Shown one piece after another: positions 1 through 64,000 of a stretch of DNA of 64,000 bases. Under the pieces are notes generated by a model, which was given only the letters and a program-made list of their open reading frames with translations, searched no databases and was not told the DNA's origin. The stretch spans positions 111,615 through 175,614 of the forward strand of contig CAZSFZ010000003.1 in assembly GCA_964606385.1 (NCBI GenBank), written 5' to 3'. Made by a program: the position numbers and the translations under genes. This DNA is from an uncultured bacterium. Lineage in GTDB: Bacteria > Omnitrophota > Omnitrophia > Omnitrophales > Aquincolibacteriaceae. Positions within the stretch are counted from its first letter, which is position 1. Each line of letters starts with the position of its first letter.

Positions 1-263
1 AGCACGCGGGCCGGCGTGAAGGCGATCTCATGCTCCGGTTTGTGTTTCGGGTCCCAGGTCGCGAGCCGCTCGATATCTTTTCGCGTGACGTTCTTGCCGT
101 CCTCATTACGAAGGAGGTTCTCGAGAAGCACGCGGATGGAATAAGGCAGCTTGAGGACTTTGGCAACCCCGCACTCCTGGAGCGCGCGCAGGCGGTAGAT
201 CGTGTAGTCCTTCCCCGCGATCCGGAGCGTGACCTTGCTGCCAAAACTGTTCAAGAGGCTCAT
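1..263 (-). CDS. acnA: aconitate hydratase, N-terminal part only (runs off the window start)
   Basis: Minus-strand translation from the ATG at 263-261 gives MSLLNSFGSKVTLRIAGKDYTIYRLRALQECGVAKVLKLPYSIRVLLENLLRNEDGKNVTRKDIERLATWDPKHKPEHEIAFTPARV, a close match to aconitase N-termini (KSLKVLLENLLR...REIAYRPARV in E. coli AcnA). Its ATG overlaps the upstream hemerythrin stop by 1 nt (TGATG). The plus-strand track ORF 30..323 is a shadow. Confidence 0.8.
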   Translation of the reverse strand, partial: MSLLNSFGSKVTLRIAGKDYTIYRLRALQECGVAKVLKLPYSIRVLLENLLRNEDGKNVTRKDIERLATWDPKHKPEHEIAFTPARV

Positions 264-670
264 CAACAGATCCCTTTTTCGTTCAGAAACGGGCCGTACT
301 GTTTATCCACTTCCAGAATGTGATGATCCAGCCAGCCCAGCAAAAAGTTGATCACTTCCATCGAAAGCGTCGCTTTCCCCGCCGCAAAATCTTTTTCAAA
401 CGCCGTGACCTTTGCCCGGAAGGCATCATGCTCCCTTTTGTGCGCTTCATACCCGGGAAAGCCGTACTGCTTCATAAAGATCTCTTCCGTCCCGAAATGC
501 TCGCTGGCATACCAGACCATCTGATCCAGGATGGCCTTCAGCGCTTCCGGGCTTTTCTTTTTTCCCATTTCTTCGAAAAGCTTTCCGAGGATCTCGATGA
601 TCTTCTTATGCTGCTGGTCGATCACCTCGATATTCACGCTGTACTTGTCATCCCAAGCGATATGCGACAT
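263..670 (-). CDS. hemerythrin-like (bacteriohemerythrin) protein
   Basis: 135 aa with hemerythrin metal-ligand pattern (H..H...E..H...HF..EE...H....H...D; WLDHHILEVD). GGGGGAAA RBS upstream. Confidence 0.75.
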   Translation of the reverse strand: MSHIAWDDKYSVNIEVIDQQHKKIIEILGKLFEEMGKKKSPEALKAILDQMVWYASEHFGTEEIFMKQYGFPGYEAHKREHDAFRAKVTAFEKDFAAGKATLSMEVINFLLGWLDHHILEVDKQYGPFLNEKGIC

Positions 671-694
671 AAGTTTCCCCCTTGCCCGGCTGAT

Positions 695-1777
695 CTACCG
701 CAATTTCTTGATGATCGCTTCTCCCATCTCACGGGTCCCGACCGCCGTCGGGTCATTGCGGTCATCTTTCAAGTCATACGTCACGCTCTTGCCTTCACGG
801 ATCACATCAGCCACCGCTTTTTCCAGGCGCTTCGCGGCGTCAATCTCCCCGAGATGCTGGAGCATCAAAACACCTGAAAGGATCATGGCGACGGGGTTTA
901 CCTTATTGAGCCCTTTGTATTTCGGCGCGGAACCATGGGTCGCTTCAAAAAGCGCCCCGTTCGTCCCGATATTCGCCCCGGGAGCCACGCCCAGCCCGCC
1001 GACCAAGCCGGCGCAAAGATCGGAAAGAATATCGCCGTAAAGGTTCGGAAGCACCAATACGTCATAAAGTTCCGGTTTTTGGACAAGCTGCATGCACATG
1101 TTGTCCACGATGCGGTCCTCGAACTGGATATCCGGATATTTTTTAGCTACTTCGCGCGCCACCTCAAGAAAAAGCCCGTCCGAGAATTTCATGATGTTGG
1201 CCTTGTGGACCGCCGTCACCTTTTTGCGTTTGTACTGCCGCGCGTAATCAAAGGCGAATTTGACGATGCGTTCCGTCCCCGCGACCGAGATCGGCTTGAT
1301 GCTTACACCGGAATCCGTGCGGATCTTGCGTTTGGAAAGTTTTTCGATGTGCGCGATCAGGTCCAGGGCTTCGGGCGTTCCCTTCTGGAATTCAATGCCG
1401 GCGTAAAGGTCTTCGGTATTCTCGCGCACGACCACGAGATCGATGTTCTTGTAGCGGGAGCGGACCCCTTCGTAGGACTTACAGGGCCTGAGACAGGCGT
1501 AAAGATCGAGTTCTTTGCGGAGCGCCACATTCACCGAGCGGAATCCGGTCCCGACCGGCGTGGTGATAGGCGCCTTGATGGCGATCTTGTTCTTGCGGAT
1601 GGATTCAACCACGCGGTCCGGAAGCGGCGTCCCTTCGGCCTCCATGACATCCAGGCCCGCGGTCTGAATATCCCAGTCGAATTTCACTCCCGTAGCTTCC
1701 AGGCATGCCTTCGTCGCTTCGGCTAGTTCGGGCCCGACGCCGTCGCCGGGGATCAAAGTGACACGATAAGATTTCAT
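695..1777 (-). CDS. idh: NAD-dependent isocitrate dehydrogenase (IDH3-like, isocitrate/isopropylmalate dehydrogenase family)
   Basis: 360 aa. [28 protein letters not shown] is near-identical to the NAD-IDH signature. N-terminal [19 protein letters not shown]. Adjacent to aconitase. Confidence 0.85.
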
Positions 1778-1888
1778 TGGAACTCCTTGATATTAACGTT
1801 GTTTGTTCAATGAGTTGAAGCCGATGAGCTGTTCAGATAGAATGCTTTCTCGCCGTCAAAAGGACCCATTGAGGGAACCGTATTTTAT

Positions 1889-2689
1889 ATGAAGAATGCT
1901 GAAATTAAAAGAACGCTCTTGGAAGCCATCCGCAAGGCCGGAACGGTCGTTCGGGCCAACTTCGGCAAGGTCCAGCGCATCACCAAAAAAGGCGAATTCA
2001 ACCTTGTCACCGAGATCGATAAGGCATCCGAAGCCGCCGCGCTCCGGGTGATCCGGAAGCGGTTTCCGGACCATTCGATCCTGGCCGAGGAATCCCCCGC
2101 CGTCGAGGGATCGGGATGCCGCTGGATCATTGACCCGATCGATGGCACCACGAATTTCGCGCACGGATTTCCCATCGTCTCCGTTTCAATTGCCTTTGAA
2201 CGGGAAGGGCGGCTTGAGATGGGGGCTGTCCTCGATCCGACGCGGAACGAGCTTTTCTTCGCCGAACGCGGACGCGGGGCGTTCCTCAACGGTGAAAGGA
2301 TCCGGGTCTCCAAAGTTAAAACCCTCTCGGATTCCCTGGTCGTCACGGGATTTCCGTATGACCGGAAGAAGAACCCCGAGGATTATTTGAACCTTCTGCG
2401 GGCCTTCCTCACCAAGGTGCAGTGCATCCGGCGCACCGGATCCGCCGCCATGGACCTTTGTTATGTCGCGGTCGGCCGTTTTGACGGTTACTATGAAATG
2501 AAGCTCAACCCGTGGGACAAAGCGGCCGGCATGCTGATCGCTGAGGAAGCGGGCGGCAAACTTACAGACTTTTCAGGTTCCCCCCTGACGCTTTCCAGCG
2601 TCCAAAACCTCGCCACCAACAGCCTGATCCACGCGGAAATGCTCGCAGCCCTTGCGCCATTCAAGGATCTGGGACGGTCCGGCTTTTAG
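1889..2689 (+). CDS. suhB: inositol monophosphatase family protein
   Basis: 266 aa with WIIDPIDGTTNFAHGFP and AAMDLCYVAVGRFDGY motifs of IMPase/SuhB. Confidence 0.85.
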   Translation: MKNAEIKRTLLEAIRKAGTVVRANFGKVQRITKKGEFNLVTEIDKASEAAALRVIRKRFPDHSILAEESPAVEGSGCRWIIDPIDGTTNFAHGFPIVSVSIAFEREGRLEMGAVLDPTRNELFFAERGRGAFLNGERIRVSKVKTLSDSLVVTGFPYDRKKNPEDYLNLLRAFLTKVQCIRRTGSAAMDLCYVAVGRFDGYYEMKLNPWDKAAGMLIAEEAGGKLTDFSGSPLTLSSVQNLATNSLIHAEMLAALAPFKDLGRSGF

Positions 2690-2700
2690 GAGGACCTGGA

Positions 2701-2850
2701 ATGCCTAAGAAAAAAATCTCCGGAATGCCAAAACTTCGTCATGGTTGGGCGATCAACCCTCGGACACGGGTGAAACCTTCCCGGAAGACTTACCACCGGA
2801 AAACCGTCAAAAAAGCGGAAAAGAACTGGGTGGATGAGCTGCTGGACTGA
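2701..2850 (+). CDS. small basic protein (49 aa), not in the ORF track because it is under 60 aa
   Basis: ATG at 2701 preceded by a GGAGG RBS (2690-2694). Translation is MPKKKISGMPKLRHGWAINPRTRVKPSRKTYHRKTVKKAEKNWVDELLD. A strong hairpin terminator follows at 2871-2901. Confidence 0.5.
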   Translation: MPKKKISGMPKLRHGWAINPRTRVKPSRKTYHRKTVKKAEKNWVDELLD

Positions 2851-2870
2851 AAAGGCGGGTTTAAAAATAA

Positions 2871-2901
2871 AAAGCGCCGGGTTTTGAGGCCCGGCGCTTT
2901 T
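2871..2901. terminator. bidirectional rho-independent terminator
   Basis: aaaaataaaaa-GCGCCGGG-ttttgagg-CCCGGCGC-tttt. A-run and T-run flank a GC stem. It serves the small ORF 2701..2850 (+) and the gene 2919..3290 (-). Confidence 0.7.
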
Positions 2902-2918
2902 GAGAGACGAAATCTCGA

Positions 2919-3290
2919 TTACTTCGTCGAGCCGCCGCTGATATCCACCCCGTTGTTCGGGAGCGGAAGGTCCGCAGGGATCGGGAAGGTGACCAAATGG
3001 AGCGCGCCACCGACCGTATCCACGACCGCTTCCACAGCGCCCTGTCCAATGCCGGCCCAAACGTTCTTGCCTTCATCGGCGTACTGATTGGGAACCGCGA
3101 AGAGCTGGATCCAGCCGAGCAGGGTGTTCGTAAGACCGAACACGAGCTTACCGGTCACTCTGTCGCCATAGGTTTTTTCTTCAGTCCACGGGCTGGCCGC
3201 GAAAGCGACAGGCGCGAGGAGCATGGAAAGAACCACTACGAGACTCATAATCTTCTTCATTCGTTTTTTCTCCCTTTGTTTTGATAACAC
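2919..3290 (-). CDS. small secreted protein, paralog family member 1 (signal peptide)
   Basis: 123 aa. N-terminal signal MKKIMSLVVVLSMLLAPVAFA. Shares GKLVFGLTNTLLGW and a Gly-rich central block with the genes at 5082 and 7036. Confidence 0.6.
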   Translation of the reverse strand: MLSKQREKKRMKKIMSLVVVLSMLLAPVAFAASPWTEEKTYGDRVTGKLVFGLTNTLLGWIQLFAVPNQYADEGKNVWAGIGQGAVEAVVDTVGGALHLVTFPIPADLPLPNNGVDISGGSTK

Positions 3291-3404
3291 TTACTTCTTA
3301 TGTTCCTGAAAGTTATCGTCCCTCAACATCTTTTCTTTATCTTTTTCTATCATCTTTGATCCGCCTCTTGCCGCCCCCCTCTGAACCCGATATCATACCC
3401 CCCT

Positions 3405-4478
3405 ATGCCTGAAGACCCGAGATCACTCCCCAAGCTGCGCCGGCAACTTCTCCGTTGGTACCATAGGTCCAAGAGAGACCTTCCCTGGAGGCATACCCGG
3501 AACCCCTACAAGATCTGGGTCTCCGAGATCATGCTCCAGCAGACCCAGGTTGCGACGGTCATTCCTTACTACGAACGCTGGCTCCAAACATTCCCCTCTC
3601 TTGCCTCCCTGGCCGCGGCCCCGTTACCCAAGGTATTGAAGCTCTGGGCAGGACTGGGTTATTACAGGCGGGCCAGGATGTTCCATCAGGCGGCCCGTCA
3701 TGTCCAGCATGAACTTCACGGAAAAATCCCCAAAACGGCCGAGGCGCTGAGAAAACTTCCCGGTATCGGCCGCTACACGGCCGGCGCGATCGCCAGTATC
3801 GCCTGGGGTGAAAGGACGCCCGTATTGGACGGCAATGTGATACGGATCCTGACAAGGATTTTTGCTATTTCCCATAGTATCGACCGGCCCTCGACCCAGG
3901 AAAAACTTTGGAAGCTCGCGGCCGCGCTCCTTCCAGCGAAAAACTCCGGGGATTTCAATCAGGCCATGATGGAGCTGGGCGCAACGGTTTGTTTCCCTCT
4001 GAATCCTGATTGTTCTCAATGCCCGGTCAGGAAAAATTGCCGGGCTCGCCAAAAGGAGCGCGAACTTTCATATCCGGTCCGCTCGAGGAAAGAAAAGTAC
4101 GAGAAGCTCCATATGGCAGCTTTGGTCCTGGTCGGTCCCCGGGGAAAGATCTGGCTCGAAAAACAACCGGAACACGGCCGCTGGGGAGGACTTTGGATGT
4201 TCCCTTTTTGGAAAAGTGAAGGGGACATGTTCGACGAATTAGGGTCTTTAGGATGGAAACCGGCGCTCAAAATGAAGGTTCAGCATGGATTCACAAAATA
4301 CAGGATCACATTGAAGGTGTTCGGCGTGGCGCCCAACAAAACCGCGTGGAAACATCGCTCAGGAAGATGGTTTTCGATCGGAAATCTGGCCCGCATCGCT
4401 TTTCCGTCCCCGCACAGGAAAATCGCTCAGGCGCTGGTGAAACCAAGTGGGGTTTTCGCGCCCCTTTTCTCTGCCTGA
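3405..4478 (+). CDS. mutY: A/G-specific adenine DNA glycosylase
   Basis: 357 aa. HhH-GPD core (LPGIGRYTAGAIASIAWGE), 4Fe-4S cluster Cys ligands (CFPLNPDCSQCPVRKNC) and a C-terminal NUDIX-like domain. Confidence 0.85.
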   Translation: MPEDPRSLPKLRRQLLRWYHRSKRDLPWRHTRNPYKIWVSEIMLQQTQVATVIPYYERWLQTFPSLASLAAAPLPKVLKLWAGLGYYRRARMFHQAARHVQHELHGKIPKTAEALRKLPGIGRYTAGAIASIAWGERTPVLDGNVIRILTRIFAISHSIDRPSTQEKLWKLAAALLPAKNSGDFNQAMMELGATVCFPLNPDCSQCPVRKNCRARQKERELSYPVRSRKEKYEKLHMAALVLVGPRGKIWLEKQPEHGRWGGLWMFPFWKSEGDMFDELGSLGWKPALKMKVQHGFTKYRITLKVFGVAPNKTAWKHRSGRWFSIGNLARIAFPSPHRKIAQALVKPSGVFAPLFSA

Positions 4479-4575
4479 CGGCAGGCCCACCAGAAGCGCG
4501 ATATTTTAGAGACCCGGGTCCCGACTCACCTGAAACCGTTATCGCAAGGATAACCGCCGCAAACCCGGGGATCTC

Positions 4576-4797
4576 TTATTGATTCATCCGATCGGTCAAC
4601 CAGGCGTCCAGGACGTCTTTTTTAAAACGCCACTGTCCCCCGATCTTCGTTGCCGGAACTTCACCTTTCTTCAGTAGCCGATAGATCGTCACGAGATGGA
4701 ACCCGAGATACTTCGCCGCTTCCTTGGGCGTCATGATCTGGGTTCTTTCCCGCCTGGGATACTGGAATTCCTGGCCCTGCTCTTTTGCCTGTTCCAT
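4576..4797 (-). CDS. excisionase-family helix-turn-helix DNA-binding protein
   Basis: 73 aa. MTPKEAAKYLGFHLVTIYRLLKKGEVPATKIGGQWRFKKDVLDAWL matches the Xis-type HTH consensus. Strong AAGGAGAA RBS before the ATG at 4797. No integrase nearby. Confidence 0.6.
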   Translation of the reverse strand: MEQAKEQGQEFQYPRRERTQIMTPKEAAKYLGFHLVTIYRLLKKGEVPATKIGGQWRFKKDVLDAWLTDRMNQ

Positions 4798-5081
4798 GCT
4801 AGTTCTCCTTGTCCATTATTGCTATTTTTGAATCTATTATAGCTACATACTACAACATAACTTATCCTACATACTATAAATTGTCAATAGTTGCTAGTTT
4901 TTAGCATTTCGGGCTGTTTATGTAACTTATTGCCTTTTAAGCGCTTACAAAAAACGCTGCGGGAAAATAAAAATATTATTGCGTGTTATTTTTATTCATT
5001 GTATTATCTGTCCCTGTCCGGATTTTTCCGGATATCCGATCATTCGTCATCTTCAAACATTCATTAAAAGGGAGGTTGTTC

Positions 5082-5603
5082 ATGAACAAGGCAAAGATAT
5101 TGTTGGCTCTTCTGGTCTGCGCGTTCCTGCTCGTCCCGATGGGCTTCGCGAAAGACATGTGGGAAATGGCGGATTCCGAAGTCTATAAAGAAAAAGCCGG
5201 CGCGATGTTAGGCCGCGGTCTTCTCAATGTTGCGACAAGCCCCGTGGATATCTTTGTTCAAACCGTGAACCGCTCCAAAGAAGGTCCCGCTCTTATCGGC
5301 ACCTTGACGGGCATGGCCGGCGGTCTTGGCTGCACGGCACTCCGCGCCAGCTCGGGTATTGTGGATGCGGGTCTTTTCTGGGTCCCCGGATTCAACGGTT
5401 TTCCAGTAAACCGTTCCTATGATAATTGTTTGATCGAGGCTTCTGACGAAGTCGCGCAGCCTGTTTACCAGGCTCCGATGTCTTTCCAGCCCTCTCCCGC
5501 TGTGACCGAGGCAGCGCCGATCGTGACGGTGACCGAAACCGAACCCGCTCCGGTCAAGAAGCTCGTCAAAAAGCACAACGCTTACGATTACGTAAAGAAA
5601 TAA
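5082..5603 (+). CDS. small secreted protein, paralog family member 2
   Basis: Track ORF 4983..5603. The likely start is the ATG at 5082 (MNKAKILLALLVCAFLLVPMGFA signal peptide) preceded by an AAAGGGAGG RBS. Motif GRGLLNVATSPVD is shared with the 7036 gene (GRGAMNILTSPGE). Confidence 0.6.
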   Translation: MNKAKILLALLVCAFLLVPMGFAKDMWEMADSEVYKEKAGAMLGRGLLNVATSPVDIFVQTVNRSKEGPALIGTLTGMAGGLGCTALRASSGIVDAGLFWVPGFNGFPVNRSYDNCLIEASDEVAQPVYQAPMSFQPSPAVTEAAPIVTVTETEPAPVKKLVKKHNAYDYVKK

Positions 5604-5621
5604 GCGTTCGCAGGGATATAG

Positions 5622-5663
5622 TAAAAAAGCGCAAGGCCGAATATCGGTCTTGCGCTTTTTTTA
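5622..5663. terminator. bidirectional rho-independent terminator between convergent genes
   Basis: aaaaaa-GCGCAAGgccga-atat-cggtCTTGCGC-tttttttt between the 5603 (+) end and the pyrE (-) end. Confidence 0.7.
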
Positions 5664-5689
5664 TGTCCGGGGATTAAAACGCCGAGGCC

Positions 5690-6235
5690 TTACAACCCCA
5701 GATCGCGAAGCGTAAAGATAGGCGCGTAATTGTAATTGGCGAGAGTTTCAGAAGCCCCTTCGTTGCGATCCACCAGGCAAATCGTTTTGATCACCTTCGC
5801 TCCGAGAGCTTCGACTTCTTTGATCGCTTTCAAGACGGATCCCCCGGTCGTGATCACATCCTCGAGCATCACCACTTTGTCACCGGGTTGAAGGGCCGGA
5901 CCTTCGATCATTTTCTGCATGCCGTGATCTTTGGCCTCTTTGCGGACAATGAATGCTTTGAGAGGCTTGCCGCTTTGGGAACTCAGGACGGAAACTGCCG
6001 CCGCAAGCGGGTCCGCGCCCAGCGTGGGCCCTCCGACCGCATCGGCGCCAGCTGCCTGGGCCATATGAAGGATCACTTTAGCCGCGTAGAACAGCCCTTG
6101 GGCGTCCAGCGTGACCTGCTTCCCGTCGATGTAGTATTGCGAGATCTTTCCGGAGGCCAGTTTGCGCTCCCCGCGCACCACCGCCTTCTCCTGGATCGAT
6201 TTCAATAATTCCTGCTTAAGTGTCTGTTCATCCAT
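5690..6235 (-). CDS. pyrE: orotate phosphoribosyltransferase
   Basis: 181 aa. PRPP-binding motif VVMLEDVITTGGSV. AAGGAG RBS. Confidence 0.9.
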   Translation of the reverse strand: MDEQTLKQELLKSIQEKAVVRGERKLASGKISQYYIDGKQVTLDAQGLFYAAKVILHMAQAAGADAVGGPTLGADPLAAAVSVLSSQSGKPLKAFIVRKEAKDHGMQKMIEGPALQPGDKVVMLEDVITTGGSVLKAIKEVEALGAKVIKTICLVDRNEGASETLANYNYAPIFTLRDLGL

Positions 6236-6275
6236 AAATAAACGACTCCTTTTTTTCTATTCTATCGGGGTGCTT

Positions 6276-6998
6276 TCAGGAATTCAAAACCTTTTCTCGT
6301 ATCGTTCGCGAAAGCCCTTTGATCATCTGCGCCTCAGGCGCCAGAAGGCCGGAGCGCTTGATAAGCCCCCGAAAGGTATGAAGGATCCGCGGCAGAAGGT
6401 TCGCCCCGCCCTCTTTGTATCCAAGCGCCCGAAGCGCTTCTTCAAAGTGCCGGACCGTAACCTCGATCTCTTTTTTGTTCAGGGTTCTTTCCTTCGTACG
6501 CGGGCCAGCCGGATCACGCCGCCACGCGAGAGCGAAAAGCATGACCATCACCGCTTGGGCAAGGTTCAGTGATGGATAGGCGGCCCCCGTCGGGATCATC
6601 ACAAGATGGTCACACAGCGCGCTCTCCTCATTCGACAGCCCCTTGGACTCCCGTCCGAAAACGATCCCCACTTTCTGTTGACGTGAAACCCCGCGAACCT
6701 TCGCGATCGCTTTGTCAAAAGAAAGAAAAGCCCCACGATGGCCTCCGGAACGCCGCGTCGTCCCGATCACAAGCCCCAGATCGCGTATCGCGTCTTCCGT
6801 CGAAGGGTAAACTTTCGCTTCTTTGAGAATGTCCGTCGCGGACATGGCCATTTTCTTCGACTTCACGCGCCAGGCTTTAGGAGGCTGTACGAGGCGCAGC
6901 CCCCGGAACCCCATATTCATGATCGCGCGGGCGGCAGCCCCGATATTATCGGGGTTCTCGGGAGAGACAAGGATGACCTGGATATTTTCTTTCTTCAT
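6276..6998 (-). CDS. trmJ: SpoU/TrmH-family RNA 2'-O-methyltransferase (TrmJ-like)
   Basis: N-terminus MKKENIQVILVSPENPDNIGAAARAIMNMGF matches TrmJ. The track ORF starts at a TTG (7070). The ATG at 6998 is preferred and avoids overlap with the 7036..7401 gene. Confidence 0.7.
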   Translation of the reverse strand: MKKENIQVILVSPENPDNIGAAARAIMNMGFRGLRLVQPPKAWRVKSKKMAMSATDILKEAKVYPSTEDAIRDLGLVIGTTRRSGGHRGAFLSFDKAIAKVRGVSRQQKVGIVFGRESKGLSNEESALCDHLVMIPTGAAYPSLNLAQAVMVMLFALAWRRDPAGPRTKERTLNKKEIEVTVRHFEEALRALGYKEGGANLLPRILHTFRGLIKRSGLLAPEAQMIKGLSRTIREKVLNS

Positions 6999-7035
6999 CG
7001 GAATTTTCGGAGACCTGAGAAAAATGAACGATTCT

Positions 7036-7401
7036 TTATTCTTTTTCCCAGACGTAATCGGGAAGATCAAAATGACGCGTGATGGGCTCGGTTTCGCCCT
7101 TAAAAGGCGCCACGAAAGGCAGTACGGCGATATCGTTCACTCCCGACGCGACACGGGTCGTCAAGTTCGTGAAGAAGCGCGGGATATAGGTCACAGGCCA
7201 AGCTTTCGGATGGTCCTTGCGCTCAAAGTTATAAGCCGACGCTAACTCCCCCGGCGATGTCAGGATATTCATCGCACCGCGCCCCTGGATGGAAGCGATC
7301 TCTTTGAAGGTGTTCTCTTTTTTAGCGGCTTCTTCCGCGTAAAGAGCGCCTGCCCCCAGCAATAAAAAGCCCACGAGTATCCAAGCCGTCATTTTTTTCA
7401 T
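7036..7401 (-). CDS. small secreted protein, paralog family member 3
   Basis: Track ORF 7036..7893 is over-extended into rsmB in another frame. The real start is MKKMTAWILVGFLLLGAGALYA (ATG at 7401, GGAG RBS). Motif GRGAMNILTSPGE. Confidence 0.6.
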   Translation of the reverse strand: MKKMTAWILVGFLLLGAGALYAEEAAKKENTFKEIASIQGRGAMNILTSPGELASAYNFERKDHPKAWPVTYIPRFFTNLTTRVASGVNDIAVLPFVAPFKGETEPITRHFDLPDYVWEKE

Positions 7402-7417
7402 GTTCTTTTCTCCGCTT

Positions 7418-8710
7418 TTATTTATTTTTCTTGAACGCCGCAAGAAAGAAACCATCCGTCCCCGTCTCGGGCGGCCACAATTTGAAGAAGGGCTCCCCTC
7501 CTTCCCCGCACGGAACGGCTTCGAGTTCGGGATGCGCGGCCAAAAATTTCGCGGCCACCTCTTCGTTCTCGGCCGCTTCCACCGAACAGGTGGCGTAGTA
7601 CAGTTTGCCGTTTTTCGCAAGATATGGCAAAGCTTTTTCCAGGATCGCCAGCTGCTCCCGGGGAAGCGTCTCGAACCACGAGGGCGTGAGCTTCCATTTC
7701 GCGTCCGGATTCCGCCCAAGCGTCCCGGTCCCGGAACACGGCGCGTCCACCAGGATCCGGTCAAACCCCCGCTGGGCGAGTTTGAGGTCCGCCATGCGGT
7801 CCAGTTCCGCGGGAAAAATATTGAAGACCCCCGCGCGCTTGGCTCTTTTCTTAAGTTCCTCGAGCTTATAAGAGCGCAGGTCGGTCGCCACAATGCGCCC
7901 CTTGTTCTCCATCATGGCCGCCAAAAGAAGGCTCTTCCCGCCTCCTCCCGCGCAGACATCCCAAATGCTCTCCCCCGGCTGGGGGTCCATTTTCTGACAA
8001 ACCATCTGGCTGCCTTCGTCCTGGACCTCGAACCAGCCGTCCCGGAAAGCCGGAGTATCAAATACGTTGCGCCGCTCCTGGAGGATTAGGCCGAAATAAG
8101 ATTTGGTGGTTTGATTCGCTTCCACGCCGAGCCGGCGGAACATATCCACAAGTTTTTTGCGGCTGATCTTGAGCGTATTCGCCCGAAGCACCAAAAGCGG
8201 CCTTTCCTGGAAAAAAGCGATCAAGCGCTCAGCCTCGGCCACGCCGAACGTTTTGACCCAGCGCTCAACGAGCCATAGCGGGAACGAATAGAGCCGGGCG
8301 ATCATTTCTTCCTTGGACTTTGGGCCGCTCTCCTCCGGCAAGAGATGTTCCCTCAAGGCGTTATAGACCTTCTCGCTTTGCTGAAAGACCTCCCGGAAAT
8401 CCTCTTTTGTGACAAACCCTTCTTTCACCGCGGCATAAAGACAAAGGCATTCCGCTTTTTCAAGATCGCTCATGATCGGACGCGGCTTCGCTTTTTCGAC
8501 CCAAGCCTCCAGAAAGCTTTTGTGCCGGAAGATCGCGTAAAGGGTTTCGGAAAGGAATTTCCGGTCTCGGGAACCGATCTTTCTTCGATTCTGATAAAAA
8601 TAACGCGCGAGCCATCGGTCGGAGGGCATGGGGTCTTTCGAGACGCCCTGCCAGGCTTCGGTCGCCATGCGGAGCTGCGAAGCGATGAGCCGTTTTTGAT
8701 TATCTTTCAT
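7418..8710 (-). CDS. rsmB: 16S rRNA m5C methyltransferase, RsmB/Sun family
   Basis: 430 aa. NusB-like N-terminus. SAM-binding DVCAGGGGKS and catalytic DAPCSGTGTL. Confidence 0.85.
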   Translation of the reverse strand: MKDNQKRLIASQLRMATEAWQGVSKDPMPSDRWLARYFYQNRRKIGSRDRKFLSETLYAIFRHKSFLEAWVEKAKPRPIMSDLEKAECLCLYAAVKEGFVTKEDFREVFQQSEKVYNALREHLLPEESGPKSKEEMIARLYSFPLWLVERWVKTFGVAEAERLIAFFQERPLLVLRANTLKISRKKLVDMFRRLGVEANQTTKSYFGLILQERRNVFDTPAFRDGWFEVQDEGSQMVCQKMDPQPGESIWDVCAGGGGKSLLLAAMMENKGRIVATDLRSYKLEELKKRAKRAGVFNIFPAELDRMADLKLAQRGFDRILVDAPCSGTGTLGRNPDAKWKLTPSWFETLPREQLAILEKALPYLAKNGKLYYATCSVEAAENEEVAAKFLAAHPELEAVPCGEGGEPFFKLWPPETGTDGFFLAAFKKNK

Positions 8711-8801
8711 GAGTACCTCGGGATTAACGCCGCATGAAAATTAAGATCTCGGGAATGCGGCGCCACGCCGTTCTCTATTAAAATTATGAAATAACGGCAT
8801 A

Positions 8802-8833
8802 GAAAAAAAGGCCTGATCGCGGGGATCAGGCCT
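8802..8833 (-). terminator. rho-independent terminator for the gene 8872..9312
   Basis: Minus strand reads AGGCCTGATC-cccgc-GATCAGGCCT followed by TTTTTTT. Confidence 0.65.
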
Positions 8834-8871
8834 TTCGCAATATCAGAAAATCAAAGAGCGATCTCTAAAAA

Positions 8872-9312
8872 CTATTGCTCGCCGGCTCTCAAGATCCTCT
8901 GGCGAATATCGGATTCCCGTTCGAAACGATTCTGACGGGACACGTCCAGGGTCCTTTGAGCGGATGAAAGTTGCTGCTGAATATACGGGTCGTTGTTGTT
9001 CTGGTTGCTCCGCGCTGTTTTGAAAGCATCCGTCGCGCTCCACGCGTGGTTGGCGATCAAGGGCCCGAGACCCACCCAGAAAAGACCGCCGCTGGTGAGC
9101 GTTGCGAGAAGGATCGTGGTGGTGACGGCGGCGACTTCGATGCCTGCCATGATCTTGGTCTTGGTCGCCCCGATCTCGTTATTCATGGCCTGCCCTGTGG
9201 TCGGTAAAAGCAGGGACGCGCCGAATTCTTTGCCGCCCACCGCAAAAGCCGCGGGAGATAAGGACGCGAAGATCATTAAAAATGCGATAAGGATAGAAAG
9301 TTTCTTTTTCAT
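8872..9312 (-). CDS. secreted/membrane protein of unknown function
   Basis: 146 aa. Signal peptide MKKKLSILIAFLMIFASLSPAAFA, a hydrophobic segment and a Q/N-rich C-terminus. Weakly related to the paralog family (GLFWVGLG). Confidence 0.5.
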   Translation of the reverse strand: MKKKLSILIAFLMIFASLSPAAFAVGGKEFGASLLLPTTGQAMNNEIGATKTKIMAGIEVAAVTTTILLATLTSGGLFWVGLGPLIANHAWSATDAFKTARSNQNNNDPYIQQQLSSAQRTLDVSRQNRFERESDIRQRILRAGEQ

Positions 9313-9376
9313 AACGATTCTCCTTAAATTAGCTGCTTTTCCTGCTTTAAGTCTAACGGCTTTTTCGGAGAAATCT

Positions 9377-10900
9377 TTATGACTTCGAAACGCTTTCCGG
9401 ACCCCAGCTCGAGAGAACTTCGGTCAAGAGCCGAACTCCGTATCCGGTCGCGCCCTTGGGACAATCGAACCGGTTTGAGGTGCAGTTGGCCACGCCGGCA
9501 ATATCCAGATGGACCCACGGCGTTTTTTCGGGAACGAATTCTTTCAGGAACATCGCCGCCGTAATGGTCCCAGCGTAACCGTCCCCGGTATTTTTAAGGT
9601 CGGAATGGTGGGACTTGATACAGTCCCCGTAATCTTCCCACAGGGGCAGCGGCCAACACCGTTCCCCGACCTTATCCCCCGCTTCCTGGATGGCATCCAT
9701 GAGCTTCGGATCCGTCCCGAGCATCCCGCAGGTCTTATCCCCGAACGTGTGATGACACATGCCGGTGAGGGTCGCCATATCGATGATCGCTGTGGGATTG
9801 AATTTAGCGCAATAGGAAAGAGCGTCCGCCAGGATCAACCGTCCCTCGGCATCAGTATTGATCACTTCAACGGTTTTTCCGTTATACATGCGGATAATAT
9901 CGCCGGGACGCTGGGGATCATTGGCCACCGTGTTCTCAACGCACGGCGCCAGCCCCACGATGTGCACCGGCAGTTTCAGGTCCGCTACAAGCCCCATCGT
10001 CGCGATGACCGCGATCGCGCCCGATTTATCATATTTCATCTCCTCCATACCTTTGGAAGGCTTGATCGAAATGCCGCCGGTGTCGAATGTCACGCCTTTT
10101 CCCACAACGCATACCGTTCCGTTCTTCTTGTAGGCTTCTCCGTGCTCGAAAGCGATCAGCGCGGCCGGGGTCACGGCACCCGCATTCACCGCCAGGATCC
10201 CGTTCATGCCGAACTTTTTAAGTTCCGCGAGCCCAAGCACCTTACACTGCAGCCCTTTTTCGTGAGCAAGTTTTTTGGATTCCTCCACGAGCCGCGGCGC
10301 GTTCATCACATTACCCGGTTCATTATTAAGATCGCGCGCGAAATTCACGGCCTTCGCGATCTTTTCCGCCCGCGTCATAATGGGTCGGGCCAGAGGGATC
10401 AGGTCCTTCGCTTGGGTCACAAGCTCCACGGATTCCGGAGCTTTCGCCGGATCATCCTTTTTCTGGGTCTTGTACGGCGTAAAACGATAAGACGCGAGAT
10501 AAGACGCTTCCGTCATGAGCCGAACGATCTCTCCGGCGGGAAGAGCCCCTTGCACGAAAGAATCGACAAGTACCCGGACCTTGGCGGCTTTCCGGGCGTT
10601 CGCGGCGGCGATCAGCGCGCCCACGGCCTTCCGCAGGGATTCACTTTTGTAATCTTTTTTCTCGCCCAACCCCAGGAGCATCATTTCCGGCGCCTGGCGA
10701 TAGGCGGCCTGGTACGAACTGAACGTTTCGCCGCATTTTCCTTCGAAGCGTTTCCGGGTTAAGGCTGTTTCGGCGGCCCGCGCGAACGCGGGATCGATCT
10801 TTTTAAGCGCCTTAAGATCCTTCTCGCCTTTAAAGAGCCCGAAAACAAAAAGATCCGCTTTGGGCGCTGATTTTGTCAAACCCGCAAATGAAACTTTCAT
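9377..10900 (-). CDS. pepA: leucyl aminopeptidase, M17 family
   Basis: 507 aa. NTDAEGRL signature, metal ligands (VGKGVTFDTGG), AAGGAGG RBS. Confidence 0.9.
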   Translation of the reverse strand: MKVSFAGLTKSAPKADLFVFGLFKGEKDLKALKKIDPAFARAAETALTRKRFEGKCGETFSSYQAAYRQAPEMMLLGLGEKKDYKSESLRKAVGALIAAANARKAAKVRVLVDSFVQGALPAGEIVRLMTEASYLASYRFTPYKTQKKDDPAKAPESVELVTQAKDLIPLARPIMTRAEKIAKAVNFARDLNNEPGNVMNAPRLVEESKKLAHEKGLQCKVLGLAELKKFGMNGILAVNAGAVTPAALIAFEHGEAYKKNGTVCVVGKGVTFDTGGISIKPSKGMEEMKYDKSGAIAVIATMGLVADLKLPVHIVGLAPCVENTVANDPQRPGDIIRMYNGKTVEVINTDAEGRLILADALSYCAKFNPTAIIDMATLTGMCHHTFGDKTCGMLGTDPKLMDAIQEAGDKVGERCWPLPLWEDYGDCIKSHHSDLKNTGDGYAGTITAAMFLKEFVPEKTPWVHLDIAGVANCTSNRFDCPKGATGYGVRLLTEVLSSWGPESVSKS

Positions 10901-10918
10901 GATACCTCCTTAAAAGGA

Positions 10919-11272
10919 TTAGGATTGCTTGAAAAAAAAGATCTTGATCGCGACCAGAACCAAAAAAATGGCAAAAGAACGCTGGAGTAAGACCGCGTCC
11001 AATTTAAGCGATAATTTGGTCCCAAGCCAGACACCCAGGATGCTGAACAGGCCCAAAATGGCCGCAGCCTTCCAATCCACCATGCCGGCCTTCCCGTGAA
11101 AGATCGCCCCGGAAAGCGCCGTAAAAATAATGATCAGAAGGGACGTCCCGATCGCCCGATGGACATCAAAGCCTTTCAGGAGCATCAGCAAGGGCACAAA
11201 GATGGTCCCGCCTCCGACTCCGAATAAGCCTCCCAAAAAACCCCCTAAAATCCCGATCAACGCTATAGCCAT
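10919..11272 (-). CDS. TauE/SafE-like membrane protein, half-length
   Basis: 117 aa, hydrophobic. GGLFGVGGGTIFVPLLMLL is typical of the TauE/SafE (DUF81) repeat unit. Confidence 0.55.
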   Translation of the reverse strand: MAIALIGILGGFLGGLFGVGGGTIFVPLLMLLKGFDVHRAIGTSLLIIIFTALSGAIFHGKAGMVDWKAAAILGLFSILGVWLGTKLSLKLDAVLLQRSFAIFLVLVAIKIFFFKQS

Positions 11273-11296
11273 ACCTTGCTTTCCCGTTTATCTCTT

Positions 11297-11719
11297 TTAA
11301 TGGCCTTCGTGATCCAGCGCCAGATTCACGAGCCGGTCAACATGCTTGATCTTCGGATGTTCGCGTGGCACATGAAAATAAGAAATCCGTTTGAACTTTT
11401 TCTCAAGGTCTTTGACTTGTGTAAAGAACGGCTTAAGGTGCTCAGCCTTGAGCCTGTAAATCCCCGAGAGCTGGCGGGCAACGAGTTCGCTGTCCAGGAA
11501 ATAATCCGCCTCGGAGATCCCGAGCTCTGAAGCCAGCATCAGGCCGCGGACCACCGCGGTGTATTCCGCGACATTGTTGGTGGTGTCCCCGATAGTTTCC
11601 CCGTGATCGGTCAGTTTCTGGTCTTTTTCATCACAGATCAGGACGCCGATGGCCGCGGGCCCCGGATTGCCGCGGGCGCCCCCGTCGGAATAGATCTTGG
11701 CTTTCGCGAGAGCCTTCAT
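11297..11719 (-). CDS. rnhA: ribonuclease H
   Basis: 140 aa. IYSDGGARGNPGPAAIGVLI and TNNVAEYTA RNase H fold motifs. Confidence 0.8.
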   Translation of the reverse strand: MKALAKAKIYSDGGARGNPGPAAIGVLICDEKDQKLTDHGETIGDTTNNVAEYTAVVRGLMLASELGISEADYFLDSELVARQLSGIYRLKAEHLKPFFTQVKDLEKKFKRISYFHVPREHPKIKHVDRLVNLALDHEGH

Positions 11720-12408
11720 TTTGGTTCGTTCTGGGTAGGTTTCTTGTGCGCCTGACCTTTGTGCTGCGCTTCCAGGGACTCCACTTCTTTTTGAAGTTCA
11801 CGGACGCGGTTCTTGAGCTCTTTCACGGGATCCGGAAGATCTCCGTGGTCCAGGTCGATCTCTTCGGGTTTTTTACCGTCGATCCGGACGATCTCGGCCG
11901 GCACACCGACCACCGTGCAGTGGTCCGGCACCGAATGGATCACGACCGAACCGCCGCCGATCTTCACATGGTCGCCGATCTTGATATTCCCGAGCACTTT
12001 GGCGCCCACGCCGACCACGACATTGTGGCCGAGTGTCGGATGACGTTTGCCGCGTTCTTTCCCTGTCCCTCCAAGCGTCACGCCCTGATAGATCGTCACA
12101 TTTTCTCCGATCTCAGTCGTCTCGCCGATCACAACGCCCATGCCGTGATCGATAAAGAACCCCGGAGCGATCTTGGCGCCAGGATGGATCTCCACGCCGG
12201 TCAAAAACCGTGCGACCTGCGAAAGCAGGCGCGGAATAAAAGGTATGCGCAGCCTGTAAAGGATATGCGCGAACCGATACACAAGGACTGCGTGAAGCCC
12301 TGAATAGAGGAACAGGACCTCAAGGGCCCCGAAAGGCGTCCGGGCGGCCGGATCCCGTTCAAAGCAGGCCTTAAAGTCGCGGTAGATGGAGTAAAAAGGG
12401 TTTTTCAT
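11716..12408 (-). CDS. cysE: serine O-acetyltransferase
   Basis: 230 aa. Left-handed beta-helix hexapeptide repeats FFIDHGMGVVIGETTEIGENVTIYQGVTLGG. ATGA overlap with rnhA. Confidence 0.85.
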   Translation of the reverse strand: MKNPFYSIYRDFKACFERDPAARTPFGALEVLFLYSGLHAVLVYRFAHILYRLRIPFIPRLLSQVARFLTGVEIHPGAKIAPGFFIDHGMGVVIGETTEIGENVTIYQGVTLGGTGKERGKRHPTLGHNVVVGVGAKVLGNIKIGDHVKIGGGSVVIHSVPDHCTVVGVPAEIVRIDGKKPEEIDLDHGDLPDPVKELKNRVRELQKEVESLEAQHKGQAHKKPTQNEPK

Positions 12409-12424
12409 AGTGGGGGTATTATAT

Positions 12425-12514
12425 ACGGGGAATGGGAAACGGGGAACGGGGAACGTGAAATTTTTAAACCACGGCGCTAAACGGTCGTTTGCCGTTCCCC
12501 GAGGAACGTTCCCC
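12425..12514. repeat. GGGGAAC heptamer inverted-repeat element (REP-like hairpin)
   Basis: acGGGGAAtGGGAAACGGGGAACGGGGAACGtg, a 33-nt AT-rich spacer, then GCCGTTCCCCgagGAACGTTCCCC, between ychF and cysE. Confidence 0.7.
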
Positions 12515-12525
12515 GCTCTTTCGAT

Positions 12526-13620
12526 TTAGACACTAAATCGAAAGAGCATCACATCGCCGTCCTGGGTCTCGTATTCCTTGCCCTCGACGCGGAGGAGGCC
12601 TTTTTCTTTGACCGCCGGCTGGGAGCCGTATTTGACGAGATCTTCATAGCGCATAACCTCGGCCCGGATGAACCCGCGTTCAAAATCGGAATGGATCACA
12701 CCCGCGGCCTGCGGGGCCTTGGAACCTTTGCGGACGGTCCACGCACGCACTTCTTTTTCTCCCGCCGTAAAATAGGTAATGAGCTGGAGGGTTTTATAGC
12801 CGGCGCGGATCAAGGAGTTCAGTCCCGGTTCTTCAAGGCCGAGGTCTTTCAGGAAAACCTGCTGGTCTTCTTCTGAAAGATCGATCAGTTCGGATTCGAC
12901 TTTCCCGGAAATCACGACAACCTCGGCGCCTTCTTTTGCCGCGTGCTGACGCACAAGATCGACATATTTTCCGCCGCCAGGAAGATCTTTCTCGGCAACA
13001 TTCGCGCAGTAAAGCGTGGGCTTTAAGGTAAGAAAGGCCATGTCTTTCACGAGCTTTTTTTCTTCTTCATTCAGCCCGATCCCGCGGAGAGTCGTTCCAG
13101 CCTCCAGCGCCTTTTTCACCCGCTCGTAAACGGGCATTTTTTCCTTAGCTTCCTTGTCGCCGGAGCGCGCAAGTTTTTCGGTCTTGTCATAGCGGGCGTT
13201 GATCGTATCGAGATCTTTCAGGCAAAGTTCCGTATCGATCACGCTGATATCGCGTTCCGGATCGATCGAGCCGGAAACATGGACGATGTTCGGGTCTTCG
13301 AAGCAGCGCACCACGTGAAGGATCGCTTCGACTTCTTTGATGTGCCCAAGAAATTGGTTCCCCAGGCCTTCCCCCTTGGACGCGCCGGCGACAAGTCCCG
13401 CGATATCATAGAATTCGACCGTGGTCGGGGTGGTCTTCTGGGGATTATAAAGTTTGCTCAGTTCCCAAAGGCGAGGGTCCGGCACCGGGACCATGCCGAC
13501 ATTGGGCTCGATCGTGCAGAAAGGATAGTTCGAAGCCGCAGCGTGCGCCTTGGCGATCGCGTTAAAGATGGTCGATTTTCCGACATTCGGGAGGCCGACA
13601 ATACCGCATTTGAAACCCAT
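12526..13620 (-). CDS. ychF: ribosome-binding ATPase YchF
   Basis: 364 aa. Starts MGFKCGIVGLPNVGKSTIFNA (G1 motif). TGS domain at the C-terminus. Confidence 0.9.
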   Translation of the reverse strand: MGFKCGIVGLPNVGKSTIFNAIAKAHAAASNYPFCTIEPNVGMVPVPDPRLWELSKLYNPQKTTPTTVEFYDIAGLVAGASKGEGLGNQFLGHIKEVEAILHVVRCFEDPNIVHVSGSIDPERDISVIDTELCLKDLDTINARYDKTEKLARSGDKEAKEKMPVYERVKKALEAGTTLRGIGLNEEEKKLVKDMAFLTLKPTLYCANVAEKDLPGGGKYVDLVRQHAAKEGAEVVVISGKVESELIDLSEEDQQVFLKDLGLEEPGLNSLIRAGYKTLQLITYFTAGEKEVRAWTVRKGSKAPQAAGVIHSDFERGFIRAEVMRYEDLVKYGSQPAVKEKGLLRVEGKEYETQDGDVMLFRFSV

Positions 13621-13640
13621 GGCTCACTATGCTCGCGTTG

Positions 13641-13777
13641 AACGGGAAACGGTTAACGAAAAATAATCTTTATAATTTTAAAGCTCTTTTTATTTTTGAA
13701 ACGAGGCACTATAGCAGAAAATTTCTCCCCGGGAAATGACAAACGGGTAGGGCGTTCCCCGTTCCACGTTCCCCTGG
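13641..13777. repeat. GGGGAAC heptamer inverted-repeat element flanking an AT-rich promoter region
   Basis: GAACGGGAAACGGttaacg (13641-13659) and GGCGTTCCCCGTTCCACGTTCCCC (13751-13777) bracket about 90 nt of AT-rich sequence upstream of ychF. Confidence 0.65.
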
Positions 13778-13780
13778 CGG

Positions 13781-16700
13781 CTATGCCGCTCGAGCAAAGA
13801 CGATGCTGTTCTGAAATTCCTGGAGAGCCACGCGCAGCATCGCGCTCGCCATGGAAAGGTCCATGACGCCCTTTTCGGAGGGTTTCTCGTGCTGGTCCGC
13901 GTAAAGAAGCGCCATCGGTACCAACCCCGTTTCTTCCGCGATATAACGGAAATCAAAGATCTTTTTGTTTAAAGCAGAACGCGGGACGCTGCGTTTTGAA
14001 ATGCGGATGATCTTTTCATCTTTCCCGACCGGCATATCTTCCGGAGCAACCTCCGTGATCACAATGCGCCCGGCGCCTAGTTGGCGCTGAAGCCGGGTCA
14101 AACGATCCACCGCGCCCTTCGCAGAAAAAGGCTGGCTTTGATTTCCATAAAAAACGAATTTTACGTTCGGCTGCAGGATCGCCATGGTTTCGAATTCCTG
14201 TAGCTGGGCGTCCGTAAAATACGCTACATCCGCCAGGTCCGTCATGACCGTGAATTTTCCGCGCAGGTTTTCGATCGCTGTCCGCACGGACCGTTTTTCA
14301 TTAAGACCCGAAGATTGAACCGGTTCATATTCTTTGGGGCCGGTTCCGCTCGAGCGAACTTCAGACCGATCAGATTTGTCTTTCGGTGTTTTTCCTGTAA
14401 GTTCCAGCTCACGCGCTTCAGATTTCCGGACGGCTTCGATCGCGGCCTTCGCGTAGGCCTCCGTGAACGCGTCATAAAAACTCGTCCTTTGTCCGCCGAC
14501 GACCACCTGAAGGTTCCGCCCTTCCTCTGAGAAGATCTTGCTGTCGTCAAAGAGGGACCCCTGTTTTTCGGGGTGGGCATTCGCATTGAGCAACAGAAGA
14601 GCGCCATCGCTCTCAATCGCGTTCCTGACAGCGGTCTCATCGGCGTCTGCCCCGGCGCGGATCCGGATCGGAGCGGCCCCTTCACGGCGCGCCTGATCAG
14701 CCCACAACTCTTGCGCGTTCGAAAATTCTTTCCGGCTGTGATCCACCATCACGAGAGGAGCCTTCAAGTCCTTCGCGATCCTGGCGGCCTCTTTCGCCCC
14801 CCACATATCGACCGAAGGGTCCCAAGCTTCTTCCTCATAATTCTCATATTCCCTGTTTTCTCCCGGAAAACTGGATGCTGTTTTCTGCTTGATCAGGATG
14901 AAGCGGGTTTTACCCGGCTGCCATTGAGCGGCCTGCGTGTTCCACCGAGAGGGATCCCCGGACAGCTCCAGCACCCCGAGCTCCGTCTTGACGGCCTCGC
15001 TGAAGTAAGGGAAAAACTGCCCCAGGCTCATGTTCTGCCAAATGACAAGCGGCCTGTCTTTTTTCCCGGACTCATCCATCCAGCGCCGCGCCTCGAGGAT
15101 CTTTTTCAGAGCATAGGCCGCCGAAGGAGTTTCCTTTTCGATCACGTTCCAGACGGAGTAAGAAAGGCCGTCTTGCTGGACCGTGTATCGGGTCAAAAAG
15201 TCAGCCGAACTTTGATAGGCATCGGAATTTCCATCCACCCTCACTTCAGAGCGGCCGCCGACGGCAAACCGCACGATGCGAACCAAAGTTCCGTGTTCGC
15301 TTAAAACACATGGGATCGGCTGCGGCTCAAAAACATGCGGCAAGAAACGATACGCTTCCGAGGAACCCGAAGGGAGAACCGTATGAATTTCAGCAAAACT
15401 ATGCGGCTCCGACCGGACCGCTGAAAGAATATAAGGAAGTCCTTTGCCTCGGTGGGTGCTTCCGGTCATTGAATTTCCGGGCTCCACGGCCCAAAGAACG
15501 GAGGGGATCCCTTCCCCATTATCCAAAGAAAGGATCTCGATCCCTTTGCGCCCCCGGTCTTCGATCGAGCGGGCGACGATCACGCTTTGGGCCTGATTTC
15601 CCGCATGAACACGATTGATCTGGAACTCGTTAAGCACCTGCCCCATCAACTCTTCATCGGTCGAAACCTTCTCCTCACCAAGCATCCGGAAATAGACCGG
15701 CGCCGGTGTCGTCGAAAAACCTGTCTCTTCCAACAGATCGCTCAAACGCGTCCCGCGGTTAAGCTCTGAAAAACCGCTCACCCAATAACCCTTTTCTAGA
15801 AGCTCCTTCGCTGCTTCCTTGGAACCCTTCATCCACCGGCCCGCTAACTCCAGGTCTTCATGCCGCATCTCCGCCCGGTTCCGAGAATCGGGAGGGGTCT
15901 GCTGGGCGGCATAAACACCGTTGAGAGCCTCAAGAACATTGCTTTGATCGGTTTTGTCCCAGATATTGCGTGAGACAAAAAATTCCGCCAGGGGTTCCGG
16001 AAGCCCGTGATCGAGAAGACCTTTCAAGCTCGACACGACAGGACGCGTTGTGTAGGAATAAATTTTAAGATACTGAGTGATCATCTCCCGATTCGTTGCC
16101 GCATTGAACCTGGCGTCTAATAAGGCCTTTAATTCTTGCGCGGTTTTCATGAAATCGATGTCACGCGCTTCCGAACGACCCTTAGATTCAAGCCGCGGCT
16201 CAGCTGCCGGCCATTTTCTTTCTTGTCCGTTCTTCATATTACGAAGCTCAATGAATCCGGGCTCGCGCTTGATCGACTCGGGGTCCAGACCCGCTTCACG
16301 CAAAGCCGCGTCCCATCCACCGCGATCTTTATAGACCTGAAGGGCCTTGTTGTAGACCGACGATGGAGTCCGCGGCGTTCCCAACACCCCGAAAACGACC
16401 CGGGCGCCCGCTTCACTGATTTCCAGTTGGACCGTTCCTCCCCGCAGACTGAATCCTGCTTCATGAAGCGCTTTAAGGACCTGCGGGATCTTTGCTTTTT
16501 CTCCCTCCGTCCATGCCGGGATCTTTTTGGACCACCATTTAAACTGGCGCTGGGCCGCTTCAAGATCGGTCTTCGCTGCTTCATCGTTTGAGGATCCGGC
16601 CTCGCGCATTTCCGACCGTTCCGCCGTAAACCGGACGATCACCGCCGATCCTTTGAACTTGGCAATATCCTGGGCTCGCTTCCCGTCATAGGGCCGGGGA

Positions 16701-19700
16701 ATCACTTTCCTTGCGGCCGTTTCTCCTTTTCGGATCTCCGCCACCTGCCCATGAGAAATGATCGTGACATCGCCTTCCTTGATGACGCGACCCATCGCGA
16801 TCCCGTCGCCACCCCCCTCAGATTTCTGCGCCAGGAAACCGCCATGGACCAAGGCTATATCCAATTCACCCTTCGTGTTGATAGGAAATCCTTCGCCGCG
16901 ATCGATAGCGGCCACGTATCCGGTACCGGTGGCATCATCATAATCCACCACAAGAGCACCCTGCTGATGGGCATACCAATCTACATTTTCTCCGAGGTAG
17001 TTAGCCGCCATTCTCGCATTTCGAATGAATGAATAATTTTTTCCATAGCCCCTCTTGCGAAGATTCTCCGTCGCCTTCCCCATCCACTGATATCCCTCTT
17101 CAGTTCCGTCGATCAGCCCGGCCCATGCGACCACCGCTTTTTCAAACTCCGTACTATCGCCGATGAATACAAATCCTTCTTTCCCGGTTTGAACACTCTT
17201 CACATCGAGCGGAACAGGTTTGTTTCGAAGGTTGAGTTGATCCACTTTCTCCCAAACATCCGTTACCTTGGCCATAACCTCTTCCGGCACGATATCTTTG
17301 TTCCGAGCCTCGGAACGCTTTTTCGTGAGGAGGATGGCCTCGAGACCGGTGCCGCGGGAATTGCGAGTGCCCGCAAGGTCTTTGCCATTCGCCCACAGGA
17401 ACACATCTTTTGCCCCTCTGGCAATGAACTGCTGAATTACCTCCGGCAGATATGCGCCGATGAATTTGGAATCGCCCGCAAGGGTGTTCCCGACCAATAG
17501 TTGTTTCTTTCCGCGCGGATCTTCTGCCAGACCGATAAAGCTGTGGGGGTAATATGCAGCGATCAAACGAATCTCGATTTCGCGACCGTTGATGATCCGA
17601 AACTCCCCTTCGTCGAGTTTTTCTTTCTCTTTGTCTCTTCGCGCATCAAAATCTTTGTATTCCCATTCCAGATATTTCTGACGGATCGCCTCAACCGTTA
17701 ACCCTTTTTTCAATAACGGTTCGAGCGAAAGAACGATCGGCTGTCCCATGAGCGCCAACTTGATAAGTTCGGGGTCTCGATAAAGCTCCCCCAGATCATC
17801 GCTGAACCCAAGTTCGATATTCTGTTCGACTCCGTCCCGTACCATACGGAAAAACGGTAGCCGGAAAATATGGCGAAGATCATCGAATTGTTCATGAAGA
17901 TTCTTGAGATTGTCTTTACCGTTTTTTACGATCCGCTGCCCATAGACCGCATAGCGAATGCCCGTCACGGGATCTCCCCGTTCATCAAAAATACCGCGGG
18001 TGCCATCCGGCTTCATGAGCTGGAGACTCATGACGGAGAGCGAACCATCCTCCCCTGTGACCAGCATGTCATAGACGCGGCCCGCTTTCGGGTCGCGTGC
18101 CGAAGAATATACTTTTCCATCCGCCACGCCGACAAACCAGTCATTGATCCCGAGATTTCCGTTCGGAAGCACAAGCTCGACTTTCTCATCGGAATGTGTG
18201 ACTTCATAGGTTTCAATGAATTGAGAAACAGTCTTCTTGAACGCCTCGACCCGGGGATCATGAGACCCGTAGGGTTTTCCCTCGCGGTCCACATAAAGCG
18301 GCCCATGGACCCTGTCCCGGAAAAGCCGGCTCACGCCGTCAGCTTTGAACCATTGTTTTGTCGGATCTGTTTCGTCCGCGCCGCTCACGCTCAAGACAAC
18401 CTTGATCTTGTCGGGATCAAAGGCCTCTATTTGGGGCTCTACTTTCTGGAACTTCGATGTCCGTATCTCGGACCTCTTCGCTTCATCTTTCTCATTTTTC
18501 CGGATGCGAACATCCCAGCCATATCGATGCGCGGGAGCATCGCTCAAAATACCGCCTCCTCGCAATTTCAGGATGGCCTGAGTAAGTTCTTTATAATGTG
18601 GAATGCTTAATTGCGGGAGCCCTCCCGGGAAACTACTCCCCCGGTCTGTAAACGCGAGTTCGCGCGGCGTGCCGGGGACATGATAGTAGGCATGATCATC
18701 GGTAATAAAATAGCCGCCTTGCGGAAGCGCATCCTGGAGTTCTAAAATAAATCCTGGGTTCTGCGCGTAATCCAGGGGGACTTCCTCACCGGCGCGTTGA
18801 TAGTAACCGTTGAAGCCGGATCCCAAAAGTTCCCGGTAAGCATAAGACCGTGTGATATCGGCATCCACGAACAAAACCGTCCGAGACGATAAGGTTTTCC
18901 CTAGAGGATGTTGCCATTCGAAATCGAGACCAAGTGACTGTTCGTAAGAAGTGATCTGAAAATTTTTAACTCCCAAAGCGTCCAATTCCACGGTCATTGC
19001 GATAAGCCGCTCCAACGGACCCCTTAACCATTCTCCGACAGAATAACCAAAGACTTCTTTATTATAACGATATCGATCCGCTAATTCCGATGCCAACCAG
19101 CGTGCCCGGGTCCCCGGATCCAGGATCTGTCTGGGGTCCATCGGAATTGCTCCGGTCAACGCGTCTTTGAACCACCCGAAGTAATCGGAAATGAACAGCC
19201 CGCGCGTCATATTCGTGCTCAAAAGCGCGTTCGAAAGATCCACGCCGGCTGCGCCATAGATCAATCCGTAATCCTTAAGCGAAGGATTCACCACGCTCAA
19301 AATCATCCAGTCATGGAGAATATAAGCCGGATCCAAAAGATGGCTCACTTCGGATCCCGCCGCCTTTGCTTTCAACCCTTCCCAATTGGCAAATCTTTCC
19401 GCATCTCTCACTTCTGAGCGGTTGGTATTTGCGGCTTGTTCCAATACATCACGAACGTCTTGATTGGCAGGATCGTGAAGAAGCGGGGCGAGGAGATCGC
19501 TGGAAAGCTGGTCGTGGCCGAGGCTCATCAGTTCATCATAAGCGTATTCATGAATGGACCAGACTTCACCAAGACCGTTCTTGGCTTTCTGCTGCGCCTC
19601 AAGCCACTGTTTGAAACCGGCTTCCCCCAACTCGGCAAGCTTCGTCTCTAAAAGTTTTCCCGTAGCCCGGATCTTTTGGATCTCTTCGATGCTGGCAAAA

Positions 19701-22700
19701 TAAACATAATGAGAACGGCGCTCGCGGTTCTTTCCGTCCCACTCTGGCGAGGCGAAAGCGCCTTCGGTGCGAATCGTCTGCAATTTACTGTCATCAATTT
19801 TCCAGTCCTCCGGCAGTCCCAGCTCTTCGACAATCTCGTGTTTAACCGTATCCCTGTAACCTTGCCTTGTCTGAACATGGCCACCAAAAAGGGAGAGCCG
19901 CATTGGCTCGGCGATATTATGTGCCCGACGTTGGAGAAGGAACTTGCCTTCGGGGGTCATAATAAATGTGGTCGGAACCCGGTGCATCAATCCGTACCGG
20001 TGCGCGATGTTCCGGTCAATCGCCCCGATCACCGTTTCTATACCATTCTCTGACTTGATAATATCCACATCTTCGCCCTTGAGCTTCAGGCTTCCGTTCT
20101 CAATCGCCGTCAAAATATCTTGTATCTTTGCGCTATCCAGCCCGGCGGAAGGATCTTCTTTAATTTTTTCAAGTTGTTGCCGCAGTTTCGGTTGAACCCC
20201 CTTTGTTTCCGGTCGGATTGGTTCCGAAACAGTCTTTGACCGGGCGATTTCGAAAATGGTGTAAATGTGATCCTCGTCAGCTTGATGATAGAACGCGATA
20301 CTTGAAACACCGCGAGCGTTGAAATCGAGCGGCGCGAGCGAGGCTTGAAACACCTTTTCACAATCCGGATCCTGGATTTTGGTAAGATCGGTCCGACGGC
20401 GCATATAGCGTGACATGGTTCCCTGGTAGAGAAAAACAAGCGCCTTGCCATTCGGGTCAAGATGCGCGGGGAGCTCCCTCAAGAACCTGAGCGTAAGCTG
20501 TTTTGCGGCCGCGGCCCCATGCTGAAGTGGCAAGCTCGCGAGAATAAGATCGAATTTTTCATCAACCCCGACGGCTTCACCCGTGAAGGGGTCCCCATAG
20601 GCAACGCGGACTTTGTCCTGAAGACCGAGACGGCGCACATTCCATTTCGCGAGTTCAAGCGACAAATCATCGGTATCAGTCGCCGTCACCTGTCCTGAGC
20701 CTTTTTGAACCGCAAGCGCCGCAAAGATCCCCGAGCCCGTTCCGACATCGAGCGTTTTGAATCCAGTCTTGAGTTCCATCCCTCCCAAAAGCGCGGCGAA
20801 CTTATCGCTTACCCGATTTTTCGACATCAAACGCCCGCGGACGTTCATAAAACCGTCTTCTGTATAAAAAATGGGCGCACCATTCATAAAAACCGGCTTG
20901 CCGGGGAAGAGCTCGCCGGCCTTTTGCATCTGCGCTGCGGCTTGCGCCTCATCCGGATACGCCCAAGGGTCCCATGCGTCATTCGGGTTCTTTTGATTTC
21001 GTCTGACCTCCGCTTCGCTCATGACCGGCACGATTAAAACAAAAGACGGACTTTCAATAGCCAAGCTTTGCCCGTCACTGTTTTCAATGAGGCTCGCTCG
21101 GATCTTCGAAGACTCTCCTATCAGAACTCTTTCGAAAAACTGATTTTCGGTCTCCTCTGCGTTTTTTTGAGCCAGAAAAATCTCCGCGCCTATCCTTCGA
21201 GATGGCATCATCACTTCCGATTCCGAACTGTGCCGGTTAAGGTCCAGCAGCCATTTTTCAAAACTTCTCATTTTTAGGGGCTCTATGCGCCCTTCAATGA
21301 TGTCAAATCCTCCCCTCACGCCAGCCACAGAACGGTCAAAATTCAAACCAATATGGCCGAACAGGAACACATAATCCGGATTCTGCAACTTAACATCTGT
21401 CCTTATCTCAGAACGGATATTTTTTACGGCAAAGATCATGTCCATATCCTGGGAAAGATCGAATCTGCCGACATAGGATTTTCTTTCGTGCCTTGGAACA
21501 GAGAACGACTTTGCGGCCTCAAGCGCGTCGGTCACAGCTTTTGCTTTTTCATCCGCTTTCATGCCCTTCCAGACGGCGGTCGCTTCGGGTGAATAATAGT
21601 CCGGGTTATAAGCGACAAAAAGGGTCCCGCCTTCTTTTAAGGTCTCAGCGGCAGCGCGGAACAAAGAAGGAAGATCCTCGGCATACGCGGCGCCCGAGGT
21701 CATGACCACGGCATCGAAACGGCCTTTCCATTCCTCCGGGAATGCCGGCTTTTCATTCACATCTTGAACGCGATAGCTGGTTAATTTTTTGTTAAGCGCC
21801 ATTTCCTTATCATTCAAGCCGACCCCGATTACCTCGGACGCTTGCGATGCGGCAGGCACATAGGAGAATTTCCCGCTCATCAGATCGAGCACCTTCGCGC
21901 CTTCGGGAAGGAGTGTCGCCAGTTTCTGTTCGATCATTTGTCCGGGCGCCCATTCAAGATAAGGCGTTTCGTTCACGACATCTCTAAAATCACTTTGAGA
22001 TCCTTCCCGCATTTCAGAGCGAGGGCGAGGGCCAGAGCCAGATAGAAGTTCGGAGATATCGTCCGGAAACAGATTTTTCACTTTAGTGCCAGAAGCGTGC
22101 TGTGCCGAACGCCATTCGAGAAGATTGAAAGTAAGCTCGGACGATCTGGCGAGAAGCGCTTCGCGCGAAAAACTATGGGTGCCTTCCGCCGGCATGGCCG
22201 AAACGTGGGCGATCACCTGATGATGAAGGTCCCGCAATTGCTTGAACGACATCCCCGGATATCTCCGGTACTCGTCCCGCACAAGCTCAAAAAGCTGGCT
22301 CGGGACCGCAATGAACGCTCCCCCGGCCGGGAAAAAGTTCGCCCAAAAGAGCGTGTTGACCCGGAGCTTATAGATCCACGTGAAAGGCGCGATCAGGAAC
22401 ACAAGCCTGAGGAATGGGCTCATGAAGAACCATATGGAAACAGGAACAAAAGCGAACAGCGGATGCGTCGCGACCAGCGCAGTGCTCAGCGTGCTCAGGA
22501 CCGTCTTCGAGATCGCGAAGAGAGGGACCGAAAGTGACATGAGCTCCCAAAGCCGGATATAGGCTTTTTTCTGTTCCGGCGAAAACCCTGTTCGATGGAC
22601 CAAATAATTCAAAAGCCGAAGGTCCGGACTCTCGAGCATCTTTCGACGTTGTGCATCCCGCCATTTTGAAACAAAATCGGTACGAACTTCTGAGCGGTTT

Positions 22701-25700
22701 TTGGGGGTCATATCCTGCCCCGGAATGATGTCTAATCTTATGGTCTTGGTCATTTCATGCTCAAGCGGGGGTTGGTTGCTGAATTCCGTTGGATTTCCCG
22801 CCACCCCCGAAAGAATGCGCATAACATCTCGTTTGAGCTTGGTCGGGGCCTGCCGGATCTTCTCGGAGCTGATGACCTGGAGAAGCCGGAAGAATTTCGG
22901 GTTCATTTTCCCTGCGGGAAGATAGGAAACGGCAACCTCAAGGACGGGCAGCCAAATCGAAATCCGGTCTTCCTGGAGAAGCTTCTCAAGCGCCTCAAGG
23001 GCGTAATTCGTGCGGTCAACCGCTTGCCCGACCACGTTCGCGAACAGGACTTCCTGGATCACTTCTTTTCTGAGCTTCTCCAGTTCTCCGAATTCAGCGC
23101 TTTCCTGATAAAGGCGGCATGTTTCATCGACAGCGTGCTTGTAGTGATGGATGGGGTCGTCCTTCACAGGCTTTTTATCATCCGCTTTCAACAGATCCCC
23201 CAGAGAAGCAAGGATTAGTTTTAATAATTCCGAATACCGGACCATATCCTGGTCGCGGCCTTCATAAGCGACGGTTGCCGGATAAATTTCTGCCGAAAGG
23301 ACGGTCCCGTTCGTGGAGCGGTAGTCCTCGATGGTGATCCACAGGTTCCCCTCATCATCCCGAAAGACCCGGAATGAGAAATGCCTGCCTGAGGTCACAA
23401 ACTCGGAGTCGACCGTGAACAGCTCCGCAGCCTGGATCTTGTCTTCCGGAACGTGGTCCCGGGCGACCATGTAGGTTTTATTGAAATCCACTTCATACGT
23501 GTCCGCGTCTCCGCGGGAATAGATCCTGAAAGCGATCCTTCCGTCCGCAAGCGGTTCGATCTCGAATTGAACCGGACTTGTTTCGACGTGTTCCCCCACG
23601 CCGAGAATGACCCTTCCGAAGAACATTGCCGTGAAATCTTCTCCTCTTAATTGGCGGTCCTGAAGGATCATGGTCGGTTCGGAAGCGGGCGAATGCAGAT
23701 AATTCAGAACTGTTTTTTTGAGCTCCGGAGAAAGCATATCCAGAAAGTCTTTCCGCAGTTCCGGATTCATGTGTTCGACCAAAAGAAAAGCGAGGTTTTT
23801 CTGATCCTGGCTTTGCAACATGACAGAAATTGCAACAAAGTTATAAGTTTTTCCTTCCCACGCAATCGTCTGCATTTTGGGGGCGTTTTTAAGCGCCAGC
23901 GGGGTGAACCTGGCCGGTATGCCCGCACTTCTCACTTCTGAACGCTTTTCGTGGTGATCAACACGGGTCTCCGTTTGAGGATGAACGCCGAGCTTTTGGG
24001 CTTGTTCGTAGGTCCAAGCCGCGAGGCGTTTGTAATCCGTCACGCGGAACGGCCGGTCAAGATCGCCGGTCAACTGGATCATGCCCGCGTCCGCAGTCCC
24101 CTGCGTCATGGCATAAACAGTCTGGAGGTAAACATTTCTCAAATAGTGAAGATGCCCGACGCCTTGTTCAAGATAAGGCGTATTGAGAAGAACTTTCAGG
24201 ACGTAGGCCTGCGTTCCGTCCTCGGACGGCGTGCCTTTTTCCGCATCCCATCGCTGCCCGACACCCTCCATATAGCCGACTACGATGCCGTTCCGTCTCC
24301 GGTCTTCGTTCCCGTCTCCCAGTCCCTCGAACATCTTTTTAACGAATGCTTCATGGCTTCCGGCGCTCCGAATATCCGCCATCATCGCTTCGTCTTCGGC
24401 CTGATAGGCAAGTTTTTCATCTTCGATCTGGGACGCGTAGGTCCGGAACACTGCGCGGAGGATCTCGGGATCTTTCAGGATCTCGTTGGGATCCACGGTC
24501 CCTTTCGCGGGGCGCAGGGCATTCAGCCTCTTCATAAAATCTTCAAAGCCCTGATTCGTCGCATAACGAAGATGAGCATTCCGGAGGTGGGTCCCTTCGT
24601 GGATCACGACATATTTCACGATCATCTGCGGCATCTCCAACGCAAAATCTTTATTGACCTGGATCCCGCTCAGCTCTCCGGCCTTGTTGGCCTGCTGGCG
24701 AATAAAGGGATGTATTGAAAGCGGATCGATCCGGGTTTCATCGATCTTGGCATGCTCTCGGAACTCTTTGATGAGGTCTTGAATGGATTCCCGCGCGGCA
24801 GGGTCCATAACGGTCGCGGCGATCCTGTTGAAACGGCGGGCGATCCGGTCCGTATCCGATGAGGTCATTTGAAAAACAAAGAACGCCGCGATCGCGATCG
24901 TTACCGCCAAGGAAACTGCCAGGCTCGCCTTTAAGACGAAGCCCTTGCGGCTTGTCGCCGGCGGCGCGCGCGATTGAAGGCCTGAGATCTCGAATAAGGT
25001 CTTGAGCTTCGCGATAGAAACATCCGGTCCAAGCACCTCACGAACATCCTCATAAGAATGGATCCGGCCTTTCCGTAACGCCGCAACCAACTCATTGGCC
25101 TTTGCTTTTCTCTTGGCTTTATCAGAAACCACGCTTTTGAGCACTTCGAGCAGTTCGGTGAATTTCGTTTCAGCGGCCAGCAGGGTCCTTATTTCCGAGC
25201 GGCCGTTTATCGAAACATCCGTGTCGGGAACGTTTGGTTTTTTTGCGGCAAGCGCCGCGGGAGGCAGCGTAAAAAGAACGTTCAAGTCCAGGTTCGCTTT
25301 GACCCAGCGCAAAACCTCTTCAAGGTGGAAGGCGTCGATCTCATTTTCATGGACATTCGGAAAATCGATCGCCGTGCCCACCGTGGTCGAGGCCAGCTCC
25401 AAAGCCCCGGAGCGGTAGACACCCTCCGAAAAAGCCTTCTTGATCAGTTCCGCGCCGAGCGTGATCGCCCGCCCGTGCTGGTAAAAAACCTCTTCCGCGG
25501 CGTTATTCTTTTCTTTTTCGATGGGAAGCTGGGTCCGGAGCGAACGAAAAAGCTGAAAAAGGTCGGGTGACTTTTGGAGCGAGCTTTGCAGATGTTTCGC
25601 CGTCGCTTCGGCTCTTTCTGTTTTGGCCGCGATCGTAACGGGCATGCCCGGAAAGAATCGGTCGTACTTTTTTGCAAAATAACAGACTGTAAGAAATTGC

Positions 25701-28700
25701 AAAAAACGGATGTCCGTCAGGATCAAGGTCGCCAGAACTTCCGTTGAAATATTCCGGAGCTTTGCCTGGGCCTGAAGCCATTCCCAAAATGTGCCGGAAG
25801 CTTGCGAAAAAAAGATCCTTGTTAAGGGTTCCGTGGCCTGAACAGGATTCCAGAAAATGTCGGGGAGGAACGGCTCCGGCGCGTTGAACCAGGGAGACGG
25901 ATCCTCACCCGTGATCCCGATCCCGCCGGACCAATGGATCATTTTCCGCGCGTCGCTCGCGAAATTCTTGTCCGAAGGATCCGTCATCGATTCCAGGAAA
26001 AGCCTGCGCCAGTAAAGCGCCTTTTCCCCCAAAACTTCGCGCAGGAGGCTTCTCGCTCCCGAAGACGTTCTTTCAAGGAGTTCCCGTGTCCGGACGATCG
26101 AGGCCTCGAGGGCTTTTTGCCGGGCCTCGGTCTTCCACGGCTCATCAGGAATGTCCGAAGCCCGCACTTCCGAACGGCTCGCAGGATCAAGAGGTTCTCC
26201 CCGCCGGCGCCGTTTTTCACTGTCCAGGTGCCAGGCGTGCGCAAAGGCCTTCACCGCTTTCATATCAAGCCGTCCTTCTTCCGCATGCCTGACAAATTCG
26301 CCCACCGCCTTGTGAGCCGTGATCCCGTTCCGGTAAACACGTTCTACTGTCATCGCATCGAATGAATCCGCAACGGCAATGATCCTTGCTTCCACCGAGA
26401 TTTCTTTTCCGATCAGCCCGCGCGGATACCCCCTGCCGTCCATGCGTTCGTGATGAGAGAGAACGGTCTCGCGGACTTTTTCTAGGCCGGGGATCGAGGA
26501 GAGGAGATCCGCGCCTTTTCGGGAGTGTGTCTTCATGATGATCCATTCCGGGTCTGAAAGAGGATTGGGATTTTTAAGGATCTCTTCGGGGATCTCGAGC
26601 TTCCCGATATCATGCAGGAGAGCCGCTTGGGCCAATGTCAGTGAATGAGGCAGCCTCAATTCTACGGCTGTCATGACCGCAAGACGCATGACCCTCTCCA
26701 TATGACTTAAAATCTCTTCGTCCTTTTCCCGGACTTTTTCCAGAAGCTCCCGGGCCTGGGGAGGCAAAGACTCCACAACCTCCTGAACCGTCCATTGTTT
26801 ATGGGAATCGTCCGTTTCATCGGTGGCTGGCGCCAGAATATCCCTAAGAAGGGTTATTTGATAATCGTCCCGGAAATGATACCCAAGCTTAACAGCCCCG
26901 GATCGTTCCCTCTTTTCCAGATACCGATCATAGAAATCCCTGGATGCCTCACTAAAGGCTTGCCAGAAAACTTCCCGGACCCCCGCCTGGAACATCTGAC
27001 TCAAAAAGACATCCATGAGCCATGTGCCGCGTCCGCGAAGACCGTCTTTCACGGTCAGGATCCTCACAAGTTCCACTTTCTCACGGTCATCGCTCAAACG
27101 GCCATAAATACCTCCCGCGATCCTTCCTTGCGCGTCGATAAAGATCCAGGCTGGGTACCGGGTCAGATTCCTTTCCCACTTATCGGAAGAACCGCTTCGC
27201 AAAACGCCGTCCTGCTGTTTGACATGAAATGCTTCTGCCTCTAATTCACCCAGAACAGCGGCGACCTCCCGGAGTTGTCGCGCATCCAACTCCAAGGCTT
27301 TAACATTGACAATTTTCCCCAAGAGCGGGTCCGAAACCACGACCGCCGCTTCAGGAATTTCCATCTGCAACTGAAAAACGGATTTCGTTGCCGCTACTGA
27401 GATAAGCCTGTCAAGGGTGGCTACCAGAGACTGATATTGGGTGAAAACTTCACGGTGCCCGCCGAGGCCGTATTTTCCGATCACGACCCGACGCAGATTA
27501 TCCTTTTGAAATTGCGCTTCCGCGGCTACTTGCTCGGGCTCTTCGGCGGCCATCGGGATAAGAGAATCCAGTTTTTTCTCAAGCACTCCGAGAAGCCCTT
27601 TCACGATCGCGATCTTCTGCGCTTCGGAAAGATCTTTTTTGTCTTCGTCGCCTTCTGTCCGGACCTCGGAGCGGATCCGGAGATGTTCCAAAAATCTGCC
27701 TGTTAAAAGATCTTGATCCAGGGGCTGAAGTTTTTTAACCCAAGCCCGCTTGAGCGTCAGGCCTCCCTCCCAAGGGATCTTCGTTGAAAGGTCCGTAAAG
27801 ACATAGCCGAAATCCGGCATGTTCTGATCATAGACAATGCGGGCCAAGTCGGGATCCAGGGCTTTCATGTAGAGCCGTTTTTTCATGCGCTCCGCCGCGG
27901 GGCTGCCCCCCATCCACTTGAAAAGCGAGGGGATCATCGGCCGCATCAAAAAGGTCGCGAAGATCTGAACCGCGCGGAAAAACCGGGTCAGGGCATCGCT
28001 CTTCCCATAATGCTGAAGCCTCGCGATGACTCCCGGAAAGGCCCGTTCCGGCCAGCGTTCGAGGATGGTTTCGCTCCCAGGGCTGACGATCTCGGTGACG
28101 CCCGGAAGGGTCCGGGCATACGCTTCCAGGACAAGGCGCATGACTTTCCGCCAATCCTTGTACCTCGTCCGCGTGGTCTCATCTTTTTTGAGGAACGGAT
28201 AGATATCGCTTTGGACTTCCGCCACGACAAGCTGGTGGCCGCGCACATAACAGCGGGCAAAAGCAAGCGATCCCGGCACATGAATGTCCGTGAATTGCCC
28301 TTCCAGAACTTCTGAGGTATGAATGTGTTCCTTTTCCTCATCCGCCGGAAAGAACCCGATCACCTTCGGGTCTTTGGCTGTACCGTACATCCGCCGCGTT
28401 GCTTCGAAAGGAACTTCGCGCGCCTCTCCGCTGAAAAGATCCATTTTGGCTTTTCCGATCTTGAAGCGTTCCTGACCTTGCGGGATATTGATCGTCGCGT
28501 AAAAATCAACATTTCTCGTTTCGGAACGGTTAAAAAGTTTTTCCTGGTTGGCTAAATAAACCACGAGAGGAAATTCTTTGGAATCACGATAACGAAAAGT
28601 GGTCACATCCCATGTCAGGGAACCGCTCAACCGGTCCTCGAAAGTTTTCTTACGATCTTTCTTGGAGGGGTTGGGGTCTCTGAAGATCTTTCCTTTCGCG

Positions 28701-31700
28701 GCGCCTACGTACCGGAGCTGTTCTCCTTCGATTCCTGCGATGACAAAATGCATCACCTCCTGATCGCTGGGGTACATGGGGGGGGTCCGGACCACGACCA
28801 CATCCCCTGTTTTCAGGCCATCCTGTGGTATTTTATCGTATACCTCAAACTCCCCGGGGTTTTGAACCGCATATTTCATCCATTCAAAAGAGCCCTTTTC
28901 GGTAAATTCAGTAACAGAAGATTGTTCTGAAAGCGTTTTGCCAGCCTCTCCGAGGCGGGTGAGACGGACGGCTCGTTGAGGAAATTTGAAGCGAATGGTG
29001 GTTTTGTGACCGTCAAGACCCGGAGAAAGCGCTTCCATGGTACCGTCGTGGGCTTGCGTAACGATTTGGGACATAAGAACACCTATGCCGCCCCGGCTTA
29101 AGATAAAACGTCCGGATCCTTCTCGCGCGGGGCTTTTGGATACGATCTTGAAATATTCCCCGTAGAGGTCCTCGGGAACGAGAGAGGCAATGCCGATGCC
29201 GTCATCGGAAACTTCAAGATAAACATGATCTGCGTCTTGCAAAACCTTAAGATGAACCAGCCCCTCCCGGTCACCGCGGCCGTAAGCTGCCAGTCCGTTC
29301 TTGAGCGCTTCCGCGAGAAGCTCATGAGGTTCCCAGCTTTTCAAATCATGGACAATCCTCCCCCAAGTCCATTCCGGATGCCTTCCAAGCACTTCTTGAG
29401 CTCCTAGGCCGATGATATGATCGATCGGTTCAGTTGCCCATTTCAACCCCACGCGGTCCATGAAGTCCGTTAACATTTCACCTATCAATCCTTCGAGGTC
29501 CGCCTGGGTGTCCTGGAGGGTGGGCGCCGGCCTCATCGAACGGCTTTCGAAAACAACCTCTCTTGTCTCAGATCGTTTTGAGTGATGTTTTTCGCGGCTG
29601 ACCGAAGCATCCTCATAAAAAACCTCTTCGACATCCGCGATCTGCCGATGATCCTTATCCAGAATCGCCCTGAAATCCCCCCCGTTCCCGTGCACGATCC
29701 GTTCGATCTTGGCATAGATCCAAGATGCGGTTTCTGCGGCGGGCCATGCGATGCCGCTGGTATAAAAATCGTTTTCCAAGAAAAATTTTCGAAAGATCTC
29801 CTCGCCACTCCTCCGTCGGACTTCGGAACGAATTTCCTTCGCGGCGCTCATGGGCAATTGGGGCAAAAAGGGTTCGAGTTCGGCCTTCGCCGACCGGATC
29901 ACTTCTTCCTGCTGCCCAGGACGGGTGTCGAAATACCGGCTAAGACCACTTTTATAAACTTTGAACGCTTCCGGGGAAGCCGAAGCTGTGCGCAGGCCAT
30001 GGAGCATTTCCTCTTCAGTAAGCTCTTTTTCAGATCCCGGGTCCTGAATGGCCGTTTTGAAGACCGCTTCCATGAACCCCATATTGCCCGGGAAGATATC
30101 CGGACGTACCTTTGAATACGGTTTGATGTAAATCGCCGCGGGCCGGTTTTTAAAAGGCGCCCGCATGAGCAAGAGATGGGGCGTATCCAGCAACTTCAGG
30201 AAATCCGTGATCAGAGCCGCGTACTTTGCGACACCGCTCGACGAGGGCCCCTTCACGACAAACCACGCTCCTTCATCCGTTGAAAGTTCCGCAACAAAGG
30301 GCCCTCCTTCCTGGGCCGGAATGAATATGTCCTCTTCCTTGACCAGCTGATCTTCGATCCATGTGCTGTCCGAAACAAAACCGTGGGCATGTTGGGGCTT
30401 ATCTCCCATTCCGACAGCCGTCCCTCCATGGAACGCAAGCGCGACATTTCCGACCCCGAATCGTTCAAGCGCCTTCATCATGATTAAAAGGGACCGGCGG
30501 TCGACTGTTTGGTTGTGAAGCTCTCGATGATTAATGGCAAGGACGAAGTGATACGGCAAAAACGGCATATAACTGCGCAGGATGTGGACGTGAAGCCCAT
30601 CAATATTAAAATCGAGAAGCTTCTGGTGGGGATACTTGGCGGCAATTTCCTTCCAAGGCATGCCGGCGGCAGAGCGATCGACCGGTTTTGTAACAAAACC
30701 CGGAGCATTTTTGTAGAACGCTATCCACGCAACAACTTTGCGGAGAAATCCCCGGGGGCCGGGGATGGCCTCCGTTCTGACATCTTTGAGGTAGGAGAAC
30801 CCCGCGCCCCCCGCCCCCGTATAGGCTTCGGTTGCTTCGTAGCGTTTTTCAAACTCACGGAATACCGCGCTTGTAAAATGTTTGTCTTTTTCCTCTTTAC
30901 CGGCCCCGGGCAATTCGGAATGCGCTTGAGCCTGGGAAGTCTCGTCGCGCTGCGCTTTTCGAAGGGACCTGATGATCGAGGCACGTTCATCGCCGGAGAG
31001 CTCCGGGATTTTTTTATAAACATCAATAATTCGATCGAAAAGGCTTTTCGAAACCGTCTCGGTCTCAAGAGCTTCTTTGATTTCACCCATGATCGCGTCA
31101 GGAACATAGGAAAAGCCCGCGAATTCTGGAAATCCGGGACGCTCGACCGGAAAGAGGGCTGAGGGAGTACGCGATCTCGGGAAGATATAGAAGGTCCCTC
31201 CGCTCAGAATCACATTGTGCGGGATATCGGCGCTTCGGAGAACCCCGATATATTTTAATGCTTCTGCGCCCGCGGTTTGAGGGTCTTTCCCCGAAAAAAC
31301 CACGGCTCGGGCGCGATAATCGGTCAATTGCTCCACACGCACATCCAAGGGGGTCACCGCTATTTCTGTCCTGGCGGTTTGGTCCAGCCGCGAAGCTCCT
31401 CTCGAAACCGGCACAAGCATTACTGAAAAATAAAGTTGCCTGAATCGGGCGCCGGCAATCATGCTGTCAAATCCTATATAGACCCGGTACTGACCGCCTT
31501 CAGAAAGAGCGCGAACTATGGCCGCCATATATTCAAAAGCTTTTTGATTCATGACTTGAGGCAGGTTCGCGGACATATCAGCCACCACATAAAAATGATT
31601 AGGCCTGGACCCTCGTCCGGCTGTTAGAATGCGAACGCCGTTCGAAATCCCCTCGATCGAAACAGATTTCTCAAAAAGGTCGCTCCTGTCACCGTCAAGC

Positions 31701-34231
31701 AAGCCTTCGTAACCGGGTACGGGTCGTTCCCGGTCCGATGAGTGAGTCGCGGACCATTGCGCCATAAAAAGGTCCTTGAGCCCCGGGTCATCCATATCAC
31801 TCATGAGATAGGTCGGCTCCATTTCTTCAAACAACGCGGGCGGCAGCAGTAAGCCTTCGGATTTTTTCGAGAGTTTTTTCGAGCCTTGCACGCCACGCGC
31901 CCGTTCCAAAATCTTCACGGAAAGCGGTGCTTCAGTGAATGGTTCTTCCGTTTTCTTCCGCTCCATGCCCTGGGGCTTAAGCTGTCTGACCTCCGAACGG
32001 GCTTTTTCGCTTTTTACACTTTCAAAACGAATGTAATCCCGGATCGCCTGGTCAGTCCGGGGCCAGACCTCCAGCATCTTGAAGATCCCGCGCCTGAACT
32101 TTTCATAATCATTGCCGGGCGCAGCCAAACCGGAATTAAAAGCAGCATTCAGTAAATAGGGAAGCTGTATATCGTAAGGAACGGGGTCAGCTTGTGTTCC
32201 CTGATATTTGTCGAGAGTAGTCTTGTAAGCTGTAAAATCCTCTTTAAGGATCAACCGGAACATTTCCGAGTTTCTTGAAAACGTTTGCCGGATCTCTTCG
32301 AGCGCTTTGTCGAGATCTTGTAAATTCGCCTCTTTTTCCCCGAATTCCCAAAAAAGCATTTCGAGGATCCCGGAGAGGATCTGTTCCTTATTCGCAAAAA
32401 GATGGGTGCTGAAAACGCCCAGAGCCGTTTGGGTATCCAATACCTGCCCGTTCATGATATAAACCGTCTTTTTCAGGCGAGCATGCTTCCCAATCCACAT
32501 TTTAAGGCTTGAAAAATACTTTATAGCGGAAGAAGCCCGCTTAAGAAGATCGGGTTCATCCCAATCCGGCTCAGACGGCCACACCTCTTCCCTCATTTCC
32601 GCGCGTTGAGAGGAACCTTCCAATGCGCGATCCATTTTAAGCACAAAATCCTGGGACGGCTCGCCGCGCAAAGGTCCGGCGGCTTCAAGAAGACGGGATA
32701 ACGCGGGGGCGTAATCCATGGTCACAGCGCGTTGCGGGCAGGTGCTTTCACGGGCCACGCTCTCCGGACCATGCGCCACGCCCGCCTCACCGCTTTTCGT
32801 GTCCCGTGTCCCGTGTCCCACAGCCCAATCTTTTTCAAAATCATGTTTTCCCCCGCTCATGAGCATGCGGTAATAATCCTGATGCCGTTTGCTGGGGGCG
32901 CCGATCGCGGGAGAAAGAATGACGTAGCCGATCCCTTTTTCTTTCAGGATCTTTTTAATGGCCTCTTTGTGGAAACCGCCGAACACAAGCGCCGCGGCCT
33001 TGGCTTCCGGGTCCTGGAGAAAACCGTCGAAGATCTTCCCGATCGAAAGGTCGCGCTTCATCGCGAGCTCATAGAACCGGGTAGCGTCGGTGATGAGCCC
33101 CTCCCAGGAACGGAACATCACGATCGAACGGCCCGTTTCCTGAGCAAGAAACCGGGCCACGTCCTCGGTCTTGAGGCCTTCGAGCGATCCTTTGAGCTCG
33201 GTGAATTCCTCGTGGCTCAACTCGATCGCATTCATTTTTTCAAGCAGCAAAACGCTTTGGTAATAACCGTAAGTTTTTCTGTCCCGCTCGGAAGAGAGGC
33301 CGGACTCAACGATCTCCCCTTCCAGCTGTTCGATCTCTTTCAGGAGTGCCATGAGATCGATCTGCTGGATCTTTTTCTCATCACCGGAAAGCAACTTTGA
33401 AATTTCGGGGAATGATGAGCGGGGAACGTCCAGCGCTTTCGTTTCCCGTTCCACGTTTCCCGTTCCACGGGTTTTCCATGTTCGCTGGAGATATTCCACG
33501 AGCGGCATCTGCCCCTGCTGGTACCGCTCCTTCAACTTCAACCATTCCTTCATTTCCTTGGGAAAATTTTTATCGATGAGTTTTTGGAGTTCCTTGCGGA
33601 TGAGCCAGATATCGCGGGTCACCTCCCCTCGGTTTTTTGCGGCTTGTTCGTAAGCGCGGATGTTCTCGAGGTGCAGCGCGATCGAATCAGCGCCCACAAG
33701 CTGAAAGTCGCTTTGCGGAGAACGGGGAACGGGGAACGCTGAGCGATCCGTTAACCGTTCACCGTTAGCCGTTTCCCGGGAGGACGGTTCTGCCGACCGA
33801 TTAATGTGCGCATACTCCGCCCCGCCGACACGGAGCTTGTCCATCAGGTAGTAAGAGAGCTTTTCCTTGAGCGCAGGGTCGTCGATCGCGCCAAAGATCT
33901 TGTCCGTCGGGACGGGGCCTTCGTAGCCTTCTTCATAAACGGTCTTGATCCCGTATTCTTTGACCAGGTAGCGGACCATGCCGGCGATATTTTCTTGCGC
34001 TTCGAGGGAATCATGCGCGTCCTGGATATAGACAAGTGTTTTACCCGACTTCCCGGCCGAGGTCTCCATCAGGCTGCCGAGTTTCTCGGGCAATTGGAAG
34101 GACGAGCGAAGTTCGGCTCCCGGCATCACGGGCGACAATGATTCGAGAGGCATAGCGATCGCGTTCGTCGTCACAAAACAAACGACGACTACCAAGCTGA
34201 CGATCCGTTTAAAGCCAGAACCTCTTATCAT
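13781..34231 (-). CDS. giant multidomain protein, 6,816 aa. Signal peptide plus internal TM segments and many fused enzyme modules separated by a recurring RSE[VI]R motif
   Basis: Uninterrupted 20,451-nt ORF. N-terminal signal peptide (MIRGSGFKRIVSLVVVVCFVTTNAIAMP). GHKL ATPase motifs (EVSDDGIGI, GGIGV) near nt 29190. GNAT-like motif. HD-GYP (HHERMDGRGYP) near nt 26420-26465. HExxH (VVIHEGTHL) near nt 24590. FHA-like (YRSTNGT) near nt 23300. SAM MTase motifs (VLDLMSGK; LDVGTGSGIFAALA near nt 20705-20765). Nudix box GGHVQTRQGYRDTVKHEIVEELGL at nt 19817-19888. GAGAGGT RBS before the ATG at 34231. Confidence 0.8.
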   Translation of the reverse strand: MIRGSGFKRIVSLVVVVCFVTTNAIAMPLESLSPVMPGAELRSSFQLPEKLGSLMETSAGKSGKTLVYIQDAHDSLEAQENIAGMVRYLVKEYGIKTVYEEGYEGPVPTDKIFGAIDDPALKEKLSYYLMDKLRVGGAEYAHINRSAEPSSRETANGERLTDRSAFPVPRSPQSDFQLVGADSIALHLENIRAYEQAAKNRGEVTRDIWLIRKELQKLIDKNFPKEMKEWLKLKERYQQGQMPLVEYLQRTWKTRGTGNVERETKALDVPRSSFPEISKLLSGDEKKIQQIDLMALLKEIEQLEGEIVESGLSSERDRKTYGYYQSVLLLEKMNAIELSHEEFTELKGSLEGLKTEDVARFLAQETGRSIVMFRSWEGLITDATRFYELAMKRDLSIGKIFDGFLQDPEAKAAALVFGGFHKEAIKKILKEKGIGYVILSPAIGAPSKRHQDYYRMLMSGGKHDFEKDWAVGHGTRDTKSGEAGVAHGPESVARESTCPQRAVTMDYAPALSRLLEAAGPLRGEPSQDFVLKMDRALEGSSQRAEMREEVWPSEPDWDEPDLLKRASSAIKYFSSLKMWIGKHARLKKTVYIMNGQVLDTQTALGVFSTHLFANKEQILSGILEMLFWEFGEKEANLQDLDKALEEIRQTFSRNSEMFRLILKEDFTAYKTTLDKYQGTQADPVPYDIQLPYLLNAAFNSGLAAPGNDYEKFRRGIFKMLEVWPRTDQAIRDYIRFESVKSEKARSEVRQLKPQGMERKKTEEPFTEAPLSVKILERARGVQGSKKLSKKSEGLLLPPALFEEMEPTYLMSDMDDPGLKDLFMAQWSATHSSDRERPVPGYEGLLDGDRSDLFEKSVSIEGISNGVRILTAGRGSRPNHFYVVADMSANLPQVMNQKAFEYMAAIVRALSEGGQYRVYIGFDSMIAGARFRQLYFSVMLVPVSRGASRLDQTARTEIAVTPLDVRVEQLTDYRARAVVFSGKDPQTAGAEALKYIGVLRSADIPHNVILSGGTFYIFPRSRTPSALFPVERPGFPEFAGFSYVPDAIMGEIKEALETETVSKSLFDRIIDVYKKIPELSGDERASIIRSLRKAQRDETSQAQAHSELPGAGKEEKDKHFTSAVFREFEKRYEATEAYTGAGGAGFSYLKDVRTEAIPGPRGFLRKVVAWIAFYKNAPGFVTKPVDRSAAGMPWKEIAAKYPHQKLLDFNIDGLHVHILRSYMPFLPYHFVLAINHRELHNQTVDRRSLLIMMKALERFGVGNVALAFHGGTAVGMGDKPQHAHGFVSDSTWIEDQLVKEEDIFIPAQEGGPFVAELSTDEGAWFVVKGPSSSGVAKYAALITDFLKLLDTPHLLLMRAPFKNRPAAIYIKPYSKVRPDIFPGNMGFMEAVFKTAIQDPGSEKELTEEEMLHGLRTASASPEAFKVYKSGLSRYFDTRPGQQEEVIRSAKAELEPFLPQLPMSAAKEIRSEVRRRSGEEIFRKFFLENDFYTSGIAWPAAETASWIYAKIERIVHGNGGDFRAILDKDHRQIADVEEVFYEDASVSREKHHSKRSETREVVFESRSMRPAPTLQDTQADLEGLIGEMLTDFMDRVGLKWATEPIDHIIGLGAQEVLGRHPEWTWGRIVHDLKSWEPHELLAEALKNGLAAYGRGDREGLVHLKVLQDADHVYLEVSDDGIGIASLVPEDLYGEYFKIVSKSPAREGSGRFILSRGGIGVLMSQIVTQAHDGTMEALSPGLDGHKTTIRFKFPQRAVRLTRLGEAGKTLSEQSSVTEFTEKGSFEWMKYAVQNPGEFEVYDKIPQDGLKTGDVVVVRTPPMYPSDQEVMHFVIAGIEGEQLRYVGAAKGKIFRDPNPSKKDRKKTFEDRLSGSLTWDVTTFRYRDSKEFPLVVYLANQEKLFNRSETRNVDFYATINIPQGQERFKIGKAKMDLFSGEAREVPFEATRRMYGTAKDPKVIGFFPADEEKEHIHTSEVLEGQFTDIHVPGSLAFARCYVRGHQLVVAEVQSDIYPFLKKDETTRTRYKDWRKVMRLVLEAYARTLPGVTEIVSPGSETILERWPERAFPGVIARLQHYGKSDALTRFFRAVQIFATFLMRPMIPSLFKWMGGSPAAERMKKRLYMKALDPDLARIVYDQNMPDFGYVFTDLSTKIPWEGGLTLKRAWVKKLQPLDQDLLTGRFLEHLRIRSEVRTEGDEDKKDLSEAQKIAIVKGLLGVLEKKLDSLIPMAAEEPEQVAAEAQFQKDNLRRVVIGKYGLGGHREVFTQYQSLVATLDRLISVAATKSVFQLQMEIPEAAVVVSDPLLGKIVNVKALELDARQLREVAAVLGELEAEAFHVKQQDGVLRSGSSDKWERNLTRYPAWIFIDAQGRIAGGIYGRLSDDREKVELVRILTVKDGLRGRGTWLMDVFLSQMFQAGVREVFWQAFSEASRDFYDRYLEKRERSGAVKLGYHFRDDYQITLLRDILAPATDETDDSHKQWTVQEVVESLPPQARELLEKVREKDEEILSHMERVMRLAVMTAVELRLPHSLTLAQAALLHDIGKLEIPEEILKNPNPLSDPEWIIMKTHSRKGADLLSSIPGLEKVRETVLSHHERMDGRGYPRGLIGKEISVEARIIAVADSFDAMTVERVYRNGITAHKAVGEFVRHAEEGRLDMKAVKAFAHAWHLDSEKRRRRGEPLDPASRSEVRASDIPDEPWKTEARQKALEASIVRTRELLERTSSGARSLLREVLGEKALYWRRLFLESMTDPSDKNFASDARKMIHWSGGIGITGEDPSPWFNAPEPFLPDIFWNPVQATEPLTRIFFSQASGTFWEWLQAQAKLRNISTEVLATLILTDIRFLQFLTVCYFAKKYDRFFPGMPVTIAAKTERAEATAKHLQSSLQKSPDLFQLFRSLRTQLPIEKEKNNAAEEVFYQHGRAITLGAELIKKAFSEGVYRSGALELASTTVGTAIDFPNVHENEIDAFHLEEVLRWVKANLDLNVLFTLPPAALAAKKPNVPDTDVSINGRSEIRTLLAAETKFTELLEVLKSVVSDKAKRKAKANELVAALRKGRIHSYEDVREVLGPDVSIAKLKTLFEISGLQSRAPPATSRKGFVLKASLAVSLAVTIAIAAFFVFQMTSSDTDRIARRFNRIAATVMDPAARESIQDLIKEFREHAKIDETRIDPLSIHPFIRQQANKAGELSGIQVNKDFALEMPQMIVKYVVIHEGTHLRNAHLRYATNQGFEDFMKRLNALRPAKGTVDPNEILKDPEILRAVFRTYASQIEDEKLAYQAEDEAMMADIRSAGSHEAFVKKMFEGLGDGNEDRRRNGIVVGYMEGVGQRWDAEKGTPSEDGTQAYVLKVLLNTPYLEQGVGHLHYLRNVYLQTVYAMTQGTADAGMIQLTGDLDRPFRVTDYKRLAAWTYEQAQKLGVHPQTETRVDHHEKRSEVRSAGIPARFTPLALKNAPKMQTIAWEGKTYNFVAISVMLQSQDQKNLAFLLVEHMNPELRKDFLDMLSPELKKTVLNYLHSPASEPTMILQDRQLRGEDFTAMFFGRVILGVGEHVETSPVQFEIEPLADGRIAFRIYSRGDADTYEVDFNKTYMVARDHVPEDKIQAAELFTVDSEFVTSGRHFSFRVFRDDEGNLWITIEDYRSTNGTVLSAEIYPATVAYEGRDQDMVRYSELLKLILASLGDLLKADDKKPVKDDPIHHYKHAVDETCRLYQESAEFGELEKLRKEVIQEVLFANVVGQAVDRTNYALEALEKLLQEDRISIWLPVLEVAVSYLPAGKMNPKFFRLLQVISSEKIRQAPTKLKRDVMRILSGVAGNPTEFSNQPPLEHEMTKTIRLDIIPGQDMTPKNRSEVRTDFVSKWRDAQRRKMLESPDLRLLNYLVHRTGFSPEQKKAYIRLWELMSLSVPLFAISKTVLSTLSTALVATHPLFAFVPVSIWFFMSPFLRLVFLIAPFTWIYKLRVNTLFWANFFPAGGAFIAVPSQLFELVRDEYRRYPGMSFKQLRDLHHQVIAHVSAMPAEGTHSFSREALLARSSELTFNLLEWRSAQHASGTKVKNLFPDDISELLSGSGPRPRSEMREGSQSDFRDVVNETPYLEWAPGQMIEQKLATLLPEGAKVLDLMSGKFSYVPAASQASEVIGVGLNDKEMALNKKLTSYRVQDVNEKPAFPEEWKGRFDAVVMTSGAAYAEDLPSLFRAAAETLKEGGTLFVAYNPDYYSPEATAVWKGMKADEKAKAVTDALEAAKSFSVPRHERKSYVGRFDLSQDMDMIFAVKNIRSEIRTDVKLQNPDYVFLFGHIGLNFDRSVAGVRGGFDIIEGRIEPLKMRSFEKWLLDLNRHSSESEVMMPSRRIGAEIFLAQKNAEETENQFFERVLIGESSKIRASLIENSDGQSLAIESPSFVLIVPVMSEAEVRRNQKNPNDAWDPWAYPDEAQAAAQMQKAGELFPGKPVFMNGAPIFYTEDGFMNVRGRLMSKNRVSDKFAALLGGMELKTGFKTLDVGTGSGIFAALAVQKGSGQVTATDTDDLSLELAKWNVRRLGLQDKVRVAYGDPFTGEAVGVDEKFDLILASLPLQHGAAAAKQLTLRFLRELPAHLDPNGKALVFLYQGTMSRYMRRRTDLTKIQDPDCEKVFQASLAPLDFNARGVSSIAFYHQADEDHIYTIFEIARSKTVSEPIRPETKGVQPKLRQQLEKIKEDPSAGLDSAKIQDILTAIENGSLKLKGEDVDIIKSENGIETVIGAIDRNIAHRYGLMHRVPTTFIMTPEGKFLLQRRAHNIAEPMRLSLFGGHVQTRQGYRDTVKHEIVEELGLPEDWKIDDSKLQTIRTEGAFASPEWDGKNRERRSHYVYFASIEEIQKIRATGKLLETKLAELGEAGFKQWLEAQQKAKNGLGEVWSIHEYAYDELMSLGHDQLSSDLLAPLLHDPANQDVRDVLEQAANTNRSEVRDAERFANWEGLKAKAAGSEVSHLLDPAYILHDWMILSVVNPSLKDYGLIYGAAGVDLSNALLSTNMTRGLFISDYFGWFKDALTGAIPMDPRQILDPGTRARWLASELADRYRYNKEVFGYSVGEWLRGPLERLIAMTVELDALGVKNFQITSYEQSLGLDFEWQHPLGKTLSSRTVLFVDADITRSYAYRELLGSGFNGYYQRAGEEVPLDYAQNPGFILELQDALPQGGYFITDDHAYYHVPGTPRELAFTDRGSSFPGGLPQLSIPHYKELTQAILKLRGGGILSDAPAHRYGWDVRIRKNEKDEAKRSEIRTSKFQKVEPQIEAFDPDKIKVVLSVSGADETDPTKQWFKADGVSRLFRDRVHGPLYVDREGKPYGSHDPRVEAFKKTVSQFIETYEVTHSDEKVELVLPNGNLGINDWFVGVADGKVYSSARDPKAGRVYDMLVTGEDGSLSVMSLQLMKPDGTRGIFDERGDPVTGIRYAVYGQRIVKNGKDNLKNLHEQFDDLRHIFRLPFFRMVRDGVEQNIELGFSDDLGELYRDPELIKLALMGQPIVLSLEPLLKKGLTVEAIRQKYLEWEYKDFDARRDKEKEKLDEGEFRIINGREIEIRLIAAYYPHSFIGLAEDPRGKKQLLVGNTLAGDSKFIGAYLPEVIQQFIARGAKDVFLWANGKDLAGTRNSRGTGLEAILLTKKRSEARNKDIVPEEVMAKVTDVWEKVDQLNLRNKPVPLDVKSVQTGKEGFVFIGDSTEFEKAVVAWAGLIDGTEEGYQWMGKATENLRKRGYGKNYSFIRNARMAANYLGENVDWYAHQQGALVVDYDDATGTGYVAAIDRGEGFPINTKGELDIALVHGGFLAQKSEGGGDGIAMGRVIKEGDVTIISHGQVAEIRKGETAARKVIPRPYDGKRAQDIAKFKGSAVIVRFTAERSEMREAGSSNDEAAKTDLEAAQRQFKWWSKKIPAWTEGEKAKIPQVLKALHEAGFSLRGGTVQLEISEAGARVVFGVLGTPRTPSSVYNKALQVYKDRGGWDAALREAGLDPESIKREPGFIELRNMKNGQERKWPAAEPRLESKGRSEARDIDFMKTAQELKALLDARFNAATNREMITQYLKIYSYTTRPVVSSLKGLLDHGLPEPLAEFFVSRNIWDKTDQSNVLEALNGVYAAQQTPPDSRNRAEMRHEDLELAGRWMKGSKEAAKELLEKGYWVSGFSELNRGTRLSDLLEETGFSTTPAPVYFRMLGEEKVSTDEELMGQVLNEFQINRVHAGNQAQSVIVARSIEDRGRKGIEILSLDNGEGIPSVLWAVEPGNSMTGSTHRGKGLPYILSAVRSEPHSFAEIHTVLPSGSSEAYRFLPHVFEPQPIPCVLSEHGTLVRIVRFAVGGRSEVRVDGNSDAYQSSADFLTRYTVQQDGLSYSVWNVIEKETPSAAYALKKILEARRWMDESGKKDRPLVIWQNMSLGQFFPYFSEAVKTELGVLELSGDPSRWNTQAAQWQPGKTRFILIKQKTASSFPGENREYENYEEEAWDPSVDMWGAKEAARIAKDLKAPLVMVDHSRKEFSNAQELWADQARREGAAPIRIRAGADADETAVRNAIESDGALLLLNANAHPEKQGSLFDDSKIFSEEGRNLQVVVGGQRTSFYDAFTEAYAKAAIEAVRKSEARELELTGKTPKDKSDRSEVRSSGTGPKEYEPVQSSGLNEKRSVRTAIENLRGKFTVMTDLADVAYFTDAQLQEFETMAILQPNVKFVFYGNQSQPFSAKGAVDRLTRLQRQLGAGRIVITEVAPEDMPVGKDEKIIRISKRSVPRSALNKKIFDFRYIAEETGLVPMALLYADQHEKPSEKGVMDLSMASAMLRVALQEFQNSIVFARAA

Positions 34232-34542
34232 TCCGTCTGTTACCTCTCTTTTTTCTACGATTTGAATCTCTAAAAAATACGGCCGTATTTTCGATTAAAC
34301 ATCTTTCAAAAAGACTTGAGTTGCATGCTTGCGCCTTTGTAAATGGATATTTTTAGTTTTAAGAATAGATTCTCAAAATTTCGAACAGCATAGTCCTTAA
34401 AATGTAACCTCCCAAAAGCTCTTTTTCAAGAGAGGAGCTGTTTTTATAGGACTTATTTTGAAATAAATTCGATGTTTTATTGACTTTGTTTCATAATATG
34501 AATATATTATATGATTATTATGTATATATAGGAGGCTACATT

Positions 34543-36198
34543 ATGATCCAAACTAAAGTAAAAATAGCGGTTCTGGGCATCTTGTTCATTCTCTTTTCGA
34601 TAGGTTTCCAGATCCAGGCTCCGGCCGAGTGGCAAAAACCTGCGCAACCCCCCGCCGCGGGAGGCCCTCTCACCTGCCTCGTCCCGCATCCGCTGGATCC
34701 CGCGAAATTCCTGACAGCATCGGAACACAGTATTTTTGAAAACAGCGCTGAAAAAACATGGCGGCCGCTGTGGTCCCAGGGCGACTCGAACTCGGCGATC
34801 CGGCACCTTTATGTCTTCCCGATCCTGCCATCCGTTATTTTTGCGATCACGGACCGGGCGGTTTTTATGGGAGATCTGAAAAACGGGTCCTGGCGCCAGG
34901 TTTATCAAGCCAACGATAGAGACCCCCTCGCTTTCACCGTTCACCCGGAAAACCCCAATCGCTGGTTCCTGGGAACCCGGAAAGGTCTTTGGGAGTCGCA
35001 TGACGCCGGAAAAACCTGGTCCCCTTCTGCGGCATTCCGAAGGGCAGGTCCTGTTTCACTTTTGATCTTTGACCGTGAGCGGCTTTTTCTTGCGGACGAA
35101 GGAACGCTTTATGTGATCCTGCCCGGAAACTCCGCGAGGCCCGTCCTGGATCTTTCCGGTCCGGAACCGGAGATTCCTGTCGCCGATACTTTGGGTCCCG
35201 AAACGGTCGCGGAGCCCGCGGACGGCAGCGTCAGGATCCACGACCTGATCTCTTCAAAGCGGGAGCCTCACGAGTGGTTCCTCGCGACAAGCCGGGGTCC
35301 TTTCCGAAGCGGTGATGGCGGGTACCGCTGGAACCCCATGCCGCAAAGCGGACTTCAAAGCCCTGTCATCCATCAACTCGCCTATTCCGGGAGGACAGGC
35401 ACTCTTTATGCCGCGACACCGCGAGGGATCTACGCTTATGACGCGAAGGCAAGGGCATGGACGGGACTGTTCCGGGGGCTGGCCAAGGACCGCGCGCAGG
35501 GTCTCGCGGTACTCAATGAAGAACGGCTAATCGCGATCACCGAGGAAGGATTCGTACAATACCCCCTTCAACCCCCCATTCCCGAAACAACGCCTTCCCT
35601 CGCGATCTACCATCCTTCCGCTGCAACGCTTTCTCTTTTGCGGGAACTTCTCAAAAGGGAGCCCTCGGCCCGGGAGGTCCACAAACATGTGATCCGGTAC
35701 GCCAACGTCGGGAACGGAAAGATCAAGCGCTGGCACGCCGAGTCGCGCCTCGCGGGACTCATGCCTTCCTTTTCTTTCGGAAAAAATCTTGATCGTAACG
35801 CTTCGATCACGACCTACAGCGGCAAATACATCACGGGCCCCGAGGACGTCAGTAAAGGCTGGGACGCGGACGTCAGTTGGGATCTTGGAGATACGATCTA
35901 CAGCTCGGACCAGACTTCCATCGACTCGCGGGAAAAACTTATGGTCGAGCTTCGTAACGACCTGCTTTCCGAAGCGACCCGTATTTTTTACGAACGCCGG
36001 CGCCTTCAGATCGGCAGGGTCTTTACGCCTCCCGCCTCCGAGCAGGAACACCTGGAAAGCCTCCTGCGCATGGACGAGCTCACCGCGCTTCTGGATAGCA
36101 TGACGGACGGTTTCTTCTCGAAAAAGATTGCGGGAATCTACCGGGAAAAGCCGGAGTTTGACAAGTTGTGGGTCTATCGACCTTCGGGGAACGGGTAA
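34543..36198 (+). CDS. secreted BNR/Asp-box repeat (beta-propeller) protein
   Basis: Track ORF 34480..36198. The preferred start is the ATG at 34543 after a TAGGAGG RBS, giving signal peptide MIQTKVKIAVLGILFILFSIGFQ. Asp-box motifs SHDAGKTW and SGDGGYRW. Confidence 0.55.
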   Translation: MIQTKVKIAVLGILFILFSIGFQIQAPAEWQKPAQPPAAGGPLTCLVPHPLDPAKFLTASEHSIFENSAEKTWRPLWSQGDSNSAIRHLYVFPILPSVIFAITDRAVFMGDLKNGSWRQVYQANDRDPLAFTVHPENPNRWFLGTRKGLWESHDAGKTWSPSAAFRRAGPVSLLIFDRERLFLADEGTLYVILPGNSARPVLDLSGPEPEIPVADTLGPETVAEPADGSVRIHDLISSKREPHEWFLATSRGPFRSGDGGYRWNPMPQSGLQSPVIHQLAYSGRTGTLYAATPRGIYAYDAKARAWTGLFRGLAKDRAQGLAVLNEERLIAITEEGFVQYPLQPPIPETTPSLAIYHPSAATLSLLRELLKREPSAREVHKHVIRYANVGNGKIKRWHAESRLAGLMPSFSFGKNLDRNASITTYSGKYITGPEDVSKGWDADVSWDLGDTIYSSDQTSIDSREKLMVELRNDLLSEATRIFYERRRLQIGRVFTPPASEQEHLESLLRMDELTALLDSMTDGFFSKKIAGIYREKPEFDKLWVYRPSGNG

Positions 36199-36215
36199 AG
36201 GGAAACGGGGAACGC
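36183..36215. repeat. GGGGAAC heptamer array (forward arm) 5' of the four-helix-bundle gene
   Basis: GGGGAACGGGtaaaGGGAAACGGGGAACGcc overlapping the last codons of the BNR gene. Confidence 0.6.
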
Positions 36216-36240
36216 CAACGAAAGAATCAAAAAAGGAGCC

Positions 36241-36783
36241 TTGAAAATGGAGCAGCAAAAACCATCTGAAAAATATACGGGGAACTGGAAACGGTCGCCT
36301 TACCCTCGAAAATCGAATCCCTATCAGAAAAATGACAAAGACTCCATCCTTCCGGGCTTAACGGTAACGCATAAGCAGGCAACCGGCCCTGCCACTTCCG
36401 AAACGGGGCTCCTTGAGGCATCCTCTCCGGAAAAAATCAGCGATTTTAGGGATCTTCACATATGGAAATTGGGAAAAGAGATCGTGCTCGATGTGTACAG
36501 GGTCACGAAATCTTTTCCTTCGGAGGAACTTTACGGCTTAACAGCGCAAATGCGTCGGGCGGCCATTTCCATCCCCAGCAATATTTCGGAGGGTTTTAAC
36601 CGCCGCTACACGAAAGACTATCAACGGTTTTTGTCCATTGCGTTGGGATCATGTGCGGAACTCGAAACGCAAGCAGAGGTCGGCAAAGACCTGGGATATC
36701 TTTCCCAGAACGGCTGTTCATTGCTTCTGGAAAAAACAGACCACGAGACGAGGATGATACGAAGCCTGATGAACAAGCTTTGA
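36241..36783 (+). CDS. four-helix-bundle protein (23S rRNA IVS-type family)
   Basis: C-terminal 115 aa (FRDLHIWKLGKEIVLDVYRVTKSFPSEELYGLTAQMRRAAISIPSNISEGFNRRYTKDYQRFLSIALGSCAELETQ) match the four-helix-bundle family. The N-terminal 65 aa are low-complexity and the true start is uncertain. Confidence 0.65.
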   Translation: MKMEQQKPSEKYTGNWKRSPYPRKSNPYQKNDKDSILPGLTVTHKQATGPATSETGLLEASSPEKISDFRDLHIWKLGKEIVLDVYRVTKSFPSEELYGLTAQMRRAAISIPSNISEGFNRRYTKDYQRFLSIALGSCAELETQAEVGKDLGYLSQNGCSLLLEKTDHETRMIRSLMNKL

Positions 36784-36792
36784 TCGTTTTCT

Positions 36793-37884
36793 TCAACCGT
36801 TCCCCGTTCCCCGTTCCCCGCGCTTGGACATTCTGTCCAAGCGGAGCTGCCCACACGCCGCTTCCGTCTCCCGCCCCATGGTCTTGCGGAACGTGGAACG
36901 AACACCCAACCGCTCCAGGGTTTCGCGGAATTTTGTCATACGTTCCTGGGAAGGGGTCTTCCAGTCGATCTCCCGGATCGGATTGTAGGGAATGAGGTTG
37001 ATCTTGGCCTGCAGAGGCTTGGCGATCTTGGCGACCGCCCTCGCGTCTTCTTCGGAATCATTCACGCCGTCGACTAAAGTGTATTCGAACGTAATGTCTC
37101 GCTTCAGATCCTGATGGATCTTTGCGAGCATTTTGATGAGTTCCTTGAGCGGGTATTTCCGGTTATAGGGGATCAGCCGGCTCCGGACCGCGTCGTCCGG
37201 AGAATGAAGCGAGACGGACAGCCGAATACGTCCTTCGGTCTGTTTCACGAACTCATAGATCTTTTCCGGGACTCCCGAGGTCGAAACCGTGATCTTGCGC
37301 CCCCCCATCTCAAAACCCCAGGACGCCGTAAGGACCTCGAGGGCTTTCATGACCTCGTCAAAATTATCGAGAGGTTCCCCCATCCCCATAAAAACCACGT
37401 TGGTGATCTTGCGTCCGGTCTCCCTCGCGATCCACGCGACCTGCTCGATGATCTCTCCGGCGGTCAGGTTCCGGAGCAGGCCTGTTTTCCCGCTCGCGCA
37501 AAAAGGGCAGCGGACCGCACAACCCAGTTGGGTCGAAACACAAACGGTCTCCCGGTCCCTTTGGGAGATCAGAACGCTTTCCAGAAAATGGCCGTCGGTC
37601 GTTTTAAAGAGGAACTTGGCCGTCCCTTCGCCCGCGGCGGCACGACCCTCTTCCATCGAGAGCGCGGTCAGTCCGAAGCGAGCAGCCAGAAGGTCGCGGA
37701 GTTCTTTGGGAAGGGTCTTCATTTCCTCCCATGAGAGGATATGCTTTTTATAAAGCCATTCGAGGATCTGCTTGGCGCGGAATTTCGGAAGGCCGAGCGA
37801 GAGAACGAGAGCTTCGACCTCCGGAGGGGTGGAGCCATAGAGGGTTTTCATTCTGTTTGCCGCCGGACTCAAAACGCCGCACAC
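36793..37884 (-). CDS. rlmN: 23S rRNA m2A2503 / tRNA m2A37 radical-SAM methyltransferase
   Basis: 363 aa. QLGCAVRCPFCASG radical-SAM motif in an RlmN/Cfr context (FRAKQILEWLYKK, GMGEPLDN). The track start is GTG at 37884. The alternative is the ATG at 37851. Confidence 0.85.
   Translation of the reverse strand: MCGVLSPAANRMKTLYGSTPPEVEALVLSLGLPKFRAKQILEWLYKKHILSWEEMKTLPKELRDLLAARFGLTALSMEEGRAAAGEGTAKFLFKTTDGHFLESVLISQRDRETVCVSTQLGCAVRCPFCASGKTGLLRNLTAGEIIEQVAWIARETGRKITNVVFMGMGEPLDNFDEVMKALEVLTASWGFEMGGRKITVSTSGVPEKIYEFVKQTEGRIRLSVSLHSPDDAVRSRLIPYNRKYPLKELIKMLAKIHQDLKRDITFEYTLVDGVNDSEEDARAVAKIAKPLQAKINLIPYNPIREIDWKTPSQERMTKFRETLERLGVRSTFRKTMGRETEAACGQLRLDRMSKRGERGTGNG
36797..36824. repeat. 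GGGGAAC heptamer array (inverted arm) 3' of the four-helix-bundle gene
   Basis: CCGTTCCCCGTTCCCCGTTCCCCG, reverse complement of the array at 36183. It overlaps the rlmN stop region. Confidence 0.6.
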
Positions 37885-37894
37885 CGTACGACCA

Positions 37895-38875
37895 TTACAT
37901 CCACTTTTTGATCCGCATCCAGACGGCCATGATCAGGGTGAGCGCCAGGGTCAGGATCACCACACCCCAGAATCCCTGCTCATGGTTCGCTCCCGGAATA
38001 ACCCTGAAATTCATACCGTAGATGCTCGCGATCATCACGGCCGGCATGGCGAGCGTGGCCACGACCGTCAGGCGTTTCATGACCACGTTCAGCTCGCTGG
38101 AGAGATAAGAAAAATAAACTTCGAGCATGCTGGTCAGATGGTCGTGCATGCCGTTAGCCAGGGCCGAGATGCGGTAAAGATGGTCGCTGATATCGCGGAA
38201 ATAGATCAGGTTTTTGGTTTTGATGAGACCCCCGGCGTTCCGGGTCAGGAAATGCAGGGTATCCCGTTGCGGGCCTACGATCCTTCGGAGCGTCGAGATG
38301 TCCTGTTTGAGCTGAAGGAGCGTCGCCAGTTTCTCACGAGAGGGGCTTTTGCTGAAAATATCCTTTTCCAGCACATCGACCTTTTGCTCATACTGATGAA
38401 AAACAGGCATGTAACGGTCCACGAGATGGTCCAGGATCATATGCGCCAAAACATCCGCCCCTGAATTCATCACGGCGGATGTTTTCTGCTGGGTCTTCAG
38501 GATATCCTGCGTGAGGCTTTCGATCGGGGTCTTGTGGAACGTCACCACATAATTGGGACCCAAAAAAAGGTTAAGCTCGATCGTGGAAAGCTCCTTGTCG
38601 CCGTTCTTCTGGACGATCGTCAAGGCGTGAACCACGAGAAAAAGATATTCCTCGTAATCATCCACTTTCGGCTCGGAGTGGTCGTTGATGCAGTCCTCGA
38701 CCGCCAGGGGGTGAAAGTTGAAGATCTCCACGAGCGAATCGCTTTCAAATTCGCTCGGATCCTCAAAATCAACCCAGAGAAGCGCGTCTTTTTCCGTCAA
38801 GGCCGTCAAAAGCCTCGCGCGGCTAAGATTCGTCTCGACCTGCCCGCCTTTTTTATAAAGAAAACTTGTGATCAT
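37895..38875 (-). CDS. corA: magnesium/cobalt transporter CorA
   Basis: 326 aa. Two C-terminal TM helices with the YGMNF signature. GGAG RBS. Confidence 0.85.
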   Translation of the reverse strand: MITSFLYKKGGQVETNLSRARLLTALTEKDALLWVDFEDPSEFESDSLVEIFNFHPLAVEDCINDHSEPKVDDYEEYLFLVVHALTIVQKNGDKELSTIELNLFLGPNYVVTFHKTPIESLTQDILKTQQKTSAVMNSGADVLAHMILDHLVDRYMPVFHQYEQKVDVLEKDIFSKSPSREKLATLLQLKQDISTLRRIVGPQRDTLHFLTRNAGGLIKTKNLIYFRDISDHLYRISALANGMHDHLTSMLEVYFSYLSSELNVVMKRLTVVATLAMPAVMIASIYGMNFRVIPGANHEQGFWGVVILTLALTLIMAVWMRIKKWM

Positions 38876-39037
38876 CTTAAGCTCCGGTTCATGGGGAACG
38901 GGGTTATCTTACCAATCCTCCCTTGGGTTGGCGATATAAAAATCAACACCGGGCGGTCAACGGCCGGAGGCCTTCGAAATCGGTTCCTCCGAAAAGCTCT
39001 CTGCCTTATAATGAAGCATCACACGGCGGGAGGGCAT

Positions 39038-39406
39038 ATGCCTAAAAAGGTCCTGATCATCGACGATGAGCCTGAGATCTGTAAAATGATCACGGAATTC
39101 CTCTTTGACGCGGGGTATGCCGCTTCCTACGCGCTGAACGGCCCCGACGGCCTGGCCATGATCAAAAAAGATCTCCCGTCGCTCGTACTCCTCGATATCG
39201 GCATGCCCGGCATGGACGGTATCGAAGTGATGCGCCTCCTCCGCGAACAATATCCCGCCTTGCCTGTGGTGGTCCTGACCGGTCACCGGGACACGGAGCC
39301 GGTCAAAAAAATGGCGGAGCTGGGCGCCTGCGAGTATTTGACCAAGCCGATCCAGCTGGACACGCTGCTCCATCAATTCGTGAAGGATCTGATCGGAAAT
39401 CCCTGA
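39038..39406 (+). CDS. single-domain response regulator (CheY-like receiver)
   Basis: Track ORF 38534..39406 is over-extended. The ATG at 39038 (GGGAGGG RBS) gives MPKKVLIIDDEPEICKMITEFL...LLDIGMPGMDGIEVMRLL...LTKP with conserved DD, D and K receiver residues. Confidence 0.85.
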   Translation: MPKKVLIIDDEPEICKMITEFLFDAGYAASYALNGPDGLAMIKKDLPSLVLLDIGMPGMDGIEVMRLLREQYPALPVVVLTGHRDTEPVKKMAELGACEYLTKPIQLDTLLHQFVKDLIGNP

Positions 39407-39431
39407 GGCTTCAAAGCGGCGGGGTTCGTTC

Positions 39432-39797
39432 TTACTTTTTCTTGTGCGCAATCACGTAGGCGTGAATGGCTTCGCGGTCTTTCTTCTTCAACTTCAGAAA
39501 CTCGACCCCCGAGCGGTAAAGGTCCTGCTCCAGAAATCCCGTATGCCGAACCACCCCTTCTATGGTCACATACTGGCTTTGATCGTCCGGCATCAAAAAA
39601 CTCACTTTAACCGGCGCGTCCTGAGGGATCCCTTCGTTGAAAGTCACAAGGAGCGCCCCGCCTTCTGAAATGTCCGAGATGCGCGTCTGGACCCCGACTT
39701 CCATATCGCGGAGGGGGCAAAAATAACGGGTGATCGCGTAAATGCTGACGCGAACAAACTTTCTCCGGTCTTTAAAATCCTTGAATTCATCCGCCAT
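39432..39797 (-). CDS. PilZ-domain protein (c-di-GMP binding)
   Basis: RRKFVRV (RxxxR) and DISEGG (D/NxSxxG) PilZ motifs. The preferred start is the ATG at 39797 with a GGAGA RBS. The track uses a GTG at 39809. Confidence 0.65.
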   Translation of the reverse strand: MADEFKDFKDRRKFVRVSIYAITRYFCPLRDMEVGVQTRISDISEGGALLVTFNEGIPQDAPVKVSFLMPDDQSQYVTIEGVVRHTGFLEQDLYRSGVEFLKLKKKDREAIHAYVIAHKKK

Positions 39798-39865
39798 GGA
39801 AATCTCCACGATTTTTACTTGCCACTATTTTCGGCCTTTTGGGCCCGGGTCTTAACAAGATCTAG

Positions 39866-40417
39866 TCACTCCTCCTCAGAGATGATGCGCATCTCATTGT
39901 AAACAAGACCTTCCTCCGGGGACATGTTCTGCACGGCCACTTTCAGACGCTGTTTTTTCCCGACCTTGTACTTAGAAAGCTCAGGACAGAACTCGTAATG
40001 ATGCCCCACCAGGACATCCCTCATAGCCTTGAGTTCTTTCTCCGCTTTGTCCTTCAAGGGCTTGTCCGCAAAATAGAGGATCGACTGAATGCAGGGAGCG
40101 CAGGCCGCGCCTTCCGGACACGGCGGGCACGGGGCCGGAGCGCAAAGCACCAGATACGCGCTTGTGAAGAACTCCCGCTCTTCGGGCACCGTGTTCTTTG
40201 AAAGCTGTTCGAGAGTATAGCTCCGGCCCGGCACGAGCGGCTTGGCTTTAGGATCCGCCGGAAGCAGTTCGACGGCGTTTTCATCCAGGAATGCCTCAGC
40301 AGGCGGATTTCCCACCGCAGGGGTCTCTTTAGCTTCGTCCATCGACGCGCTTGCGCTTCCGCAAACCATCGCTAAGTTTATACAAAAACAAAATAACGCT
40401 TTGACGCTGACCCGCAT
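39866..40417 (-). CDS. secreted Cys/Pro-rich protein of unknown function
   Basis: Signal peptide MRVSVKALFCFCINLAMVCGSASAS. CAPAPCPPCPEGAACAPC cluster. The track start is TTG at 40438 and the ATG at 40417 is preferred. Confidence 0.4.
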   Translation of the reverse strand: MRVSVKALFCFCINLAMVCGSASASMDEAKETPAVGNPPAEAFLDENAVELLPADPKAKPLVPGRSYTLEQLSKNTVPEEREFFTSAYLVLCAPAPCPPCPEGAACAPCIQSILYFADKPLKDKAEKELKAMRDVLVGHHYEFCPELSKYKVGKKQRLKVAVQNMSPEEGLVYNEMRIISEEE

Positions 40418-40476
40418 AACGGCTTTTTTAAACTGCAATATGGTTCCCCCCTTGTAAGACGCCTGAGCAATAAAAA

Positions 40477-40563
40477 CGGAGAGGGAGGGATTCGAACCCC
40501 CGAGACGCTTGCGCGCCTAACGGTTTTCAAGACCGCCGCATTCAACCGCTCTGCCACCTCTCC
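40477..40563 (-). tRNA. tRNA-Ser (anticodon UGA)
   Basis: Minus strand reads GGAGAGGTGGCAGAGCGGTTGAATGCGGCGGTCTTGAAAACCGTTAGGCGCGCAAGCGTCTCGGGGGTTCGAATCCCTCCCTCTCCG. 7-bp acceptor, 3-bp D-stem, anticodon loop CTTGAAA, long variable arm, GGTTCGAATCC T-arm. CCA is not encoded. Confidence 0.85.
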
Positions 40564-40644
40564 ATCAAAAATCTATTGGTAGGGTGTGCTGTCCTGGCCA
40601 CCTTTATTTTAAAAACAAGGCCAGGGCTGCCACCTCTCCATTAA

Positions 40645-40715
40645 CACCCGGGAAACGTTCCTCGGGGAACGGCTAACATTCAAACTCTTACGTTCTGCGC
40701 CACCCGTTTCCCGTT
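40645..40715. repeat. GGGGAAC heptamer inverted-repeat element immediately 3' of tadA
   Basis: cccGGGAAACGTTCCTCGGGGAACGGctaac, then a spacer, then caCCCGTTTCCCGTTCCacacg. Confidence 0.6.
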
Positions 40716-40724
40716 CCACACGCC

Positions 40725-41201
40725 TCAGCGCTTCTCTTTCCTCAAATTCTTGAAAAATTCCGCAAGCAGGAACTTCGCGTCATCCGCCATGACCCCGCCG
40801 GTCACTTTCACGCGGTGGTTCAGCCGGTCGTCTTCCGTGATCCGGTAAAGGCTGTGGCACGCCCCGGCTTTCGCGTCACGCGCGCCGTAGACCAGATTCG
40901 TGCATTTGGTCATCACAAGCGCTCCCGCGCACATCGGGCACGGTTCGAGCGTCACATAAAGCGTCGCTCCTTCCAAGGAGCCCCGGTGGTCACAGTGTTT
41001 GGGTTTCGCCTCAGGAAGCCCGCTTAAAGTCTCGGAGGCTTGCGTCAGCGCGATCATTTCCGCGTGAGCCGTTGGATCCCGAAGCGTTTCCATCTGATTG
41101 TGGGCCCGCGCCACGATCCGGTTCTTCCAGACTACTACCGCCCCGACCGGCACCTCCCCCGCCTCAAGCGCGATCATCGCTTGTTTGATCGCTTCCTTCA
41201 T
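40725..41201 (-). CDS. tadA: tRNA-specific adenosine deaminase
   Basis: CDA-fold zinc motifs HAEMIAL and PCPMCAGAL. Conserved N-terminus MKEAIKQAMIALEAGEVPVGAVVV, with the ATG at 41201 preferred over the track start 41228. Confidence 0.85.
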   Translation of the reverse strand: MKEAIKQAMIALEAGEVPVGAVVVWKNRIVARAHNQMETLRDPTAHAEMIALTQASETLSGLPEAKPKHCDHRGSLEGATLYVTLEPCPMCAGALVMTKCTNLVYGARDAKAGACHSLYRITEDDRLNHRVKVTGGVMADDAKFLLAEFFKNLRKEKR

Positions 41202-41239
41202 GTAATGGTCGTGATGGGGCTTTTCCATAAGAGGGGTTT

Positions 41240-41267
41240 ATTATAGGTGTTTGATAAGGGATTGCAA
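41240..41267 (-). promoter_or_regulatory. sigma-70-type promoter for tadA
   Basis: Minus strand reads TTGCAA, a 16-nt spacer, then TATAAT. The predicted TSS near 41233 lies about 30 nt upstream of the ATG at 41201. Confidence 0.5.
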
Positions 41268-41401
41268 AAAACTTTAAGGAGGTGACAGGAGTCGGCAACA
41301 ACATCCGGCAGGCCGGAAACCTACTGCTTCCGGCACTCCGCTCGGTCTTGACGACCTTCGCTCCGGAGTTTCCAAGGCTCACCCCGATATAGACACAAAT
41401 T

Positions 41402-41438
41402 AAAACGGGTACAATCCAGAAGGACTGTACCCGTTTTA
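41402..41438 (-). terminator. rho-independent terminator 3' of tRNA-Arg
   Basis: Minus strand reads AAAACGGGTACAgtccttctggatTGTACCCGTTTTAATTT. Confidence 0.65.
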
Positions 41439-41441
41439 AAT

Positions 41442-41515
41442 CGCGCCCGGCAGGAGTTGAACCTGCAACCCCCACATCCGTAGTGTGGTGCTCTATCCAA
41501 TTGAGCTACGGGCGC
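41442..41515 (-). tRNA. tRNA-Arg (anticodon ACG)
   Basis: Minus strand reads GCGCCCGTAGCTCAATTGGATAGAGCACCACACTACGGATGTGGGGGTTGCAGGTTCAACTCCTGCCGGGCGCG. Anticodon loop CTACGGA. CCA is not encoded. Confidence 0.85.
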
Positions 41516-41755
41516 AAACCACATTAATTTTTTATTCTATAATGCTTGTTCGCGACCAGTCCTTTAGGACAGGCGCAAACTGTTTTAACTTATTATATTC
41601 ATTACACTTAAAGATCTTAGAGGGTATCGGTGTTTGACCGTTCGCCCCTCACCGAGGATCGGCCCGAAAACATGCAAGCAAGGCAAACCATTCCTAAAGA
41701 GGGCGTTATTATACGCATTTTAGGGGGAAATGCAAAAATTGTTCCATGGAATCAT

Positions 41756-43231
41756 TCACTGATGGAAAATCTCTTTTAAGATGGCGTCTGCAATGTTTTC
41801 GGCAAGTAACCGGTTTCCTTTCGCGGTACAATGACCGAAATCCCCGCCGAAAATATCCGTAAAATATTCTTTGTAGTCGCTTTTTTTAAGAGCATCTTTG
41901 AAAATTTTCTCATTATCAACAAATAAGATATCTGTCTCCCCTTCAAATATCTTTTTAAGCGGTTCCACGCTCCGCACAGGATATTGGACGCACACGAGCC
42001 GGATACCTCGCTGATCGAGCATATACTTTATTTTGAGATAATTTTCTCGGGTCACAGGATCATAATATCCCAATCGGACCTCATTGGCTTTTTTAAACAA
42101 CGCGTCAGCTTGTTTTTTATTTCCCATTTCCTTATAAAGCACCGCTAACCGTCCGTATGTTTTTGCGGCTTCGGCTTCATCCTGAATGCGTGTCAGCTCG
42201 ATCGTCTTTTTGAATTGTTTCTTCGCGCAGTCTTCCTCCCCGAGAAGTTCGCACGACCACCCCAGCTGGAAATTCGCTTCCACATTTTCGGGGTTCTTTT
42301 GAACTGCTTTTTCATACATTTTCTGCGCTTCCCGTTCCCTGCCGGTCCTGTGATAGATCCCGCCCAAATCGAGGTATCCCCGGACATTCTCAGGCTGCAG
42401 CGCGATGGCTTTTTGATATGCTACTTCCGTTTCCGGATACCTTCCCTGCCGGTCATAAGCCATCGCTAATCCAATATAAGCTTCATAATGCTCCGGATCT
42501 TCGGCGACCATTTCTTTGAAGATTTTTTCCGCCTCAACCCCGCGGCTGTTAAGAATATGATCATAACCTTCCCTTAGAGGATTTTTTTCGACGGGGATTA
42601 CGGAAGTTTCTTTGTTTTGGAGAATATCTGCGCGAGGCATCAAAGAGTCTTTAGGAATCGGGGCCTGTTCAGATAGCTCTTCGCTTTTGGTTCGGCGTAA
42701 TGAAGTCTGCCCTCGGTGGAGCTTGGTGGTTATATGGAGCCAAAGATAGCGGAAGAGTTTATAGGTCCTGAGTTTTTCAAGAAGAGAAGGGCGTTTTCCG
42801 GGAACGCTGTATTCGCGGGGTAAGTGGGATGCAAAATCATTCACGCCCATCATAGTGATGACAATATCCGGCTTGAAGGTGTTAAGATTTTCTTGCAGAT
42901 GATCTGCAATATAGCTGCTTGTGATACCGGAAAGCCCCTTATTGATCACGATGAACTTGATCCCCGCATTCCGTCCATTGAGGATCTTTTCCAGCTGTTC
43001 CGGATAAGGCTCCGGACCGGCCTGTGTTGTTGATTCCCCGAGACAAAGAATCCGGATCACATCCTTTTGCTTCATGGCGACGGCATTTTGATAATTCTGT
43101 GCTGAAACAATGAGAAAGCCGCAACAGCGCATCGACACCTCAAGCATGAGGAGGGACAAGAAGATCCCGAAAAACACCAGCGCTGTCTTTTGAATGAGGC
43201 TCGTTTTCAAAAAGTCCTCTCGGATTTTCAT
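41756..43231 (-). CDS. membrane-anchored SGNH/GDSL-type hydrolase with C-terminal TPR repeats
   Basis: 491 aa. N-terminal TM. GDSL-like block ILCLGESTTQ...GLSGITSSY...MMGVNDF. Multiple TPR units (AYIGLAMAYDRQGRYPEAEVAYQKAIALQP...). Confidence 0.55.
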   Translation of the reverse strand: MKIREDFLKTSLIQKTALVFFGIFLSLLMLEVSMRCCGFLIVSAQNYQNAVAMKQKDVIRILCLGESTTQAGPEPYPEQLEKILNGRNAGIKFIVINKGLSGITSSYIADHLQENLNTFKPDIVITMMGVNDFASHLPREYSVPGKRPSLLEKLRTYKLFRYLWLHITTKLHRGQTSLRRTKSEELSEQAPIPKDSLMPRADILQNKETSVIPVEKNPLREGYDHILNSRGVEAEKIFKEMVAEDPEHYEAYIGLAMAYDRQGRYPETEVAYQKAIALQPENVRGYLDLGGIYHRTGREREAQKMYEKAVQKNPENVEANFQLGWSCELLGEEDCAKKQFKKTIELTRIQDEAEAAKTYGRLAVLYKEMGNKKQADALFKKANEVRLGYYDPVTRENYLKIKYMLDQRGIRLVCVQYPVRSVEPLKKIFEGETDILFVDNEKIFKDALKKSDYKEYFTDIFGGDFGHCTAKGNRLLAENIADAILKEIFHQ

Positions 43232-43256
43232 CGCGGCAGCAACGATCTAAAGGGGT

Positions 43257-44546
43257 CTAAGTTTTTCTGCTTTTCAAGGCTTCGAGGTGCTCGATGACCT
43301 TCTGCATCTCAGAGTTAAGGCTATGCGCGGAAACTTGTTGGTCCTTTTTTAAAAACTCCCTTAAAAAGACCGTGAGTTTTTCCCGTCGCAGCAGATCTTT
43401 ATAGTGGTTAAGCGTTTTGATCAGCCGCCCCACATATTTTCGCTTTTGGTTTCCATCCGCAATCGTCGCGACAAACCGGACCGCTCCTGCGTGGATATCG
43501 GAAAGCTCGAACAGATGGACGCAACTTTGCAGGCAATGGGTCCGGCAGTGATCGACTTTGCAGCGTATCGCCTTCGCTTTCTGAGAAAGCCACTCTTTCC
43601 GCAGCGAACTCTCTTTCAGGTTCCCGATCAGACCCTGACAGGTCCAAAGATCTCCGTCGAAGGTCAGGACGATCCTCACGATCGCTTCATAGCATTGCAG
43701 GTCTTCATTGAAGGACGTCCCTTCAAAATAGTCCGGGATCAGCTCCAGGATCCTTTCATCGACGTGGATAAATTCGTCTATGGCCGCTTTTTTCAGCAAC
43801 AGGATCTTTCGAATAACCTCCCGGAGCTTATCCATGTTCCGCACGGAAACCCAAAGGTCGTTCTTTTTCCGTTCCTGCATTTCGGTGTTGTCCGACATCA
43901 TGGGCTGGAACACGATGATATTACAGCCTTTGCTTCGCGCAAGATCGATCATGGGCAGCATGTCATCGAGATTGCAGTCCATGATCGTGAAATTGATGCC
44001 GACCGTGGGACGAGCCCGCTCGCCCCGGATCTTGCGAAAGATGTCGATCGTCGTTAAAGCCTTTTGGAAAGAGCCTCTGCCTCTTATAAAGTCATTGGCG
44101 GTTTCAAGGCCGTCGATCGACAAGGTGATGTGGCTCAACCCGCTTTGGGTCAACCGGCGGGCGGTCTCCTCGTCGATCAAAAGACCATTACTGATCAGAT
44201 CGATCTGGCCGATCTTTTTCGAAGCGGCATGTTCGATCAGCGAGAAAATGTCTTTCCGCAGGATCGGCTCCCCGCCCGAAAAGATGATGTGGTCGACCTT
44301 CAGTCCGGCGATCTGATCGATAATCTTTTTGCACTGTTCCGTCGAAAGTTCTTCTTCGGCCCTCGCATTCGCCGACGGGATCCCGCACATCTTGCATCTC
44401 AGGTTGCAGCGGTTCGTCAGCGAAAAGTAGACGTGTTCCGGAGGGCACAGGGGGCGTTTCAGAACCTTGGAATAATAAAAGCCGAGGTTCCTCTCGATCC
44501 GTTTCCATTCCCTTTCCAAACCCTCCTGTTTCACGACCGGCATCAT
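43257..44546 (-). CDS. radical SAM/SPASM-domain protein
   Basis: CNLRCKMCGIP CX3CX2C motif, GGEP, and a C-terminal Cys-rich SPASM-like region (CYEAIV...WTCQGLIGNL...CKVDHCRTHCLQSC). The start is the ATG at 44546 in an ATGA overlap with the upstream gene stop. The track ORF extends to 44669. Confidence 0.75.
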   Translation of the reverse strand: MMPVVKQEGLEREWKRIERNLGFYYSKVLKRPLCPPEHVYFSLTNRCNLRCKMCGIPSANARAEEELSTEQCKKIIDQIAGLKVDHIIFSGGEPILRKDIFSLIEHAASKKIGQIDLISNGLLIDEETARRLTQSGLSHITLSIDGLETANDFIRGRGSFQKALTTIDIFRKIRGERARPTVGINFTIMDCNLDDMLPMIDLARSKGCNIIVFQPMMSDNTEMQERKKNDLWVSVRNMDKLREVIRKILLLKKAAIDEFIHVDERILELIPDYFEGTSFNEDLQCYEAIVRIVLTFDGDLWTCQGLIGNLKESSLRKEWLSQKAKAIRCKVDHCRTHCLQSCVHLFELSDIHAGAVRFVATIADGNQKRKYVGRLIKTLNHYKDLLRREKLTVFLREFLKKDQQVSAHSLNSEMQKVIEHLEALKSRKT

Positions 44547-45574
44547 AGACCCCTTATAATCGCGCTCAAGGACCCGGATCTTTCCCGCGAATAACAGGAT
44601 TGCAAACACAGGTCCCTGCAATTTTTGACACCTCGCCTGAGCGCAGAGGCTTCCTTGGAATACCAACACTCCCGCAGCGAACGCTCGTTCAGGTTCCCGC
44701 AGATCCCATGGCAGGTATAGACAAGCGGCGCTCCGTCATCGCCGCCGCAAATGAAAATGGTTTTGTAGCCTCCGAAACATTGCCAGTCCGCTTTCTCCAA
44801 CGTTTTACGGTAATATTTTCGAAGCAATTCCAACTTGGGTTCTTCATAGATCTGGATGTGATCCCGCTTGAGATCCTTGACTGCTTGAAGCGCCTGATCT
44901 AAAGCGGGCCACTTTGCTTCGCGAACCCAAAACTCGCTTTCCTGCCGGTCGGGTGTATTGAAGTTATCTTTTAAAAGCGGTTGAAAGTTGATCACATCCA
45001 CACCCAGGTCATCCGCAAAGCTCAAAAGCTTTGGCAAGTCTTCCAGATTATGCTCCATCACGGTGCATGCGATCCCGATCGAGGGACCTCGGCCCCGCGT
45101 CTTTTTCGCTCTTATGAGCACCTCGATGCCTTGCACCGCCTTACGGAAATTGCCTTTACCCCGAACCAGATCATGGGTATCTTCCAGACCATCGATCGAA
45201 AAATGAATGTGGTCCATCCCGGAATCGGCCACGGCGTTCGCGAATGCTTCGTCGATCAGTGTACCATTCGTGGTTACGATCGATCTCACGCCTTTGGCCC
45301 GGCAATGGCCGCAGATCTCCAAAAGGTCCTGCCGGAGCAGAGGTTCTCCCCCTGTCAACACGGCTTCCGGGATCCCCATCGCGGCGGCTTGATCGATGAT
45401 GTTCGTGACCGTTTCCCGGGAAAGTTGTTTATGGGGAGCTGCTGGAAGAGAACACATGCTGCAGCGAAGGTTGCACGCCTCAGTCATAGGGATCTGGATC
45501 GCATCGGGACCTACCCAGGGATGTCCGATGTGTCGCGATAGCCAAAAAAGTGCGTCTCTGATGTTTTCTCTCAT
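44543..45574 (-). CDS. radical SAM/SPASM-domain protein
   Basis: FWLSRHIGHPWVGPDAIQIPMTEACNLRCSMCSLP, GGEP, and a C-terminal CFGGYKTIFICGGD...CHGICGNL...CRDLCLQSC. The track start is TTG at 45667. The ATG at 45574 is preferred by analogy with the paralog at 52810. Confidence 0.75.
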   Translation of the reverse strand: MRENIRDALFWLSRHIGHPWVGPDAIQIPMTEACNLRCSMCSLPAAPHKQLSRETVTNIIDQAAAMGIPEAVLTGGEPLLRQDLLEICGHCRAKGVRSIVTTNGTLIDEAFANAVADSGMDHIHFSIDGLEDTHDLVRGKGNFRKAVQGIEVLIRAKKTRGRGPSIGIACTVMEHNLEDLPKLLSFADDLGVDVINFQPLLKDNFNTPDRQESEFWVREAKWPALDQALQAVKDLKRDHIQIYEEPKLELLRKYYRKTLEKADWQCFGGYKTIFICGGDDGAPLVYTCHGICGNLNERSLRECWYSKEASALRRGVKNCRDLCLQSCYSRERSGSLSAIIRGL

Positions 45575-45585
45575 GTGCCCCACAA

Positions 45586-46683
45586 TCAGCGGACTCCGCT
45601 TTGCGTGACGGCTTTGTAGATCGTTTTGTTCTGTTCCTTGAGAATGGTGCAACATCCCGCAAAACAAGGGGCTTTATCTTGGAGTCGTTGCCTGAATTTT
45701 AAATGTTCGCCGGTCCAAAGTTTTTTGAGCCGGATCTTTTTCACGTTCATGCCGGCCACGGGGTCCTGGATCTGCGGGCATTGCAGGATGTCGCCGTTCG
45801 CGTCCACGGAAAGAATATAATAATTCGTAAAGCATTGTCCGGGGTTCTCTTCCGGGCTTTTGCCGGAGCAAGAACACGCCTTCGCTCCCCTCTCCTCCGG
45901 CGCGACCGGGGCCTTGTCTTCATCCAGCCAGTTCCTGGCATAAGCCAATTTAGGGTTTTCCACGAACTTCCGCAACAGGCCTTTGAACTCCTCCCGCTCC
46001 GCCACGCTGAGCTGCAGGGACTCATAGTCCTTCTGCCCGGAATAAAGCATCTTCAGGACATGCACGGATTCGATGTTCTTATGCGCTTGCGCGAAATCCA
46101 GGATATCGGGAAGGGTCTTGTAGTTATGGCGCGTGATCACAACATTCAGGAGGACCCTCAGCTTGCTTTCAAGGCGTTCCAGTTCTTCGAAAAACTCTGT
46201 AATCTTGTGGAAATATGGTTTTCGGTCGATCGCGGGTCTTACTCTGTGCTGGATCTCAGGTGTCACGGCATCCAGGCTCAGAAGCATGATGTCCCAACCA
46301 AACTCTGTCATGACCCGGGCGGCTTCTGGACCCAAAAGGCTCCCGTTCGTGGTCATCGATCCCATAAAGCCGAGCTCTTTGATCTTGCGAAGAATGGCGA
46401 AGATGTCTTTTTTACAGAAGGGGTCCCCGACCAGCCCGCCCAAGTTGATTTCTTTGACTTGGAAGGTCTTGGCGTCCTCAAAAAACGCGAACCATTCTTC
46501 GGGGGCGAGCTCCCTACCCCAGTCCGGCCTTATGGCGCCGCCGTGGTCCGGATGGCCGCCCCGGCAATAAAGGCAGTCGAGGTTGCAGGTTTTCGTCATC
46601 ATGAGCGCGATCGTCTCCGGCCCAACGTTTTTGTCGCGTAATGATCTTTTGACGCGCTCGATCGTATTTCGATCCATGGTCAT
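45586..46683 (-). CDS. radical SAM/SPASM-domain protein
   Basis: TKTCNLDCLYCRGG motif and a C-terminal CSCSGKS...CFTNYYILSVDANGDILQCPQ...CFAGCC. ATGA overlap with the upstream gene. Confidence 0.75.
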   Translation of the reverse strand: MTMDRNTIERVKRSLRDKNVGPETIALMMTKTCNLDCLYCRGGHPDHGGAIRPDWGRELAPEEWFAFFEDAKTFQVKEINLGGLVGDPFCKKDIFAILRKIKELGFMGSMTTNGSLLGPEAARVMTEFGWDIMLLSLDAVTPEIQHRVRPAIDRKPYFHKITEFFEELERLESKLRVLLNVVITRHNYKTLPDILDFAQAHKNIESVHVLKMLYSGQKDYESLQLSVAEREEFKGLLRKFVENPKLAYARNWLDEDKAPVAPEERGAKACSCSGKSPEENPGQCFTNYYILSVDANGDILQCPQIQDPVAGMNVKKIRLKKLWTGEHLKFRQRLQDKAPCFAGCCTILKEQNKTIYKAVTQSGVR

Positions 46684-47738
46684 GATCCCCGAAAAGTGTA
46701 TTTGCTGTTAGTCGCTGATGAGCCGCCTCTGAAGATCGAGATCAGCTTTCCCCAAAAACGCTTTTGGGACGAATCATGCCGTGCGCTCTCTTGCCCCGCC
46801 TTGTCCACCACAAGACCCGCCAGGCAAGGCGATTTGCATTTTTGGACCCTTTTCATTTCCTGAAGATACGCGTCGCAATTCAAGGCGTCCTCAAGCTTGT
46901 GCAGATGAAGGGGGTGATCGATCTCTTTGCCGCAGATCCAGAGATTGCCGCGATAGTTGATGTTAAAGCTCTTTGTTCCCATCAGGCAGTAATTATCCGT
47001 GATCAGCTGGTTGGTGAAATAATCCCAATACCGATCCATCACCCGCAAGGGACGGGCGAGCTTCATCTTTCTTTCGTTCTCATGCAAAAAGGTCAAAAGG
47101 TTTTTCAGCGCTTTTAATTGATGTCGGTCCAGATGAAACCCGTTACGCAAATAGTAGACTTCGTTGTTCGTAATGACCGGTTGAATATCAATGTGGAGTC
47201 GTTTGTGCTTCTTCATGAAAAATTTCAAGAAATCCTTAAAGCGAAGCATGTTCTCGGGCATCAGGACCGACGTGTAGAGAAAAGACCAACCCCCTTTCTC
47301 GAGCAGGCTCACCGCCGCCATGACCTTTTTAAAAACCCCCTTACCACGGATCGCGTCATTCTCTCGCTCCAGACCGTCCAGCGACAACAAGAAAACGACT
47401 TTGTCCTTACAGGCTCGGATGCTTTCTAAAAAAGCTGCGTCTAAAAGGGTCGCATTGGTGACAATGTTAGCAGTAATTCCCTTCGAAGTGATCAACGGGA
47501 TCAAGCGGCCCAGATCGGCCGCCCGCGACAAAGGCTCTCCGCCTCCGAAAGCGATGGTTTCGACAGGAAAGCGAGTGATGTTTTGAACAATGGCCTCCCA
47601 TTGCTCCACGGTCAACTCGAGCTCGACCGGAGTCTTGCTCACCGTCGTGGAGCACATGATGCAGCTAAGACCGCATCGGTCGGTCATGGCAATATAGAAC
47701 TGACCGAACCGTTTCGGATTATTTTCTGAAAAAACCAT
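46680..47738 (-). CDS. radical SAM-domain protein (tandem paralog A)
   Basis: MTDRCGLSCIMCSTT, GGGEPLS, and a C-terminal CLMGTKSFNINYRGNLWICGKE...CKSPCLAGLVV. About 70% identical to the N-terminal half of the 48291 gene. Confidence 0.75.
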   Translation of the reverse strand: MVFSENNPKRFGQFYIAMTDRCGLSCIMCSTTVSKTPVELELTVEQWEAIVQNITRFPVETIAFGGGEPLSRAADLGRLIPLITSKGITANIVTNATLLDAAFLESIRACKDKVVFLLSLDGLERENDAIRGKGVFKKVMAAVSLLEKGGWSFLYTSVLMPENMLRFKDFLKFFMKKHKRLHIDIQPVITNNEVYYLRNGFHLDRHQLKALKNLLTFLHENERKMKLARPLRVMDRYWDYFTNQLITDNYCLMGTKSFNINYRGNLWICGKEIDHPLHLHKLEDALNCDAYLQEMKRVQKCKSPCLAGLVVDKAGQESARHDSSQKRFWGKLISIFRGGSSATNSKYTFRGS

Positions 47739-47747
47739 ATCGGCCTC

Positions 47748-48185
47748 TTAAGACGACTCCCGGTCCCTTGAAAGGTTCAACATTTGCGATTTTATTTCCT
47801 GGGTATCGCAACAGACCTGGTCCAGATGGTCGCGCATGAGTTCCGTAAAATTCCGGATCGCTTCCAGATCGTGGGCCATGCGTTCGCTGGTAACATGGGA
47901 CTGCCGCAGTGATTGTTGTATGCTGTGCATTTGAGCTTCACGGGCGCTTTCCGAAATAATCTTGGACTCAAAAAGAAGCTGTCCTATGTTCGCGAGCATC
48001 CGAACCACGGCGGCCACAATCCAGCAGATGATCATGAACGTGGTCGCTTGAAGGACCCAGTTTGGCTTCCGCGCATGAAAAAAAATCGCCTGCGCTCCCA
48101 CGACGCTCCCTACGATCGCGATGACCCAGGAAAAAGCCAACAGAATGACGCTGTTCAGCATCGGCCTTTTCTTAAATGGTAACAT
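47748..48185 (-). CDS. small membrane protein (2 TM) with a coiled-coil tail
   Basis: 145 aa. Strong AAGGAGGTT RBS. A G10 homopolymer tract sits 28 nt upstream of the ATG. Confidence 0.5.
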   Translation of the reverse strand: MLPFKKRPMLNSVILLAFSWVIAIVGSVVGAQAIFFHARKPNWVLQATTFMIICWIVAAVVRMLANIGQLLFESKIISESAREAQMHSIQQSLRQSHVTSERMAHDLEAIRNFTELMRDHLDQVCCDTQEIKSQMLNLSRDRESS

Positions 48186-48212
48186 GGTATAACCTCCTTC
48201 GTTAACACCCTC

Positions 48213-48222
48213 CCCCCCCCCG
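48213..48222. repeat. poly(C) on the plus strand, i.e. a G10 homopolymer tract on the coding (minus) strand
   Basis: ccctCCCCCCCCCCgg between the radical-SAM paralog at 48291 and the membrane-protein gene at 48185. Confidence 0.8.
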
Positions 48223-48290
48223 GAGGTAAGAACCTTCGGTTGCTCCTTGGGAAAAGGCGCTGCTCTTTTAAACGTTTAAACGAGTGCGGC

Positions 48291-50267
48291 TTATTTTTCC
48301 TTAAATCCTTTCAAAGAGGAACGGCATCCTTCACTTTCAAGAAACTGCTTCAAACTTATCAGTTCGCGATAGTTTTTCTGCCAAGTGTCTTTCTTCCCCG
48401 GCCCAAATGCAAGGGTCCCGTCGCTTTCGATCATGATCGAAAAAGGACCCCCGTTTTGGGGGCCGCTCAAATTTCCCGCTTCGTCCTCGGTAAAAACACC
48501 AAAATCAGAAAAGTCGGGATTAGGGTCGAAGCGAAAGCGGTCTATGTTAGATTTGATCTTCAGATCATCAAACTTTTTTCTCATGAGCGGTCTATCTTTT
48601 AAAAATCCTTCTTGCTGCTCCGGAGAGAACCCGCGGGATTCTTCGGGCGAAAGAAAGAAAAATCCGTTCAACTTGAATTCCGCCAAAAGGCCGAAAAGCC
48701 TGGAGAGGCCGCCGTCTTGCATTCCGACGGGCGGCGATAAAATATCGATGAGAGGATGGTCGGCGTGATACACCCCCTTATATTTTTCTGAGGCTCTCAA
48801 GATCCTGAGCGCGCGTTCTTGTTGCGATCCGAGAGTCAGATCAAGACGGACGCCCAAGCGGCTGATCAAACCGTCTCCCGTCAAACGTTCCAAGTTCGCC
48901 TCATTCAGCCGAAAAACGCCGGCCATTACGCTAATGAATAGGTCCTCATTTTTCAATGCTTCTAAGAAATAAAACAGCTTTTCCTTGTAAAAAAAAGGGT
49001 CACCATTCCCGCCGATGTAGATCTCCCGGATCTCAAGCTCGCGGATGTCCTTCACTAGCTTATCGATCAGATCCCTATGCCTAAAAAAATCTTCGTGGGG
49101 GCTAAAACTACACGCATGACCACCAAGCTCCCCTCGGGCGTCCCCACACGAGCTCACTGAGAGAAAAAGCCTGGGGGGGAATGAACTGGCGCGGGAGTCC
49201 GTAGAGTTTTTTGCTTCTCCCGCTCTTCCTGATTCAATTTCGAGCGGGAACCGCCTTTTGAAGCGATCCCTCCGAAGCGCACGGCCGTAAACTGCTTTTT
49301 TCCCTCCGGCATATCCGGTTTTTGTTTCTACCACAAGACCGGCCAAACAGGGGGATTTGCATCTTTTCACCCGCTCCATCTCCTTAAGGTAAGCTTCCGT
49401 GTTAAATACATCTTCGAAAGGATGTTGATAAAGGGGAAAATCGATCTCCTTGCCGCATATCCAAAGGTTCCCGCGATAATTGATGTTAAAGCTCTGCGTT
49501 CCCATTAGGCACCGGTTGTCGGGAACGATCTCATTCCTAAAATAATCCCAATACCGGTCAATCACAGGTAAAGGGCGGGCAATCTTCATCCGTCTCTTGT
49601 TCTTATGCAAAAAGGACAGGACATCCCTCAGGGAGTTCAGCTGCGCTTCATTTAAGTGGAAACCGTTCCGCAGGTAATAGATCTCATTATTTGTGATGAC
49701 CGGCTGGATGTCCACAGGAACGGCCGGGTACCGTTCCGTCAAAAATTCTAAAAAATCCACAAAACGGCAGACGTTCTCGGGCATCAGGACCGAGGTGAAA
49801 AGGAAAGGCCATTGATAGCTCTGAAGCAGGCGCGCGGCATTCATCACTTTTTGAAAAACACCCTGCCCCCGGATCGCGTCGTTCTCTTTTTCAAGTCCGT
49901 CTACCGAGAGAAGAAAAGTGACCCTGTTTTTATGCGCCAGAACGCTCTCCAAAAATTTTTCATCCAGACAGGTCGTATTGGTCACGATGTGGATGGGAAC
50001 GCCCTTGGAGGCGATTAGAGGGATCAAGCGCGTCAGGTCGGTCGCGCGAGACAGGGGTTCCCCGCCGCCGAAAGCGATCATTCCGATCGGGAAGCGAATG
50101 ATATTGCGGATGACGGATTCCCATTTTTCCACGGACATTTCATGCTCCACGGGCGTCTTGCTGATCGTCGTGGAGCACATGATGCAGCTCAGGCTGCACC
50201 GATCCGTCATCGCGATATAAATATGCTCGATCCTTGCGGGCATGCCCCGGTTCTCGGTCGGGTTCAT
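48291..50267 (-). CDS. radical SAM-domain protein (tandem paralog B) with an extra degenerate radical-SAM-like C-terminal domain
   Basis: N-terminal half (MTDRCSLSCIMCSTT...CKSPCLAGLVVE) is paralogous to the 46680 gene. The C-terminal 330 aa contain SCGDARGELGGHAC and IYIGGNGDPFF, a radical-SAM-like fold lacking the canonical Cys triad. The start is the ATG at 50267 (ATGA overlap). The track extends to 50333. Confidence 0.7.
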   Translation of the reverse strand: MNPTENRGMPARIEHIYIAMTDRCSLSCIMCSTTISKTPVEHEMSVEKWESVIRNIIRFPIGMIAFGGGEPLSRATDLTRLIPLIASKGVPIHIVTNTTCLDEKFLESVLAHKNRVTFLLSVDGLEKENDAIRGQGVFQKVMNAARLLQSYQWPFLFTSVLMPENVCRFVDFLEFLTERYPAVPVDIQPVITNNEIYYLRNGFHLNEAQLNSLRDVLSFLHKNKRRMKIARPLPVIDRYWDYFRNEIVPDNRCLMGTQSFNINYRGNLWICGKEIDFPLYQHPFEDVFNTEAYLKEMERVKRCKSPCLAGLVVETKTGYAGGKKAVYGRALRRDRFKRRFPLEIESGRAGEAKNSTDSRASSFPPRLFLSVSSCGDARGELGGHACSFSPHEDFFRHRDLIDKLVKDIRELEIREIYIGGNGDPFFYKEKLFYFLEALKNEDLFISVMAGVFRLNEANLERLTGDGLISRLGVRLDLTLGSQQERALRILRASEKYKGVYHADHPLIDILSPPVGMQDGGLSRLFGLLAEFKLNGFFFLSPEESRGFSPEQQEGFLKDRPLMRKKFDDLKIKSNIDRFRFDPNPDFSDFGVFTEDEAGNLSGPQNGGPFSIMIESDGTLAFGPGKKDTWQKNYRELISLKQFLESEGCRSSLKGFKEK

Positions 50268-52813
50268 TTTCGTTTCTTGCCTTTCGGGAACGGGAAGAGC
50301 GGCCTCTGATGTCTTTCTCGCAGTACTTTCCATTTGTCAAAAAAGGTCTTGCTGATTGTGGAAAGTTTTTCGGATTCCGGCCGCTCGGAACAGAACTGGG
50401 TGCAATTCGAGCGGCATCGTTTGATCTTTTTGCGCAGTTGCTGCGCTTTTTCCGAGAACCAAAGCTCTTTAAGGCTGCGCTGCTGGATGTTGCCGAGGGA
50501 TTCCATGCAGACAAAACTAACATCGCCGGAGGGCCCGACGAAGATCCGGCTGAAACCGGCAAAGCAGGTATTCACGGTCCGTTTTCTCTCGAAATGCTGC
50601 ACGGTCTTTTCAGCCATAAAATCAATGTGAGGTTCCCCGGGCAAAGCCGCGCGCTTCATTATTTCGAGTTCTTCAAAGACACGGCGCAGCTCCGCGATAT
50701 CAGACGCCTCGAGCAAAAAATCAGATTTGAATACCGAGAAAGACGCAAGATCGCTGTTATCCACGAGAGGCTGGAAGGCGATATAGCAACATTGGGTCCT
50801 GCGGGCGAGCCGGGCCAGGTCAGGAAGTCCCTTAACATTACTTTTCATGATCACGCTGCACATGGCGACATCCAGCCGCCCTTCGGGGTTGTCCTCAAGC
50901 CTTCGTTTGTATTCCTTTTTATAGTGATTGATCCAATTCAAAGCCTGGAGAGCCTTGTCAAAGACTCCTTTGCCCCGGATCGCGTCGTGAATTTCGGGAT
51001 CCGCGCTATCGATCGAAAACGAGAGGCTGCGGAGTTTGGAGCGGACGATTTTTTTCGCAAGCTCTTCGGTGATCAGACTTCCGTTTGTGTTAAGCGTAGT
51101 GACAACACCCGGACGCTGGGCGTAATCGATCAATTCAAAGATATCCGGCCGCAAAAGCGCTTCCCCGCCTGTAAAATAGATATTCTTCGCCCCAAGCGCA
51201 ATGCCCTGGTCGATCACCCGCTTCACTTCTTCGGTAGTCATCTCCCGGTCGTGCTGCTGCTTCCACACGGTGCACATCTTGCAGCGGATGTTGCATTTCG
51301 TGGTCATCATGATCTGGATCATGTCCGGACCCACCAGCACCTTACTGAAAAGACGTGAAAAATAAAAGAGGGCGTTCCGCTTCGTTTCACAAAGCAGCTC
51401 CCAAAAGTCTTTCGCGTAAGGGTCCTCATGTTTTCTTGAATGCCTGTTGCTGGTGATACCGCCTTTGTAGAGCCCGAGGAGCCGCGCGAGCCTCCGAAGG
51501 CCCTTGGCGCGCCATGTCCTTGTGCGGTAATCGTTCTTTTCTTGCGCGATGAACCAATGTCCTTGGGGATCGTATTGGATCTGAAGGTCCTCGGCCTGCT
51601 CATGAAGCGCCGAGTTCTCCGGGATATAACAAGCGCTCACGTTCACGAACTCCTCGATATATTTCCTGTTCTTGAACAGGAACCATGCTGTCCGGAAAAA
51701 ATCCGAGGCGGTCTCTTTGGGATGCCCCACCATCCACAGGGTATTCACTTTGATCCCTGCCTCGTAGGCCCTTTGCATGGTGATCGAAGCTTCTTCGGCG
51801 CTCGGCTTTCCCATGAATTTGAGAATCTTGTCCGAACCGCTTTCGATGCCGAAGGTCAAATACAGACATCCGGCATTCTTGATCTTTTTGAAAAGTCCCG
51901 GTGGCATATCTTTCCGGGCCCTGGCCATGCCTCCCCAGGTAATATTCAGCTTCTCTTGGATCAAAAGATCCGCCAAGCGTTCCAGCCCCTTGAGGTCGCC
52001 GTTCACCAGAAGATCATTGCTCTTAAACCAGGTCCTTCCGTACCGCGCCTTATGCTTTTTGATCTCTTCGACGATATCCTCCGCGGGACGCATCCGGTAA
52101 TTGCCCCAAATGGGTTTGTCGCAACAGAAGCGGCAATGGTAATGACACCCCCGGCTGAAGAGGATCGGCATTTCCGTTTTATTATCGTAAGCGTTCATGT
52201 CAAAGAGGTCGAACGCGGGGAGCGGGATCGTATCGATAGGGATTGTTCCGTGGTTATCGCCGTTATCGACCAAGGTCCCACCCTCCCGAACCACCGTCCC
52301 TTTGATCCCTGTGAGCGGCTCTCTCCGGGCCAACCGTCCCAGGATCTCACTCATGATATTCTCACCTTCTCCCTTGACAAAAATGTCGACATCCGCATTG
52401 CGGGCATCCCGAAGATCCAGTCCCGACGAACAGAAGGGGCCGCCATAAATGATCGGGACCGAAGGGGCGATCTTCTTGAGCTTCCCAGCTAGTAGATTGG
52501 CCATCATGCGCGAATGGGAGTTCACTCCGAAGCCTACGACCTCGGGACCATAAGCCATAACTTCCTGGGCCCAGTGATCGGCAATCCTTTCGATATTAAA
52601 ATGTTTCTTGATCTCTTCCTCGCTCAGCCAAAGATCCGCGTTCGGCCAATCCCAAAGATGCTTTGCGGGGCCACTTTCTGCGTACAGCCTGGAGTTGAAA
52701 CAAAAAACTTTTACATCGTGTTTTTCTTCTCTGACCTTTGCCGCGATGTAAGCAAGACCCAAATGGGGAAAATCCACACCGTAGACAGGAGGAAAAACGA
52801 GGGCGACCTTCAT
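50264..52813 (-). CDS. fusion of a B12-binding (class B) radical SAM with a SPASM-type radical SAM
   Basis: 849 aa. The N-terminus MKVALVFPPVYGVDFPHLGLAYIAAKV is a cobalamin-binding domain followed by the RGCHYHCRFCCD radical-SAM motif. A second domain begins near residue 480 with MMTTKCNIRCKMCTVW, GGEALL and a C-terminal Cys cluster (CFAGFSRIFVGPSGDVSFVC...CRSNCTQFC). Confidence 0.75.
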   Translation of the reverse strand: MKVALVFPPVYGVDFPHLGLAYIAAKVREEKHDVKVFCFNSRLYAESGPAKHLWDWPNADLWLSEEEIKKHFNIERIADHWAQEVMAYGPEVVGFGVNSHSRMMANLLAGKLKKIAPSVPIIYGGPFCSSGLDLRDARNADVDIFVKGEGENIMSEILGRLARREPLTGIKGTVVREGGTLVDNGDNHGTIPIDTIPLPAFDLFDMNAYDNKTEMPILFSRGCHYHCRFCCDKPIWGNYRMRPAEDIVEEIKKHKARYGRTWFKSNDLLVNGDLKGLERLADLLIQEKLNITWGGMARARKDMPPGLFKKIKNAGCLYLTFGIESGSDKILKFMGKPSAEEASITMQRAYEAGIKVNTLWMVGHPKETASDFFRTAWFLFKNRKYIEEFVNVSACYIPENSALHEQAEDLQIQYDPQGHWFIAQEKNDYRTRTWRAKGLRRLARLLGLYKGGITSNRHSRKHEDPYAKDFWELLCETKRNALFYFSRLFSKVLVGPDMIQIMMTTKCNIRCKMCTVWKQQHDREMTTEEVKRVIDQGIALGAKNIYFTGGEALLRPDIFELIDYAQRPGVVTTLNTNGSLITEELAKKIVRSKLRSLSFSIDSADPEIHDAIRGKGVFDKALQALNWINHYKKEYKRRLEDNPEGRLDVAMCSVIMKSNVKGLPDLARLARRTQCCYIAFQPLVDNSDLASFSVFKSDFLLEASDIAELRRVFEELEIMKRAALPGEPHIDFMAEKTVQHFERKRTVNTCFAGFSRIFVGPSGDVSFVCMESLGNIQQRSLKELWFSEKAQQLRKKIKRCRSNCTQFCSERPESEKLSTISKTFFDKWKVLRERHQRPLFPFPKGKKRK

Positions 52814-53871
52814 GGTTGGGCCTTCAGAAATTTACGGAATACGTTTTTCAATGACGCGGACTCCTGACGGGCATGGCAATCCTGAAGGCAGTACTGACGG
52901 CATTGTTTGATCCAGGCCCTCCGTTTCCGGGACGCCGCCGATGTCCAGAGCTTCTTGATGGAAGGGGTTTGGCGAACATTGCCGATGATCTCGCCACACA
53001 TCTGGATGGACCCGTCCGGCAACAGCACGAAGCGGCGGTATCCCGCGAAACACACCCAATCATTTTTACCGACCTCTCTATTAAAGTATTTTTTCAGCAG
53101 ACCGTAGCTCGGGTAATCGAGATGGTATTTGGTCCTTTGTAAAGCGTCGAACTTCCCGAGGATCTTTTCGAACTTTTTAAGACGTTCCCCGGAGATCCAC
53201 AGGCCATGTTTGTCGTCGTCCGAGCTTTGTTTATAAAGCTCCACATTGTTGGCCACGACCGGCGTGATGTATAAGGATTCCGCAGAAAGTTTCTCGGCTA
53301 ACCAAAAATATTCTTCCAGATCCTCGAAATTATAGTTGGAAAGGGTCAAGATCAGGACCTTGATCGGGCTCGATAAAGTTTTAAGACGGTTAAGATGTTC
53401 GATCCCTTTGAGGATCTTGTCGAAGGCGCCTCGCTGCCCGCGGATCGTGTCATGGGTCTCCGCTTTGGCTCCGTCCAAAGAGATCGTGAGAACATCCAGC
53501 TTGGAATCGATCAGTTGCTTCGCCATCCGCTCATCGATCAGCGTCCCGTTCGTCGTCAGGATGACCCGCAATCCGAGATCCTTGGCATGTTTGATAATAT
53601 CAAAACAGACGTCCCGCAGCAGGGGCTCTCCCCCGCATAAATTCACTTCCCGCACACCCCAACGGGCGCATTGATCCATCACGGACCGGATCTCTTCGAA
53701 TGTCAGTTCCTGTGTTTCTTCCGCGCGCTCCCAGACATCGCACATCTTGCACCGGAGATTACAGCGGCTGGTCACGGAGATCTGAAGAGTGTCCGGAGCG
53801 ATCCAGGGATGCCCGGTCTTGCGGGACAACCAAAAACCAAGATCTCTCGTAAGGTCATTCCATCGATTCAC
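52810..53871 (-). CDS. radical SAM/SPASM-domain protein
   Basis: FWLSRKTGHPWIAPDTLQISVTSRCNLRCKMCDVW, CGGEPLL, and a C-terminal CFAGYRRFVLLPDGSIQMCGE...CRQYCLQDC. GTG start with an AAAGGAAA RBS. Confidence 0.75.
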   Translation of the reverse strand: MNRWNDLTRDLGFWLSRKTGHPWIAPDTLQISVTSRCNLRCKMCDVWERAEETQELTFEEIRSVMDQCARWGVREVNLCGGEPLLRDVCFDIIKHAKDLGLRVILTTNGTLIDERMAKQLIDSKLDVLTISLDGAKAETHDTIRGQRGAFDKILKGIEHLNRLKTLSSPIKVLILTLSNYNFEDLEEYFWLAEKLSAESLYITPVVANNVELYKQSSDDDKHGLWISGERLKKFEKILGKFDALQRTKYHLDYPSYGLLKKYFNREVGKNDWVCFAGYRRFVLLPDGSIQMCGEIIGNVRQTPSIKKLWTSAASRKRRAWIKQCRQYCLQDCHARQESASLKNVFRKFLKAQP

Positions 53872-53917
53872 TTCGTTTTCCTTTCAAAAATCCTGCAGTG
53901 CCCCATGCCGCTTTGCT

Positions 53918-55840
53918 CTATTTTGAATCGCAAAAACACGGCAAAAGACACGGCCAGCCGCATTTTTGGGCCTGCTCATTCGCGGCGATTCTTTTAGGGC
54001 TGGTCAGAACCTCTCTGAGGGACTGGACAGCGGCATGCCCATACACCGAGAAACAAGTGGCATATTCACCTTGGTTAGAGATCAGGACGGTCTCCGCGGC
54101 AGAGGCGCAACGGACATCCGCGGAGGATAAATTACCTTCATAATATTTTTCGATCAACCTGAGATTGTCCGCAGAGTTTTTTATAAAATCCGGATGAACG
54201 TTCTTGAATTCGATCAGCTGCCTCAATGCTTCTCCTAAAGCCGGTACTCTTTCCCGCGGAACCCAGTATTTTGATTTTTTACGCTCCGCCATTTTCAGAT
54301 TATTCGGAAGCAGCGCCTGGAATTGCAGCGAATTAGCCCCTAGAGACAACACATATTCGGCCAATGACCGGAGTTCTTCCAGGTTTTGGTTCAGTATGAT
54401 GCTGATAACATTGAAATTGACCTCCGGGCAGTCTTTCTTCAGTCTTGAAAGCAGCGCCAGCCCTTCCCGGGTCCGCTGCCACGCATCAGCGGAGTTCCTG
54501 ATCTCGTTATGAAGCGCGGGCGAAAGGGAATCCAGGGAAACCACCAGAGAAAGAGTCCGTCCGGTCAGGTAAGGCTTCAACCGTTCGAAACGATCCCGGA
54601 TCACGACGCCGTTGCTGAGGACCCCGAGATCCTTGAGTCCGAGCTTTTTTGCGTAATCCAGAATCTCAAAAACGTCTTTCCGCAGCAGGACCTCTCCCCC
54701 GGAAAGAGCGATCTCTTTGATCCCGAGATCGCGGGCCTCTCGCAGCAATTTTTTTGCCGCGGAGGTATCAAGCTCTTCTTGGGTCCCCGCGGTTTTCCAA
54801 ATGTCGCAAATATTGCACCGAAGATTGCAGGCATGGGTCAGGTCCAGAATGAGAAGACGCGGCAACAGCATTTCTCCCAGAAGAAATGTTTCCTTGCCGC
54901 TCCGGATCCTGAAAAACTCCGTAACGTTGCCGCACAGATAAGCGATCTTATGAAGCGCAAAACAACCGGCTACCGCTGTTTTTTTCCAAAAATTTTTAAT
55001 GGAATATTCGCGTGTCAGTTTTTTGCCGAGCAGGTAACAAAATCTGGGGATCTTGAGAACATTGACGATCGTGGCCGCCCAGAATGAACCCGGGCCCGTC
55101 TTCAGTTCTTGAAGCAGGACATGGCTCGGATGCAGGTGCTTGACCAGCAGGTTCCCCCTCCCGTAGATGTACGCTTGTTTTGCCAGGCTGGATAGGGATG
55201 GATCGCGATAATGAACCACCTTGATATCCTTGTCCCAAAAGGAACGGCAGCCGGCCTGGAAGATCCGCCAGAAAAATTCAAGGTCTTCTCCCCCGGGCAA
55301 AGGGAATTTTTCATCAAAAACATGCCGCAAAAAAAGAGACTTTTTGCAAGAAACATTACAGGTCGGAAAAAAGATCAGCTCGCTCTTTCCGGCTATGTCT
55401 ACCTCGATGCTGCAGGTGCTCAGGAACTGACCGACGATCACAGAGGCTTTTTGAACAGCTGTTAAGGTGGCGCCGCCGACGGCGACAAGGTCGGGGTGCG
55501 TCCTGTGGTCTTGGACCATCCGGGCCAACCAATCCGGATAAGCTTCGCAATCGTCATCGATAAAGGCGACGATATCCCCTCCAGCCAAACGGACTCCCCA
55601 ATTCCGGGCTGCGGCAGGGCCTTGATTTTCTTGGCGGAAGATCCGGACGGCCGGAAGGGATGCGTTGCGAGAATCCCGACAAAGCTCCTCCAAGCCTTCC
55701 AGCTTTTCTTTCGAGCCGTCATCAATGATGATGACCTCGAACCGGTCCTTGGGATAATCCTGCTTGATCAAGGAACGCACGCATTTCGCAAGGCCCTCTT
55801 TGCGGTTAAAGGTCGGCACCACAACAGAAATATCGATCAT
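53918..55840 (-). CDS. fusion of a family-2 glycosyltransferase (N-terminal) with a radical SAM/SPASM domain (C-terminal)
   Basis: 640 aa. N-terminus MIDISVVVPTFNRKEGLAKCVRSLIKQDYPKDRFEVIIIDDGS with a DDD/DxD GT-A fold. From about residue 320, LTHACNLRCNICDIW, SGGEVLL, and a C-terminal CASAAETVLISNQGEYATCFS...CGWPCLLPCFC. Confidence 0.75.
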   Translation of the reverse strand: MIDISVVVPTFNRKEGLAKCVRSLIKQDYPKDRFEVIIIDDGSKEKLEGLEELCRDSRNASLPAVRIFRQENQGPAAARNWGVRLAGGDIVAFIDDDCEAYPDWLARMVQDHRTHPDLVAVGGATLTAVQKASVIVGQFLSTCSIEVDIAGKSELIFFPTCNVSCKKSLFLRHVFDEKFPLPGGEDLEFFWRIFQAGCRSFWDKDIKVVHYRDPSLSSLAKQAYIYGRGNLLVKHLHPSHVLLQELKTGPGSFWAATIVNVLKIPRFCYLLGKKLTREYSIKNFWKKTAVAGCFALHKIAYLCGNVTEFFRIRSGKETFLLGEMLLPRLLILDLTHACNLRCNICDIWKTAGTQEELDTSAAKKLLREARDLGIKEIALSGGEVLLRKDVFEILDYAKKLGLKDLGVLSNGVVIRDRFERLKPYLTGRTLSLVVSLDSLSPALHNEIRNSADAWQRTREGLALLSRLKKDCPEVNFNVISIILNQNLEELRSLAEYVLSLGANSLQFQALLPNNLKMAERKKSKYWVPRERVPALGEALRQLIEFKNVHPDFIKNSADNLRLIEKYYEGNLSSADVRCASAAETVLISNQGEYATCFSVYGHAAVQSLREVLTSPKRIAANEQAQKCGWPCLLPCFCDSK

Positions 55841-55845
55841 GACCG

Positions 55846-56622
55846 TCAGGTTTTTTTCATAATATTAGGTTTAAGCTTCAAAAAGAGTCCCCACCCGGCC
55901 AGCAGTGTGATCGCGGCGATAAGGGAGGTCGTCAACAATTCATTCCAAAGGACCCGATCTTCGAATAGCACGCCTCGGAAAAAAGCGATCATTGGCGTCA
56001 TGGGATTGATGTTACATATCCATTGATAGTTTTGAGGGACCATATCCACGGAATAAAAAACGGGCGTGATCCAGAACCAAAACATAAGAAACACGGACAA
56101 AAGCTGGCCAATGTCGCGAAAATAAACATTCAAGATCGAAATGATAAGGCCCGCCCCGGAAACAAACAAAAGGATAAGGGCGAATCCCACGATCAGGAGA
56201 GGAAACAAAGCAATAATCTGGGGCCTGAACCATAAAAAAAGAGGATAGATAAAAATCCATCCGATGAGAAAGTTCAAAAAATTCCCCAGGACAGATGCTA
56301 GCGGGATGATCTCGGCCGGCAGATTGAACTGTCTGAGAACGTTTTTCTGGTTCAAGATGGAAAAAGCCGCTTCGGAAACCGCGTTTGAAAAAAAGAACCA
56401 GGGATAAATGCCGGCCAAAACGAACATAGAAAAATCCTTGATGCCGGTCTTAAAAACGCAGACAAAGACGAAGCTGACCGCCAGCATAATGAGTACGGGG
56501 TTAATGACGGCCCACGCCACGCCTAAAAGCGATCGGGAATATTTATTTTTGAGTTGGCCGACGGCCATCCTCCAGACCGCTTCCCGGAAAGAGAACAGTT
56601 CTTTAAGTCTTCCGCATTTCAT
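55846..56622 (-). CDS. wzm: ABC-2 type polysaccharide export permease
   Basis: 258 aa with six hydrophobic segments. The N-terminal region (AVGQLKNKYSRSLLGVAWAVINPVLIMLAVSFVF) is typical of Wzm/TagG/KpsM. Confidence 0.8.
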   Translation of the reverse strand: MKCGRLKELFSFREAVWRMAVGQLKNKYSRSLLGVAWAVINPVLIMLAVSFVFVCVFKTGIKDFSMFVLAGIYPWFFFSNAVSEAAFSILNQKNVLRQFNLPAEIIPLASVLGNFLNFLIGWIFIYPLFLWFRPQIIALFPLLIVGFALILLFVSGAGLIISILNVYFRDIGQLLSVFLMFWFWITPVFYSVDMVPQNYQWICNINPMTPMIAFFRGVLFEDRVLWNELLTTSLIAAITLLAGWGLFLKLKPNIMKKT

Positions 56623-56712
56623 TCAAAACCCTCCCTAGCAAAACTCAAGACTAACACCAGCGCGATCAATCGACAACGAAATCCCCGAGCCCATCGATCC
56701 ATAGGCCATGTT

Positions 56713-57828
56713 TTATGCCAACTCCTTCAAAAGTTTTCGGATGTTGTGTTGATAAGTTTCAAACTGAAAAACCCCTGGAATCAAAGGTGTGGCTGCGGAC
56801 CGCTTCCCGGCCATGATCTCATCTTCGATCGAAGCTGGCGATAAATCTTTGCAGTGCCTCTCTTGAAAATAGTCCAAGATCTCTGCCGATCCCGGATTCA
56901 TCGTGATGAGGATCCTTTGAGAGAGCACGAGCGCTTCCAGAAACGCCAATCCGAACGGTTCATTCCTCCGAAACGGAAAGACACAAACATCGACCTTCTT
57001 GAGAATTCCTGCTACATGGGTCTGAAGCCCGCAAAAAAAGACCACGGATTCCATGCTGTTTTCACGAAGGTACCGTTCTATTTTCTTTTTGTATGCTTTA
57101 GCGCGCCAGTCGCAGGGAGCGACATCTCCCACGATAAGAAGTGCGAATTTACGAGGAACTGTTTTGCCGACCTCATGCATCATCCGCACCAGCTCGAGCT
57201 GTCCCTTGGAAGGATGAATCCTTGCAACCACCGCAAAAATGACCGCATCGGGAGGCAAAGAAGGCTGCTCCTCTTCGAAAGGTGACAGGTCCATAGGTGC
57301 CGGGGAGACCATTCCCTCATAAATGATGGGGATGGCCTTCCGTTTCTCCGTCGAAAAAAGAACATCCCGTATGTTGCGAGACATGCAAACCACGGTCGAT
57401 CGCGTCGCCTGCGCTATCCCGATAAGCATGCGATTCACGCCGCGAGAGGGGAAAAATTCCCGCAAGTGCCAGATGTGTTTTTTCCGCGTGAATGAGGCCA
57501 CCAAGGATGGGAAGACAAGCAACAAGTTGTTCGTATAAAGCAGGTCGATCTTTTTTAAAAGAACGTATCCGGTAAAAAAAACCATATCGAGCAAAAACAA
57601 GACCGGAGCGAGCAGATAATAAATCGGAGACCATGAGAAGGTTAAAATGCTCAGAGGAAAAACGAAGATAGAAACATTCTTTCTTTTCAGCATTTTTTGG
57701 AGCGGGCCCTGTCGCGGAACCACCACGGTGATCTCATACTCACCCCGGATCGCTTCGATCAGATTAAGAAGTCCACGCTCCGAGCCATAAAGCTCGCTCC
57801 CCGAACTAAAAATAAGTATTTTTTTCAT
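56713..57828 (-). CDS. family-1 (GT4-like) glycosyltransferase
   Basis: Rossmann-like GT-B layout with EX7E-like segments (FGLAFLEALVLSQRILITMNPGSAEI). The ATG at 57828 (MKKILIFSSGSELYGSERG) is preferred, in an ATGA overlap with the upstream GT2. The track starts at 57888. Confidence 0.65.
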   Translation of the reverse strand: MKKILIFSSGSELYGSERGLLNLIEAIRGEYEITVVVPRQGPLQKMLKRKNVSIFVFPLSILTFSWSPIYYLLAPVLFLLDMVFFTGYVLLKKIDLLYTNNLLLVFPSLVASFTRKKHIWHLREFFPSRGVNRMLIGIAQATRSTVVCMSRNIRDVLFSTEKRKAIPIIYEGMVSPAPMDLSPFEEEQPSLPPDAVIFAVVARIHPSKGQLELVRMMHEVGKTVPRKFALLIVGDVAPCDWRAKAYKKKIERYLRENSMESVVFFCGLQTHVAGILKKVDVCVFPFRRNEPFGLAFLEALVLSQRILITMNPGSAEILDYFQERHCKDLSPASIEDEIMAGKRSAATPLIPGVFQFETYQHNIRKLLKELA

Positions 57829-58682
57829 CTTCGGAACTTCCGCGAGACGTCGTGCCACGCTTGCTTCGCATGAGGATTTGTCAGGCAAAAATGAAGTATC
57901 CGCGGAATGTCATAAAAAAAACTCCTGAGAAAGAACCGGCTTAAGTTCGTTTCATTTTTGGCAATAATATAAAACCGGTTCCGAAAGCTGTAAAAACGCC
58001 GTTTTTGCGGATCGATCGGAGCGCTTCCCCCTTGATGAACACAACACAGTTGCGGGTCGAACAAAAACTTGTACCCCTTTTTTGTAAGGCGTAAGGAAAG
58101 ATCCGTATCTTCGAACAAAAAGAAGAAATCTTCGTCAAAATACATTCCTTTTCCCCGAACCTCATCGAGACACGACCGCCGAAGCGCAGCGCAACAGCTA
58201 TTAAAACCGTTCACTTCAAATGGCGCCGAGGCCGTCGAAGCGGCTTTTCCCTTCAAAACATCGTGAGACCGATAAAGGGGAGTGATCTTCAACCCGCAAG
58301 AAAACAGCTCGCCTGTATTTGCTTGAGATATTTTGGCGGTCAGCCCGGCATAGCACGGACTCAAAGAGGCCAGAGATCGCTCGAGAGCGTCGAAAAAGCC
58401 TGCTTCCAAAAAAGCGTCGGCATCAAGGAACACGATAAACCGGCCTTGGGACGCGCGTATGCCTTGATTCCGAGCCGAAGCGCTCCCTAAATTTTTTTCA
58501 TTGCGGATCAGCTTCACGCTGGGATAATTATTTAAAATAAGGTCAGGCGTTTCGTCGGAAGATCCATTATCCACAACAAACACTTCGTAATCCCGATGCC
58601 CTTGGGACATGACAGACTCAAGACAGCGACGAATAAACATTGCGCTGTTAAAAGTGGGAATGATGAAAGAGAGAAGTTTCAT
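57825..58682 (-). CDS. family-2 glycosyltransferase
   Basis: MKLLSFIIPTFNSAMFIRRCLESVMSQGHRDYEVFVVDNGS...LDADAF GT-A motifs. Confidence 0.8.
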   Translation of the reverse strand: MKLLSFIIPTFNSAMFIRRCLESVMSQGHRDYEVFVVDNGSSDETPDLILNNYPSVKLIRNEKNLGSASARNQGIRASQGRFIVFLDADAFLEAGFFDALERSLASLSPCYAGLTAKISQANTGELFSCGLKITPLYRSHDVLKGKAASTASAPFEVNGFNSCCAALRRSCLDEVRGKGMYFDEDFFFLFEDTDLSLRLTKKGYKFLFDPQLCCVHQGGSAPIDPQKRRFYSFRNRFYIIAKNETNLSRFFLRSFFYDIPRILHFCLTNPHAKQAWHDVSRKFRR

Positions 58683-58740
58683 TTCAGCATATTTTCGACA
58701 AAGAAAAATAAAACCCTGTTAGACGGCGGTTCGGGTCGGG

Positions 58741-59520
58741 TCAGATCAATGAAGCGCTTTGAGCTTTCCCAAGCCTGGACATGCCCTGAAGCGCCGACTT
58801 ATTCTTTGGATTAAAGGTCAGAGCTTTCGCAAACCATGTTTTTGCTCTTCTGGGGTCCTTTCGCCGTATTTCAAGCCAGCCCATTTCGGCAAGAACCTGG
58901 TCATTTTTAGCATTCATCCGTAAAACATAGGAGAAAAGGCCCTCAGCGTCGTTCAGCCTGCCTTGCTGAGCATAAATAATTCCCAATTGGGTCGCCACAT
59001 CCTGATCCTTGGGGTTTGAAGCTAACTTTTTTTTATATTCTTCCGCAAGAGCCTGCCTTACACCGGCTTTGGCTTCTTCGTTCTGGGCGTCAAGAGAAAG
59101 CGCTTTTTGAAAATATTGCCGGGCCCTGACAAAATCCCCCTGCCCTAAAAAAATATTTCCAGCCTCAACATAAATTTCATCGTTATTCGGATCCTCAGTG
59201 ATTGCTTTTGCTAATATTTTTTTAGCCAGGCTTTTTTTGCCCTGAGCCCGATAAAGCTTTGCCCATAAAAGCCTGGCTTGGATGCTCTGAGGATTGATTT
59301 CCCAAGCTTCTTTTAAGAGTTTTTCTGTTTGCGCATAATCCTTTTTAGCAAGATGAAGCGACGCCTGATTCAGGAGATCGTTCTCTGTCAAAGGTTGCTT
59401 GGGTTGGTGCCTTTCATAAGAGGCATCCGCTTCAACCAGAGCGGTCTCCGCCGACGCGCGGCCGGAGATACCCGAAACAACGAGGAGGATCAAGATGCTT
59501 AAAAATGTTCTATGGCGCAT
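58741..59520 (-). CDS. secreted TPR-repeat protein
   Basis: Signal peptide MRHRTFLSILILLVVSGISGRASA, with the ATG at 59520 preferred. The track ORF extends to 59586. Six or more TPR units. Confidence 0.6.
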   Translation of the reverse strand: MRHRTFLSILILLVVSGISGRASAETALVEADASYERHQPKQPLTENDLLNQASLHLAKKDYAQTEKLLKEAWEINPQSIQARLLWAKLYRAQGKKSLAKKILAKAITEDPNNDEIYVEAGNIFLGQGDFVRARQYFQKALSLDAQNEEAKAGVRQALAEEYKKKLASNPKDQDVATQLGIIYAQQGRLNDAEGLFSYVLRMNAKNDQVLAEMGWLEIRRKDPRRAKTWFAKALTFNPKNKSALQGMSRLGKAQSASLI

Positions 59521-59607
59521 GCCCTGTCTTTCCGTGTGAAGGAGACGTTTTTTGTTTTCCGCAGTGAGTATGCCTCTTGGACCCAAAACCTCTCGTCTCG
59601 ACGTATT

Positions 59608-60747
59608 TTACCCTTCTTCATCCTGCCCAAATAGGTCTATTTTTTCCATTTGCTCAGCAAGCTCGACAAATTCACCTCTCTCGGAACACAGCTGGAGACA
59701 AGGCGTTTGACATTTTTTTATCATTTTCCGATATTGATTAGCCTGCTTGGAATACCAGAGTTCCCTTAGAGAGGATTGTCTTATGTCACCAAAAACCGCT
59801 TTGTGTTGGTTTTCGTTCACGCAAAAATAGATCTTCCCCTCCTGGGTGATTTGAAGCCGGTTATAGCCCGCATAACACGGAAGCTTCTTGGGATCCAGAC
59901 ATCCTCTGAAATATTTTTTCATCCATTCCAGCCGTTTCACGCTGTTGCCAAGAAAATCATAATCGGAGGGAGAGCTTTTTTTGCGAGCGATCAATCCGTC
60001 GATAGCATGGTCCAACACATCCAAACGTTCCGGAGGGATCGCCCCGGTAAAATTCTTTTCCCGTTGCGCCTGGTTCACATTGCAAGCGACCACGGGCTGA
60101 AAAAGAAGCTTCTCCGCCCGCAGGTCCCTGCAGAGATCAACCAGGCTTACAAGCTCTTCGAGGTTATCGTTCATCACGGTACAGACAATCACTATTTTCG
60201 GAAATTCGCCGCCTCTTTCTTTTTTGATCTCATTTATAGCATGAATATTCTGCAGAATGGTTTTCAGGATGTTCTGCCCCCGAATATTTTGAAAAGTTTT
60301 TTCTGTGGCGGCGTCGATGGAAATACTCAGCCATTTCACACCGGAATCAAAACACGCCCTGACATTTCTTTCATTCATTAAGACCCCATTGGTGATCAAA
60401 ACGGTGTTCAGACCAAAACTTTGAGCATATCGCACCAATTCAAAAATATCCTCACGCATAAACGGTTCCCCGCCAAGAAAAATAATATCGCGCGTCCCAA
60501 GCTCGCACGTCTCCCGGATCACTTTTTTACAAAGTTCCGTGCTGATCTCGACCTCCCTGTTCTCCTTTTTGTGGATCTCCATCTGCTTGTGCATATCACA
60601 CATTTTGCATCTTAAATTACATTGGAAGGTGAAATTCATTTGAACAAAATCGGGCGGGAGTAATGGAAAATTGGCCTGACGCGAAGCCCAAAATAAAGCA
60701 TTCCGTCCCAAAAGCCACTCTGATTTCTCTTTTTTTCCTGAAATCAT
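59608..60747 (-). CDS. radical SAM/SPASM-domain protein
   Basis: MNFTFQCNLRCKMCDMH, LGGEPFM, and a C-terminal CYAGYNRLQITQEGKIYFCVN...CQTPCLQLC. Confidence 0.75.
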   Translation of the reverse strand: MISGKKEKSEWLLGRNALFWASRQANFPLLPPDFVQMNFTFQCNLRCKMCDMHKQMEIHKKENREVEISTELCKKVIRETCELGTRDIIFLGGEPFMREDIFELVRYAQSFGLNTVLITNGVLMNERNVRACFDSGVKWLSISIDAATEKTFQNIRGQNILKTILQNIHAINEIKKERGGEFPKIVIVCTVMNDNLEELVSLVDLCRDLRAEKLLFQPVVACNVNQAQREKNFTGAIPPERLDVLDHAIDGLIARKKSSPSDYDFLGNSVKRLEWMKKYFRGCLDPKKLPCYAGYNRLQITQEGKIYFCVNENQHKAVFGDIRQSSLRELWYSKQANQYRKMIKKCQTPCLQLCSERGEFVELAEQMEKIDLFGQDEEG

Positions 60748-63470
60748 CCGGCATCCTTTCCAAGGCTGATTTTGATATCACAAAAACAGTAACGCCCCGG
60801 CCAAAGAATTCCCTTTTCCGGTTCCGCGCTGAGTTTCAAAAGACGTCCGCGATGGCAAATATCAGAGTTCATGATGTTCCAGATCGCCCGCATGTCCACA
60901 CCCCCTTCAGGGGTGAACCGGATCTCCGGCAGCTGGGCGGTCCCGGAAGAGGCTCGAATTTCTTTTAAGCCTCCCGCCCCCTCCAAAAACCCATCGCTGC
61001 TCCAGATCACGGGCCACTCATCGGGTTTTTCTTCAAAAGGCGGCATGTCCGCTTCAAAACCGTTACCGGTCCATTTATTATAAAGCTCCGAAAGCATGAT
61101 GTTGGTTTGAAGTTGTTCGAGGCATACCTTTTCTATGACCTCCAACTCCGCTTTCCAGATGATCGTGTCGCGTCCCTCAAAGGAAACCCGGCATTTTTGT
61201 AAAACCGGCAGCGATCGCCACTCACCCGAGAACAGGACTTCTTCCTCCGATTGAGCCGTAACCCACTTTGCATCAAGATAAGAGTTCAGCCAACGCCCTT
61301 GATATCTCAGCGACGTACAAAGCCCCATTTTTTTGGTTATTTCCCGTCCCTGGAAAAACAATTTACCCCCTCCTTGAAAAAAAACAAAACTTACGGGATC
61401 ACGCTTAAAGACCCGTTCCGAACCTTCTCCCAAAATTGACGGGGCGATCGCTCCGACAACCTCGAAACAATCATGGTGACCGGGGCCGAACCGGGTTTCA
61501 CGTTCCGGCTCAACCCTTCCGACGCGAAGATCGCGCGCCCTGAAAGATAAATCCGTATTGAAAATTTTCATGTAGGTGTTCTGATTTCGAGAGATTTCTT
61601 TCAAGGAAAAACCCGGCATTTTATCGTCTGATGCCTTTAAGGCGATCTCGCCTCCAACGACGCTTTTCTGAAGAATATCGACTTCATGCTCCTGAAAATG
61701 TTCGGCGAAAAAACCTCCGCCCCATGGACTATCGTAGAGATCATAAGCCTCAGAAAACATAAGCCGGAGATATTGTTCGCCGATGTCGACTTCTTTTTTG
61801 AGTTCCAATGCCACCCGCCACGAAAAAGAATTATTTTCTTTTAATTCCAAGGTCCAGATCTGCGTGATCCCGCTGTCCGGGAAAACCCCGCGCGCGATTA
61901 GTTTGTTCTCGTGGTCTTTGCGGCAGCTCCATGAGGCCCATTCGGAAGAATAGCAAACGTTATCGACCCAAAACATACTGACAAAGTTCCTGGATTTCGT
62001 CAGTCTCGTTTCTTTAAAAAACAGCACCCATTGCCCCTTATGAAATAGAAATTTTAAATCCCCCCGAGCTAAGCCGTAATGATCGGCCAGCTGACGGGTG
62101 TATTCTTTGATGTCGGAGCGCGCGATCGCGATCTTTCCAAAAAAATTCAGCGCTCCGCGATTTTGGTCTGGATCCTCGCTGGGGATTTTCTTCTCCCGAT
62201 ACTCTATCGTTCTTGCGTGAGCGAAATAATCCGTATTCAACAGTTTGATCTTGCTGGAAGCGGAGGGTTCTATCTGCTCGATCACGATGGGAGGAGCGGA
62301 ACCATCATCCTTTCCCATCAGCCCCACAAAAACAGGCGGTAAATCGTCCCCGGCTACATCGTTCCACTCCGTCTGGCTTTCCGGAATGTCCGGAAACTTT
62401 CCGTTTTTAATGAGCGTCAGCCACTGTTGATAATCGGAAGACCATAATGCGGTAACACACCTCTCTTCCACATCCTTCAACCCTTTACCTTCAAAGCGCA
62501 TACTGAAAACGACTTGTCCGTCCCGGAGCAATTGTATGTTCCATATTTGTTTTAGATCGAGGCGATAAAAATCACCTTCGGCCGAAATAGTGTCGTCCCG
62601 CTGTTCAACCCGCCAGCTAGCTTCAGAGGGCTGATACCATCTCCCTTGGGCGAAGAAACGGGCAAAGATCCCGGGTTGAGGCGTGATAAGCTGTCCGTTC
62701 CAATTTAAAAGCAATCGCCCCTGGTTAAAGATGATTTTGAGGGCTTCCTTTTGCAAAACTCCAACTTCCTGCCCAGTTCCTGCGGTTTGGATATAAAGAG
62801 AAAGTGATTCGTGGACAGAGCTATCACTGATTATTCTTCCGCCCTTCAAAAAAAGGGCCCTTCGCGAAAGCTTTTTCAACAAGCTCATATCGTGAGTTGC
62901 AAAAACGATCGTTTTCTTATTTTCTTTTAGTTCGAAGATCTTTTTTAAACATTTGTTCTGAAAATACTCGTCGCCCACTGAAAGCGTGTCGTCAATAACA
63001 AGCACGTCTGGATCCATATGGATCGCGATCGCAAAAGACAATCTGACAAACATGCCTTGAGAATAACAGCTCACGGGCGCGCAGATGAATTTTCCTAAAG
63101 AAGCAAAGTCCTCTATCTGCTGATACACATCATCTATTTTTTTGCGCGAAAGACCGAATAAATTGGCGTTAAGGTAGATGTTCTCCCGCCCGGTGAGGTC
63201 CGCCTGGAACCCGGCTCCAAGGTCCAAAAGACCCGCCGCGCGTCCCGAAACGACCGCCGCGCCGCGGCTCGGCTTCATAATGCCCGCGACGATTTTTAAG
63301 AGCGTGGATTTTCCGGAGCCGTTCTCTCCGATCACGCCCAGCGCTTCTCCTTGCTCCAAGGCAAAGCTAATGCCCCGCAAAGCCCAAAAATTTTCTTTTT
63401 GATGTTTACCTTCTATCGAAAATTCTATCTGGTACATCTCCCACACATCATCGAATTTCACGGCTTCCAT
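60744..63470 (-). CDS. wzt: ABC transporter ATP-binding protein (Wzt-like) with a large C-terminal extension of about 650 aa
   Basis: N-terminal 250 aa carry Walker A GENGSGKSTLLKIVAG, the signature TLSVGDEYF and Walker B VLVIDD. The remaining 650 aa match no domain I recognise. ATGA overlap with the downstream radical SAM. Confidence 0.75.
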   Translation of the reverse strand: MEAVKFDDVWEMYQIEFSIEGKHQKENFWALRGISFALEQGEALGVIGENGSGKSTLLKIVAGIMKPSRGAAVVSGRAAGLLDLGAGFQADLTGRENIYLNANLFGLSRKKIDDVYQQIEDFASLGKFICAPVSCYSQGMFVRLSFAIAIHMDPDVLVIDDTLSVGDEYFQNKCLKKIFELKENKKTIVFATHDMSLLKKLSRRALFLKGGRIISDSSVHESLSLYIQTAGTGQEVGVLQKEALKIIFNQGRLLLNWNGQLITPQPGIFARFFAQGRWYQPSEASWRVEQRDDTISAEGDFYRLDLKQIWNIQLLRDGQVVFSMRFEGKGLKDVEERCVTALWSSDYQQWLTLIKNGKFPDIPESQTEWNDVAGDDLPPVFVGLMGKDDGSAPPIVIEQIEPSASSKIKLLNTDYFAHARTIEYREKKIPSEDPDQNRGALNFFGKIAIARSDIKEYTRQLADHYGLARGDLKFLFHKGQWVLFFKETRLTKSRNFVSMFWVDNVCYSSEWASWSCRKDHENKLIARGVFPDSGITQIWTLELKENNSFSWRVALELKKEVDIGEQYLRLMFSEAYDLYDSPWGGGFFAEHFQEHEVDILQKSVVGGEIALKASDDKMPGFSLKEISRNQNTYMKIFNTDLSFRARDLRVGRVEPERETRFGPGHHDCFEVVGAIAPSILGEGSERVFKRDPVSFVFFQGGGKLFFQGREITKKMGLCTSLRYQGRWLNSYLDAKWVTAQSEEEVLFSGEWRSLPVLQKCRVSFEGRDTIIWKAELEVIEKVCLEQLQTNIMLSELYNKWTGNGFEADMPPFEEKPDEWPVIWSSDGFLEGAGGLKEIRASSGTAQLPEIRFTPEGGVDMRAIWNIMNSDICHRGRLLKLSAEPEKGILWPGRYCFCDIKISLGKDAG

Positions 63471-63565
63471 AACAGGGCCCCTGGGTTCGATAAACTCATG
63501 TTTCGCGCTCGTCGCCGCACCCTATCACGATTCGCGCTTGTTAGAATAGTGAAATATTTTTTATC

Positions 63566-63991
63566 CTACAGCATGATTTTTTGCTTAGCGGGCATTCGGC
63601 AACAGCCGAGAATTTTTTTAGCTATTTTGTGGACGCCATACGCCATATAAAGGCTCGCGGGAGCGACCAGCGTAAAATAATGCGTGGCAAAATCAATATA
63701 CAAAACGGCCGTAACGCTTGAAAAAATAACCGCCCCCCATATAAGCACGATCGTATAAACCGAACATGAACGGTATTTCTTCAAGAATCGCCCCTCGGAA
63801 TACAACATCCAGAAACCCCCAAGCCAAAACAAGAGCTGTTTGAACCAACCCCAAAGGAAAAAATCCGTATCCCTTTCAAAAATCCTGGCCCGCATAAAAC
63901 GAACCTTCTGGGAGATCGACCCCAGAACAGCCGTACCGTATTCCTCATGAAAATAATCCTTTTCCGAAAATTCTTGCGCTTGGTGCTTCAT
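63566..63991 (-). CDS. membrane protein of unknown function, possibly 5'-truncated by the window edge
   Basis: 141 aa with hydrophobic segments. It is the first gene of the minus-strand operon. Only 9 nt are available upstream of the ATG at 63991. Confidence 0.4.
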   Translation of the reverse strand: MKHQAQEFSEKDYFHEEYGTAVLGSISQKVRFMRARIFERDTDFFLWGWFKQLLFWLGGFWMLYSEGRFLKKYRSCSVYTIVLIWGAVIFSSVTAVLYIDFATHYFTLVAPASLYMAYGVHKIAKKILGCCRMPAKQKIML

Positions 63992-64000
63992 TTGAGTTGC

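Follow-up and report, generated by a model that had tools for sequence, protein, structure and literature searches.

A recurrent R-S-E-x-R delimiter, a TIKI-like head and a conserved tail in an exported modular giant protein of Omnitrophota

The giant gene, its locus and its cargo

The window analysed here is the whole stretch of 64,000 nucleotides, and the gene under study occupies 20.4 kb of its minus strand. The gene starts with ATG, preceded about 10 nt upstream by an RBS-like GAGAGG, and has zero internal stops. The gene, its upstream flank and the hydrophobic segments of its product are as follows (coordinates are those of the window, residues those of the protein; modules are numbered M1 to M21 from the N-terminus).

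13781..34231, minus strand: giant ORF, 6,816 codons (6,816 aa, 767 kDa, pI 6.2, 7 Cys)
34232..34542 (311 bp), no strand: AT-rich divergent intergenic region, 29.6% GC, putative promoter, containing the RBS-like GAGAGG
34154..34231, minus strand: predicted Sec-type signal peptide or signal anchor, aa 1-26, with a KR-rich n-region, an h-region from aa 10 to about 26-28 and a site between AIA and MP
24872..24928, minus strand: internal TM helix, aa 3102-3120, at the start of module M9
22277..22543, minus strand: hydrophobic cluster of 2-4 TM helices, aa ~3897-3985, in module M11

The GC content at the three codon positions (0.60/0.40/0.59) was even across all 500-codon blocks and equal to that of the housekeeping genes on either side, which shows the frame to be coding from end to end. 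The single uninterrupted ORF described in the initial annotation was thus recovered at exactly 13781-34231, in frame throughout. The annotation had also called 34232-34542 divergent promoter DNA; the region is AT-rich as described, and its promoter function is putative.

The frame was compared base by base with assemblies of two independent SRA runs over 19.8 kb. The Logan contig SRR15237811_5136 (29,257 bp) corresponds to window 8129-37385, and is 100% identical across window 8129-23620; the gene called on it has exactly 6,816 residues and a Pfam set identical to that of the giant. SRR32414324_186637 is 100% identical across window 32969-37320. Giant metagenomic ORFs are a classic site of misassembly, and window 23621-32968 lies outside this comparison. 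Against a chimera, or several genes joined by missed stops or frameshifts, stand the identical assemblies, one of them with the same gene call, the uniform codon statistics, the presence of the family head, the family tail and a delimiter density typical of the family (below), and the existence of full-length relatives of 6,000-7,650 aa. Misassembly was rejected on the identical assemblies and the codon statistics, the residual probability of an artefact is negligible, and the earlier concern over a chimeric assembly is largely removed.

The gene contains a single trivial 30-bp tandem repeat, and no pair among its 21 modules was similar by BLASTP at E<=1e-3, in line with the earlier description of the product as non-repetitive. 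A repeat adhesin or RTX identity was rejected, as Pfam, tandem-repeat and module BLASTP searches gave no Ig-like, cadherin, TSP3 or haemagglutinin-type arrays. The neighbouring genes encode YchF, a hexapeptide transferase, PepA, RsmB, RlmN and CorA. No secretion-system genes flank the giant gene, no T2SS-like or PilZ genes lie beside it, and Rfam over the whole window returned nothing besides two tRNAs. YchF is 91-93% identical to proteins of Omnitrophota MAGs, which together with the head homologues described below bears out an Omnitrophota-type lineage.

The N-terminal signal peptide and the internal TM segments had both been proposed before, and the TM coordinates agree with the earlier ones. 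The net charge around the N-terminal hydrophobic segment was +3.9 upstream and -0.2 downstream (98% of 134 family members). Cysteine made up 0.10-0.15% of residues, versus 1.26% in the neighbouring cytoplasmic proteins, and the family as a whole is depleted 9-fold. Given the TM helix at aa 3102 and the TM cluster near aa 3900, part of the chain may re-enter the cytoplasmic side, beyond an exported protease, which counts against the processing proposed below.

The cargo consists of 20 cassettes after the head, most of them enzymes of a cytoplasmic type, with module lengths of ~100-720 aa. The recognisable domains and motifs are listed here.

28973..29326, minus strand: HATPase_c (GHKL ATPase) domain in M5, aa 1636-1753 (Pfam E 4e-9; PDB match to YycG)
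26924..27166, minus strand: GNAT acetyltransferase-like region in M7, aa 2356-2436 (borderline: 20.6 bits where the Pfam cut-off is 20.7)
26258..26728, minus strand: HD-GYP cyclic-dinucleotide phosphodiesterase domain in M7, aa 2502-2658 (Pfam HD_5 E 2e-37; PDB 5z7c E 6e-25)
24575..24637, minus strand: HExxH zincin-like motif in M9 (HEGTH, aa 3211-3215), ~90 aa past the TM helix, with a weak YgjP-like match (E 0.02)
21557..21928, minus strand: class I SAM methyltransferase in M12, aa 4102-4225 (Pfam E 1e-6)
20432..20818, minus strand: MTS/PrmA-type SAM methyltransferase in M13, aa 4472-4600 (Pfam E 2e-11; NCBIfam; PADLOC mad2 E 1e-24)
19610..19969, minus strand: NUDIX hydrolase domain in M13, aa 4755-4874 (Pfam E 5e-8)

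Six or seven domains are thus supported by profiles and the remaining modules are orphans; relaxed Pfam searches of ten of these added nothing beyond the YgjP-like metallopeptidase match. The initial annotation had counted at least ten unrelated catalytic or regulatory modules: that the enzyme modules are unrelated held; of the ten or more catalytic domains, six or seven could be verified with profiles, and the delimiter described below marks off 21 modules. Putative FHA-, HIT- and GHKL-like signatures were seen by eye in M10, M3, M16 and M19. PADLOC gave no evidence for a defence system, its single match (mad2) being at the level of the methyltransferase.

The delimiter, the head and the tail

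What the initial annotation described as a fusion of modules follows a defined grammar, whose organising principle it missed: an R-S-E-x-R delimiter, a TIKI-like head and a tail ending in AA. The delimiters, the head core and the tail lie at the following positions.

32837..34114, minus strand: head module core (M1), aa 40-465, modelled as a TIKI/EreA/ChaN-type alpha/beta fold with a large helical insert
32591..32605, minus strand: delimiter 1, RAEMR, aa 543-547, immediately 3' of the head
31985..31999, minus strand: delimiter 2, RSEVR, aa 745
29816..29830, minus strand: delimiter 3, RSEVR, aa 1468
29561..29575, minus strand: delimiter 4, RSETR, aa 1553
28514..28528, minus strand: delimiter 5, RSETR, aa 1902
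27659..27673, minus strand: delimiter 6, RSEVR, aa 2187
26162..26176, minus strand: delimiter 7, RSEVR, aa 2686
25187..25201, minus strand: delimiter 8, RSEIR, aa 3011
23930..23944, minus strand: delimiter 9, RSEVR, aa 3430
22682..22696, minus strand: delimiter 10, RSEVR, aa 3846
22007..22021, minus strand: delimiter 11, RSEMR, aa 4071
21401..21415, minus strand: delimiter 12, RSEIR, aa 4273
19406..19420, minus strand: delimiter 13, RSEVR, aa 4938
18461..18475, minus strand: delimiter 14, RSEIR, aa 5253
17303..17317, minus strand: delimiter 15, RSEAR, aa 5639
16604..16618, minus strand: delimiter 16, RSEMR, aa 5872
16163..16177, minus strand: delimiter 17, RSEAR, aa 6019
15863..15877, minus strand: delimiter 18, RAEMR, aa 6119; RSETR in the 62%-identical homologue P0053, with diverged flanks
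15239..15253, minus strand: delimiter 19, RSEVR, aa 6327; the same in P0053
14411..14425, minus strand: degenerate, doubtful delimiter, KSEAR, aa 6603; lost in P0053, RAEMR in the homologue P0055
14354..14368, minus strand: delimiter 20, RSEVR, aa 6622; the same in P0053, in an indel-rich linker
13784..13864, minus strand: conserved C-terminal tail, aa 6790-6816, ...MLRVALQEFQNSIVFARAA

The giant holds 20 copies of R-[S/A]-E-[V/L/M/I/A]-R against 0.14 expected (at most 3 in 2,000 shuffles), a density of 2.9 per 1,000 aa with the first at aa 543, and these divide it into 21 mutually unrelated modules. In all six frames of the rest of the window only 2 copies were found, both in non-coding frames. 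Two sets of family members behaved alike: 442 motifs in 218 k aa against 5.3 after shuffling, and, among 118 representatives, 747 motifs in 382 k aa against 8.6 (87-fold enriched). A chance or compositional origin was rejected by these shuffles. Across the family the first motif stands directly after the head (median aa 527), the median spacing is 325 aa, 16% of motifs form doublets less than 60 aa apart, and position 2 is S in 613 cases and A in 198. Some members carry few or none (0 in L038 and L055, 1 in P0201), so that cassettes can stay fused, a point against general processing. Motif-rich ORFs lacking the head, met in the test of co-occurrence, all ran off their loci at the N-terminus.

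Cassette boundaries fall at the motif. The blocks homologous to M2 in L005 and L006 start right after a motif, and that in L005 also ends at one; the homology of M10 to L065 stops exactly at a motif; M11 has its homologue in the module that opens the cargo of L001; and modules recur at other positions in other family members with their boundaries at motifs. Cassettes are therefore shuffled at the delimiter. This, and the hypervariability of the locus among relatives in a phylum reported to have many hypervariable cargo loci, is what would be expected if the motif were the translated scar of a recombination site acting at the DNA level, like integron attC. At the motif, however, all six Arg, four Ser and two Glu codons are used interchangeably and no flanking nucleotides are conserved, which places selection on the peptide and not on the DNA; three delimiters are moreover kept in P0053 within diverged DNA and indel-bearing linkers. 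A DNA-repeat or recombination-site origin was rejected on the synonymous variation of the 15 nt, and we consider a DNA-level junction highly improbable.

The motif was found inside no Pfam domain envelope, and its flanks (10 residues on either side) are more polar (0.65 versus 0.56) and less hydrophobic (0.24 versus 0.33). In AlphaFold models delimiter 1 lies in a predicted coil (540-559) and delimiter 2 at the end of a low-confidence helix. Position between domains, polar surroundings and the helix end of delimiter 2 would suit a purely structural element, a helix cap or salt bridge that insulates neighbouring domains and has no binding partner. Four of the five positions are nevertheless near-invariant over thousands of unrelated junctions with free flanks, which is abnormal for linkers, and ordinary multi-domain proteins encoded in the same genomes lack the motif; a structural linker is accordingly an improbable explanation.

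The head (~430 aa) is assigned, on structural grounds, to a TIKI/EreA/ChaN-type hydrolase fold with an intact catalytic signature. The model has the expected alpha/beta core, a parallel beta-sheet flanked by helices, with a helical insert of ~220 aa (aa 184-406). Conserved residues are D71-x-H73, E100-E101, H142, R393 and GGFH421; D71-x-H73, E101 (H73+28) and H421 are each at least 90% conserved. The superfamily signature consists of 2His/2Glu with a His and a Glu 28 residues apart (PMC6254334), and the head shows this His-28-Glu...His arrangement, except that the first acid is Asp, not Glu. Foldseek searches against the PDB (E 0.05-0.16) were weakly supportive of the fold. The head of the giant had no Pfam match at E<=1 and no match in a PDB sequence search at E<=10, and DUF5694 was touched by 2 of 53 family members (E 0.005). 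It thus differs from the TIKI/TraB-PrgY/erythromycin esterase/ChaN/GumN superfamily in lacking sequence-profile membership, in its insert and in its first acid. Peptidase activity is not general in the TIKI/EreA/ChaN superfamily, many of whose members bind haem or act as esterases.

The tail of the giant ends in ...SIVFARAA, and its family signature is hydrophobic-x-hydrophobic-x-x-[A/S]-A. It was found in 24 of 25 and in 94 of 118 full-length family members (80% of the 118 representatives). In family members a terminal peptide of 7-19 aa is preceded by a delimiter; RVALQ in the tail of the giant stands where P0055 has RSEIR and is a last delimiter in decayed form. Small uncharged C-termini after hydrophobic residues belong to the class recognised by tail-specific proteases and ClpX, and the [A/S]-A-COOH end resembles the ssrA tag (...LAA) and the degrons of Tsp/Prc and ClpXP. 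The tail differs in being genome-encoded, ~25-30 aa long with an amphipathic helix, and specific to the family, and the resemblance may serve as a lead.

Head homologues numbered 52 in databases at E<=1e-46, 154 loci in GTDB genomes and 8,458 cluster representatives; the head is N-terminal in every one, and all named homologues are from Omnitrophota except two. The giant has the signal peptide and head, delimiters at or above the ~2 per 1,000 aa that define the family, and the tail. It belongs, as an intact representative, to a very large family of modular proteins that is specific to Omnitrophota and exported through Sec, built of a signal peptide, the head, variable cassettes with the delimiter in polar linkers, and the tail, a grammar previously undescribed. 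A protein of this size and composition had been called very rare in bacteria; within Omnitrophota it is neither rare nor new, since a multi-enzyme class with such content is already on record (below) and more than 8,000 protein clusters are defined by the head. Cargo is diverse across members. The orthologous locus is hypervariable among close relatives, with 0, 6,816 or about 10,500 aa and a cargo that is unrelated from one to the next, and a gene of 10,502-10,513 aa there has delimiters and tail as in the giant.

Processing or tethering of the modules

Two recent studies catalogue Omnitrophota giants and are undecided between one protein and many. In one, the multi-enzyme class 1 has methyltransferase, HATPase, GNAT and HD content (Nielsen & Lui, 2026, bioRxiv 10.64898/2026.06.07.730766). 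In the other, on Archaeovorins, post-translational cleavage was suspected, N-terminal regions were without identifiable domains, and the cleavage points were unknown, which stopped the giants from being split for structure prediction (West-Roberts et al., 2023, bioRxiv 10.1101/2023.11.21.568195). The present giant shares with these proteins the phylum, a signal peptide with TM segments, many Pfam families of which none dominates, and sequence-unique cargo, and with 'module 1' of class 1 the methyltransferase, HATPase_c, GNAT, HD and NUDIX content. At 6,816 aa it falls below the thresholds of 10 or 30 kaa used in these studies (10,000 aa for the class 1 catalogue). Archaeovorin- and Dockerin-type giants have HEAT, dockerin, C39, S8 and SecA domains and flanking T2SS-like and PilZ genes, all absent here; Pfam searches of the giant found no HEAT, dockerin/TSP3, glycosyltransferase, C39, S8 or SecA-like families. 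Multi-enzyme giants of Omnitrophota are thus already published. Neither paper reports a delimiter motif, a conserved head fold or a conserved tail, and no earlier description of the motif, or of a polyprotein in Omnitrophota, was found in the literature, these preprints included; the grammar is new.

The giant combines several functional units in one ORF with a short conserved junction site, as polyproteins do. We infer, with about even confidence, that it is an exported polyprotein, this estimate covering two steps jointly: the delimiter would be a short linear recognition site for one common factor, acting in trans or in cis, and that factor would be an endopeptidase, which cuts the precursor into ~20 separate enzymes outside the cytoplasm. 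The cleavage suspected independently by West-Roberts et al. is counted in favour. Two further steps are held with successively lower confidence. The head may itself be the peptidase, in cis or in trans: TIKI and RRSP, both sequence-specific endopeptidases, belong to its superfamily, and stand-alone heads suggest action in trans. An HExxH module is also present, in M9. Finally, the released enzymes may act inside a host or prey cell, since they require ATP, SAM, acetyl-CoA or nucleotides; an epibiotic or predatory lifestyle has been proposed for the phylum.

The same motif evidence would be seen if the protein stayed a single membrane-associated polypeptide, with R-S-E-x-R, present once for each module, as the place where a chaperone or part of the translocon or secretion machinery docks, or which a kinase or other enzyme modifies; the motif by itself cannot tell binding from cutting. 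The internal TM segments, the literature's reading of giants as membrane-anchored multi-enzyme proteins, and an AlphaFold model of the head with the first delimiter and M2, in which the motif was not docked onto the head and the delimiter region was coil of low pLDDT, point this way. An obligatory phospho- or glyco-acceptor is opposed by the Ser to Ala change at about a quarter of sites; close doublets, a delimiter before the terminal peptide and free module order are more typical of processing; and there is no evident reason for tethering twenty unrelated enzymes. An uncleaved chain is therefore a real but rather unlikely alternative.

Among known systems, MARTX toxins resemble the giant in being secreted, in carrying exchangeable unrelated effector enzymes and in a repertoire that differs by strain, and their effector RRSP has the TIKI fold that is modelled for the head. 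MARTX toxins have glycine-rich RTX repeats, an inositol hexakisphosphate (InsP6)-activated cysteine protease domain with cleavage after Leu, and type I secretion with no N-terminal signal peptide. Their own protease domain cuts between effectors, whereas cleavage of the giant is presumed; the giant has no repeats, no RTX/HemolysinCabind or Peptidase_C80 (CPD) match, 7 Cys, a Sec signal peptide and an Arg-flanked delimiter. Viral polyproteins (picorna-, flavi-, poty- and nidoviruses) share the single ORF, unrelated units, short conserved junction sites and spacer peptides. They encode their protease within. The giant showed no protease domain of chymotrypsin-like or papain-like type, and its gene is cellular and chromosomal in a housekeeping neighbourhood, with free module order and Sec export. 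KEX2-processed fungal repeat proteins and cyanobactin PatE-type RiPP precursors have a short recognition sequence between product units, repeated within one precursor as in the giant; in those precursors each unit is a peptide of 6-100 aa, usually a copy of the others, whereas the units of the giant are full enzymes, all different.

Meaning for Omnitrophota

An enrichment of the delimiter of at least 80-fold, a head with a catalytic signature and a conserved tail give the question of one protein or many a testable form. The delimiter supplies the candidate cleavage points that earlier work on giants lacked, and can be used at once to divide thousands of dark-matter giants into units of domain size. 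Should processing be confirmed, polyprotein expression would be established as a cellular strategy, with a large, fast-evolving repertoire of exported Cys-free enzymes, probably for episymbiosis or predation.

The widest reading is offered tentatively, as a possibility: that Omnitrophota produce thousands of exported precursors with a TIKI-type peptidase head, cut at R-S-E-x-R into free enzymes that are delivered to a host or prey, with the AA tail as a signal of completion or recognition. Were it true, cells would have their own counterpart of viral polyproteins, and a much more general form of the MARTX principle, in which the rapidly exchangeable cassettes would be nucleotide-, RNA-, sugar- and signalling-modifying enzymes, and each giant could be parsed computationally into its products by the delimiter.

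The giant gene and its modules

The initial annotation had reported a single uninterrupted giant frame, and this was confirmed, with an ATG start, no internal stop and an RBS-like GAGAGG upstream of the ATG.

13781-34231, minus strand: open reading frame of 6,816 codons (the giant; product of 767 kDa, pI 6.2)
34543-36198, plus strand: divergent gene for a 551-aa protein

Codon-position GC of the giant (0.60/0.40/0.59) was flat across all thirteen 500-codon blocks examined and equal to that of the adjoining YchF, PepA, RsmB and RlmN genes, so the whole frame is coding. The AT-rich divergent spacer described earlier was found between the giant and the 551-aa gene (311 bp, GC 29.6%), and the signal peptide (aa 10-28, AIA/MP site) and internal transmembrane (TM) segments (TM helix, aa 3102-3120; hydrophobic cluster, aa ~3897-3985) were recovered as annotated. 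The protein was also non-repetitive, as had been claimed; the sole tandem repeat was a trivial one of 30 bp, and no pair of modules was alike by BLASTP. The concern over misassembly was largely settled by contigs of two SRA runs. The Logan assembly of SRR15237811 held a 29,257-bp contig corresponding to window 8129-37385 (100% identity across the 15.5 kb retrieved); the gene called on it has exactly 6,816 residues and the same Pfam matches. In the second run, SRR32414324, a contig was 100% identical to window 32969-37320. The giant is a real gene, and an assembly artefact was graded unlikely in view of these contigs.

The pentapeptide R-[S/A]-E-[V/M/I/A/T]-R (the delimiter) occurred 20 times in the giant translation vs a mean of 0.14 and a maximum of 3 in shuffles. 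The rest of the 64-kb window, read in six frames, held two copies, both in non-coding frames. All six Arg, four Ser and both Glu codons were in use within the 15 nt of the delimiter, and no conserved bases were found flanking them in the giant, which indicates selection on the peptide. The synonymous codon variation and unconserved flanks ruled out a DNA repeat or recombination site as its origin; a DNA-level cassette scar is likewise unlikely. The delimiters divide the giant into 21 modules of 85-723 aa (M1-M21; M1 comprises the signal peptide and the head, and later modules are termed cargo), and in an AlphaFold model of aa 1-760 the first delimiter falls within coil (aa 540-559), where model confidence is low. 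Each Pfam domain found sits wholly within one module; sixteen modules had no match in the Pfam search.

Pfam domains in modules of the giant
M5: HATPase_c
M7: GNAT (borderline) and HD-GYP phosphodiesterase
M12: SAM methyltransferase
M13: MTS/PrmA-type methyltransferase and NUDIX

Two modules gave further matches.

24575-24928, minus strand (aa 3102-3219): M9, a TM helix, then ~90 residues on a HEGTH (HExxH) zincin motif
20432-20818, minus strand (aa ~4479-4649): MTS-type methyltransferase of M13

M9 matched a YgjP-like metallopeptidase weakly (E 0.02) and is a possible second, membrane-anchored protease within the giant. The M13 methyltransferase was matched by PADLOC to mad2 (E 1e-24, two stretches), a component of a methylation-associated defence system; the match probably reflects generic methyltransferase similarity. 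By eye, an FHA-like '...STNGTVL' (aa ~3600-3645, M10), a HIT-like 'QHAHGF' (aa ~1270-1285, M3) and GHKL-like 'DRGEGFP' (aa ~5770-5815, M16) and 'DNGEGIP...GKGLP' (aa ~6235-6265, M19) were noted, none of them with a Pfam profile match.

Every giant module was compared by BLASTP with the ORFs of the family described below. Modules reappeared at other positions in other members, and homology stopped at delimiters. M2 matched aa 1059-1260 of locus L005, flanked by delimiters at 1051 and 1256; M11 matched the first cargo module of L001; M19 was found in three proteins at three different positions; the M10 match in L065 stopped at a delimiter; and M21, the terminal module, matched terminal modules only. 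P0053, which is homologous to giant aa 6050-6816 at 62% identity, kept delimiters at 6119 (giant RAEMR/P0053 RSETR), 6327 (RSEVR/RSEVR) and 6622 (RSEVR/RSEVR), and the residues surrounding them had diverged, with indels. Across the family, the ten residues on either side of the delimiter were more polar (0.62-0.65 vs 0.56 in bulk) and less hydrophobic (0.24-0.26 vs 0.33). At the level of sequence comparison, these data show a five-residue delimiter under peptide-level purifying selection, in linkers between exchangeable, unrelated cassettes; a purely structural linker is an unlikely reading of five residues kept amid such surroundings.

Head, delimiter and tail across Omnitrophota

With M1 (aa 1-547) as query, 52 proteins were retrieved from a 5.8-billion-protein collection, the named ones nearly all 'Candidatus Omnitrophica'. 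In all 52, M1 was N-terminal after a signal peptide and was followed by differing domains (methyltransferase, NUDIX, peptidase M23, glycosyltransferases, APH kinase, cytidylate kinase, HEAT repeats); the delimiter stood directly after M1 and again downstream in 36. GTDB representative genomes held 154 loci with M1, several per genome and, where named, almost all from Omnitrophota. Eighty were fetched, and most of their M1-headed ORFs extended past the 10-kb flank; these ORFs carried 442 delimiters in 218 k residues vs 5.3 expected. The few delimiters outside them lay in adjoining same-strand long ORFs with the family tail at their end, which indicates that family genes occur in tandem arrays. 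Other Omnitrophota genomes showed such arrays upstream of head-bearing ORFs, at L023 (3-7799), L034 (2-9691), L072 (2-9679), L033, L040, L051 and L066, where the preceding long delimiter-bearing ORF closes with the [A/S]A tail and a gap of only ~250-350 nt separates it from the following head.

HMMER, run exhaustively on 1.84 billion cluster representatives, placed the head in 8,458 proteins (6,955 at E<=1e-10) of up to 7,652 aa, always at the N-terminus. Delimiters and tails were counted in 118 of these representatives, none previously used. They contained 747 delimiters vs 8.6 expected (87-fold enrichment), the first at median aa 527, with a median spacing of 325 aa (<60 aa in 16%). In the family, position 2 was S (613) or A (198) and position 4 was L, V, M, A or I. 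An AA or SA terminus was present in 94 of the 118 (80%); at the loci, 24 of the 25 ORFs that were complete carried the tail. The tail spans ~25-30 aa, in which an amphipathic helix leads into hydrophobic-x-hydrophobic-x-x-[A/S]-A-COOH, and in many members consists of a final delimiter plus 7-19 residues, e.g. RSELRSYQASLVIEMAA. The giant ends in ...MLRVALQEFQNSIVFARAA, and its homologue P0055 has RSEIR at the position of the giant's RVALQ. Head, delimiter and tail thus form the grammar of an Omnitrophota-wide family, of which the giant is, by its sequence, a complete, typical, large member.

Two stand-alone heads, P0022 (L088 8001-9296, 431 aa) and P0028 (L090 168-1508, 446 aa), had no cargo, delimiter or tail and unrelated neighbouring genes. 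Both are real genes, each recovered in two assemblies, and may represent forms of the head enzyme that act in trans. At L018 (9989-18526) a family gene was split into an ORF of 509 aa with the head and, downstream of it, two ORFs with delimiters; this member has likely been frameshifted or pseudogenised, or else the sequence is in error.

Variation at the locus

The gene order is CorA-RlmN-IVP-551 aa, giant, YchF-hexapep-RNaseH-TauE-PepA-RsmB, and the adjoining YchF is 91-93% identical to Omnitrophota YchF. A genome with 93%-identical YchF carried a giant of 10,502-10,513 aa at the same position; its last 3,260 aa shared with the window's giant only a generic HD domain, held nine delimiters and ended in ...LQDYLNQQVVAWAA. 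The giant was absent from a genome whose YchF was 90% identical, the 551-aa homologue being followed by 333 bp and then YchF, and both flanks were collinear at 70-80% nucleotide identity. Against L087 (ENA ERZ18628054) and L084/L085, the giant (window 13621-34542) is polymorphic for both presence and length within a conserved set of housekeeping genes, the longer version having unrelated cargo. As judged from these alignments, cargo turnover at the locus is complete and the grammar is kept.

The 551-aa protein carries a signal peptide together with Asp-box-like SxDxGxTW motifs (HDAGKTW, GDGGYRW), with no Pfam match at E<=1e-3. Its gene is conserved beside the 23S_rRNA_IVP gene in relatives with or without the giant and is therefore functionally untied to it. 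Elsewhere in the window a dense cluster was observed, and GC falls to 0.47 past 56 kb.

43257-63470, minus strand: eight or more radical-SAM genes, of which several have SPASM/4Fe-4S domains
50264-52813: 849-aa protein, B12-binding, double radical-SAM and SPASM
53918-55840: GT2-radical-SAM fusion
60744-63470: 908-aa ABC ATPase

The cluster resembles one for the modification of peptides or sugars.

Export, the head enzyme and possible processing

Net charge across 134 N-termini of the family was +3.9 before the hydrophobic segment and -0.2 after it, a bias true of 98%. It indicates an N-in/C-out orientation and hence export of the head and the part that follows; the family proteins are shown, by this predicted topology, to be exported. 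Cysteine made up 0.10% of the giant and 0.13-0.15% of 382 k family residues (P0177-P0294) vs 1.26% in twelve neighbour proteins, a roughly nine-fold depletion; the sole neighbour equally poor in cysteine was the signal-peptide-bearing 551-aa protein. The cargo enzyme families of the giant and its relatives are normally cytoplasmic. Ten other full-length members carried SAM methyltransferases, GHKL ATPases, GNAT, HD-GYP, NUDIX, cytidylate and uridine kinases, Maf, pseudouridine synthase, 2'-5' RNA ligase, radical SAM, protein and APH kinases, glycosyltransferases and inositol monophosphatase, nearly every family being present in just one of the ten.

The head, whose core is predicted to be of TIKI/EreA/ChaN type, was modelled by AlphaFold with a 53-sequence alignment. 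The model was confident (pTM 0.80, pLDDT 82.7), with a six-stranded alpha/beta core, an N-terminal helix and a ~220-aa helical insert. Active members of the superfamily are defined by a 2His/2Glu signature, E3900-x-H3902, E3930 and H4030 in RRSP and H85/E113, a His-Glu distance of 28 residues, in Bcr135 (PMC6254334). The head has D71-x-H73, E101 (= 73+28) and H421 within a GGFH motif, each at least 90% conserved and H73 invariant in a 46-sequence alignment. The head thus matches a hydrolase in predicted fold and in catalytic signature. Because this 2His/2Glu-type signature is conserved, it is very probably an active one, in a superfamily that spans sequence-specific endopeptidases (TIKI, RRSP), esterases and a haem binder.

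The delimiter would be read by one common factor, for which an endopeptidase would be the most economical candidate, making the giant a polyprotein precursor. We regard processing at the delimiters as evenly balanced. The head is the obvious suspect for the processing enzyme, as the sole constant enzyme of the family and a member of a superfamily that includes site-specific endopeptidases; this assignment is tentative and somewhat unlikely. Against processing count the AlphaFold model of aa 1-760, in which no docking of the delimiter on the head was predicted, the family members with few or zero delimiters, and the internal TM segments of the giant, owing to which part of the modules may face the cytoplasm. 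The chief alternative is a multi-enzyme chain that stays uncleaved and uses the delimiter for binding or modification. It is rather improbable; the frequent S-to-A replacement, the delimiter doublets and the delimiter immediately before a short terminal peptide argue against it.

In its logic the grammar resembles viral polyproteins and MARTX toxins, but the defining features of the latter are absent, the giant having no RTX repeats and no CPD, and Sec instead of type I secretion. Omnitrophota giants have been described before, among them a multi-enzyme class whose Pfam content and signal peptide/TM topology are the same (West-Roberts et al. 2023; Nielsen & Lui 2026). The delimiter motif, polyprotein model, head fold and tail are not reported in either study, and neither a companion preprint nor literature searches for delimiter strings gave an earlier description. 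The giant is another member of a known phenomenon, and its head/delimiter/tail grammar is new within the searchable literature.

Follow-up and report, generated by a model that had tools for sequence, protein, structure and literature searches.

Giant genes of Omnitrophota raise a question that is asked in both of the main studies devoted to them: does the product act as one chain, or is it cut into pieces? One of these studies states that cleavage points are lacking and that further analysis is blocked by this. We took up the question for an ORF at 13781..34231, minus strand, in a 64,000-nucleotide stretch of Omnitrophota DNA (the window). It encodes 6,816 amino acids, and an identical product was called on an independent Logan assembly of SRR15237811 (contig SRR15237811_5136). 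In its translation, 20 copies of a pentapeptide, R-[S/A]-E-x-R, split the protein into 21 modules.

The copies, all on the minus strand, were located by translation. The first, RAEMR at aa 543 (32591..32605), closes the N-terminal domain, forms the first boundary, and aligns with RAEHRSETR of the relative L006g. It is followed by RSEVR at aa 745 (31985..31999) and aa 1468 (29816..29830), RSETR at aa 1553 (29561..29575) and aa 1902 (28514..28528), RSEVR at aa 2187 (27659..27673) and aa 2686 (26162..26176), RSEIR at aa 3011 (25187..25201), and RSEVR at aa 3430 (23930..23944) and aa 3846 (22682..22696). Toward the C terminus lie RSEMR at aa 4071 (22007..22021), RSEIR at aa 4273 (21401..21415), RSEVR at aa 4938 (19406..19420), RSEIR at aa 5253 (18461..18475), RSEAR at aa 5639 (17303..17317), RSEMR at aa 5872 (16604..16618), RSEAR at aa 6019 (16163..16177), a second RAEMR at aa 6119 (15863..15877), and RSEVR at aa 6327 (15239..15253) and aa 6622 (14354..14368). 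Eighteen copies are thus RSExR and two are RAEMR. A preliminary description of this DNA had listed about 19 copies; their positions all agree with the translation within about 35 nt, and every quoted sequence context is correct, but the RAEMR at aa 543 had been overlooked. The spacing, given there as 200 to 720 aa, is 85 to 723 aa by our measurement.

Such a density of RSExR is not expected by chance. In 2,000 residue shuffles of the giant protein the motif occurred 0.18 times on average and never more than 3 times, so the earlier guess that the random expectation would lie far below 19 was sound. When gapped pentamers are ranked, RSExR is by far the commonest in the protein, with 18 occurrences against 3 for the runner-up. 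Elsewhere in the window, RSE[VIMAT]R does not occur in any of the six frames outside the giant ORF.

The motif is a property of a family and not of this one protein. About 150 related giant proteins of Omnitrophota are likewise divided by it into unrelated modules, up to 23 of them per protein. For a census we used 154 related Omnitrophota proteins (438,378 aa), all of which carry the N-terminal domain. They contain 782 copies of RSExR, with 12.2 expected, and 197 of RAExR, with 16 expected. Arg1, Glu3, and Arg5 are nearly invariant: Lys was found 12 times against 744 for Arg, and Asp 4 times against 744 for Glu. Position 4 is aliphatic, which gives the form R-[S/A]-E-[V/L/M/A/I/T]-R. Ala takes position 2 in about 20% of copies, and some lineages have Pro, Thr, Asn, or Gly there. 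At least three copies are present in 102 of the 118 members of at least 1,500 aa, and the median position of the first motif is 518. The related loci and named relatives all belong to Candidatus Omnitrophota. Conservation among homologues, the check proposed in the preliminary description, is family-wide. Among other multidomain proteins of the phylum, the motif is absent from P0006, P0008, and P0009, which have other N-terminal domains, and from P0007, whose N-terminal domain is divergent. P0005 appeared to bear the motif without the N-terminal domain, but its sequence is cut by the contig end. Our literature searches, in a library of limited extent, found no description of the motif, including in the Omnitrophota giant-gene papers, and so agree with the earlier statement that no such bacterial system had been described.

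Where does the motif lie relative to folded domains? In the 154 family proteins its flanks are enriched in Pro, Ser, Thr, Gly, and Ala and depleted in aromatic residues and Cys. An AF2 model of aa 4920 to 6040 places all five motifs of that region in stretches with pLDDT below 50, as the proposed AlphaFold check for disordered linkers had anticipated; the low confidence comes in part from the shallow alignment of 10 sequences, and module 15 is poorly predicted throughout. Three of the five adjoin domains with pLDDT of 80 to 90. The RSEVR at aa 4938, aligned with an RSEIR of the relatives L002g and P0002, is in one of the low-confidence stretches, and the RSEIR at aa 5253 sits in a dip between two confident domains. 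Homologues of module 13 that lack the motif end 2 to 8 aa before its position and start about 25 aa past it.

Homology between family proteins also breaks at the motif. In inter-protein comparisons, 44% of HSPs end at a motif, against 10% of randomly shifted HSPs, and 32% start at one, against 8%. Whole modules come and go from motif to motif. Module 14 (17318..18475, minus strand), which is homologous to the PF09992-carrying domains of P0003, P0004, and P0005, is present in the window protein and missing from L002g and P0002; its left edge is the RSEIR at aa 5253 and its right edge the RSEAR at aa 5639, and the next copy, at aa 5872, is kept in both relatives. The RSEAR at aa 6019 marks the left edge of modules 17 and 18, a second motif-to-motif insertion/deletion, missing from L002g. 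It begins one residue after a decayed copy, RLESK (aa 6013 to 6017; 16181..16195, minus strand), which aligns with the RSEVR/RSEIR of L002g and P0002. L002g and L003g share a 200-aa module, 78% identical between them, at unrelated positions. Turnover is extreme: 1,022 modules fell into 664 clusters, in which only N- and C-terminal modules recur, and at the giant locus hypervariability is seen between genomes that are 80 to 92% identical in the flanking genes, with a product of 6,816 aa in one case and about 1,183 aa in another at about 90% identity of the neighboring genes. Such turnover is relevant to the evolution of predatory or host-dependent nanobacteria. Within the giant protein, BLASTP found no internal paralogy between modules.

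Modules that behave as mobile cassettes bounded by the motif, in a locus this variable next to conserved flanking genes, could mean that the pentapeptide is a fingerprint of acquisition, brought along as a conserved junction by recombination or gene fusion and functionless in the protein. Codon usage offers this explanation some further support: TCN is the only type of Ser codon in the motif, and Arg1 is encoded mostly by CGY. But the motif DNA is degenerate at all synonymous positions: the copies use five Arg codons and both of those for Glu, and we found no conserved DNA or protein sequence flanking them. The 15 nt are therefore unable to serve recombination as a site, and nothing short of selection on the peptide can keep R, E, and R invariant in about 980 copies in proteins less than 50% identical. 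We consider a mere fingerprint very improbable. The degenerate DNA pattern MGNTCNGARNNNMGN has 23 matches in the window, 18 of which are in-frame motif copies, with 7.3 expected by chance. The sole DNA "repeat" in the giant gene is the motif itself, 25 nt at 72 to 84% identity. A DNA-repeat reading is thus rejected, and the preliminary description was right to place conservation at the protein level; of the codon strings quoted there in support, all are correct except one, which reads agg-tcc-gag-ata rather than agg-tcc-gag-atc.

If the peptide is what is selected, which part of it matters? Arg and Glu are strictly required, as they would be if the motif were a modification or regulatory site (modification of Arg or Ser, or a degron) present once per module. 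Many modules are transferases, and the protein ends in an ssrA-like x-[A/S]-A tail, both in keeping with such a role. Modification of Ser is inessential, however, given Ala in about a fifth of copies and Pro, Thr, Asn, or Gly in some lineages, and a modification site leaves unexplained why signal peptides follow the motif (see below); we judge this role very improbable. The same frequency of Ala argues against a phosphosite or self-cleavage with Ser as nucleophile, both unlikely, and for recognition by an enzyme.

Further evidence comes from targeting signals. Using a pattern and hydropathy scan, we looked for Tat-type signals, defined as [ST]-R-R-x-[FL]-[LIV] followed by a hydrophobic region and then AxA or a lipobox. 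Across the family, seven (about six of them convincing) lie no more than 30 aa past a motif, where 0.8 are expected; an eighth lies 43 aa past one, and one of the Tat signals has a lipobox. These signals belong to internal modules of L005g, P0067, P0094, P0095, and P0120. In modules with Tat, Sec, or lipoprotein signal peptides, the signal comes directly behind a motif, and transmembrane- or signal-like segments are enriched two- to threefold in the first 40 aa past it. In the window protein itself, hydropathy scans show a transmembrane-like helix in module 8 (aa 3102 to 3120; 24872..24928, minus strand; KD19 = 2.43) and transmembrane-like segments in module 10 (aa 3919 to 3953; 22373..22477, minus strand). 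The chain as a whole begins with a Sec-type signal peptide, MIRGSGFKRIVSLVVVVCFVTTNAIA|MP (aa 1 to 27; 34151..34231, minus strand; by hydropathy scan), which aligns with that of the L006 orthologue; an N-terminal signal segment is present in 123 of 150 family members.

Behind an N-terminal Sec signal lie enzymes of a cytoplasmic type in this protein and its relatives: a radical SAM enzyme in L003g, SAM methyltransferases, and GNAT, NUDIX, and ATPase domains. In the window protein, the modules with recognizable content, all on the minus strand, include one matching PF02518 (28529..29575; 4e-9); module 6, with a GNAT-like region and an HD (HD_5) phosphohydrolase (26177..27673; PF13487 2e-37, PF01966 9e-21, PF00583 6e-4); module 11, a class I SAM methyltransferase (21416..22021; PF13489 and PF08241); and module 12, with a PrmA/MTS-like methyltransferase and a NUDIX hydrolase (19421..21415; PF05175 2e-11, PF00293 5e-8). 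The earlier assertion that each interval holds a different recognizable domain stands only in part, since a Pfam domain is recognized in 5 of the 21. NCBIfam has no models for either terminal domain or for eight other modules, and a word-indexed search found no relatives of modules 7 to 10 or of the Tat-signal module of P0001.

The polyprotein or linker-site layout suggested in the preliminary description is supported by family conservation, by low-pLDDT linkers, by the bounds of homology blocks, and by these targeting signals. We propose, at about an even chance and from sequence, that the giant protein is a modular bacterial polyprotein processed between its modules at R-[S/A]-E-[V/L/M/A/I/T]-R. 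One translated chain would carry a constant module at each terminus and, between them, a highly variable set of enzyme and membrane modules unrelated to one another. A site-specific endopeptidase would read the pentapeptide in flexible linkers and release the modules, which would then act as separate proteins or leave by the Sec, Tat, or lipoprotein route or by membrane insertion. Tat signals and cofactor-dependent modules would fit cleavage in the cytoplasm best.

The main competitor is an intact chain whose linkers display the pentapeptide as a short linear motif for docking, by which a beads-on-a-string multi-enzyme protein would be organized or exported. The binding partner could be the N- or C-terminal domain of the chain itself, a chaperone, a scaffold, or a factor for secretion or targeting. 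A strict, family-conserved motif in disordered linkers suits docking as well as it suits cleavage, the constant N- and C-terminal "bookend" domains could bind it, and the published view is that Omnitrophota giants are single membrane-associated proteins. Docking leaves unexplained, however, the Tat, Sec, and lipoprotein signals directly behind deep internal motifs, as well as the radical SAM, SAM-, ATP-, and acetyl-CoA-dependent modules behind a Sec signal. An enzyme site would account at least as well for the strictness (R not K, E not D) and for the single copy at each boundary, and the redundant neighboring copy, RLESK, has decayed. Internal Tat signals can work uncleaved in rare dual Sec/Tat membrane proteins such as the Streptomyces Rieske protein. 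On balance we regard docking as unlikely.

Independent targeting signals would also be explained if the ribosome itself made separate products, skipping a peptide bond or initiating internally at the motif, with no proteolysis; the residues favored at position 4 (M, V, L, and I) have start codons among their codons. The codons in use lead us to reject internal starts at this position: among the 18 window copies there are 4 GTG, 2 ATG, and 3 ATA, and the others are GTC, GTT, ACN, and GCN. The motifs lack Shine-Dalgarno spacing, and no conserved peptide of the kind that 2A-type skipping needs precedes them. A translational origin is extremely improbable.

If the chain is cut, what could cut it? 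The preliminary description pointed to an HExxH zinc-peptidase motif, HEGTH in module 8 (aa 3211 to 3215; 24587..24601, minus strand), as a possible cis-acting protease. This candidate fails, as it is not conserved: the module is a singleton in the module clustering, HExxH is missing from the close relatives L003g, L005g, L006g, P0002, and P0005, and only 30 of 150 family members have it. The giant protein has no peptidase Pfam match. The C-terminal domain (module 20; aa 6622 to 6816; 13784..14368, minus strand) was considered and rejected as a protease: no catalytic residues are conserved in it, and a single Gly and the terminal Ala are the sole positions kept in at least 80% of sequences. 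It is 49 to 67% identical to its counterparts in L002, L003, and P0002, closes the chain in 81 of 82 family members, has a motif at its start in every case, and ends in x-[A/S]-A (here ...FARAA-COOH).

The sole conserved catalytic-looking domain is one that the preliminary description missed, the family-defining N-terminal module 0 (aa 28 to 542; 32606..34150, minus strand). It has a TIKI/ChaN/erythromycin-esterase/TraB-like fold, alpha/beta with a central parallel beta-sheet, the architecture common to ChaN, Ere/Bcr135/136, HopBA1, TraB, RRSP, and PMT. Its putative active-site residues are D71, H73, E100, E101, H142, R145, and G418-G-F-H421; D71-x-H73, E100/E101, and GGFH421 are invariant in about 152 sequences and lie just past beta-strands in the model. 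The superfamily constellation is 2His/2Glu, with E-x-H, a Glu some 28 residues further on, and a distal His, and the catalytic pair of Bcr135 is His-85/Glu-113 (PMC6254334). Module 0 has D-x-H...E-E...H/R...GGFH, with Asp as the first acid and 28 residues from H73 to E101. It differs from the TIKI/TraB/PrgY/ChaN/erythromycin-esterase superfamily in a helical insertion of about 230 aa and in being fused to a multi-kiloresidue chain. In profile searches, the window module has no Pfam or NCBIfam match, a PDB search with the family profile gave only a low-complexity artefact, and PF04187 (Cofac_haem_bdg, Tiki superfamily) matched 1 of 19 family members at E 8.5e-5, in the N-terminal domain or elsewhere in the protein. 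RRSP, a member of the superfamily, is a sequence-specific endopeptidase (PMC6254334). Since the superfamily holds the site-specific endopeptidases Tiki and RRSP, module 0 is the leading candidate protease, with an unlinked protease equally possible. The lack of the motif in P0006 to P0009, whose N-terminal domains are of other kinds or divergent, also speaks for module 0.

Several observations weigh against cleavage. A motif 2 to 8 aa past the upstream domain would be a tight fit for a protease. Some members are poor in motifs even with an intact N-terminal domain, such as P0139 with two copies in 4,646 aa, and one RSEVR lies inside the folded C-terminal domain (L002g/L005g). The Sec signal would put the N-terminal domain outside the cytoplasm, in conflict with Tat signals and cofactor-dependent modules that would imply release inside. 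We advance the wider proposal only tentatively, and think it possible rather than probable: Omnitrophota would have swapped operons for cellular polyproteins, an ORF of several thousand residues encoding up to about 20 unrelated proteins (cytosolic, membrane, and exported), cut at R-[S/A]-E-h-R by a TIKI-family endopeptidase in the first module, with rapid turnover of modules among close relatives.

Viral polyproteins are cut at short consensus sites by proteases such as picornavirus 3C, flavivirus NS2B-NS3, and potyvirus NIa. The giant protein resembles them in its long ORF, its unrelated units, its short and strict repeated motif in accessible linkers, and the individual targeting signals on what would be its products. 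It differs in that its gene is bacterial and chromosomal and lies at a syntenic housekeeping locus, with up to 23 modules of a cellular enzyme type and hypervariable content. To our knowledge R-[S/A]-E-h-R matches no known viral cleavage site, and we detected in the giant protein no protease of a classical viral type, chymotrypsin-like or other. In MARTX toxins (multifunctional autoprocessing repeats-in-toxin), whose effectors include RRSP, linkers are cut after Leu, with no strict pentapeptide known. Unlike MARTX toxins, the giant protein has no RTX or glycine-rich repeats (by Pfam scans of all modules and the lack of internal repeats), no cysteine protease domain (it has 7 Cys in 6,816 aa), and an N-terminal Sec signal in place of a type I secretion signal; its neighbors encode YchF, RlmN, CorA, and PepA. 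Repeated recognition sequences that flank cassettes and are read by a dedicated protease occur in cyanobactin PatE, with PatA/PatG, and in pro-hormones processed by Kex2 or furin. There too short repeated sites surround hypervariable cassettes, but those cassettes are peptides of a few residues, and here the units between sites, folded enzymes and membrane proteins, run from 85 to more than 1,000 aa. Pentapeptide host-targeting motifs, the Plasmodium PEXEL (RxLxE/Q/D, cut by plasmepsin V) and the oomycete RxLR, offer an analogy, being Arg-anchored, five residues long, read by a dedicated protease, and a mark of effectors; they occur once, near the N terminus of separate proteins, and not about 20 times in one chain.

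The closest comparison is with the giant genes of Omnitrophota themselves (Archaeovorins of more than 30,000 aa, Dockerin-type, "multi-enzyme metabolic clusters"), which share the phylum, the mix of HATPase_c, radical SAM, NUDIX, GNAT, and methyltransferase domains, and the prediction of cytoplasmic-type enzymes as extracellular. With its Omnitrophota origin and many distinct enzyme Pfams, none dominant, our protein has the features of the class 1 "multi-enzyme" proteins of a 2026 preprint, in which signal-peptide calls on all non-first chunks were suppressed as a chunking artefact (10.64898/2026.06.07.730766). From the giants of West-Roberts 2023 (ORFs above 90 kb) it differs in its 20.4-kb ORF and in having no dockerin, SecA, or C39 match, so that it is kin by phylum and domain mix only. 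[quoted passage not shown]

A strict, family-wide pentapeptide at module borders offers a concrete, testable cleavage map, and it would supply the cleavage points that the giant-gene literature calls missing. The map also lets giants be split for structure and topology prediction. Were cleavage true, it would explain why cytoplasmic-type enzymes look "extracellular" and would be a rare example of a cellular genome using polyproteins in the manner of viruses; the protease would have a new specificity, and the TIKI fold possibly a new activity. Should the motif also punctuate the giants of 40,000 to 147,000 aa, these would be polyproteins and not the largest known proteins, with a cleavage map readable from sequence.

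Around the giant gene, Rfam matches in the window are two tRNAs and nothing else. No protease signature was seen in the divergent upstream gene at 34480-36198, which encodes a secreted protein with Asp-box-like repeats and is conserved in L006.

The minus strand of the window carries a single ORF of 6,816 codons at 13781-34231, and the identical 6,816-aa product and its neighbours were called on an independent Logan assembly of SRR15237811. Its translation contains R-S-E-x-R 18 times and R-A-E-M-R twice, one copy of the latter, at aa 543, being an addition to the 19 positions listed in a preliminary description made from the window sequence alone. Those 19 were all recovered, with an offset of at most about 35 nt and with the quoted contexts correct. 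The same description took the count to be far beyond chance, and shuffling the residues of the protein 2,000 times bears this out: RSExR appeared 0.18 times on average and 3 times at most, against 18 seen. RSExR is also the commonest gapped pentamer of the protein, with 18 copies versus 3 for the runner-up, and the peptide pattern was not found in the other reading frames of the 64-kb window. Motif punctuation of this protein is confirmed. That the peptide, and not the DNA, is under selection was likewise stated correctly. Codons vary between copies, the sole DNA "repeat" within the giant gene is the motif itself, and a degenerate DNA pattern has 23 matches in the window, of which 18 are the in-frame copies, with about 7 expected by chance. 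The motif is unlikely to be a recombination scar because its DNA is so degenerate. Self-BLASTP of the window protein found no paralogous modules, and no conservation flanks the motif. Within the motif, codon choice is biased in the window gene and in the relatives' loci L003, L005 and L006. Serine is TCN in 42/42 copies (elsewhere in these genes 33% of Ser codons are AGY), the first Arg is CGY in 32/42 (38% elsewhere), and the codon of the last Arg is purine-ended in 36/42; the position-2 alternatives S, A, P and T all have NCN codons. This bias is probably a sign of deep conservation; less probably, it reflects an RNA-level constraint.

A genome-contig scan with the C-terminal 1,564 aa as query identified two Candidatus Omnitrophota MAGs (L002 and L003), and a metagenome scan with the C-terminal domain (module 20, aa 6622-6816) gave three further loci (L004-L006). 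The genes flanking the giant gene in L003 and L006 are syntenic with those of the window and 75-93% identical, and YchF follows the giant gene in all four loci at 91-93% identity. The giant product itself varies widely in length: against 6,816 aa in the window, L006 has only about 1,183 aa and L003 more than 3,517 aa. The window protein aligns with the other two in the N- and C-terminal domains only, at about 50-63% identity. On these sequence comparisons, the chromosomal position of the giant gene is fixed and its content hypervariable. The homologue check that the preliminary description had in mind came out in its favor: the motif punctuates the giant proteins of L002 (9 RSExR, 1 RAEAR), L003 (12 RSExR, 1 RAELR) and L005, which is the same species as L002 (11 RSExR, 1 RAEAR), as well as the related fragments P0002 and P0005, with 5 motifs each. 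At most 0.1 copies are expected by chance in each of these proteins and in that of L006. The small L006 protein has RAEHRSETR and RSEAR, one at each module border, and two more pattern matches, RSESR and RSERR, within its N-terminal domain. On contig Ga0495435_0000499, a second giant gene (L007:5315-14714, 4,750 aa called) lies 600 nt past the end of the motif-bearing P0005.

We then searched 1.84 billion representative proteins exhaustively with HMMER, using the N-terminal module (aa 28-542) as query. At E<=1e-3 this produced 5,422 matches, of which 294 also passed E<=1e-30. The top 150 range from 436 to 7,652 aa and have the domain at the N-terminus, and the named members among them are all Omnitrophota, carrying trivial annotations such as "methyltransferase domain-containing protein" or "(d)CMP kinase". 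In most of these 150, no gapped pentamer is commoner than R[S/A]ExR; 140 have at least one copy and 115 at least three. Of the 118 members with 1,500 aa or more, 102 reach three copies. Per 1,000 aa there are 2.05 copies in the median, and the first copy sits at median position 518, directly behind the N-terminal domain. Pooling 154 proteins (438,378 residues), we counted 782 RSExR against 12.2 expected, 197 RAExR against 16 expected, and 26 RPExR. Position 4 is mainly V (262), L (258), M (165), A (115), I (69) or T (44). At position 1, lysine stands in 12 cases versus 744 with arginine, and at position 3, aspartate in 4 versus 744 with glutamate. Upstream flanks are rich in P, S, T, G and A, the +1 position is rich in T, S and N, and aromatic residues and Cys are scarce, which is a linker composition. 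Some lineages favor particular forms, namely RSELR, RAEVR (15 in P0131) or RPEAR (8 in P0068), and in others, position 2 is relaxed to T, G, N or P.

Several lines of evidence place the motif at module borders. In an AF2 model of aa 4920-6040 built from a 10-sequence alignment, modules 13 and 14 are confident (pLDDT 80-93), and all five motifs fall in segments with pLDDT <50, as the preliminary description's linker interpretation predicted. Four module-13 homologues without the motif (P0006-P0009) align from about 25 residues past the motif position to 2-8 residues short of the next motif, and have Pro/Thr/Ser-rich linkers where the motif would sit. Compared with the L002 protein and P0002, module 14 of the window protein is an exact motif-to-motif insertion, and so are modules 17-18. 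Beside the latter, the ancestral RSEVR, which aligns with RSEVR/RSEIR in L002 and P0002, has decayed to RLESK (aa 6013-6017, 16181-16195). A new, live RSEAR at the start of modules 17-18 comes one residue later, which suggests that selection keeps only one copy per border. A 200-aa module shared by the L002 and L003 proteins at 78% identity has moved: its distance to the C-terminus is about 680 residues in one and about 3,400 in the other. Across the family, a motif coincides with 44% of the ends and 32% of the starts of HSPs, where random shifting of the HSPs gives 10% and 8%. When 156 proteins were divided at their motifs, the resulting 1,022 modules of at least 40 aa formed 664 clusters, including 566 singletons. 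No modules recur but the N- and C-terminal domains; the former occurs in 146 proteins and is the first module in 143, the latter occurs in 82 and is the last in 81, and its start is always at a motif.

Not all motif matches are borders. An RSEVR lies within the conserved C-terminal domain of the L002 and L005 proteins (L002:7831-7845, aa 2611, and aa 3382, respectively), aligned with QPNVK in a predicted strand of the window protein, and is probably a chance or non-border copy. Elsewhere, motifs stand in tandem 27-35 residues apart (L003 protein, aa 1096/1131 and 2758/2792; P0005, aa 468/495); if cut, these would release mini-peptides. The family has 88 internal modules shorter than 40 aa, and in P0010 (aa 2959) the spacer between tandem motifs is a single transmembrane helix. 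The motif-less linkers of P0006 and P0007 contain the strings SSEPSPEF, ESEPSPFF and SSEPASAA, which may represent a different linker signature in other clades; in module 15, L002 and P0002 have LRSEPSP versus LRNKPVP in the window (aa ~5668-5685). The C-terminal domain ends in x-[A/S]-A in most members (WSA, IAA, RAA, VAA; ...FARAA in the window, 13784-13800), and 108 of the best 150 proteins end in [A/S]-A-COOH. This tail resembles an ssrA or tail-specific-protease recognition tail.

We propose that the giant gene is a polyprotein gene and that R-[S/A]-E-h-R, where h is aliphatic, is its predicted processing site, a reading to which we give roughly even chances. Lys hardly ever stands in for Arg, or Asp for Glu, and so absolute a preference speaks for a dedicated recognition pocket. 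Alanine replaces serine in about 20% of copies, which argues against serine chemistry, whether phosphorylation or self-cleavage by N-to-O acyl shift; a modification site is unlikely for the same reason, serine being dispensable. Separation of the modules during translation is also unlikely, since few position-4 codons could serve as starts and no peptide is conserved upstream. The main rival is that the chain stays uncut and the motif docks a partner. The motif statistics are consistent with docking, but the targeting signals inside the chain are at odds with it, and we consider it rather improbable.

Targeting signals within the chain, and the content of the modules, bear on whether these may be targeted as separate proteins. 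The window protein begins with a Sec-type signal peptide (aa 1-27, ...NAIA followed by MP), behind which 21 modules of 85-723 aa are delimited by motifs. Only a minority of them have Pfam domains: HATPase_c in module 4, a GNAT-like region and an HD phosphohydrolase in module 6, a class I methyltransferase in module 11, and another, with NUDIX, in module 12. Other proteins have PF09992-bearing domains homologous to module 14, and internal transmembrane-like helices lie at aa 3102-3120 and 3919-3953. The L003 protein includes a radical SAM enzyme (PF04055 at 7e-17). The radical SAM, SAM methyltransferase, GNAT, NUDIX, HD and ATPase domains depend on cytoplasmic cofactors, yet they stand behind an N-terminal Sec signal. 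Furthermore, in the L002 and L005 proteins a canonical Tat signal peptide follows straight after a motif, about 1,500 residues into the ORF (RSETR-ILSTRRTFLTGLFAVGAIAITGAPIKALA-QW). Family-wide, 7 Tat-type signals (about six convincing) lie within 30 residues behind a motif, versus 0.8 under a uniform spread; an eighth lies 43 residues behind one, and the other four internal Tat matches are unconvincing. In P0120 the Tat signal is combined with a lipobox. Directly behind motifs, within 40 residues, hydrophobic segments like signals or anchors are 2-3 times as frequent as farther along, and several resemble lipoprotein or Sec signal peptides. A 2026 preprint suppressed signal-peptide calls on non-first chunks as a chunking artefact (10.64898/2026.06.07.730766). 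Cutting at the motif would resolve both the internal targeting signals and the cofactor-dependent modules behind a Sec signal. Many signal-like segments begin right after the motif, such as RSEVR-AFFTLGVV... and RSEAR-SAKFVTAVSLLFFALAGVIGC. The motif arginines would supply the positive n-region of such a signal, which weakly suggests a cut at or before the motif, not after it.

Which protease would make the cut? The module with the single HExxH (aa 3211), put forward in the preliminary description as a cis-acting protease, does not hold up: it is a singleton, its HExxH is absent from close relatives, and any HExxH occurs in only 30 of 150 proteins. The C-terminal domain was rejected, as it has no conserved catalytic residues. 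For the N-terminal domain of the window protein there is no Pfam or NCBIfam match; PF04187 (ChaN, Tiki superfamily) matches 1 of 19 family members at 8.5e-5, perhaps in this domain. The catalytic signature of the TIKI superfamily is E-x-H, a Glu about 28 residues on and a distal His (PMC6254334). The N-terminal domain has D71-x-H73, E100/E101, GGFH421, E139, H142 and R145, invariant or nearly so in about 152 sequences, with Asp in place of the first acid. In an AF2 model (pLDDT 76, pTM 0.72), these residues lie just behind beta-strands. These observations together point to a hydrolase fold. The superfamily includes site-specific endopeptidases, namely Tiki, and RRSP, for which Ras is cleaved at a single bond (PMC6254334). 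P0006, P0008 and P0009, Omnitrophota multidomain proteins with a different N-terminal domain, have no motifs. P0007, whose N-terminal domain is without E100, H142 and R145, has none in 2,578 aa, and the product of the second giant gene at L007, with a divergent domain (E100L, H142A, R145E), has 2 in its first 3,133 aa. Against this assignment, the N-terminal domain of P0139 is intact although motifs are nearly absent from that protein. There is also a conflict of location: the domain has a signal peptide and is expected outside the cytoplasm, and the Tat signals argue for release inside. Given these two points, the N-terminal domain is the leading candidate for the motif-cutting protease, not an identification, and we hold the assignment only tentatively.

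The concept proposed here from sequence is the same as that of RNA-virus polyproteins. MARTX proteins are likewise modular, but a MARTX assignment was rejected because RTX repeats, a cysteine protease domain and type I secretion were not found in the window protein, which groups with the "multi-enzyme" long proteins of Omnitrophota. Two papers on such proteins, including the 2026 preprint (10.64898/2026.06.07.730766), mention no motif, polyprotein or TIKI-like domain, and a literature search combining polyprotein and Omnitrophota found no paper. What would be new is a polyprotein strategy, with its own site specificity, in a hypervariable locus of a cellular chromosome. We consider this of high interest because an explicitly open question becomes a testable cleavage map.

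Housekeeping genes surround the giant gene: downstream lie those for YchF, a hexapeptide transferase, RNase H, PepA and RsmB, and upstream those for RlmN and CorA. Beside it, a divergent gene at 34480-36198 (+) with a TTG start encodes a 572-aa product with a signal peptide and Asp-box/BNR-like repeats (SxDxGxTW) and no Pfam match. It is kept at the same place in L006 at 63% identity, below the housekeeping neighbours. The sole RNA genes found in the window are tRNA-Ser(TGA) at 40476-40564 and tRNA-Arg(ACG) at 41441-41516, both on the minus strand. At 43257-55840 (-), plus 41756-43231, 56713-57888 and 60744-63470, there are seven radical SAM genes in succession, one with B12-binding and SPASM domains and another fused to a GT2 glycosyltransferase. 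With a TPR plus GDSL-lipase protein, a GT1 and an ABC-ATPase-like protein of 908 aa at its flanks, this run looks like a large modification or biosynthesis cluster.

What the first reader, a model, noticed from the sequence alone, without database searches (positions are those of the whole stretch)
19700..29300. Module inventory of the giant protein reads like a fused operon of signalling and nucleotide-metabolism enzymes
In N-to-C order the frame shows the following.
- Histidine-kinase-like GHKL ATPase motifs EVSDDGIGI and GGIGV, nt about 29190-29215.
- GNAT-like motif RGRGTWLM.
- A complete HD-GYP c-di-GMP phosphodiesterase signature HDIGK...HHERMDGRGYP, nt about 26420-26465.
- An HExxH metallopeptidase-like motif.
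- An FHA-like phosphopeptide-binding motif YRSTNGTVL, nt about 23285-23365.
- A multi-TM block.
- Two class-I SAM methyltransferases, VLDLMSGK, and a HemK/PrmC-like LDVGTGSGIFAALA...TATD at nt 20705-20765.
- A canonical Nudix box GGHVQTRQGYRDTVKHEIVEELGL, nt 19817-19888.
These are normally separate cytoplasmic proteins. Here they sit behind a signal peptide in one secreted or membrane polypeptide. That suggests delivery of an enzyme cocktail, for example to the envelope, to vesicles or into another cell.
Basis: partly seen in the sequence, partly recalled or inferred. Interest (0 to 1): 0.7.

Follow-up and report, generated by a model that had tools for sequence, protein, structure and literature searches.

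The report
Motif-punctuated giant polyprotein of Omnitrophota
The 6,816-residue protein is real and belongs to a large Omnitrophota-only family in which unrelated enzyme cassettes are strung between a conserved protease-like head and a conserved tail, each cassette preceded by the same five-residue tag (R-S/A-E-x-R); this tag looks like the long-sought cutting site of these giant bacterial proteins.

Summary
The giant ORF (nt 13781-34231, minus strand) is real. Profile searches support five of the listed modules: HATPase_c, a complete HD-GYP, two class-I methyltransferases and Nudix. GNAT is borderline. HExxH, FHA and "HemK-like" are not supported, and the Nudix box is not canonical. Multi-enzyme giant proteins of Omnitrophota are already published, so the inventory itself is not new.

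The pentapeptide R-[S/A]-E-x-R occurs 20 times in this ORF (0.4 expected). It splits the ORF into 21 blocks and is essentially exclusive to one family. That family has three parts:
- a signal-peptide-like N-terminus followed by a conserved roughly 430-aa N-cap. The N-cap has a TIKI/erythromycin-esterase-like fold and invariant D-x-H, E and H residues.
- motif-delimited cassettes. These are the units of homology and are shuffled between relatives.
- a conserved C-cap ending in [A/S]A-COOH.

All blocks are 7-10-fold depleted in cysteine.

The best reading is an exported, MARTX-like polyprotein cut at R-S-E-x-R, with the N-cap as candidate protease. Cleavage is inferred, not shown. The papers I searched say cleavage points in these giants are unknown, so the motif makes that question testable.

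The parts
13781..34231 (-). Giant ORF, 6,816 aa, ATG start; a member of the N-cap / R-S-E-x-R / C-cap family
34148..34231 (-). N-terminal signal-peptide- or signal-anchor-like segment (aa 1-28). It has a positive n-region (R3, K8, R9) and a hydrophobic core at aa 10-28 with '...AIA-MP' at its end.
   Evidence: helix 6-25; same pattern in 164 relatives
32828..34102 (-). N-cap core (aa 44-468): conserved alpha/beta domain with a large helical insert. D71-x-H73, E101, E139, R145, R393 and G418-G-F-H421 are invariant. The fold is TIKI/erythromycin-esterase/TraB/ChaN-like.
32606..32827 (-). Predicted disordered linker (aa 469-542) between the N-cap and the first motif
   Evidence: pLDDT below 50
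32591..32605 (-). Motif 1, RAEMR (aa 543). The other 19 R-[S/A]-E-x-R sites are at nt 31985-31999, 29816-29830, 29561-29575, 28514-28528, 27659-27673, 26162-26176, 25187-25201, 23930-23944, 22682-22696, 22007-22021, 21401-21415, 19406-19420, 18461-18475, 17303-17317, 16604-16618, 16163-16177, 15863-15877, 15239-15253 and 14354-14368.
   Evidence: 20 sites observed, 0.42 expected, maximum 3 in 500 shuffles; 20 of 22 six-frame hits in the window are in this frame
28973..29326 (-). HATPase_c (GHKL ATPase) module in block B04; no HisKA/DHp domain was found
26924..27166 (-). GNAT-like segment in block B06 (borderline)
   Evidence: 20.6 bits against a cut-off of 20.7
26258..26728 (-). HD-GYP c-di-GMP phosphodiesterase domain in block B06, with a complete signature
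24872..24928 (-). Single TM helix (aa 3102-3120) in block B08. It is followed by the only HExxH of the protein, HEGTH at nt 24587-24601.
   Evidence: the YgjP-like hit reaches only E=0.022
23222..23512 (-). FHA-like stretch in block B09 (unconfirmed)
22262..22549 (-). Multi-TM block in B10 (aa about 3895-3990)
21557..21928 (-). Class-I SAM methyltransferase 1 (block B11), with a degenerate motif I
20432..20818 (-). Class-I SAM methyltransferase 2 (block B12; MTS/PrmA-like, no NPPY)
19610..19969 (-). Nudix domain (block B12), YfcD/IDI-like, with a non-canonical Nudix box
13784..14368 (-). C-cap (aa 6622-6816). It starts at the last motif and is a Rossmann-like alpha/beta domain ending in ...VFARAA-COOH.

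Best explanation
The ORF encodes a modular polyprotein of an Omnitrophota-specific family.

**Shown.**
- Every family member starts with a signal-peptide-like segment and a conserved N-cap domain.
- Each then carries a variable string of cassettes: enzymes, regulators, membrane segments and many unknowns.
- Each cassette is preceded by the pentapeptide R-[S/A]-E-x-R, which sits in a linker-like stretch.
- Each member ends with a conserved C-cap whose carboxy-terminus is [A/S]A.
- Cassettes are the units that are gained, lost and reordered between relatives.

**Inferred.**
- The pentapeptide is a site-specific proteolytic processing signal. The giant precursor is cut into about 20 separate proteins, as in MARTX toxins or viral polyproteins.
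- The N-cap is the most likely built-in protease. Its fold and its invariant D-x-H...E...H residues resemble TIKI-family hydrolases such as the site-specific endopeptidase RRSP.
- The precursor, or most of it, is exported in an unfolded state before or during processing. This rests on the signal-peptide-like N-terminus and the strong cysteine depletion of all blocks.
- The released HD-GYP, GHKL, methyltransferase, Nudix and other modules therefore act outside the producer's cytoplasm, possibly in a prey or host cell.
For: **Motif statistics.**
- There are 20 sites in the ORF against 0.42 expected.
- 20 of the 22 six-frame hits in the whole 64-kb window are in this frame.
- 120 homologues carry 426 sites against 11 after shuffling.
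- In 80 independent genome loci the density is 2.0 per 1000 aa inside N-cap ORFs. Only 3 stray hits fall in unrelated ORFs.
- 71 of 73 motif-rich ORFs whose start is visible begin with an N-cap. The two exceptions are fragments of one gene split by an assembly gap.

**Selection acts on the protein.** The flanks are not conserved, position 4 is restricted to L/V/M/A/I, and Glu, position 4 and the last Arg vary synonymously.

**Cassette behaviour.**
- Blocks B01, B03, B07 and B11 match P0123 segments bounded by P0123's own motifs.
- B05 and B06 match P0124, with three unrelated blocks inserted between them.
- In the all-vs-all comparison, 26% of HSP starts lie within 5 aa of a motif against 2.2% for random positions. 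174 of 1,660 HSPs start exactly on the first Arg.

**Linker context.**
- In the N-cap model the 74 residues upstream of motif 1 have pLDDT below 50.
- In the C-cap model residues 7-22, just after the last motif, have pLDDT below 50.
- Motif flanks are depleted in order-promoting residues, p about 1e-37.

**N-cap.**
- The AF2 model has pLDDT 77, with the core above 90.
- Foldseek ranks BcR135 and EreC at the top.
- Q-D-x-H, E-E-G and G-G-F-H are kept in 96-100% of 259 members. The His-to-Glu spacing is 28 residues, as in RRSP H3902/E3930 and Bcr135 H85/E113 (PMC6254334).

**Export.**
- Charge and hydrophobicity at the N-terminus are signal-peptide-like in 164 members.
- Cysteine is 0.10% here and 0.15% family-wide, against 1.04% in other large ORFs of the same genomes.

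**Effector-like evolution.** Paralogues occur several per genome and in tandem, each with different cargo.
Against: - No direct evidence of cleavage exists, and trypsin-based proteomics cannot see cuts after Arg.
- About 7% of long members keep an intact N-cap but have few or no motifs. The N-cap therefore has some role independent of the motif.
- If the N-cap is periplasmic, it can only process cargo that is also exported. Exporting ATP-, SAM- and acetyl-CoA-dependent enzymes makes sense only if they reach another cell.
- Internal TM segments in B08 and B10 would act as stop-transfer signals.
- No secretion system, partner protease or pilZ gene lies next to the gene; the neighbours are housekeeping and polysaccharide-type genes.
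- Arg1 and Ser2 of the motif show an unexplained codon bias.
Confidence: 0.45

Rival explanations
1. The giant protein is never cut. It works as one membrane-anchored or surface 'string of enzymes'. In this reading R-S-E-x-R is a short linear docking or hinge motif, for example one that binds a scaffold, a chaperone or the N-cap itself, and not a cleavage site.
For: - Published analyses read these giants as intact membrane-anchored or extracellular proteins.
- The motif's properties, short and exposed with unconserved flanks, fit a docking motif as well as a cleavage site.
- Motif-like strings occur inside the last helix of some C-caps.
- Members without motifs still keep the N-cap.
Against: - A docking motif does not explain why the motif marks exactly the boundaries of shuffled homology units.
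- It does not explain why unrelated cytoplasm-type enzymes, TM blocks and regulators would need to remain covalently linked.
- The N-cap keeps hydrolase-type invariant residues and not just a binding surface.
Confidence: 0.25
2. The ORF is a protein-level operon for the cell's own use. The precursor is cut at R-S-E-x-R by a cytoplasmic, separately encoded protease during or after translation. Only the N-cap and the TM-bearing blocks leave the cytoplasm. The enzymes serve the producer's own signalling and nucleotide metabolism.
For: - The cargo families are ordinary cytoplasmic types needing ATP, SAM or acetyl-CoA: HD-GYP, GHKL, MTases, Nudix and GNAT here. Relatives carry sigma-70 regions, radical SAM, Dus/pseudouridine synthase and guanylate kinase.
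- The gene sits among housekeeping genes.
- The predicted periplasmic location of the N-cap argues against it cutting cytoplasmic cargo.
Against: - Cysteine depletion across all blocks is unexpected for cytoplasmic enzymes.
- Cassette content turns over rapidly between close relatives and paralogues, unlike housekeeping functions.
- No candidate trans-acting protease was identified.
Confidence: 0.15
3. The recurring 15-nt stretch is a nucleic-acid signal, such as a recombination site for cassette exchange or an mRNA processing or pausing site. The pentapeptide would then be a by-product.
For: - The first Arg is CGY in 79% of sites against 39% background. Ser is TCN in 95% against 69%.
- Cassettes are shuffled exactly at these sites.
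Against: - Glu, position 4 and the last Arg use background-like or highly varied codons. The 15-mers in the window differ at many synonymous positions.
- Substitutions preserve amino-acid class: S/A/P at position 2 and L/V/M/A/I at position 4.
- All sites are in the coding frame.
- Rfam finds no RNA family in the ORF.
- No start codon or Met enrichment follows the motif.
Confidence: 0.04

Closest known systems
Giant multi-enzyme ORFs of Omnitrophota: giant ORFs over 20 kb (Seymour et al. 2023, PMC10066038); 'Archaeovorins' (West-Roberts et al. 2023, bioRxiv 10.1101/2023.11.21.568195); class 1 'multi-enzyme metabolic clusters' and Pfam Module 1 (2026 preprint 10.64898/2026.06.07.730766)
   Same: - Same phylum.
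- A 20.45-kb ORF.
- Signal peptide plus TM topology.
- The same Pfam mix tiling the polypeptide: methyltransferase, HATPase_c, GNAT, HD and NUDIX.
- Those authors already suspected post-translational cleavage.
   Different: - This protein (6.8 kaa) is below their size thresholds (over 30 kaa and at least 10 kaa).
- Its neighbourhood lacks the reported T2SS/T4P and pilZ loci.
- In the three of these papers I could search, I found no description of the conserved N-cap, the C-cap with [A/S]A-COOH, or the R-S-E-x-R punctuation. They state that cleavage points are unknown and propose C39 or S8 peptidase domains instead; the Kizina et al. 2022 paper on V. archaeovorus was not held.
MARTX (multifunctional autoprocessing RTX) toxins
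   Same: - Multi-kaa precursor with conserved N- and C-terminal regions.
- A central array of unrelated enzymatic effector cassettes that are shuffled between strains.
- A built-in protease that releases the cassettes at inter-domain linkers.
- One MARTX effector, RRSP, has the same TIKI-type fold suggested here for the N-cap.
   Different: - No RTX or glycine-rich repeats and no CPD cysteine protease domain (Pfam scans).
- No adjacent T1SS.
- MARTX cleavage follows Leu without a strict pentapeptide.
- Here the candidate protease is N-terminal and TIKI-like, and the N-terminus looks Sec-dependent.
Viral polyproteins with a dedicated protease and a conserved cleavage motif (picorna-, poty- and flavivirus type)
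   Same: - One ORF encodes many mature proteins separated by a short conserved recognition sequence in exposed linkers.
- One protease domain per polyprotein.
   Different: - The gene is cellular and chromosomal, and multi-copy within a bacterial phylum.
- Its cassettes are ordinary bacterial enzyme families.
- Processing has not been demonstrated.
TIKI / TraB / PrgY / GumN / ChaN / erythromycin-esterase superfamily (for the N-cap only)
   Same: - Alpha/beta core with conserved His and acidic residues at strand ends: D-x-H, then E 28 residues later, then a second G-x-x-H.
- The top structural neighbours are EreC, BcR135, a TraB-family protein, ChaN, RRSP and HopBA1.
- Many members of the superfamily are extracytoplasmic.
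   Different: - No sequence-level match to any Pfam or NCBIfam model.
- Asp replaces the first Glu of the 2His/2Glu set.
- A helical insert of about 220 aa splits the core.
- The structural scores are in the grey zone.

Membership tests
Omnitrophota giant multi-enzyme ORFs (Seymour 2023; West-Roberts 2023; 2026 preprint) | Encoded in an Omnitrophota genome | tested here: met
   Nearly all named homologues and genome loci are Candidatus Omnitrophota/Omnitrophica MAGs.
Omnitrophota giant multi-enzyme ORFs (Seymour 2023; West-Roberts 2023; 2026 preprint) | Size threshold: over 20 kb (Seymour); over 90 kb (West-Roberts); at least 10 kaa (2026 preprint) | tested here: inconclusive
   The ORF is 20,451 nt and 6,816 aa. 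It meets only the 20-kb criterion.
Omnitrophota giant multi-enzyme ORFs (Seymour 2023; West-Roberts 2023; 2026 preprint) | Many distinct enzyme Pfams tile one polypeptide that also has a signal peptide and/or TM helices | tested here: met
Omnitrophota giant multi-enzyme ORFs (Seymour 2023; West-Roberts 2023; 2026 preprint) | T2SS/T4P-like locus upstream and pilZ genes downstream | tested here: not met
   The upstream side holds RlmN, CorA, a deaminase, TPR/GDSL, a radical-SAM array and GT/ABC genes. The downstream side holds YchF, a hexapeptide transferase, RNase H, an M17 peptidase and RsmB.
MARTX toxins | RTX/glycine-rich repeat regions and a CPD autoprocessing cysteine protease | tested here: not met
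   No such Pfam hits anywhere in the protein. The protein works like a MARTX toxin but is not a member of that family.
TIKI/TraB/Ere superfamily (N-cap) | Characteristic alpha/beta fold with a parallel beta-sheet core | tested here: inconclusive
TIKI/TraB/Ere superfamily (N-cap) | 2His/2Glu catalytic set (RRSP E3900, H3902, E3930, H4030) | tested here: inconclusive
   D71-x-H73, E101 (28 residues after H73) and H421 are invariant. Asp replaces the first Glu. I could not inspect a structural superposition.
TIKI/TraB/Ere superfamily (N-cap) | Match to a family profile (TraB_PrgY_gumN, Erythro_esteras or Cofac_haem_bdg) | tested here: not met
   No Pfam or NCBIfam hit in the window protein or in 24 relatives.
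HD-GYP c-di-GMP phosphodiesterase | HD domain with H...HD...H...HHExxDGxGYP...D | tested here: met
   HD_5 E=1.8e-37. HDIGK is at aa 2540 and HHERMDGRGYP at aa 2593.
Nudix hydrolase | Nudix box GX5EX7REUXEEXGU | tested here: inconclusive
   The Pfam NUDIX hit (E=5e-8) passes its cut-off. The box reads G-x5-Q-x7-H-E-I-V-E-E-L-G-L, so two consensus positions are substituted while the E-x-x-E-E core is kept. The weak best NCBIfam matches are YfcD and IDI.
HemK/PrmC glutamine methyltransferase | NPPY motif IV and an equivalog-level score | tested here: not met
   The motif IV position reads SLPL. PrmC scores 37.5 bits against a cut-off of 199, and PrmA and MTS score equally well.
Sensor histidine kinase | HisKA/DHp phospho-acceptor domain upstream of HATPase_c | tested here: not met
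   Only HATPase_c is detected in block B04.
FHA domain | Significant match to an FHA profile or fold | tested here: inconclusive
   FhaB at E=0.018 and Pml1 at E=1.7. No Pfam FHA hit at E up to 0.5. The profile search was negative. No structure prediction was possible because no alignment could be built.
Zincin metallopeptidase | HExxH within a recognisable peptidase domain | tested here: inconclusive
   There is a single HEGTH. The YgjP-like hit has E=0.022 over 21 residues. No homologues were found.

The most novel reading that the evidence does not exclude
Omnitrophota carry a chromosomal, multi-copy polyprotein system. Sec-targeted precursors of 1 to over 7.6 kaa are cut at R-[S/A]-E-x-R by their own N-terminal TIKI-like endopeptidase. 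This releases interchangeable enzyme and regulator cassettes (HD-GYP, GHKL, methyltransferases, Nudix, sigma factors and others) that act as effectors on or in prey or host cells. That would be a cellular counterpart of viral polyproteins and a new autoprocessing effector-delivery architecture. The same motif might then allow the far larger 'Archaeovorin' giants to be dissected.
Probability: 0.3. Interest if true: 0.9.

Novelty: new variant of a known kind. Interest (0 to 1): 0.72.

Why it matters
Giant ORFs are a hallmark of Omnitrophota and of other host-dependent bacteria. Two papers I read name the unsolved question outright. West-Roberts et al. 2023 say that missing information on cleavage points stopped them splitting the proteins. 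The PLoS Comput Biol 2024 survey lists unknown protease motifs as the obstacle. The question is whether these giants act as one chain or are cut, and where.

A family-exclusive pentapeptide gives a concrete, mutable cleavage-site hypothesis. It marks every cassette boundary and always travels with one conserved hydrolase-like N-terminal domain, which supplies a candidate enzyme. It also gives three practical things:
- a rule for splitting these proteins into units for structure prediction and annotation;
- a sequence definition of the family (N-cap, motif, C-cap ending in [A/S]A);
- a way to catalogue what may be an effector repertoire of an uncultured predatory or parasitic phylum.

Tried and rejected
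**Searches that failed or found little.**
- The word-indexed search found nothing for B08-B09 and only 2 hits for the C-cap. Both gaps reflect tool sensitivity, since local BLAST found 10 or more C-caps.
- Pfam, NCBIfam and PDB sequence or profile searches found nothing for the N-cap or the C-cap.
- The AFDB50 fold library was unavailable.
- Model coordinates were not exposed, so I could not measure how closely the catalytic residues cluster.
- Kizina et al. 2022 is not held in the library.
- A literature search for the motif strings returned only irrelevant hits.

**Ideas tested and dropped.**
- A second class of C-termini with a short tail after the last motif. These are motif-like strings inside the C-cap's last helix.
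- Motif-poor members having lost the N-cap active-site residues. They have not.
- A DNA- or RNA-level origin of the motif. I kept this only as a low-probability rival.
- An FHA profile built from B09 plus P0148. It did not recover FHA structures.

**Caveat on a control.** The Cys comparison with window neighbours (2.05%) is inflated by a radical-SAM gene array. I use the family-wide control of 1.04% instead.

Full report
**1. The object.** Window nt 13781-34231 on the minus strand is one uninterrupted ORF of 6,816 codons with an ATG start. The same gene, with the same length, is called on an independent Logan assembly contig seen in two samples, so it is not an assembly artefact of this window. 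Homologues and related genome loci come almost exclusively from Candidatus Omnitrophota MAGs. The finding's region, nt 19700-29300, corresponds to about aa 1645-4844.

Profile searches clearly support five modules:
- HATPase_c (E=4e-9), with the DxGxG and GxGxG boxes intact.
- A complete HD-GYP domain (HD_5 E=1.8e-37), carrying HDIGK and HHERMDGRGYP.
- Two class-I SAM methyltransferases (E=1.2e-6 and 1.7e-11).
- A NUDIX domain (E=5e-8).

Other claims are weaker or wrong:
- GNAT sits exactly at the Pfam threshold (20.6 against 20.7 bits).
- The Nudix box is not canonical. It reads G-x5-Q-x7-H-E-I-V-E-E-L-G-L.
- The second methyltransferase is not HemK/PrmC-like. It has SLPL in place of NPPY, and PrmA, MTS and PrmC models score alike.
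- No HisKA domain accompanies the GHKL module.
- HExxH occurs once, with about 0.2 expected by chance, and gives only a 21-residue YgjP-like match at E=0.022.
- FHA has two sub-threshold hints on the same stretch: FhaB at E=0.018 and the Pml1 FHA domain at E=1.7. There is no Pfam hit, and a small profile did not recover FHA structures.

Hydropathy confirms a single TM helix at aa 3102-3120 and a multi-TM block at about aa 3895-3990. Only about 6 of the 21 blocks have any family assignment.

The pentapeptide R-[S/A]-E-x-R, with x mostly V, I, M or A, occurs 20 times in the ORF. Shuffling gives 0.42 on average and never more than 3. The sites divide the ORF into 21 blocks of 85-723 aa.
- In a six-frame scan of the whole 64-kb window, 20 of 22 occurrences are in this one frame.
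- The 120 proteins found with the N-terminal region carry 426 sites against 11 after shuffling.
- In 80 loci from independent genomes, the density is 2.0 per 1000 aa inside family ORFs. Almost all 'background' hits turned out to be further family members, often arranged head-to-tail. Only three single hits lie in unrelated ORFs.
- The motif has no conserved flanks. Position 4 is restricted to L/V/M/A/I, position 2 to S or A, and one member uses P eight times.
- Glu, position 4 and the last Arg vary synonymously, so selection acts on the peptide.
- The flanks are linker-like. In the two AlphaFold models, the residues next to the motif have pLDDT below 50.

**4. Cassettes are the evolutionary units.** Against the closest relatives, homology comes in pieces that begin and end at motifs in both proteins.
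- B01, B03, B07 and B11 match P0123 segments 814-1059, 1216-1323, 1319-1651 and 5713-5933. P0123's own motifs lie at 814, 1216, 1320, 1635, 5713 and 5926.
- B05 and B06 match P0124 segments 1283-1574 and 2475-2973, with three unrelated blocks between them.

In an all-vs-all comparison of 208 family proteins, 26% of the 1,660 HSPs outside the N-cap start within 5 aa of a motif, against 2.2% for random positions. 174 of them start exactly on the first Arg. HSP ends are only weakly tied to the motif. The repeating unit therefore looks like [motif - folded part - variable tail]. A cassette can hold more than one domain: B06 has GNAT-like plus HD-GYP, and B12 has a methyltransferase plus Nudix.

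**5. Conserved caps.**

N-cap:
- The first roughly 470 aa are conserved at 32-65% identity in every member and always lie at the N-terminus.
- An exhaustive search of 1.84 billion representative proteins found 5,629 proteins at E up to 1e-3 and 297 at E up to 1e-30. Lengths reach 7,652 aa.
- No Pfam, NCBIfam or PDB sequence match exists.
- The AlphaFold model (pLDDT 77, core above 90) is an alpha/beta domain split by a helical insert of about 220 aa.
- Foldseek finds nothing significant but ranks BcR135 and EreC first.
- Invariant residues D71-x-H73, E101 and G-G-F-H421 sit at strand ends. They are kept in 96-100% of 259 members, with a His-to-Glu spacing of 28 residues. The spacing is the same in RRSP (H3902/E3930) and Bcr135 (H85/E113). 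RRSP is a metal-independent, sequence-specific TIKI-family endopeptidase (PMC6254334).
- I treat the TIKI-like assignment as probable, not proven.

C-cap:
- The last block, aa 6622-6816, starts at the final motif and recurs at the extreme C-terminus of relatives of 900-6,720 aa.
- 29 of 33 family ORFs with a visible end finish in [A/S]A-COOH, against 0 of 139 control ORFs.
- Its model (pLDDT 81) is a generic Rossmann/HAD/GT-B-like fold and not a known secretion-signal domain.

Linkage between the parts:
- 71 of 73 motif-rich ORFs with a visible start begin with an N-cap. The two exceptions are gap-split fragments of one gene.
- About 7% of long members have the N-cap but few or no motifs.

**6. 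Clues to location.**
- The N-terminus is signal-peptide- or signal-anchor-like in 164 members: a median +3 charge, then about 21 uncharged residues, then a neutral or acidic flank. This predicts an extracytoplasmic N-cap.
- Every block is cysteine-poor. The protein has 7 Cys in 6,816 aa (0.10%), and the family averages 0.15%, against 1.04% in other large ORFs of the same genomes.
- From general knowledge, such depletion is typical of proteins that cross membranes unfolded or work outside the cell.
- No secretion system, pilZ gene or dedicated protease lies nearby. Upstream are RlmN, CorA, a deaminase, TPR/GDSL, a radical-SAM array and GT/ABC genes, and downstream are YchF, an M17 peptidase and RsmB. 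This differs from the T2SS/T4P context reported for larger giants.

**7. Mechanism.**

Shown: the tripartite architecture, the exclusivity of the motif, and the cassette behaviour.

Inferred: R-S-E-x-R is a proteolytic processing site that converts the precursor into about 20 proteins. The N-cap is the best candidate protease, because there is one per precursor, it is always present, and it has a hydrolase-type invariant set. Processing would occur in an exported context, so the cassettes would work outside the producer's cytoplasm, possibly in prey.

Three rivals remain:
- An uncut enzyme string in which the motif is a docking or hinge element.
- An own-use 'protein-level operon' cut by a cytoplasmic protease acting in trans.
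- A nucleic-acid signal, which is unlikely.

The main weaknesses are these:
- There is no direct cleavage evidence.
- The fold scores are in the grey zone.
- Some members lack the motif.
- Internal TM segments complicate export.
- The CGY/TCN codon bias at motif positions 1-2 is unexplained.

**8. Comparison with what is known.**
- Giant ORFs over 20 kb in Omnitrophota (Seymour 2023) are published.
- So are 'Archaeovorins' carrying GT, MTase, GH, peptidase and NUDIX domains (West-Roberts 2023).
- So are 'multi-enzyme metabolic clusters' with a Pfam module of MTase, HATPase_c, GNAT, HAD and HD (2026 preprint).

The module inventory therefore belongs to a known phenomenon. None of these texts mentions a recurrent motif, a conserved N- or C-terminal domain, or defined cut sites. 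They state that cleavage points are unknown. Functionally the closest analogues are MARTX toxins and viral polyproteins. Membership in MARTX fails because there are no RTX repeats and no CPD.

**9. Verdict.** The finding as written is an ordinary instance of a published phenomenon, with several over-called motifs. The locus nevertheless reveals a family-defining punctuation motif and conserved caps, which make the cleavage question directly testable. Novelty: a new variant of a known kind. Interest: 0.72.

Noticed in passing
window 43257-55840 (minus strand): Eight consecutive genes carry Radical_SAM domains. One is fused to a B12-binding domain and SPASM, and one to a GT2. They are followed by ABC-2 permease, GT1 and ABC ATPase genes at 55846-63470. 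This is an unusual radical-SAM-rich, polysaccharide-type cluster about 9 kb upstream of the giant gene.
   Followed up: partly
the 20 motif sites in window 14354-32605; family ORFs in L002-L081: There is codon bias at the motif. The first Arg is CGC/CGT in 79% of sites against 39% background. Ser is TCN in 95% against 69%, with TCC at 50% against 21%. Glu and the last Arg look like background. In the window, 18 of 18 Ser codons are TCN. This is unexplained.
   Followed up: partly
whole giant ORF, window 13781-34231; family ORFs in L002-L081: Cysteine is extremely depleted: 7 Cys in 6,816 aa, and 0.15% family-wide against 1.04% in other large ORFs of the same genomes. One of the 7 is in the signal-like segment, one is in a disordered linker, and the other five were not mapped to structure.
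   Followed up: yes
window 16787-16924 (B15) and 15422-15544 (B18): Two further GHKL-like G1/G2 box pairs (IDRGEGF...GGGDGI and LDNGEGI...GKGLPY) lie outside the finding's coordinates. They look like SpoIIAB/RsbW-type kinases but have only very weak profile support.
   Followed up: partly
window 29831-31999 (block B02, aa 745-1467): This 723-aa block has no profile hit. By eye it contains two HIT/GalT-like stretches ('PNHFYVV...HNVILSGG' and 'PYHFVLAINH...KPQHAHGF'), which suggests a nucleotidyl-transferase or phosphorylase-type cassette. I did not test this.
   Followed up: no
L015, L023, L034, L068, L077 and other genome loci: Family genes often sit head-to-tail in tandem: an upstream ORF ends in ...[A/S]A, and the next N-cap ORF starts within a few hundred bases. 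There are several paralogues per genome, with 6 loci in MAG JAUYMS and 5 in Ca. Taenariivivens baikalensis.
   Followed up: partly
P0145 (4,929 aa relative): This relative uses the variant R-P-E-x-R eight times in place of R-S/A-E-x-R. About 7% of long members, such as the WD40-rich P0031/L040 and L059, have an intact N-cap but essentially no motif.
   Followed up: partly
aa about 470-545 of family members; window 32591-32827: Many relatives carry a doublet of motifs 30-50 aa apart directly after the N-cap, with a short conserved helix between them. In the window protein the first copy has decayed ('QRAVTMDY') and only RAEMR at aa 543 remains.
   Followed up: no
window 40476-40564 and 41441-41516: tRNA-Ser(TGA) and tRNA-Arg(ACG) genes lie upstream of the giant gene. 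tRNA-Arg(ACG) reads the CGY codons preferred at the first motif position. This is probably a coincidence.
   Followed up: no
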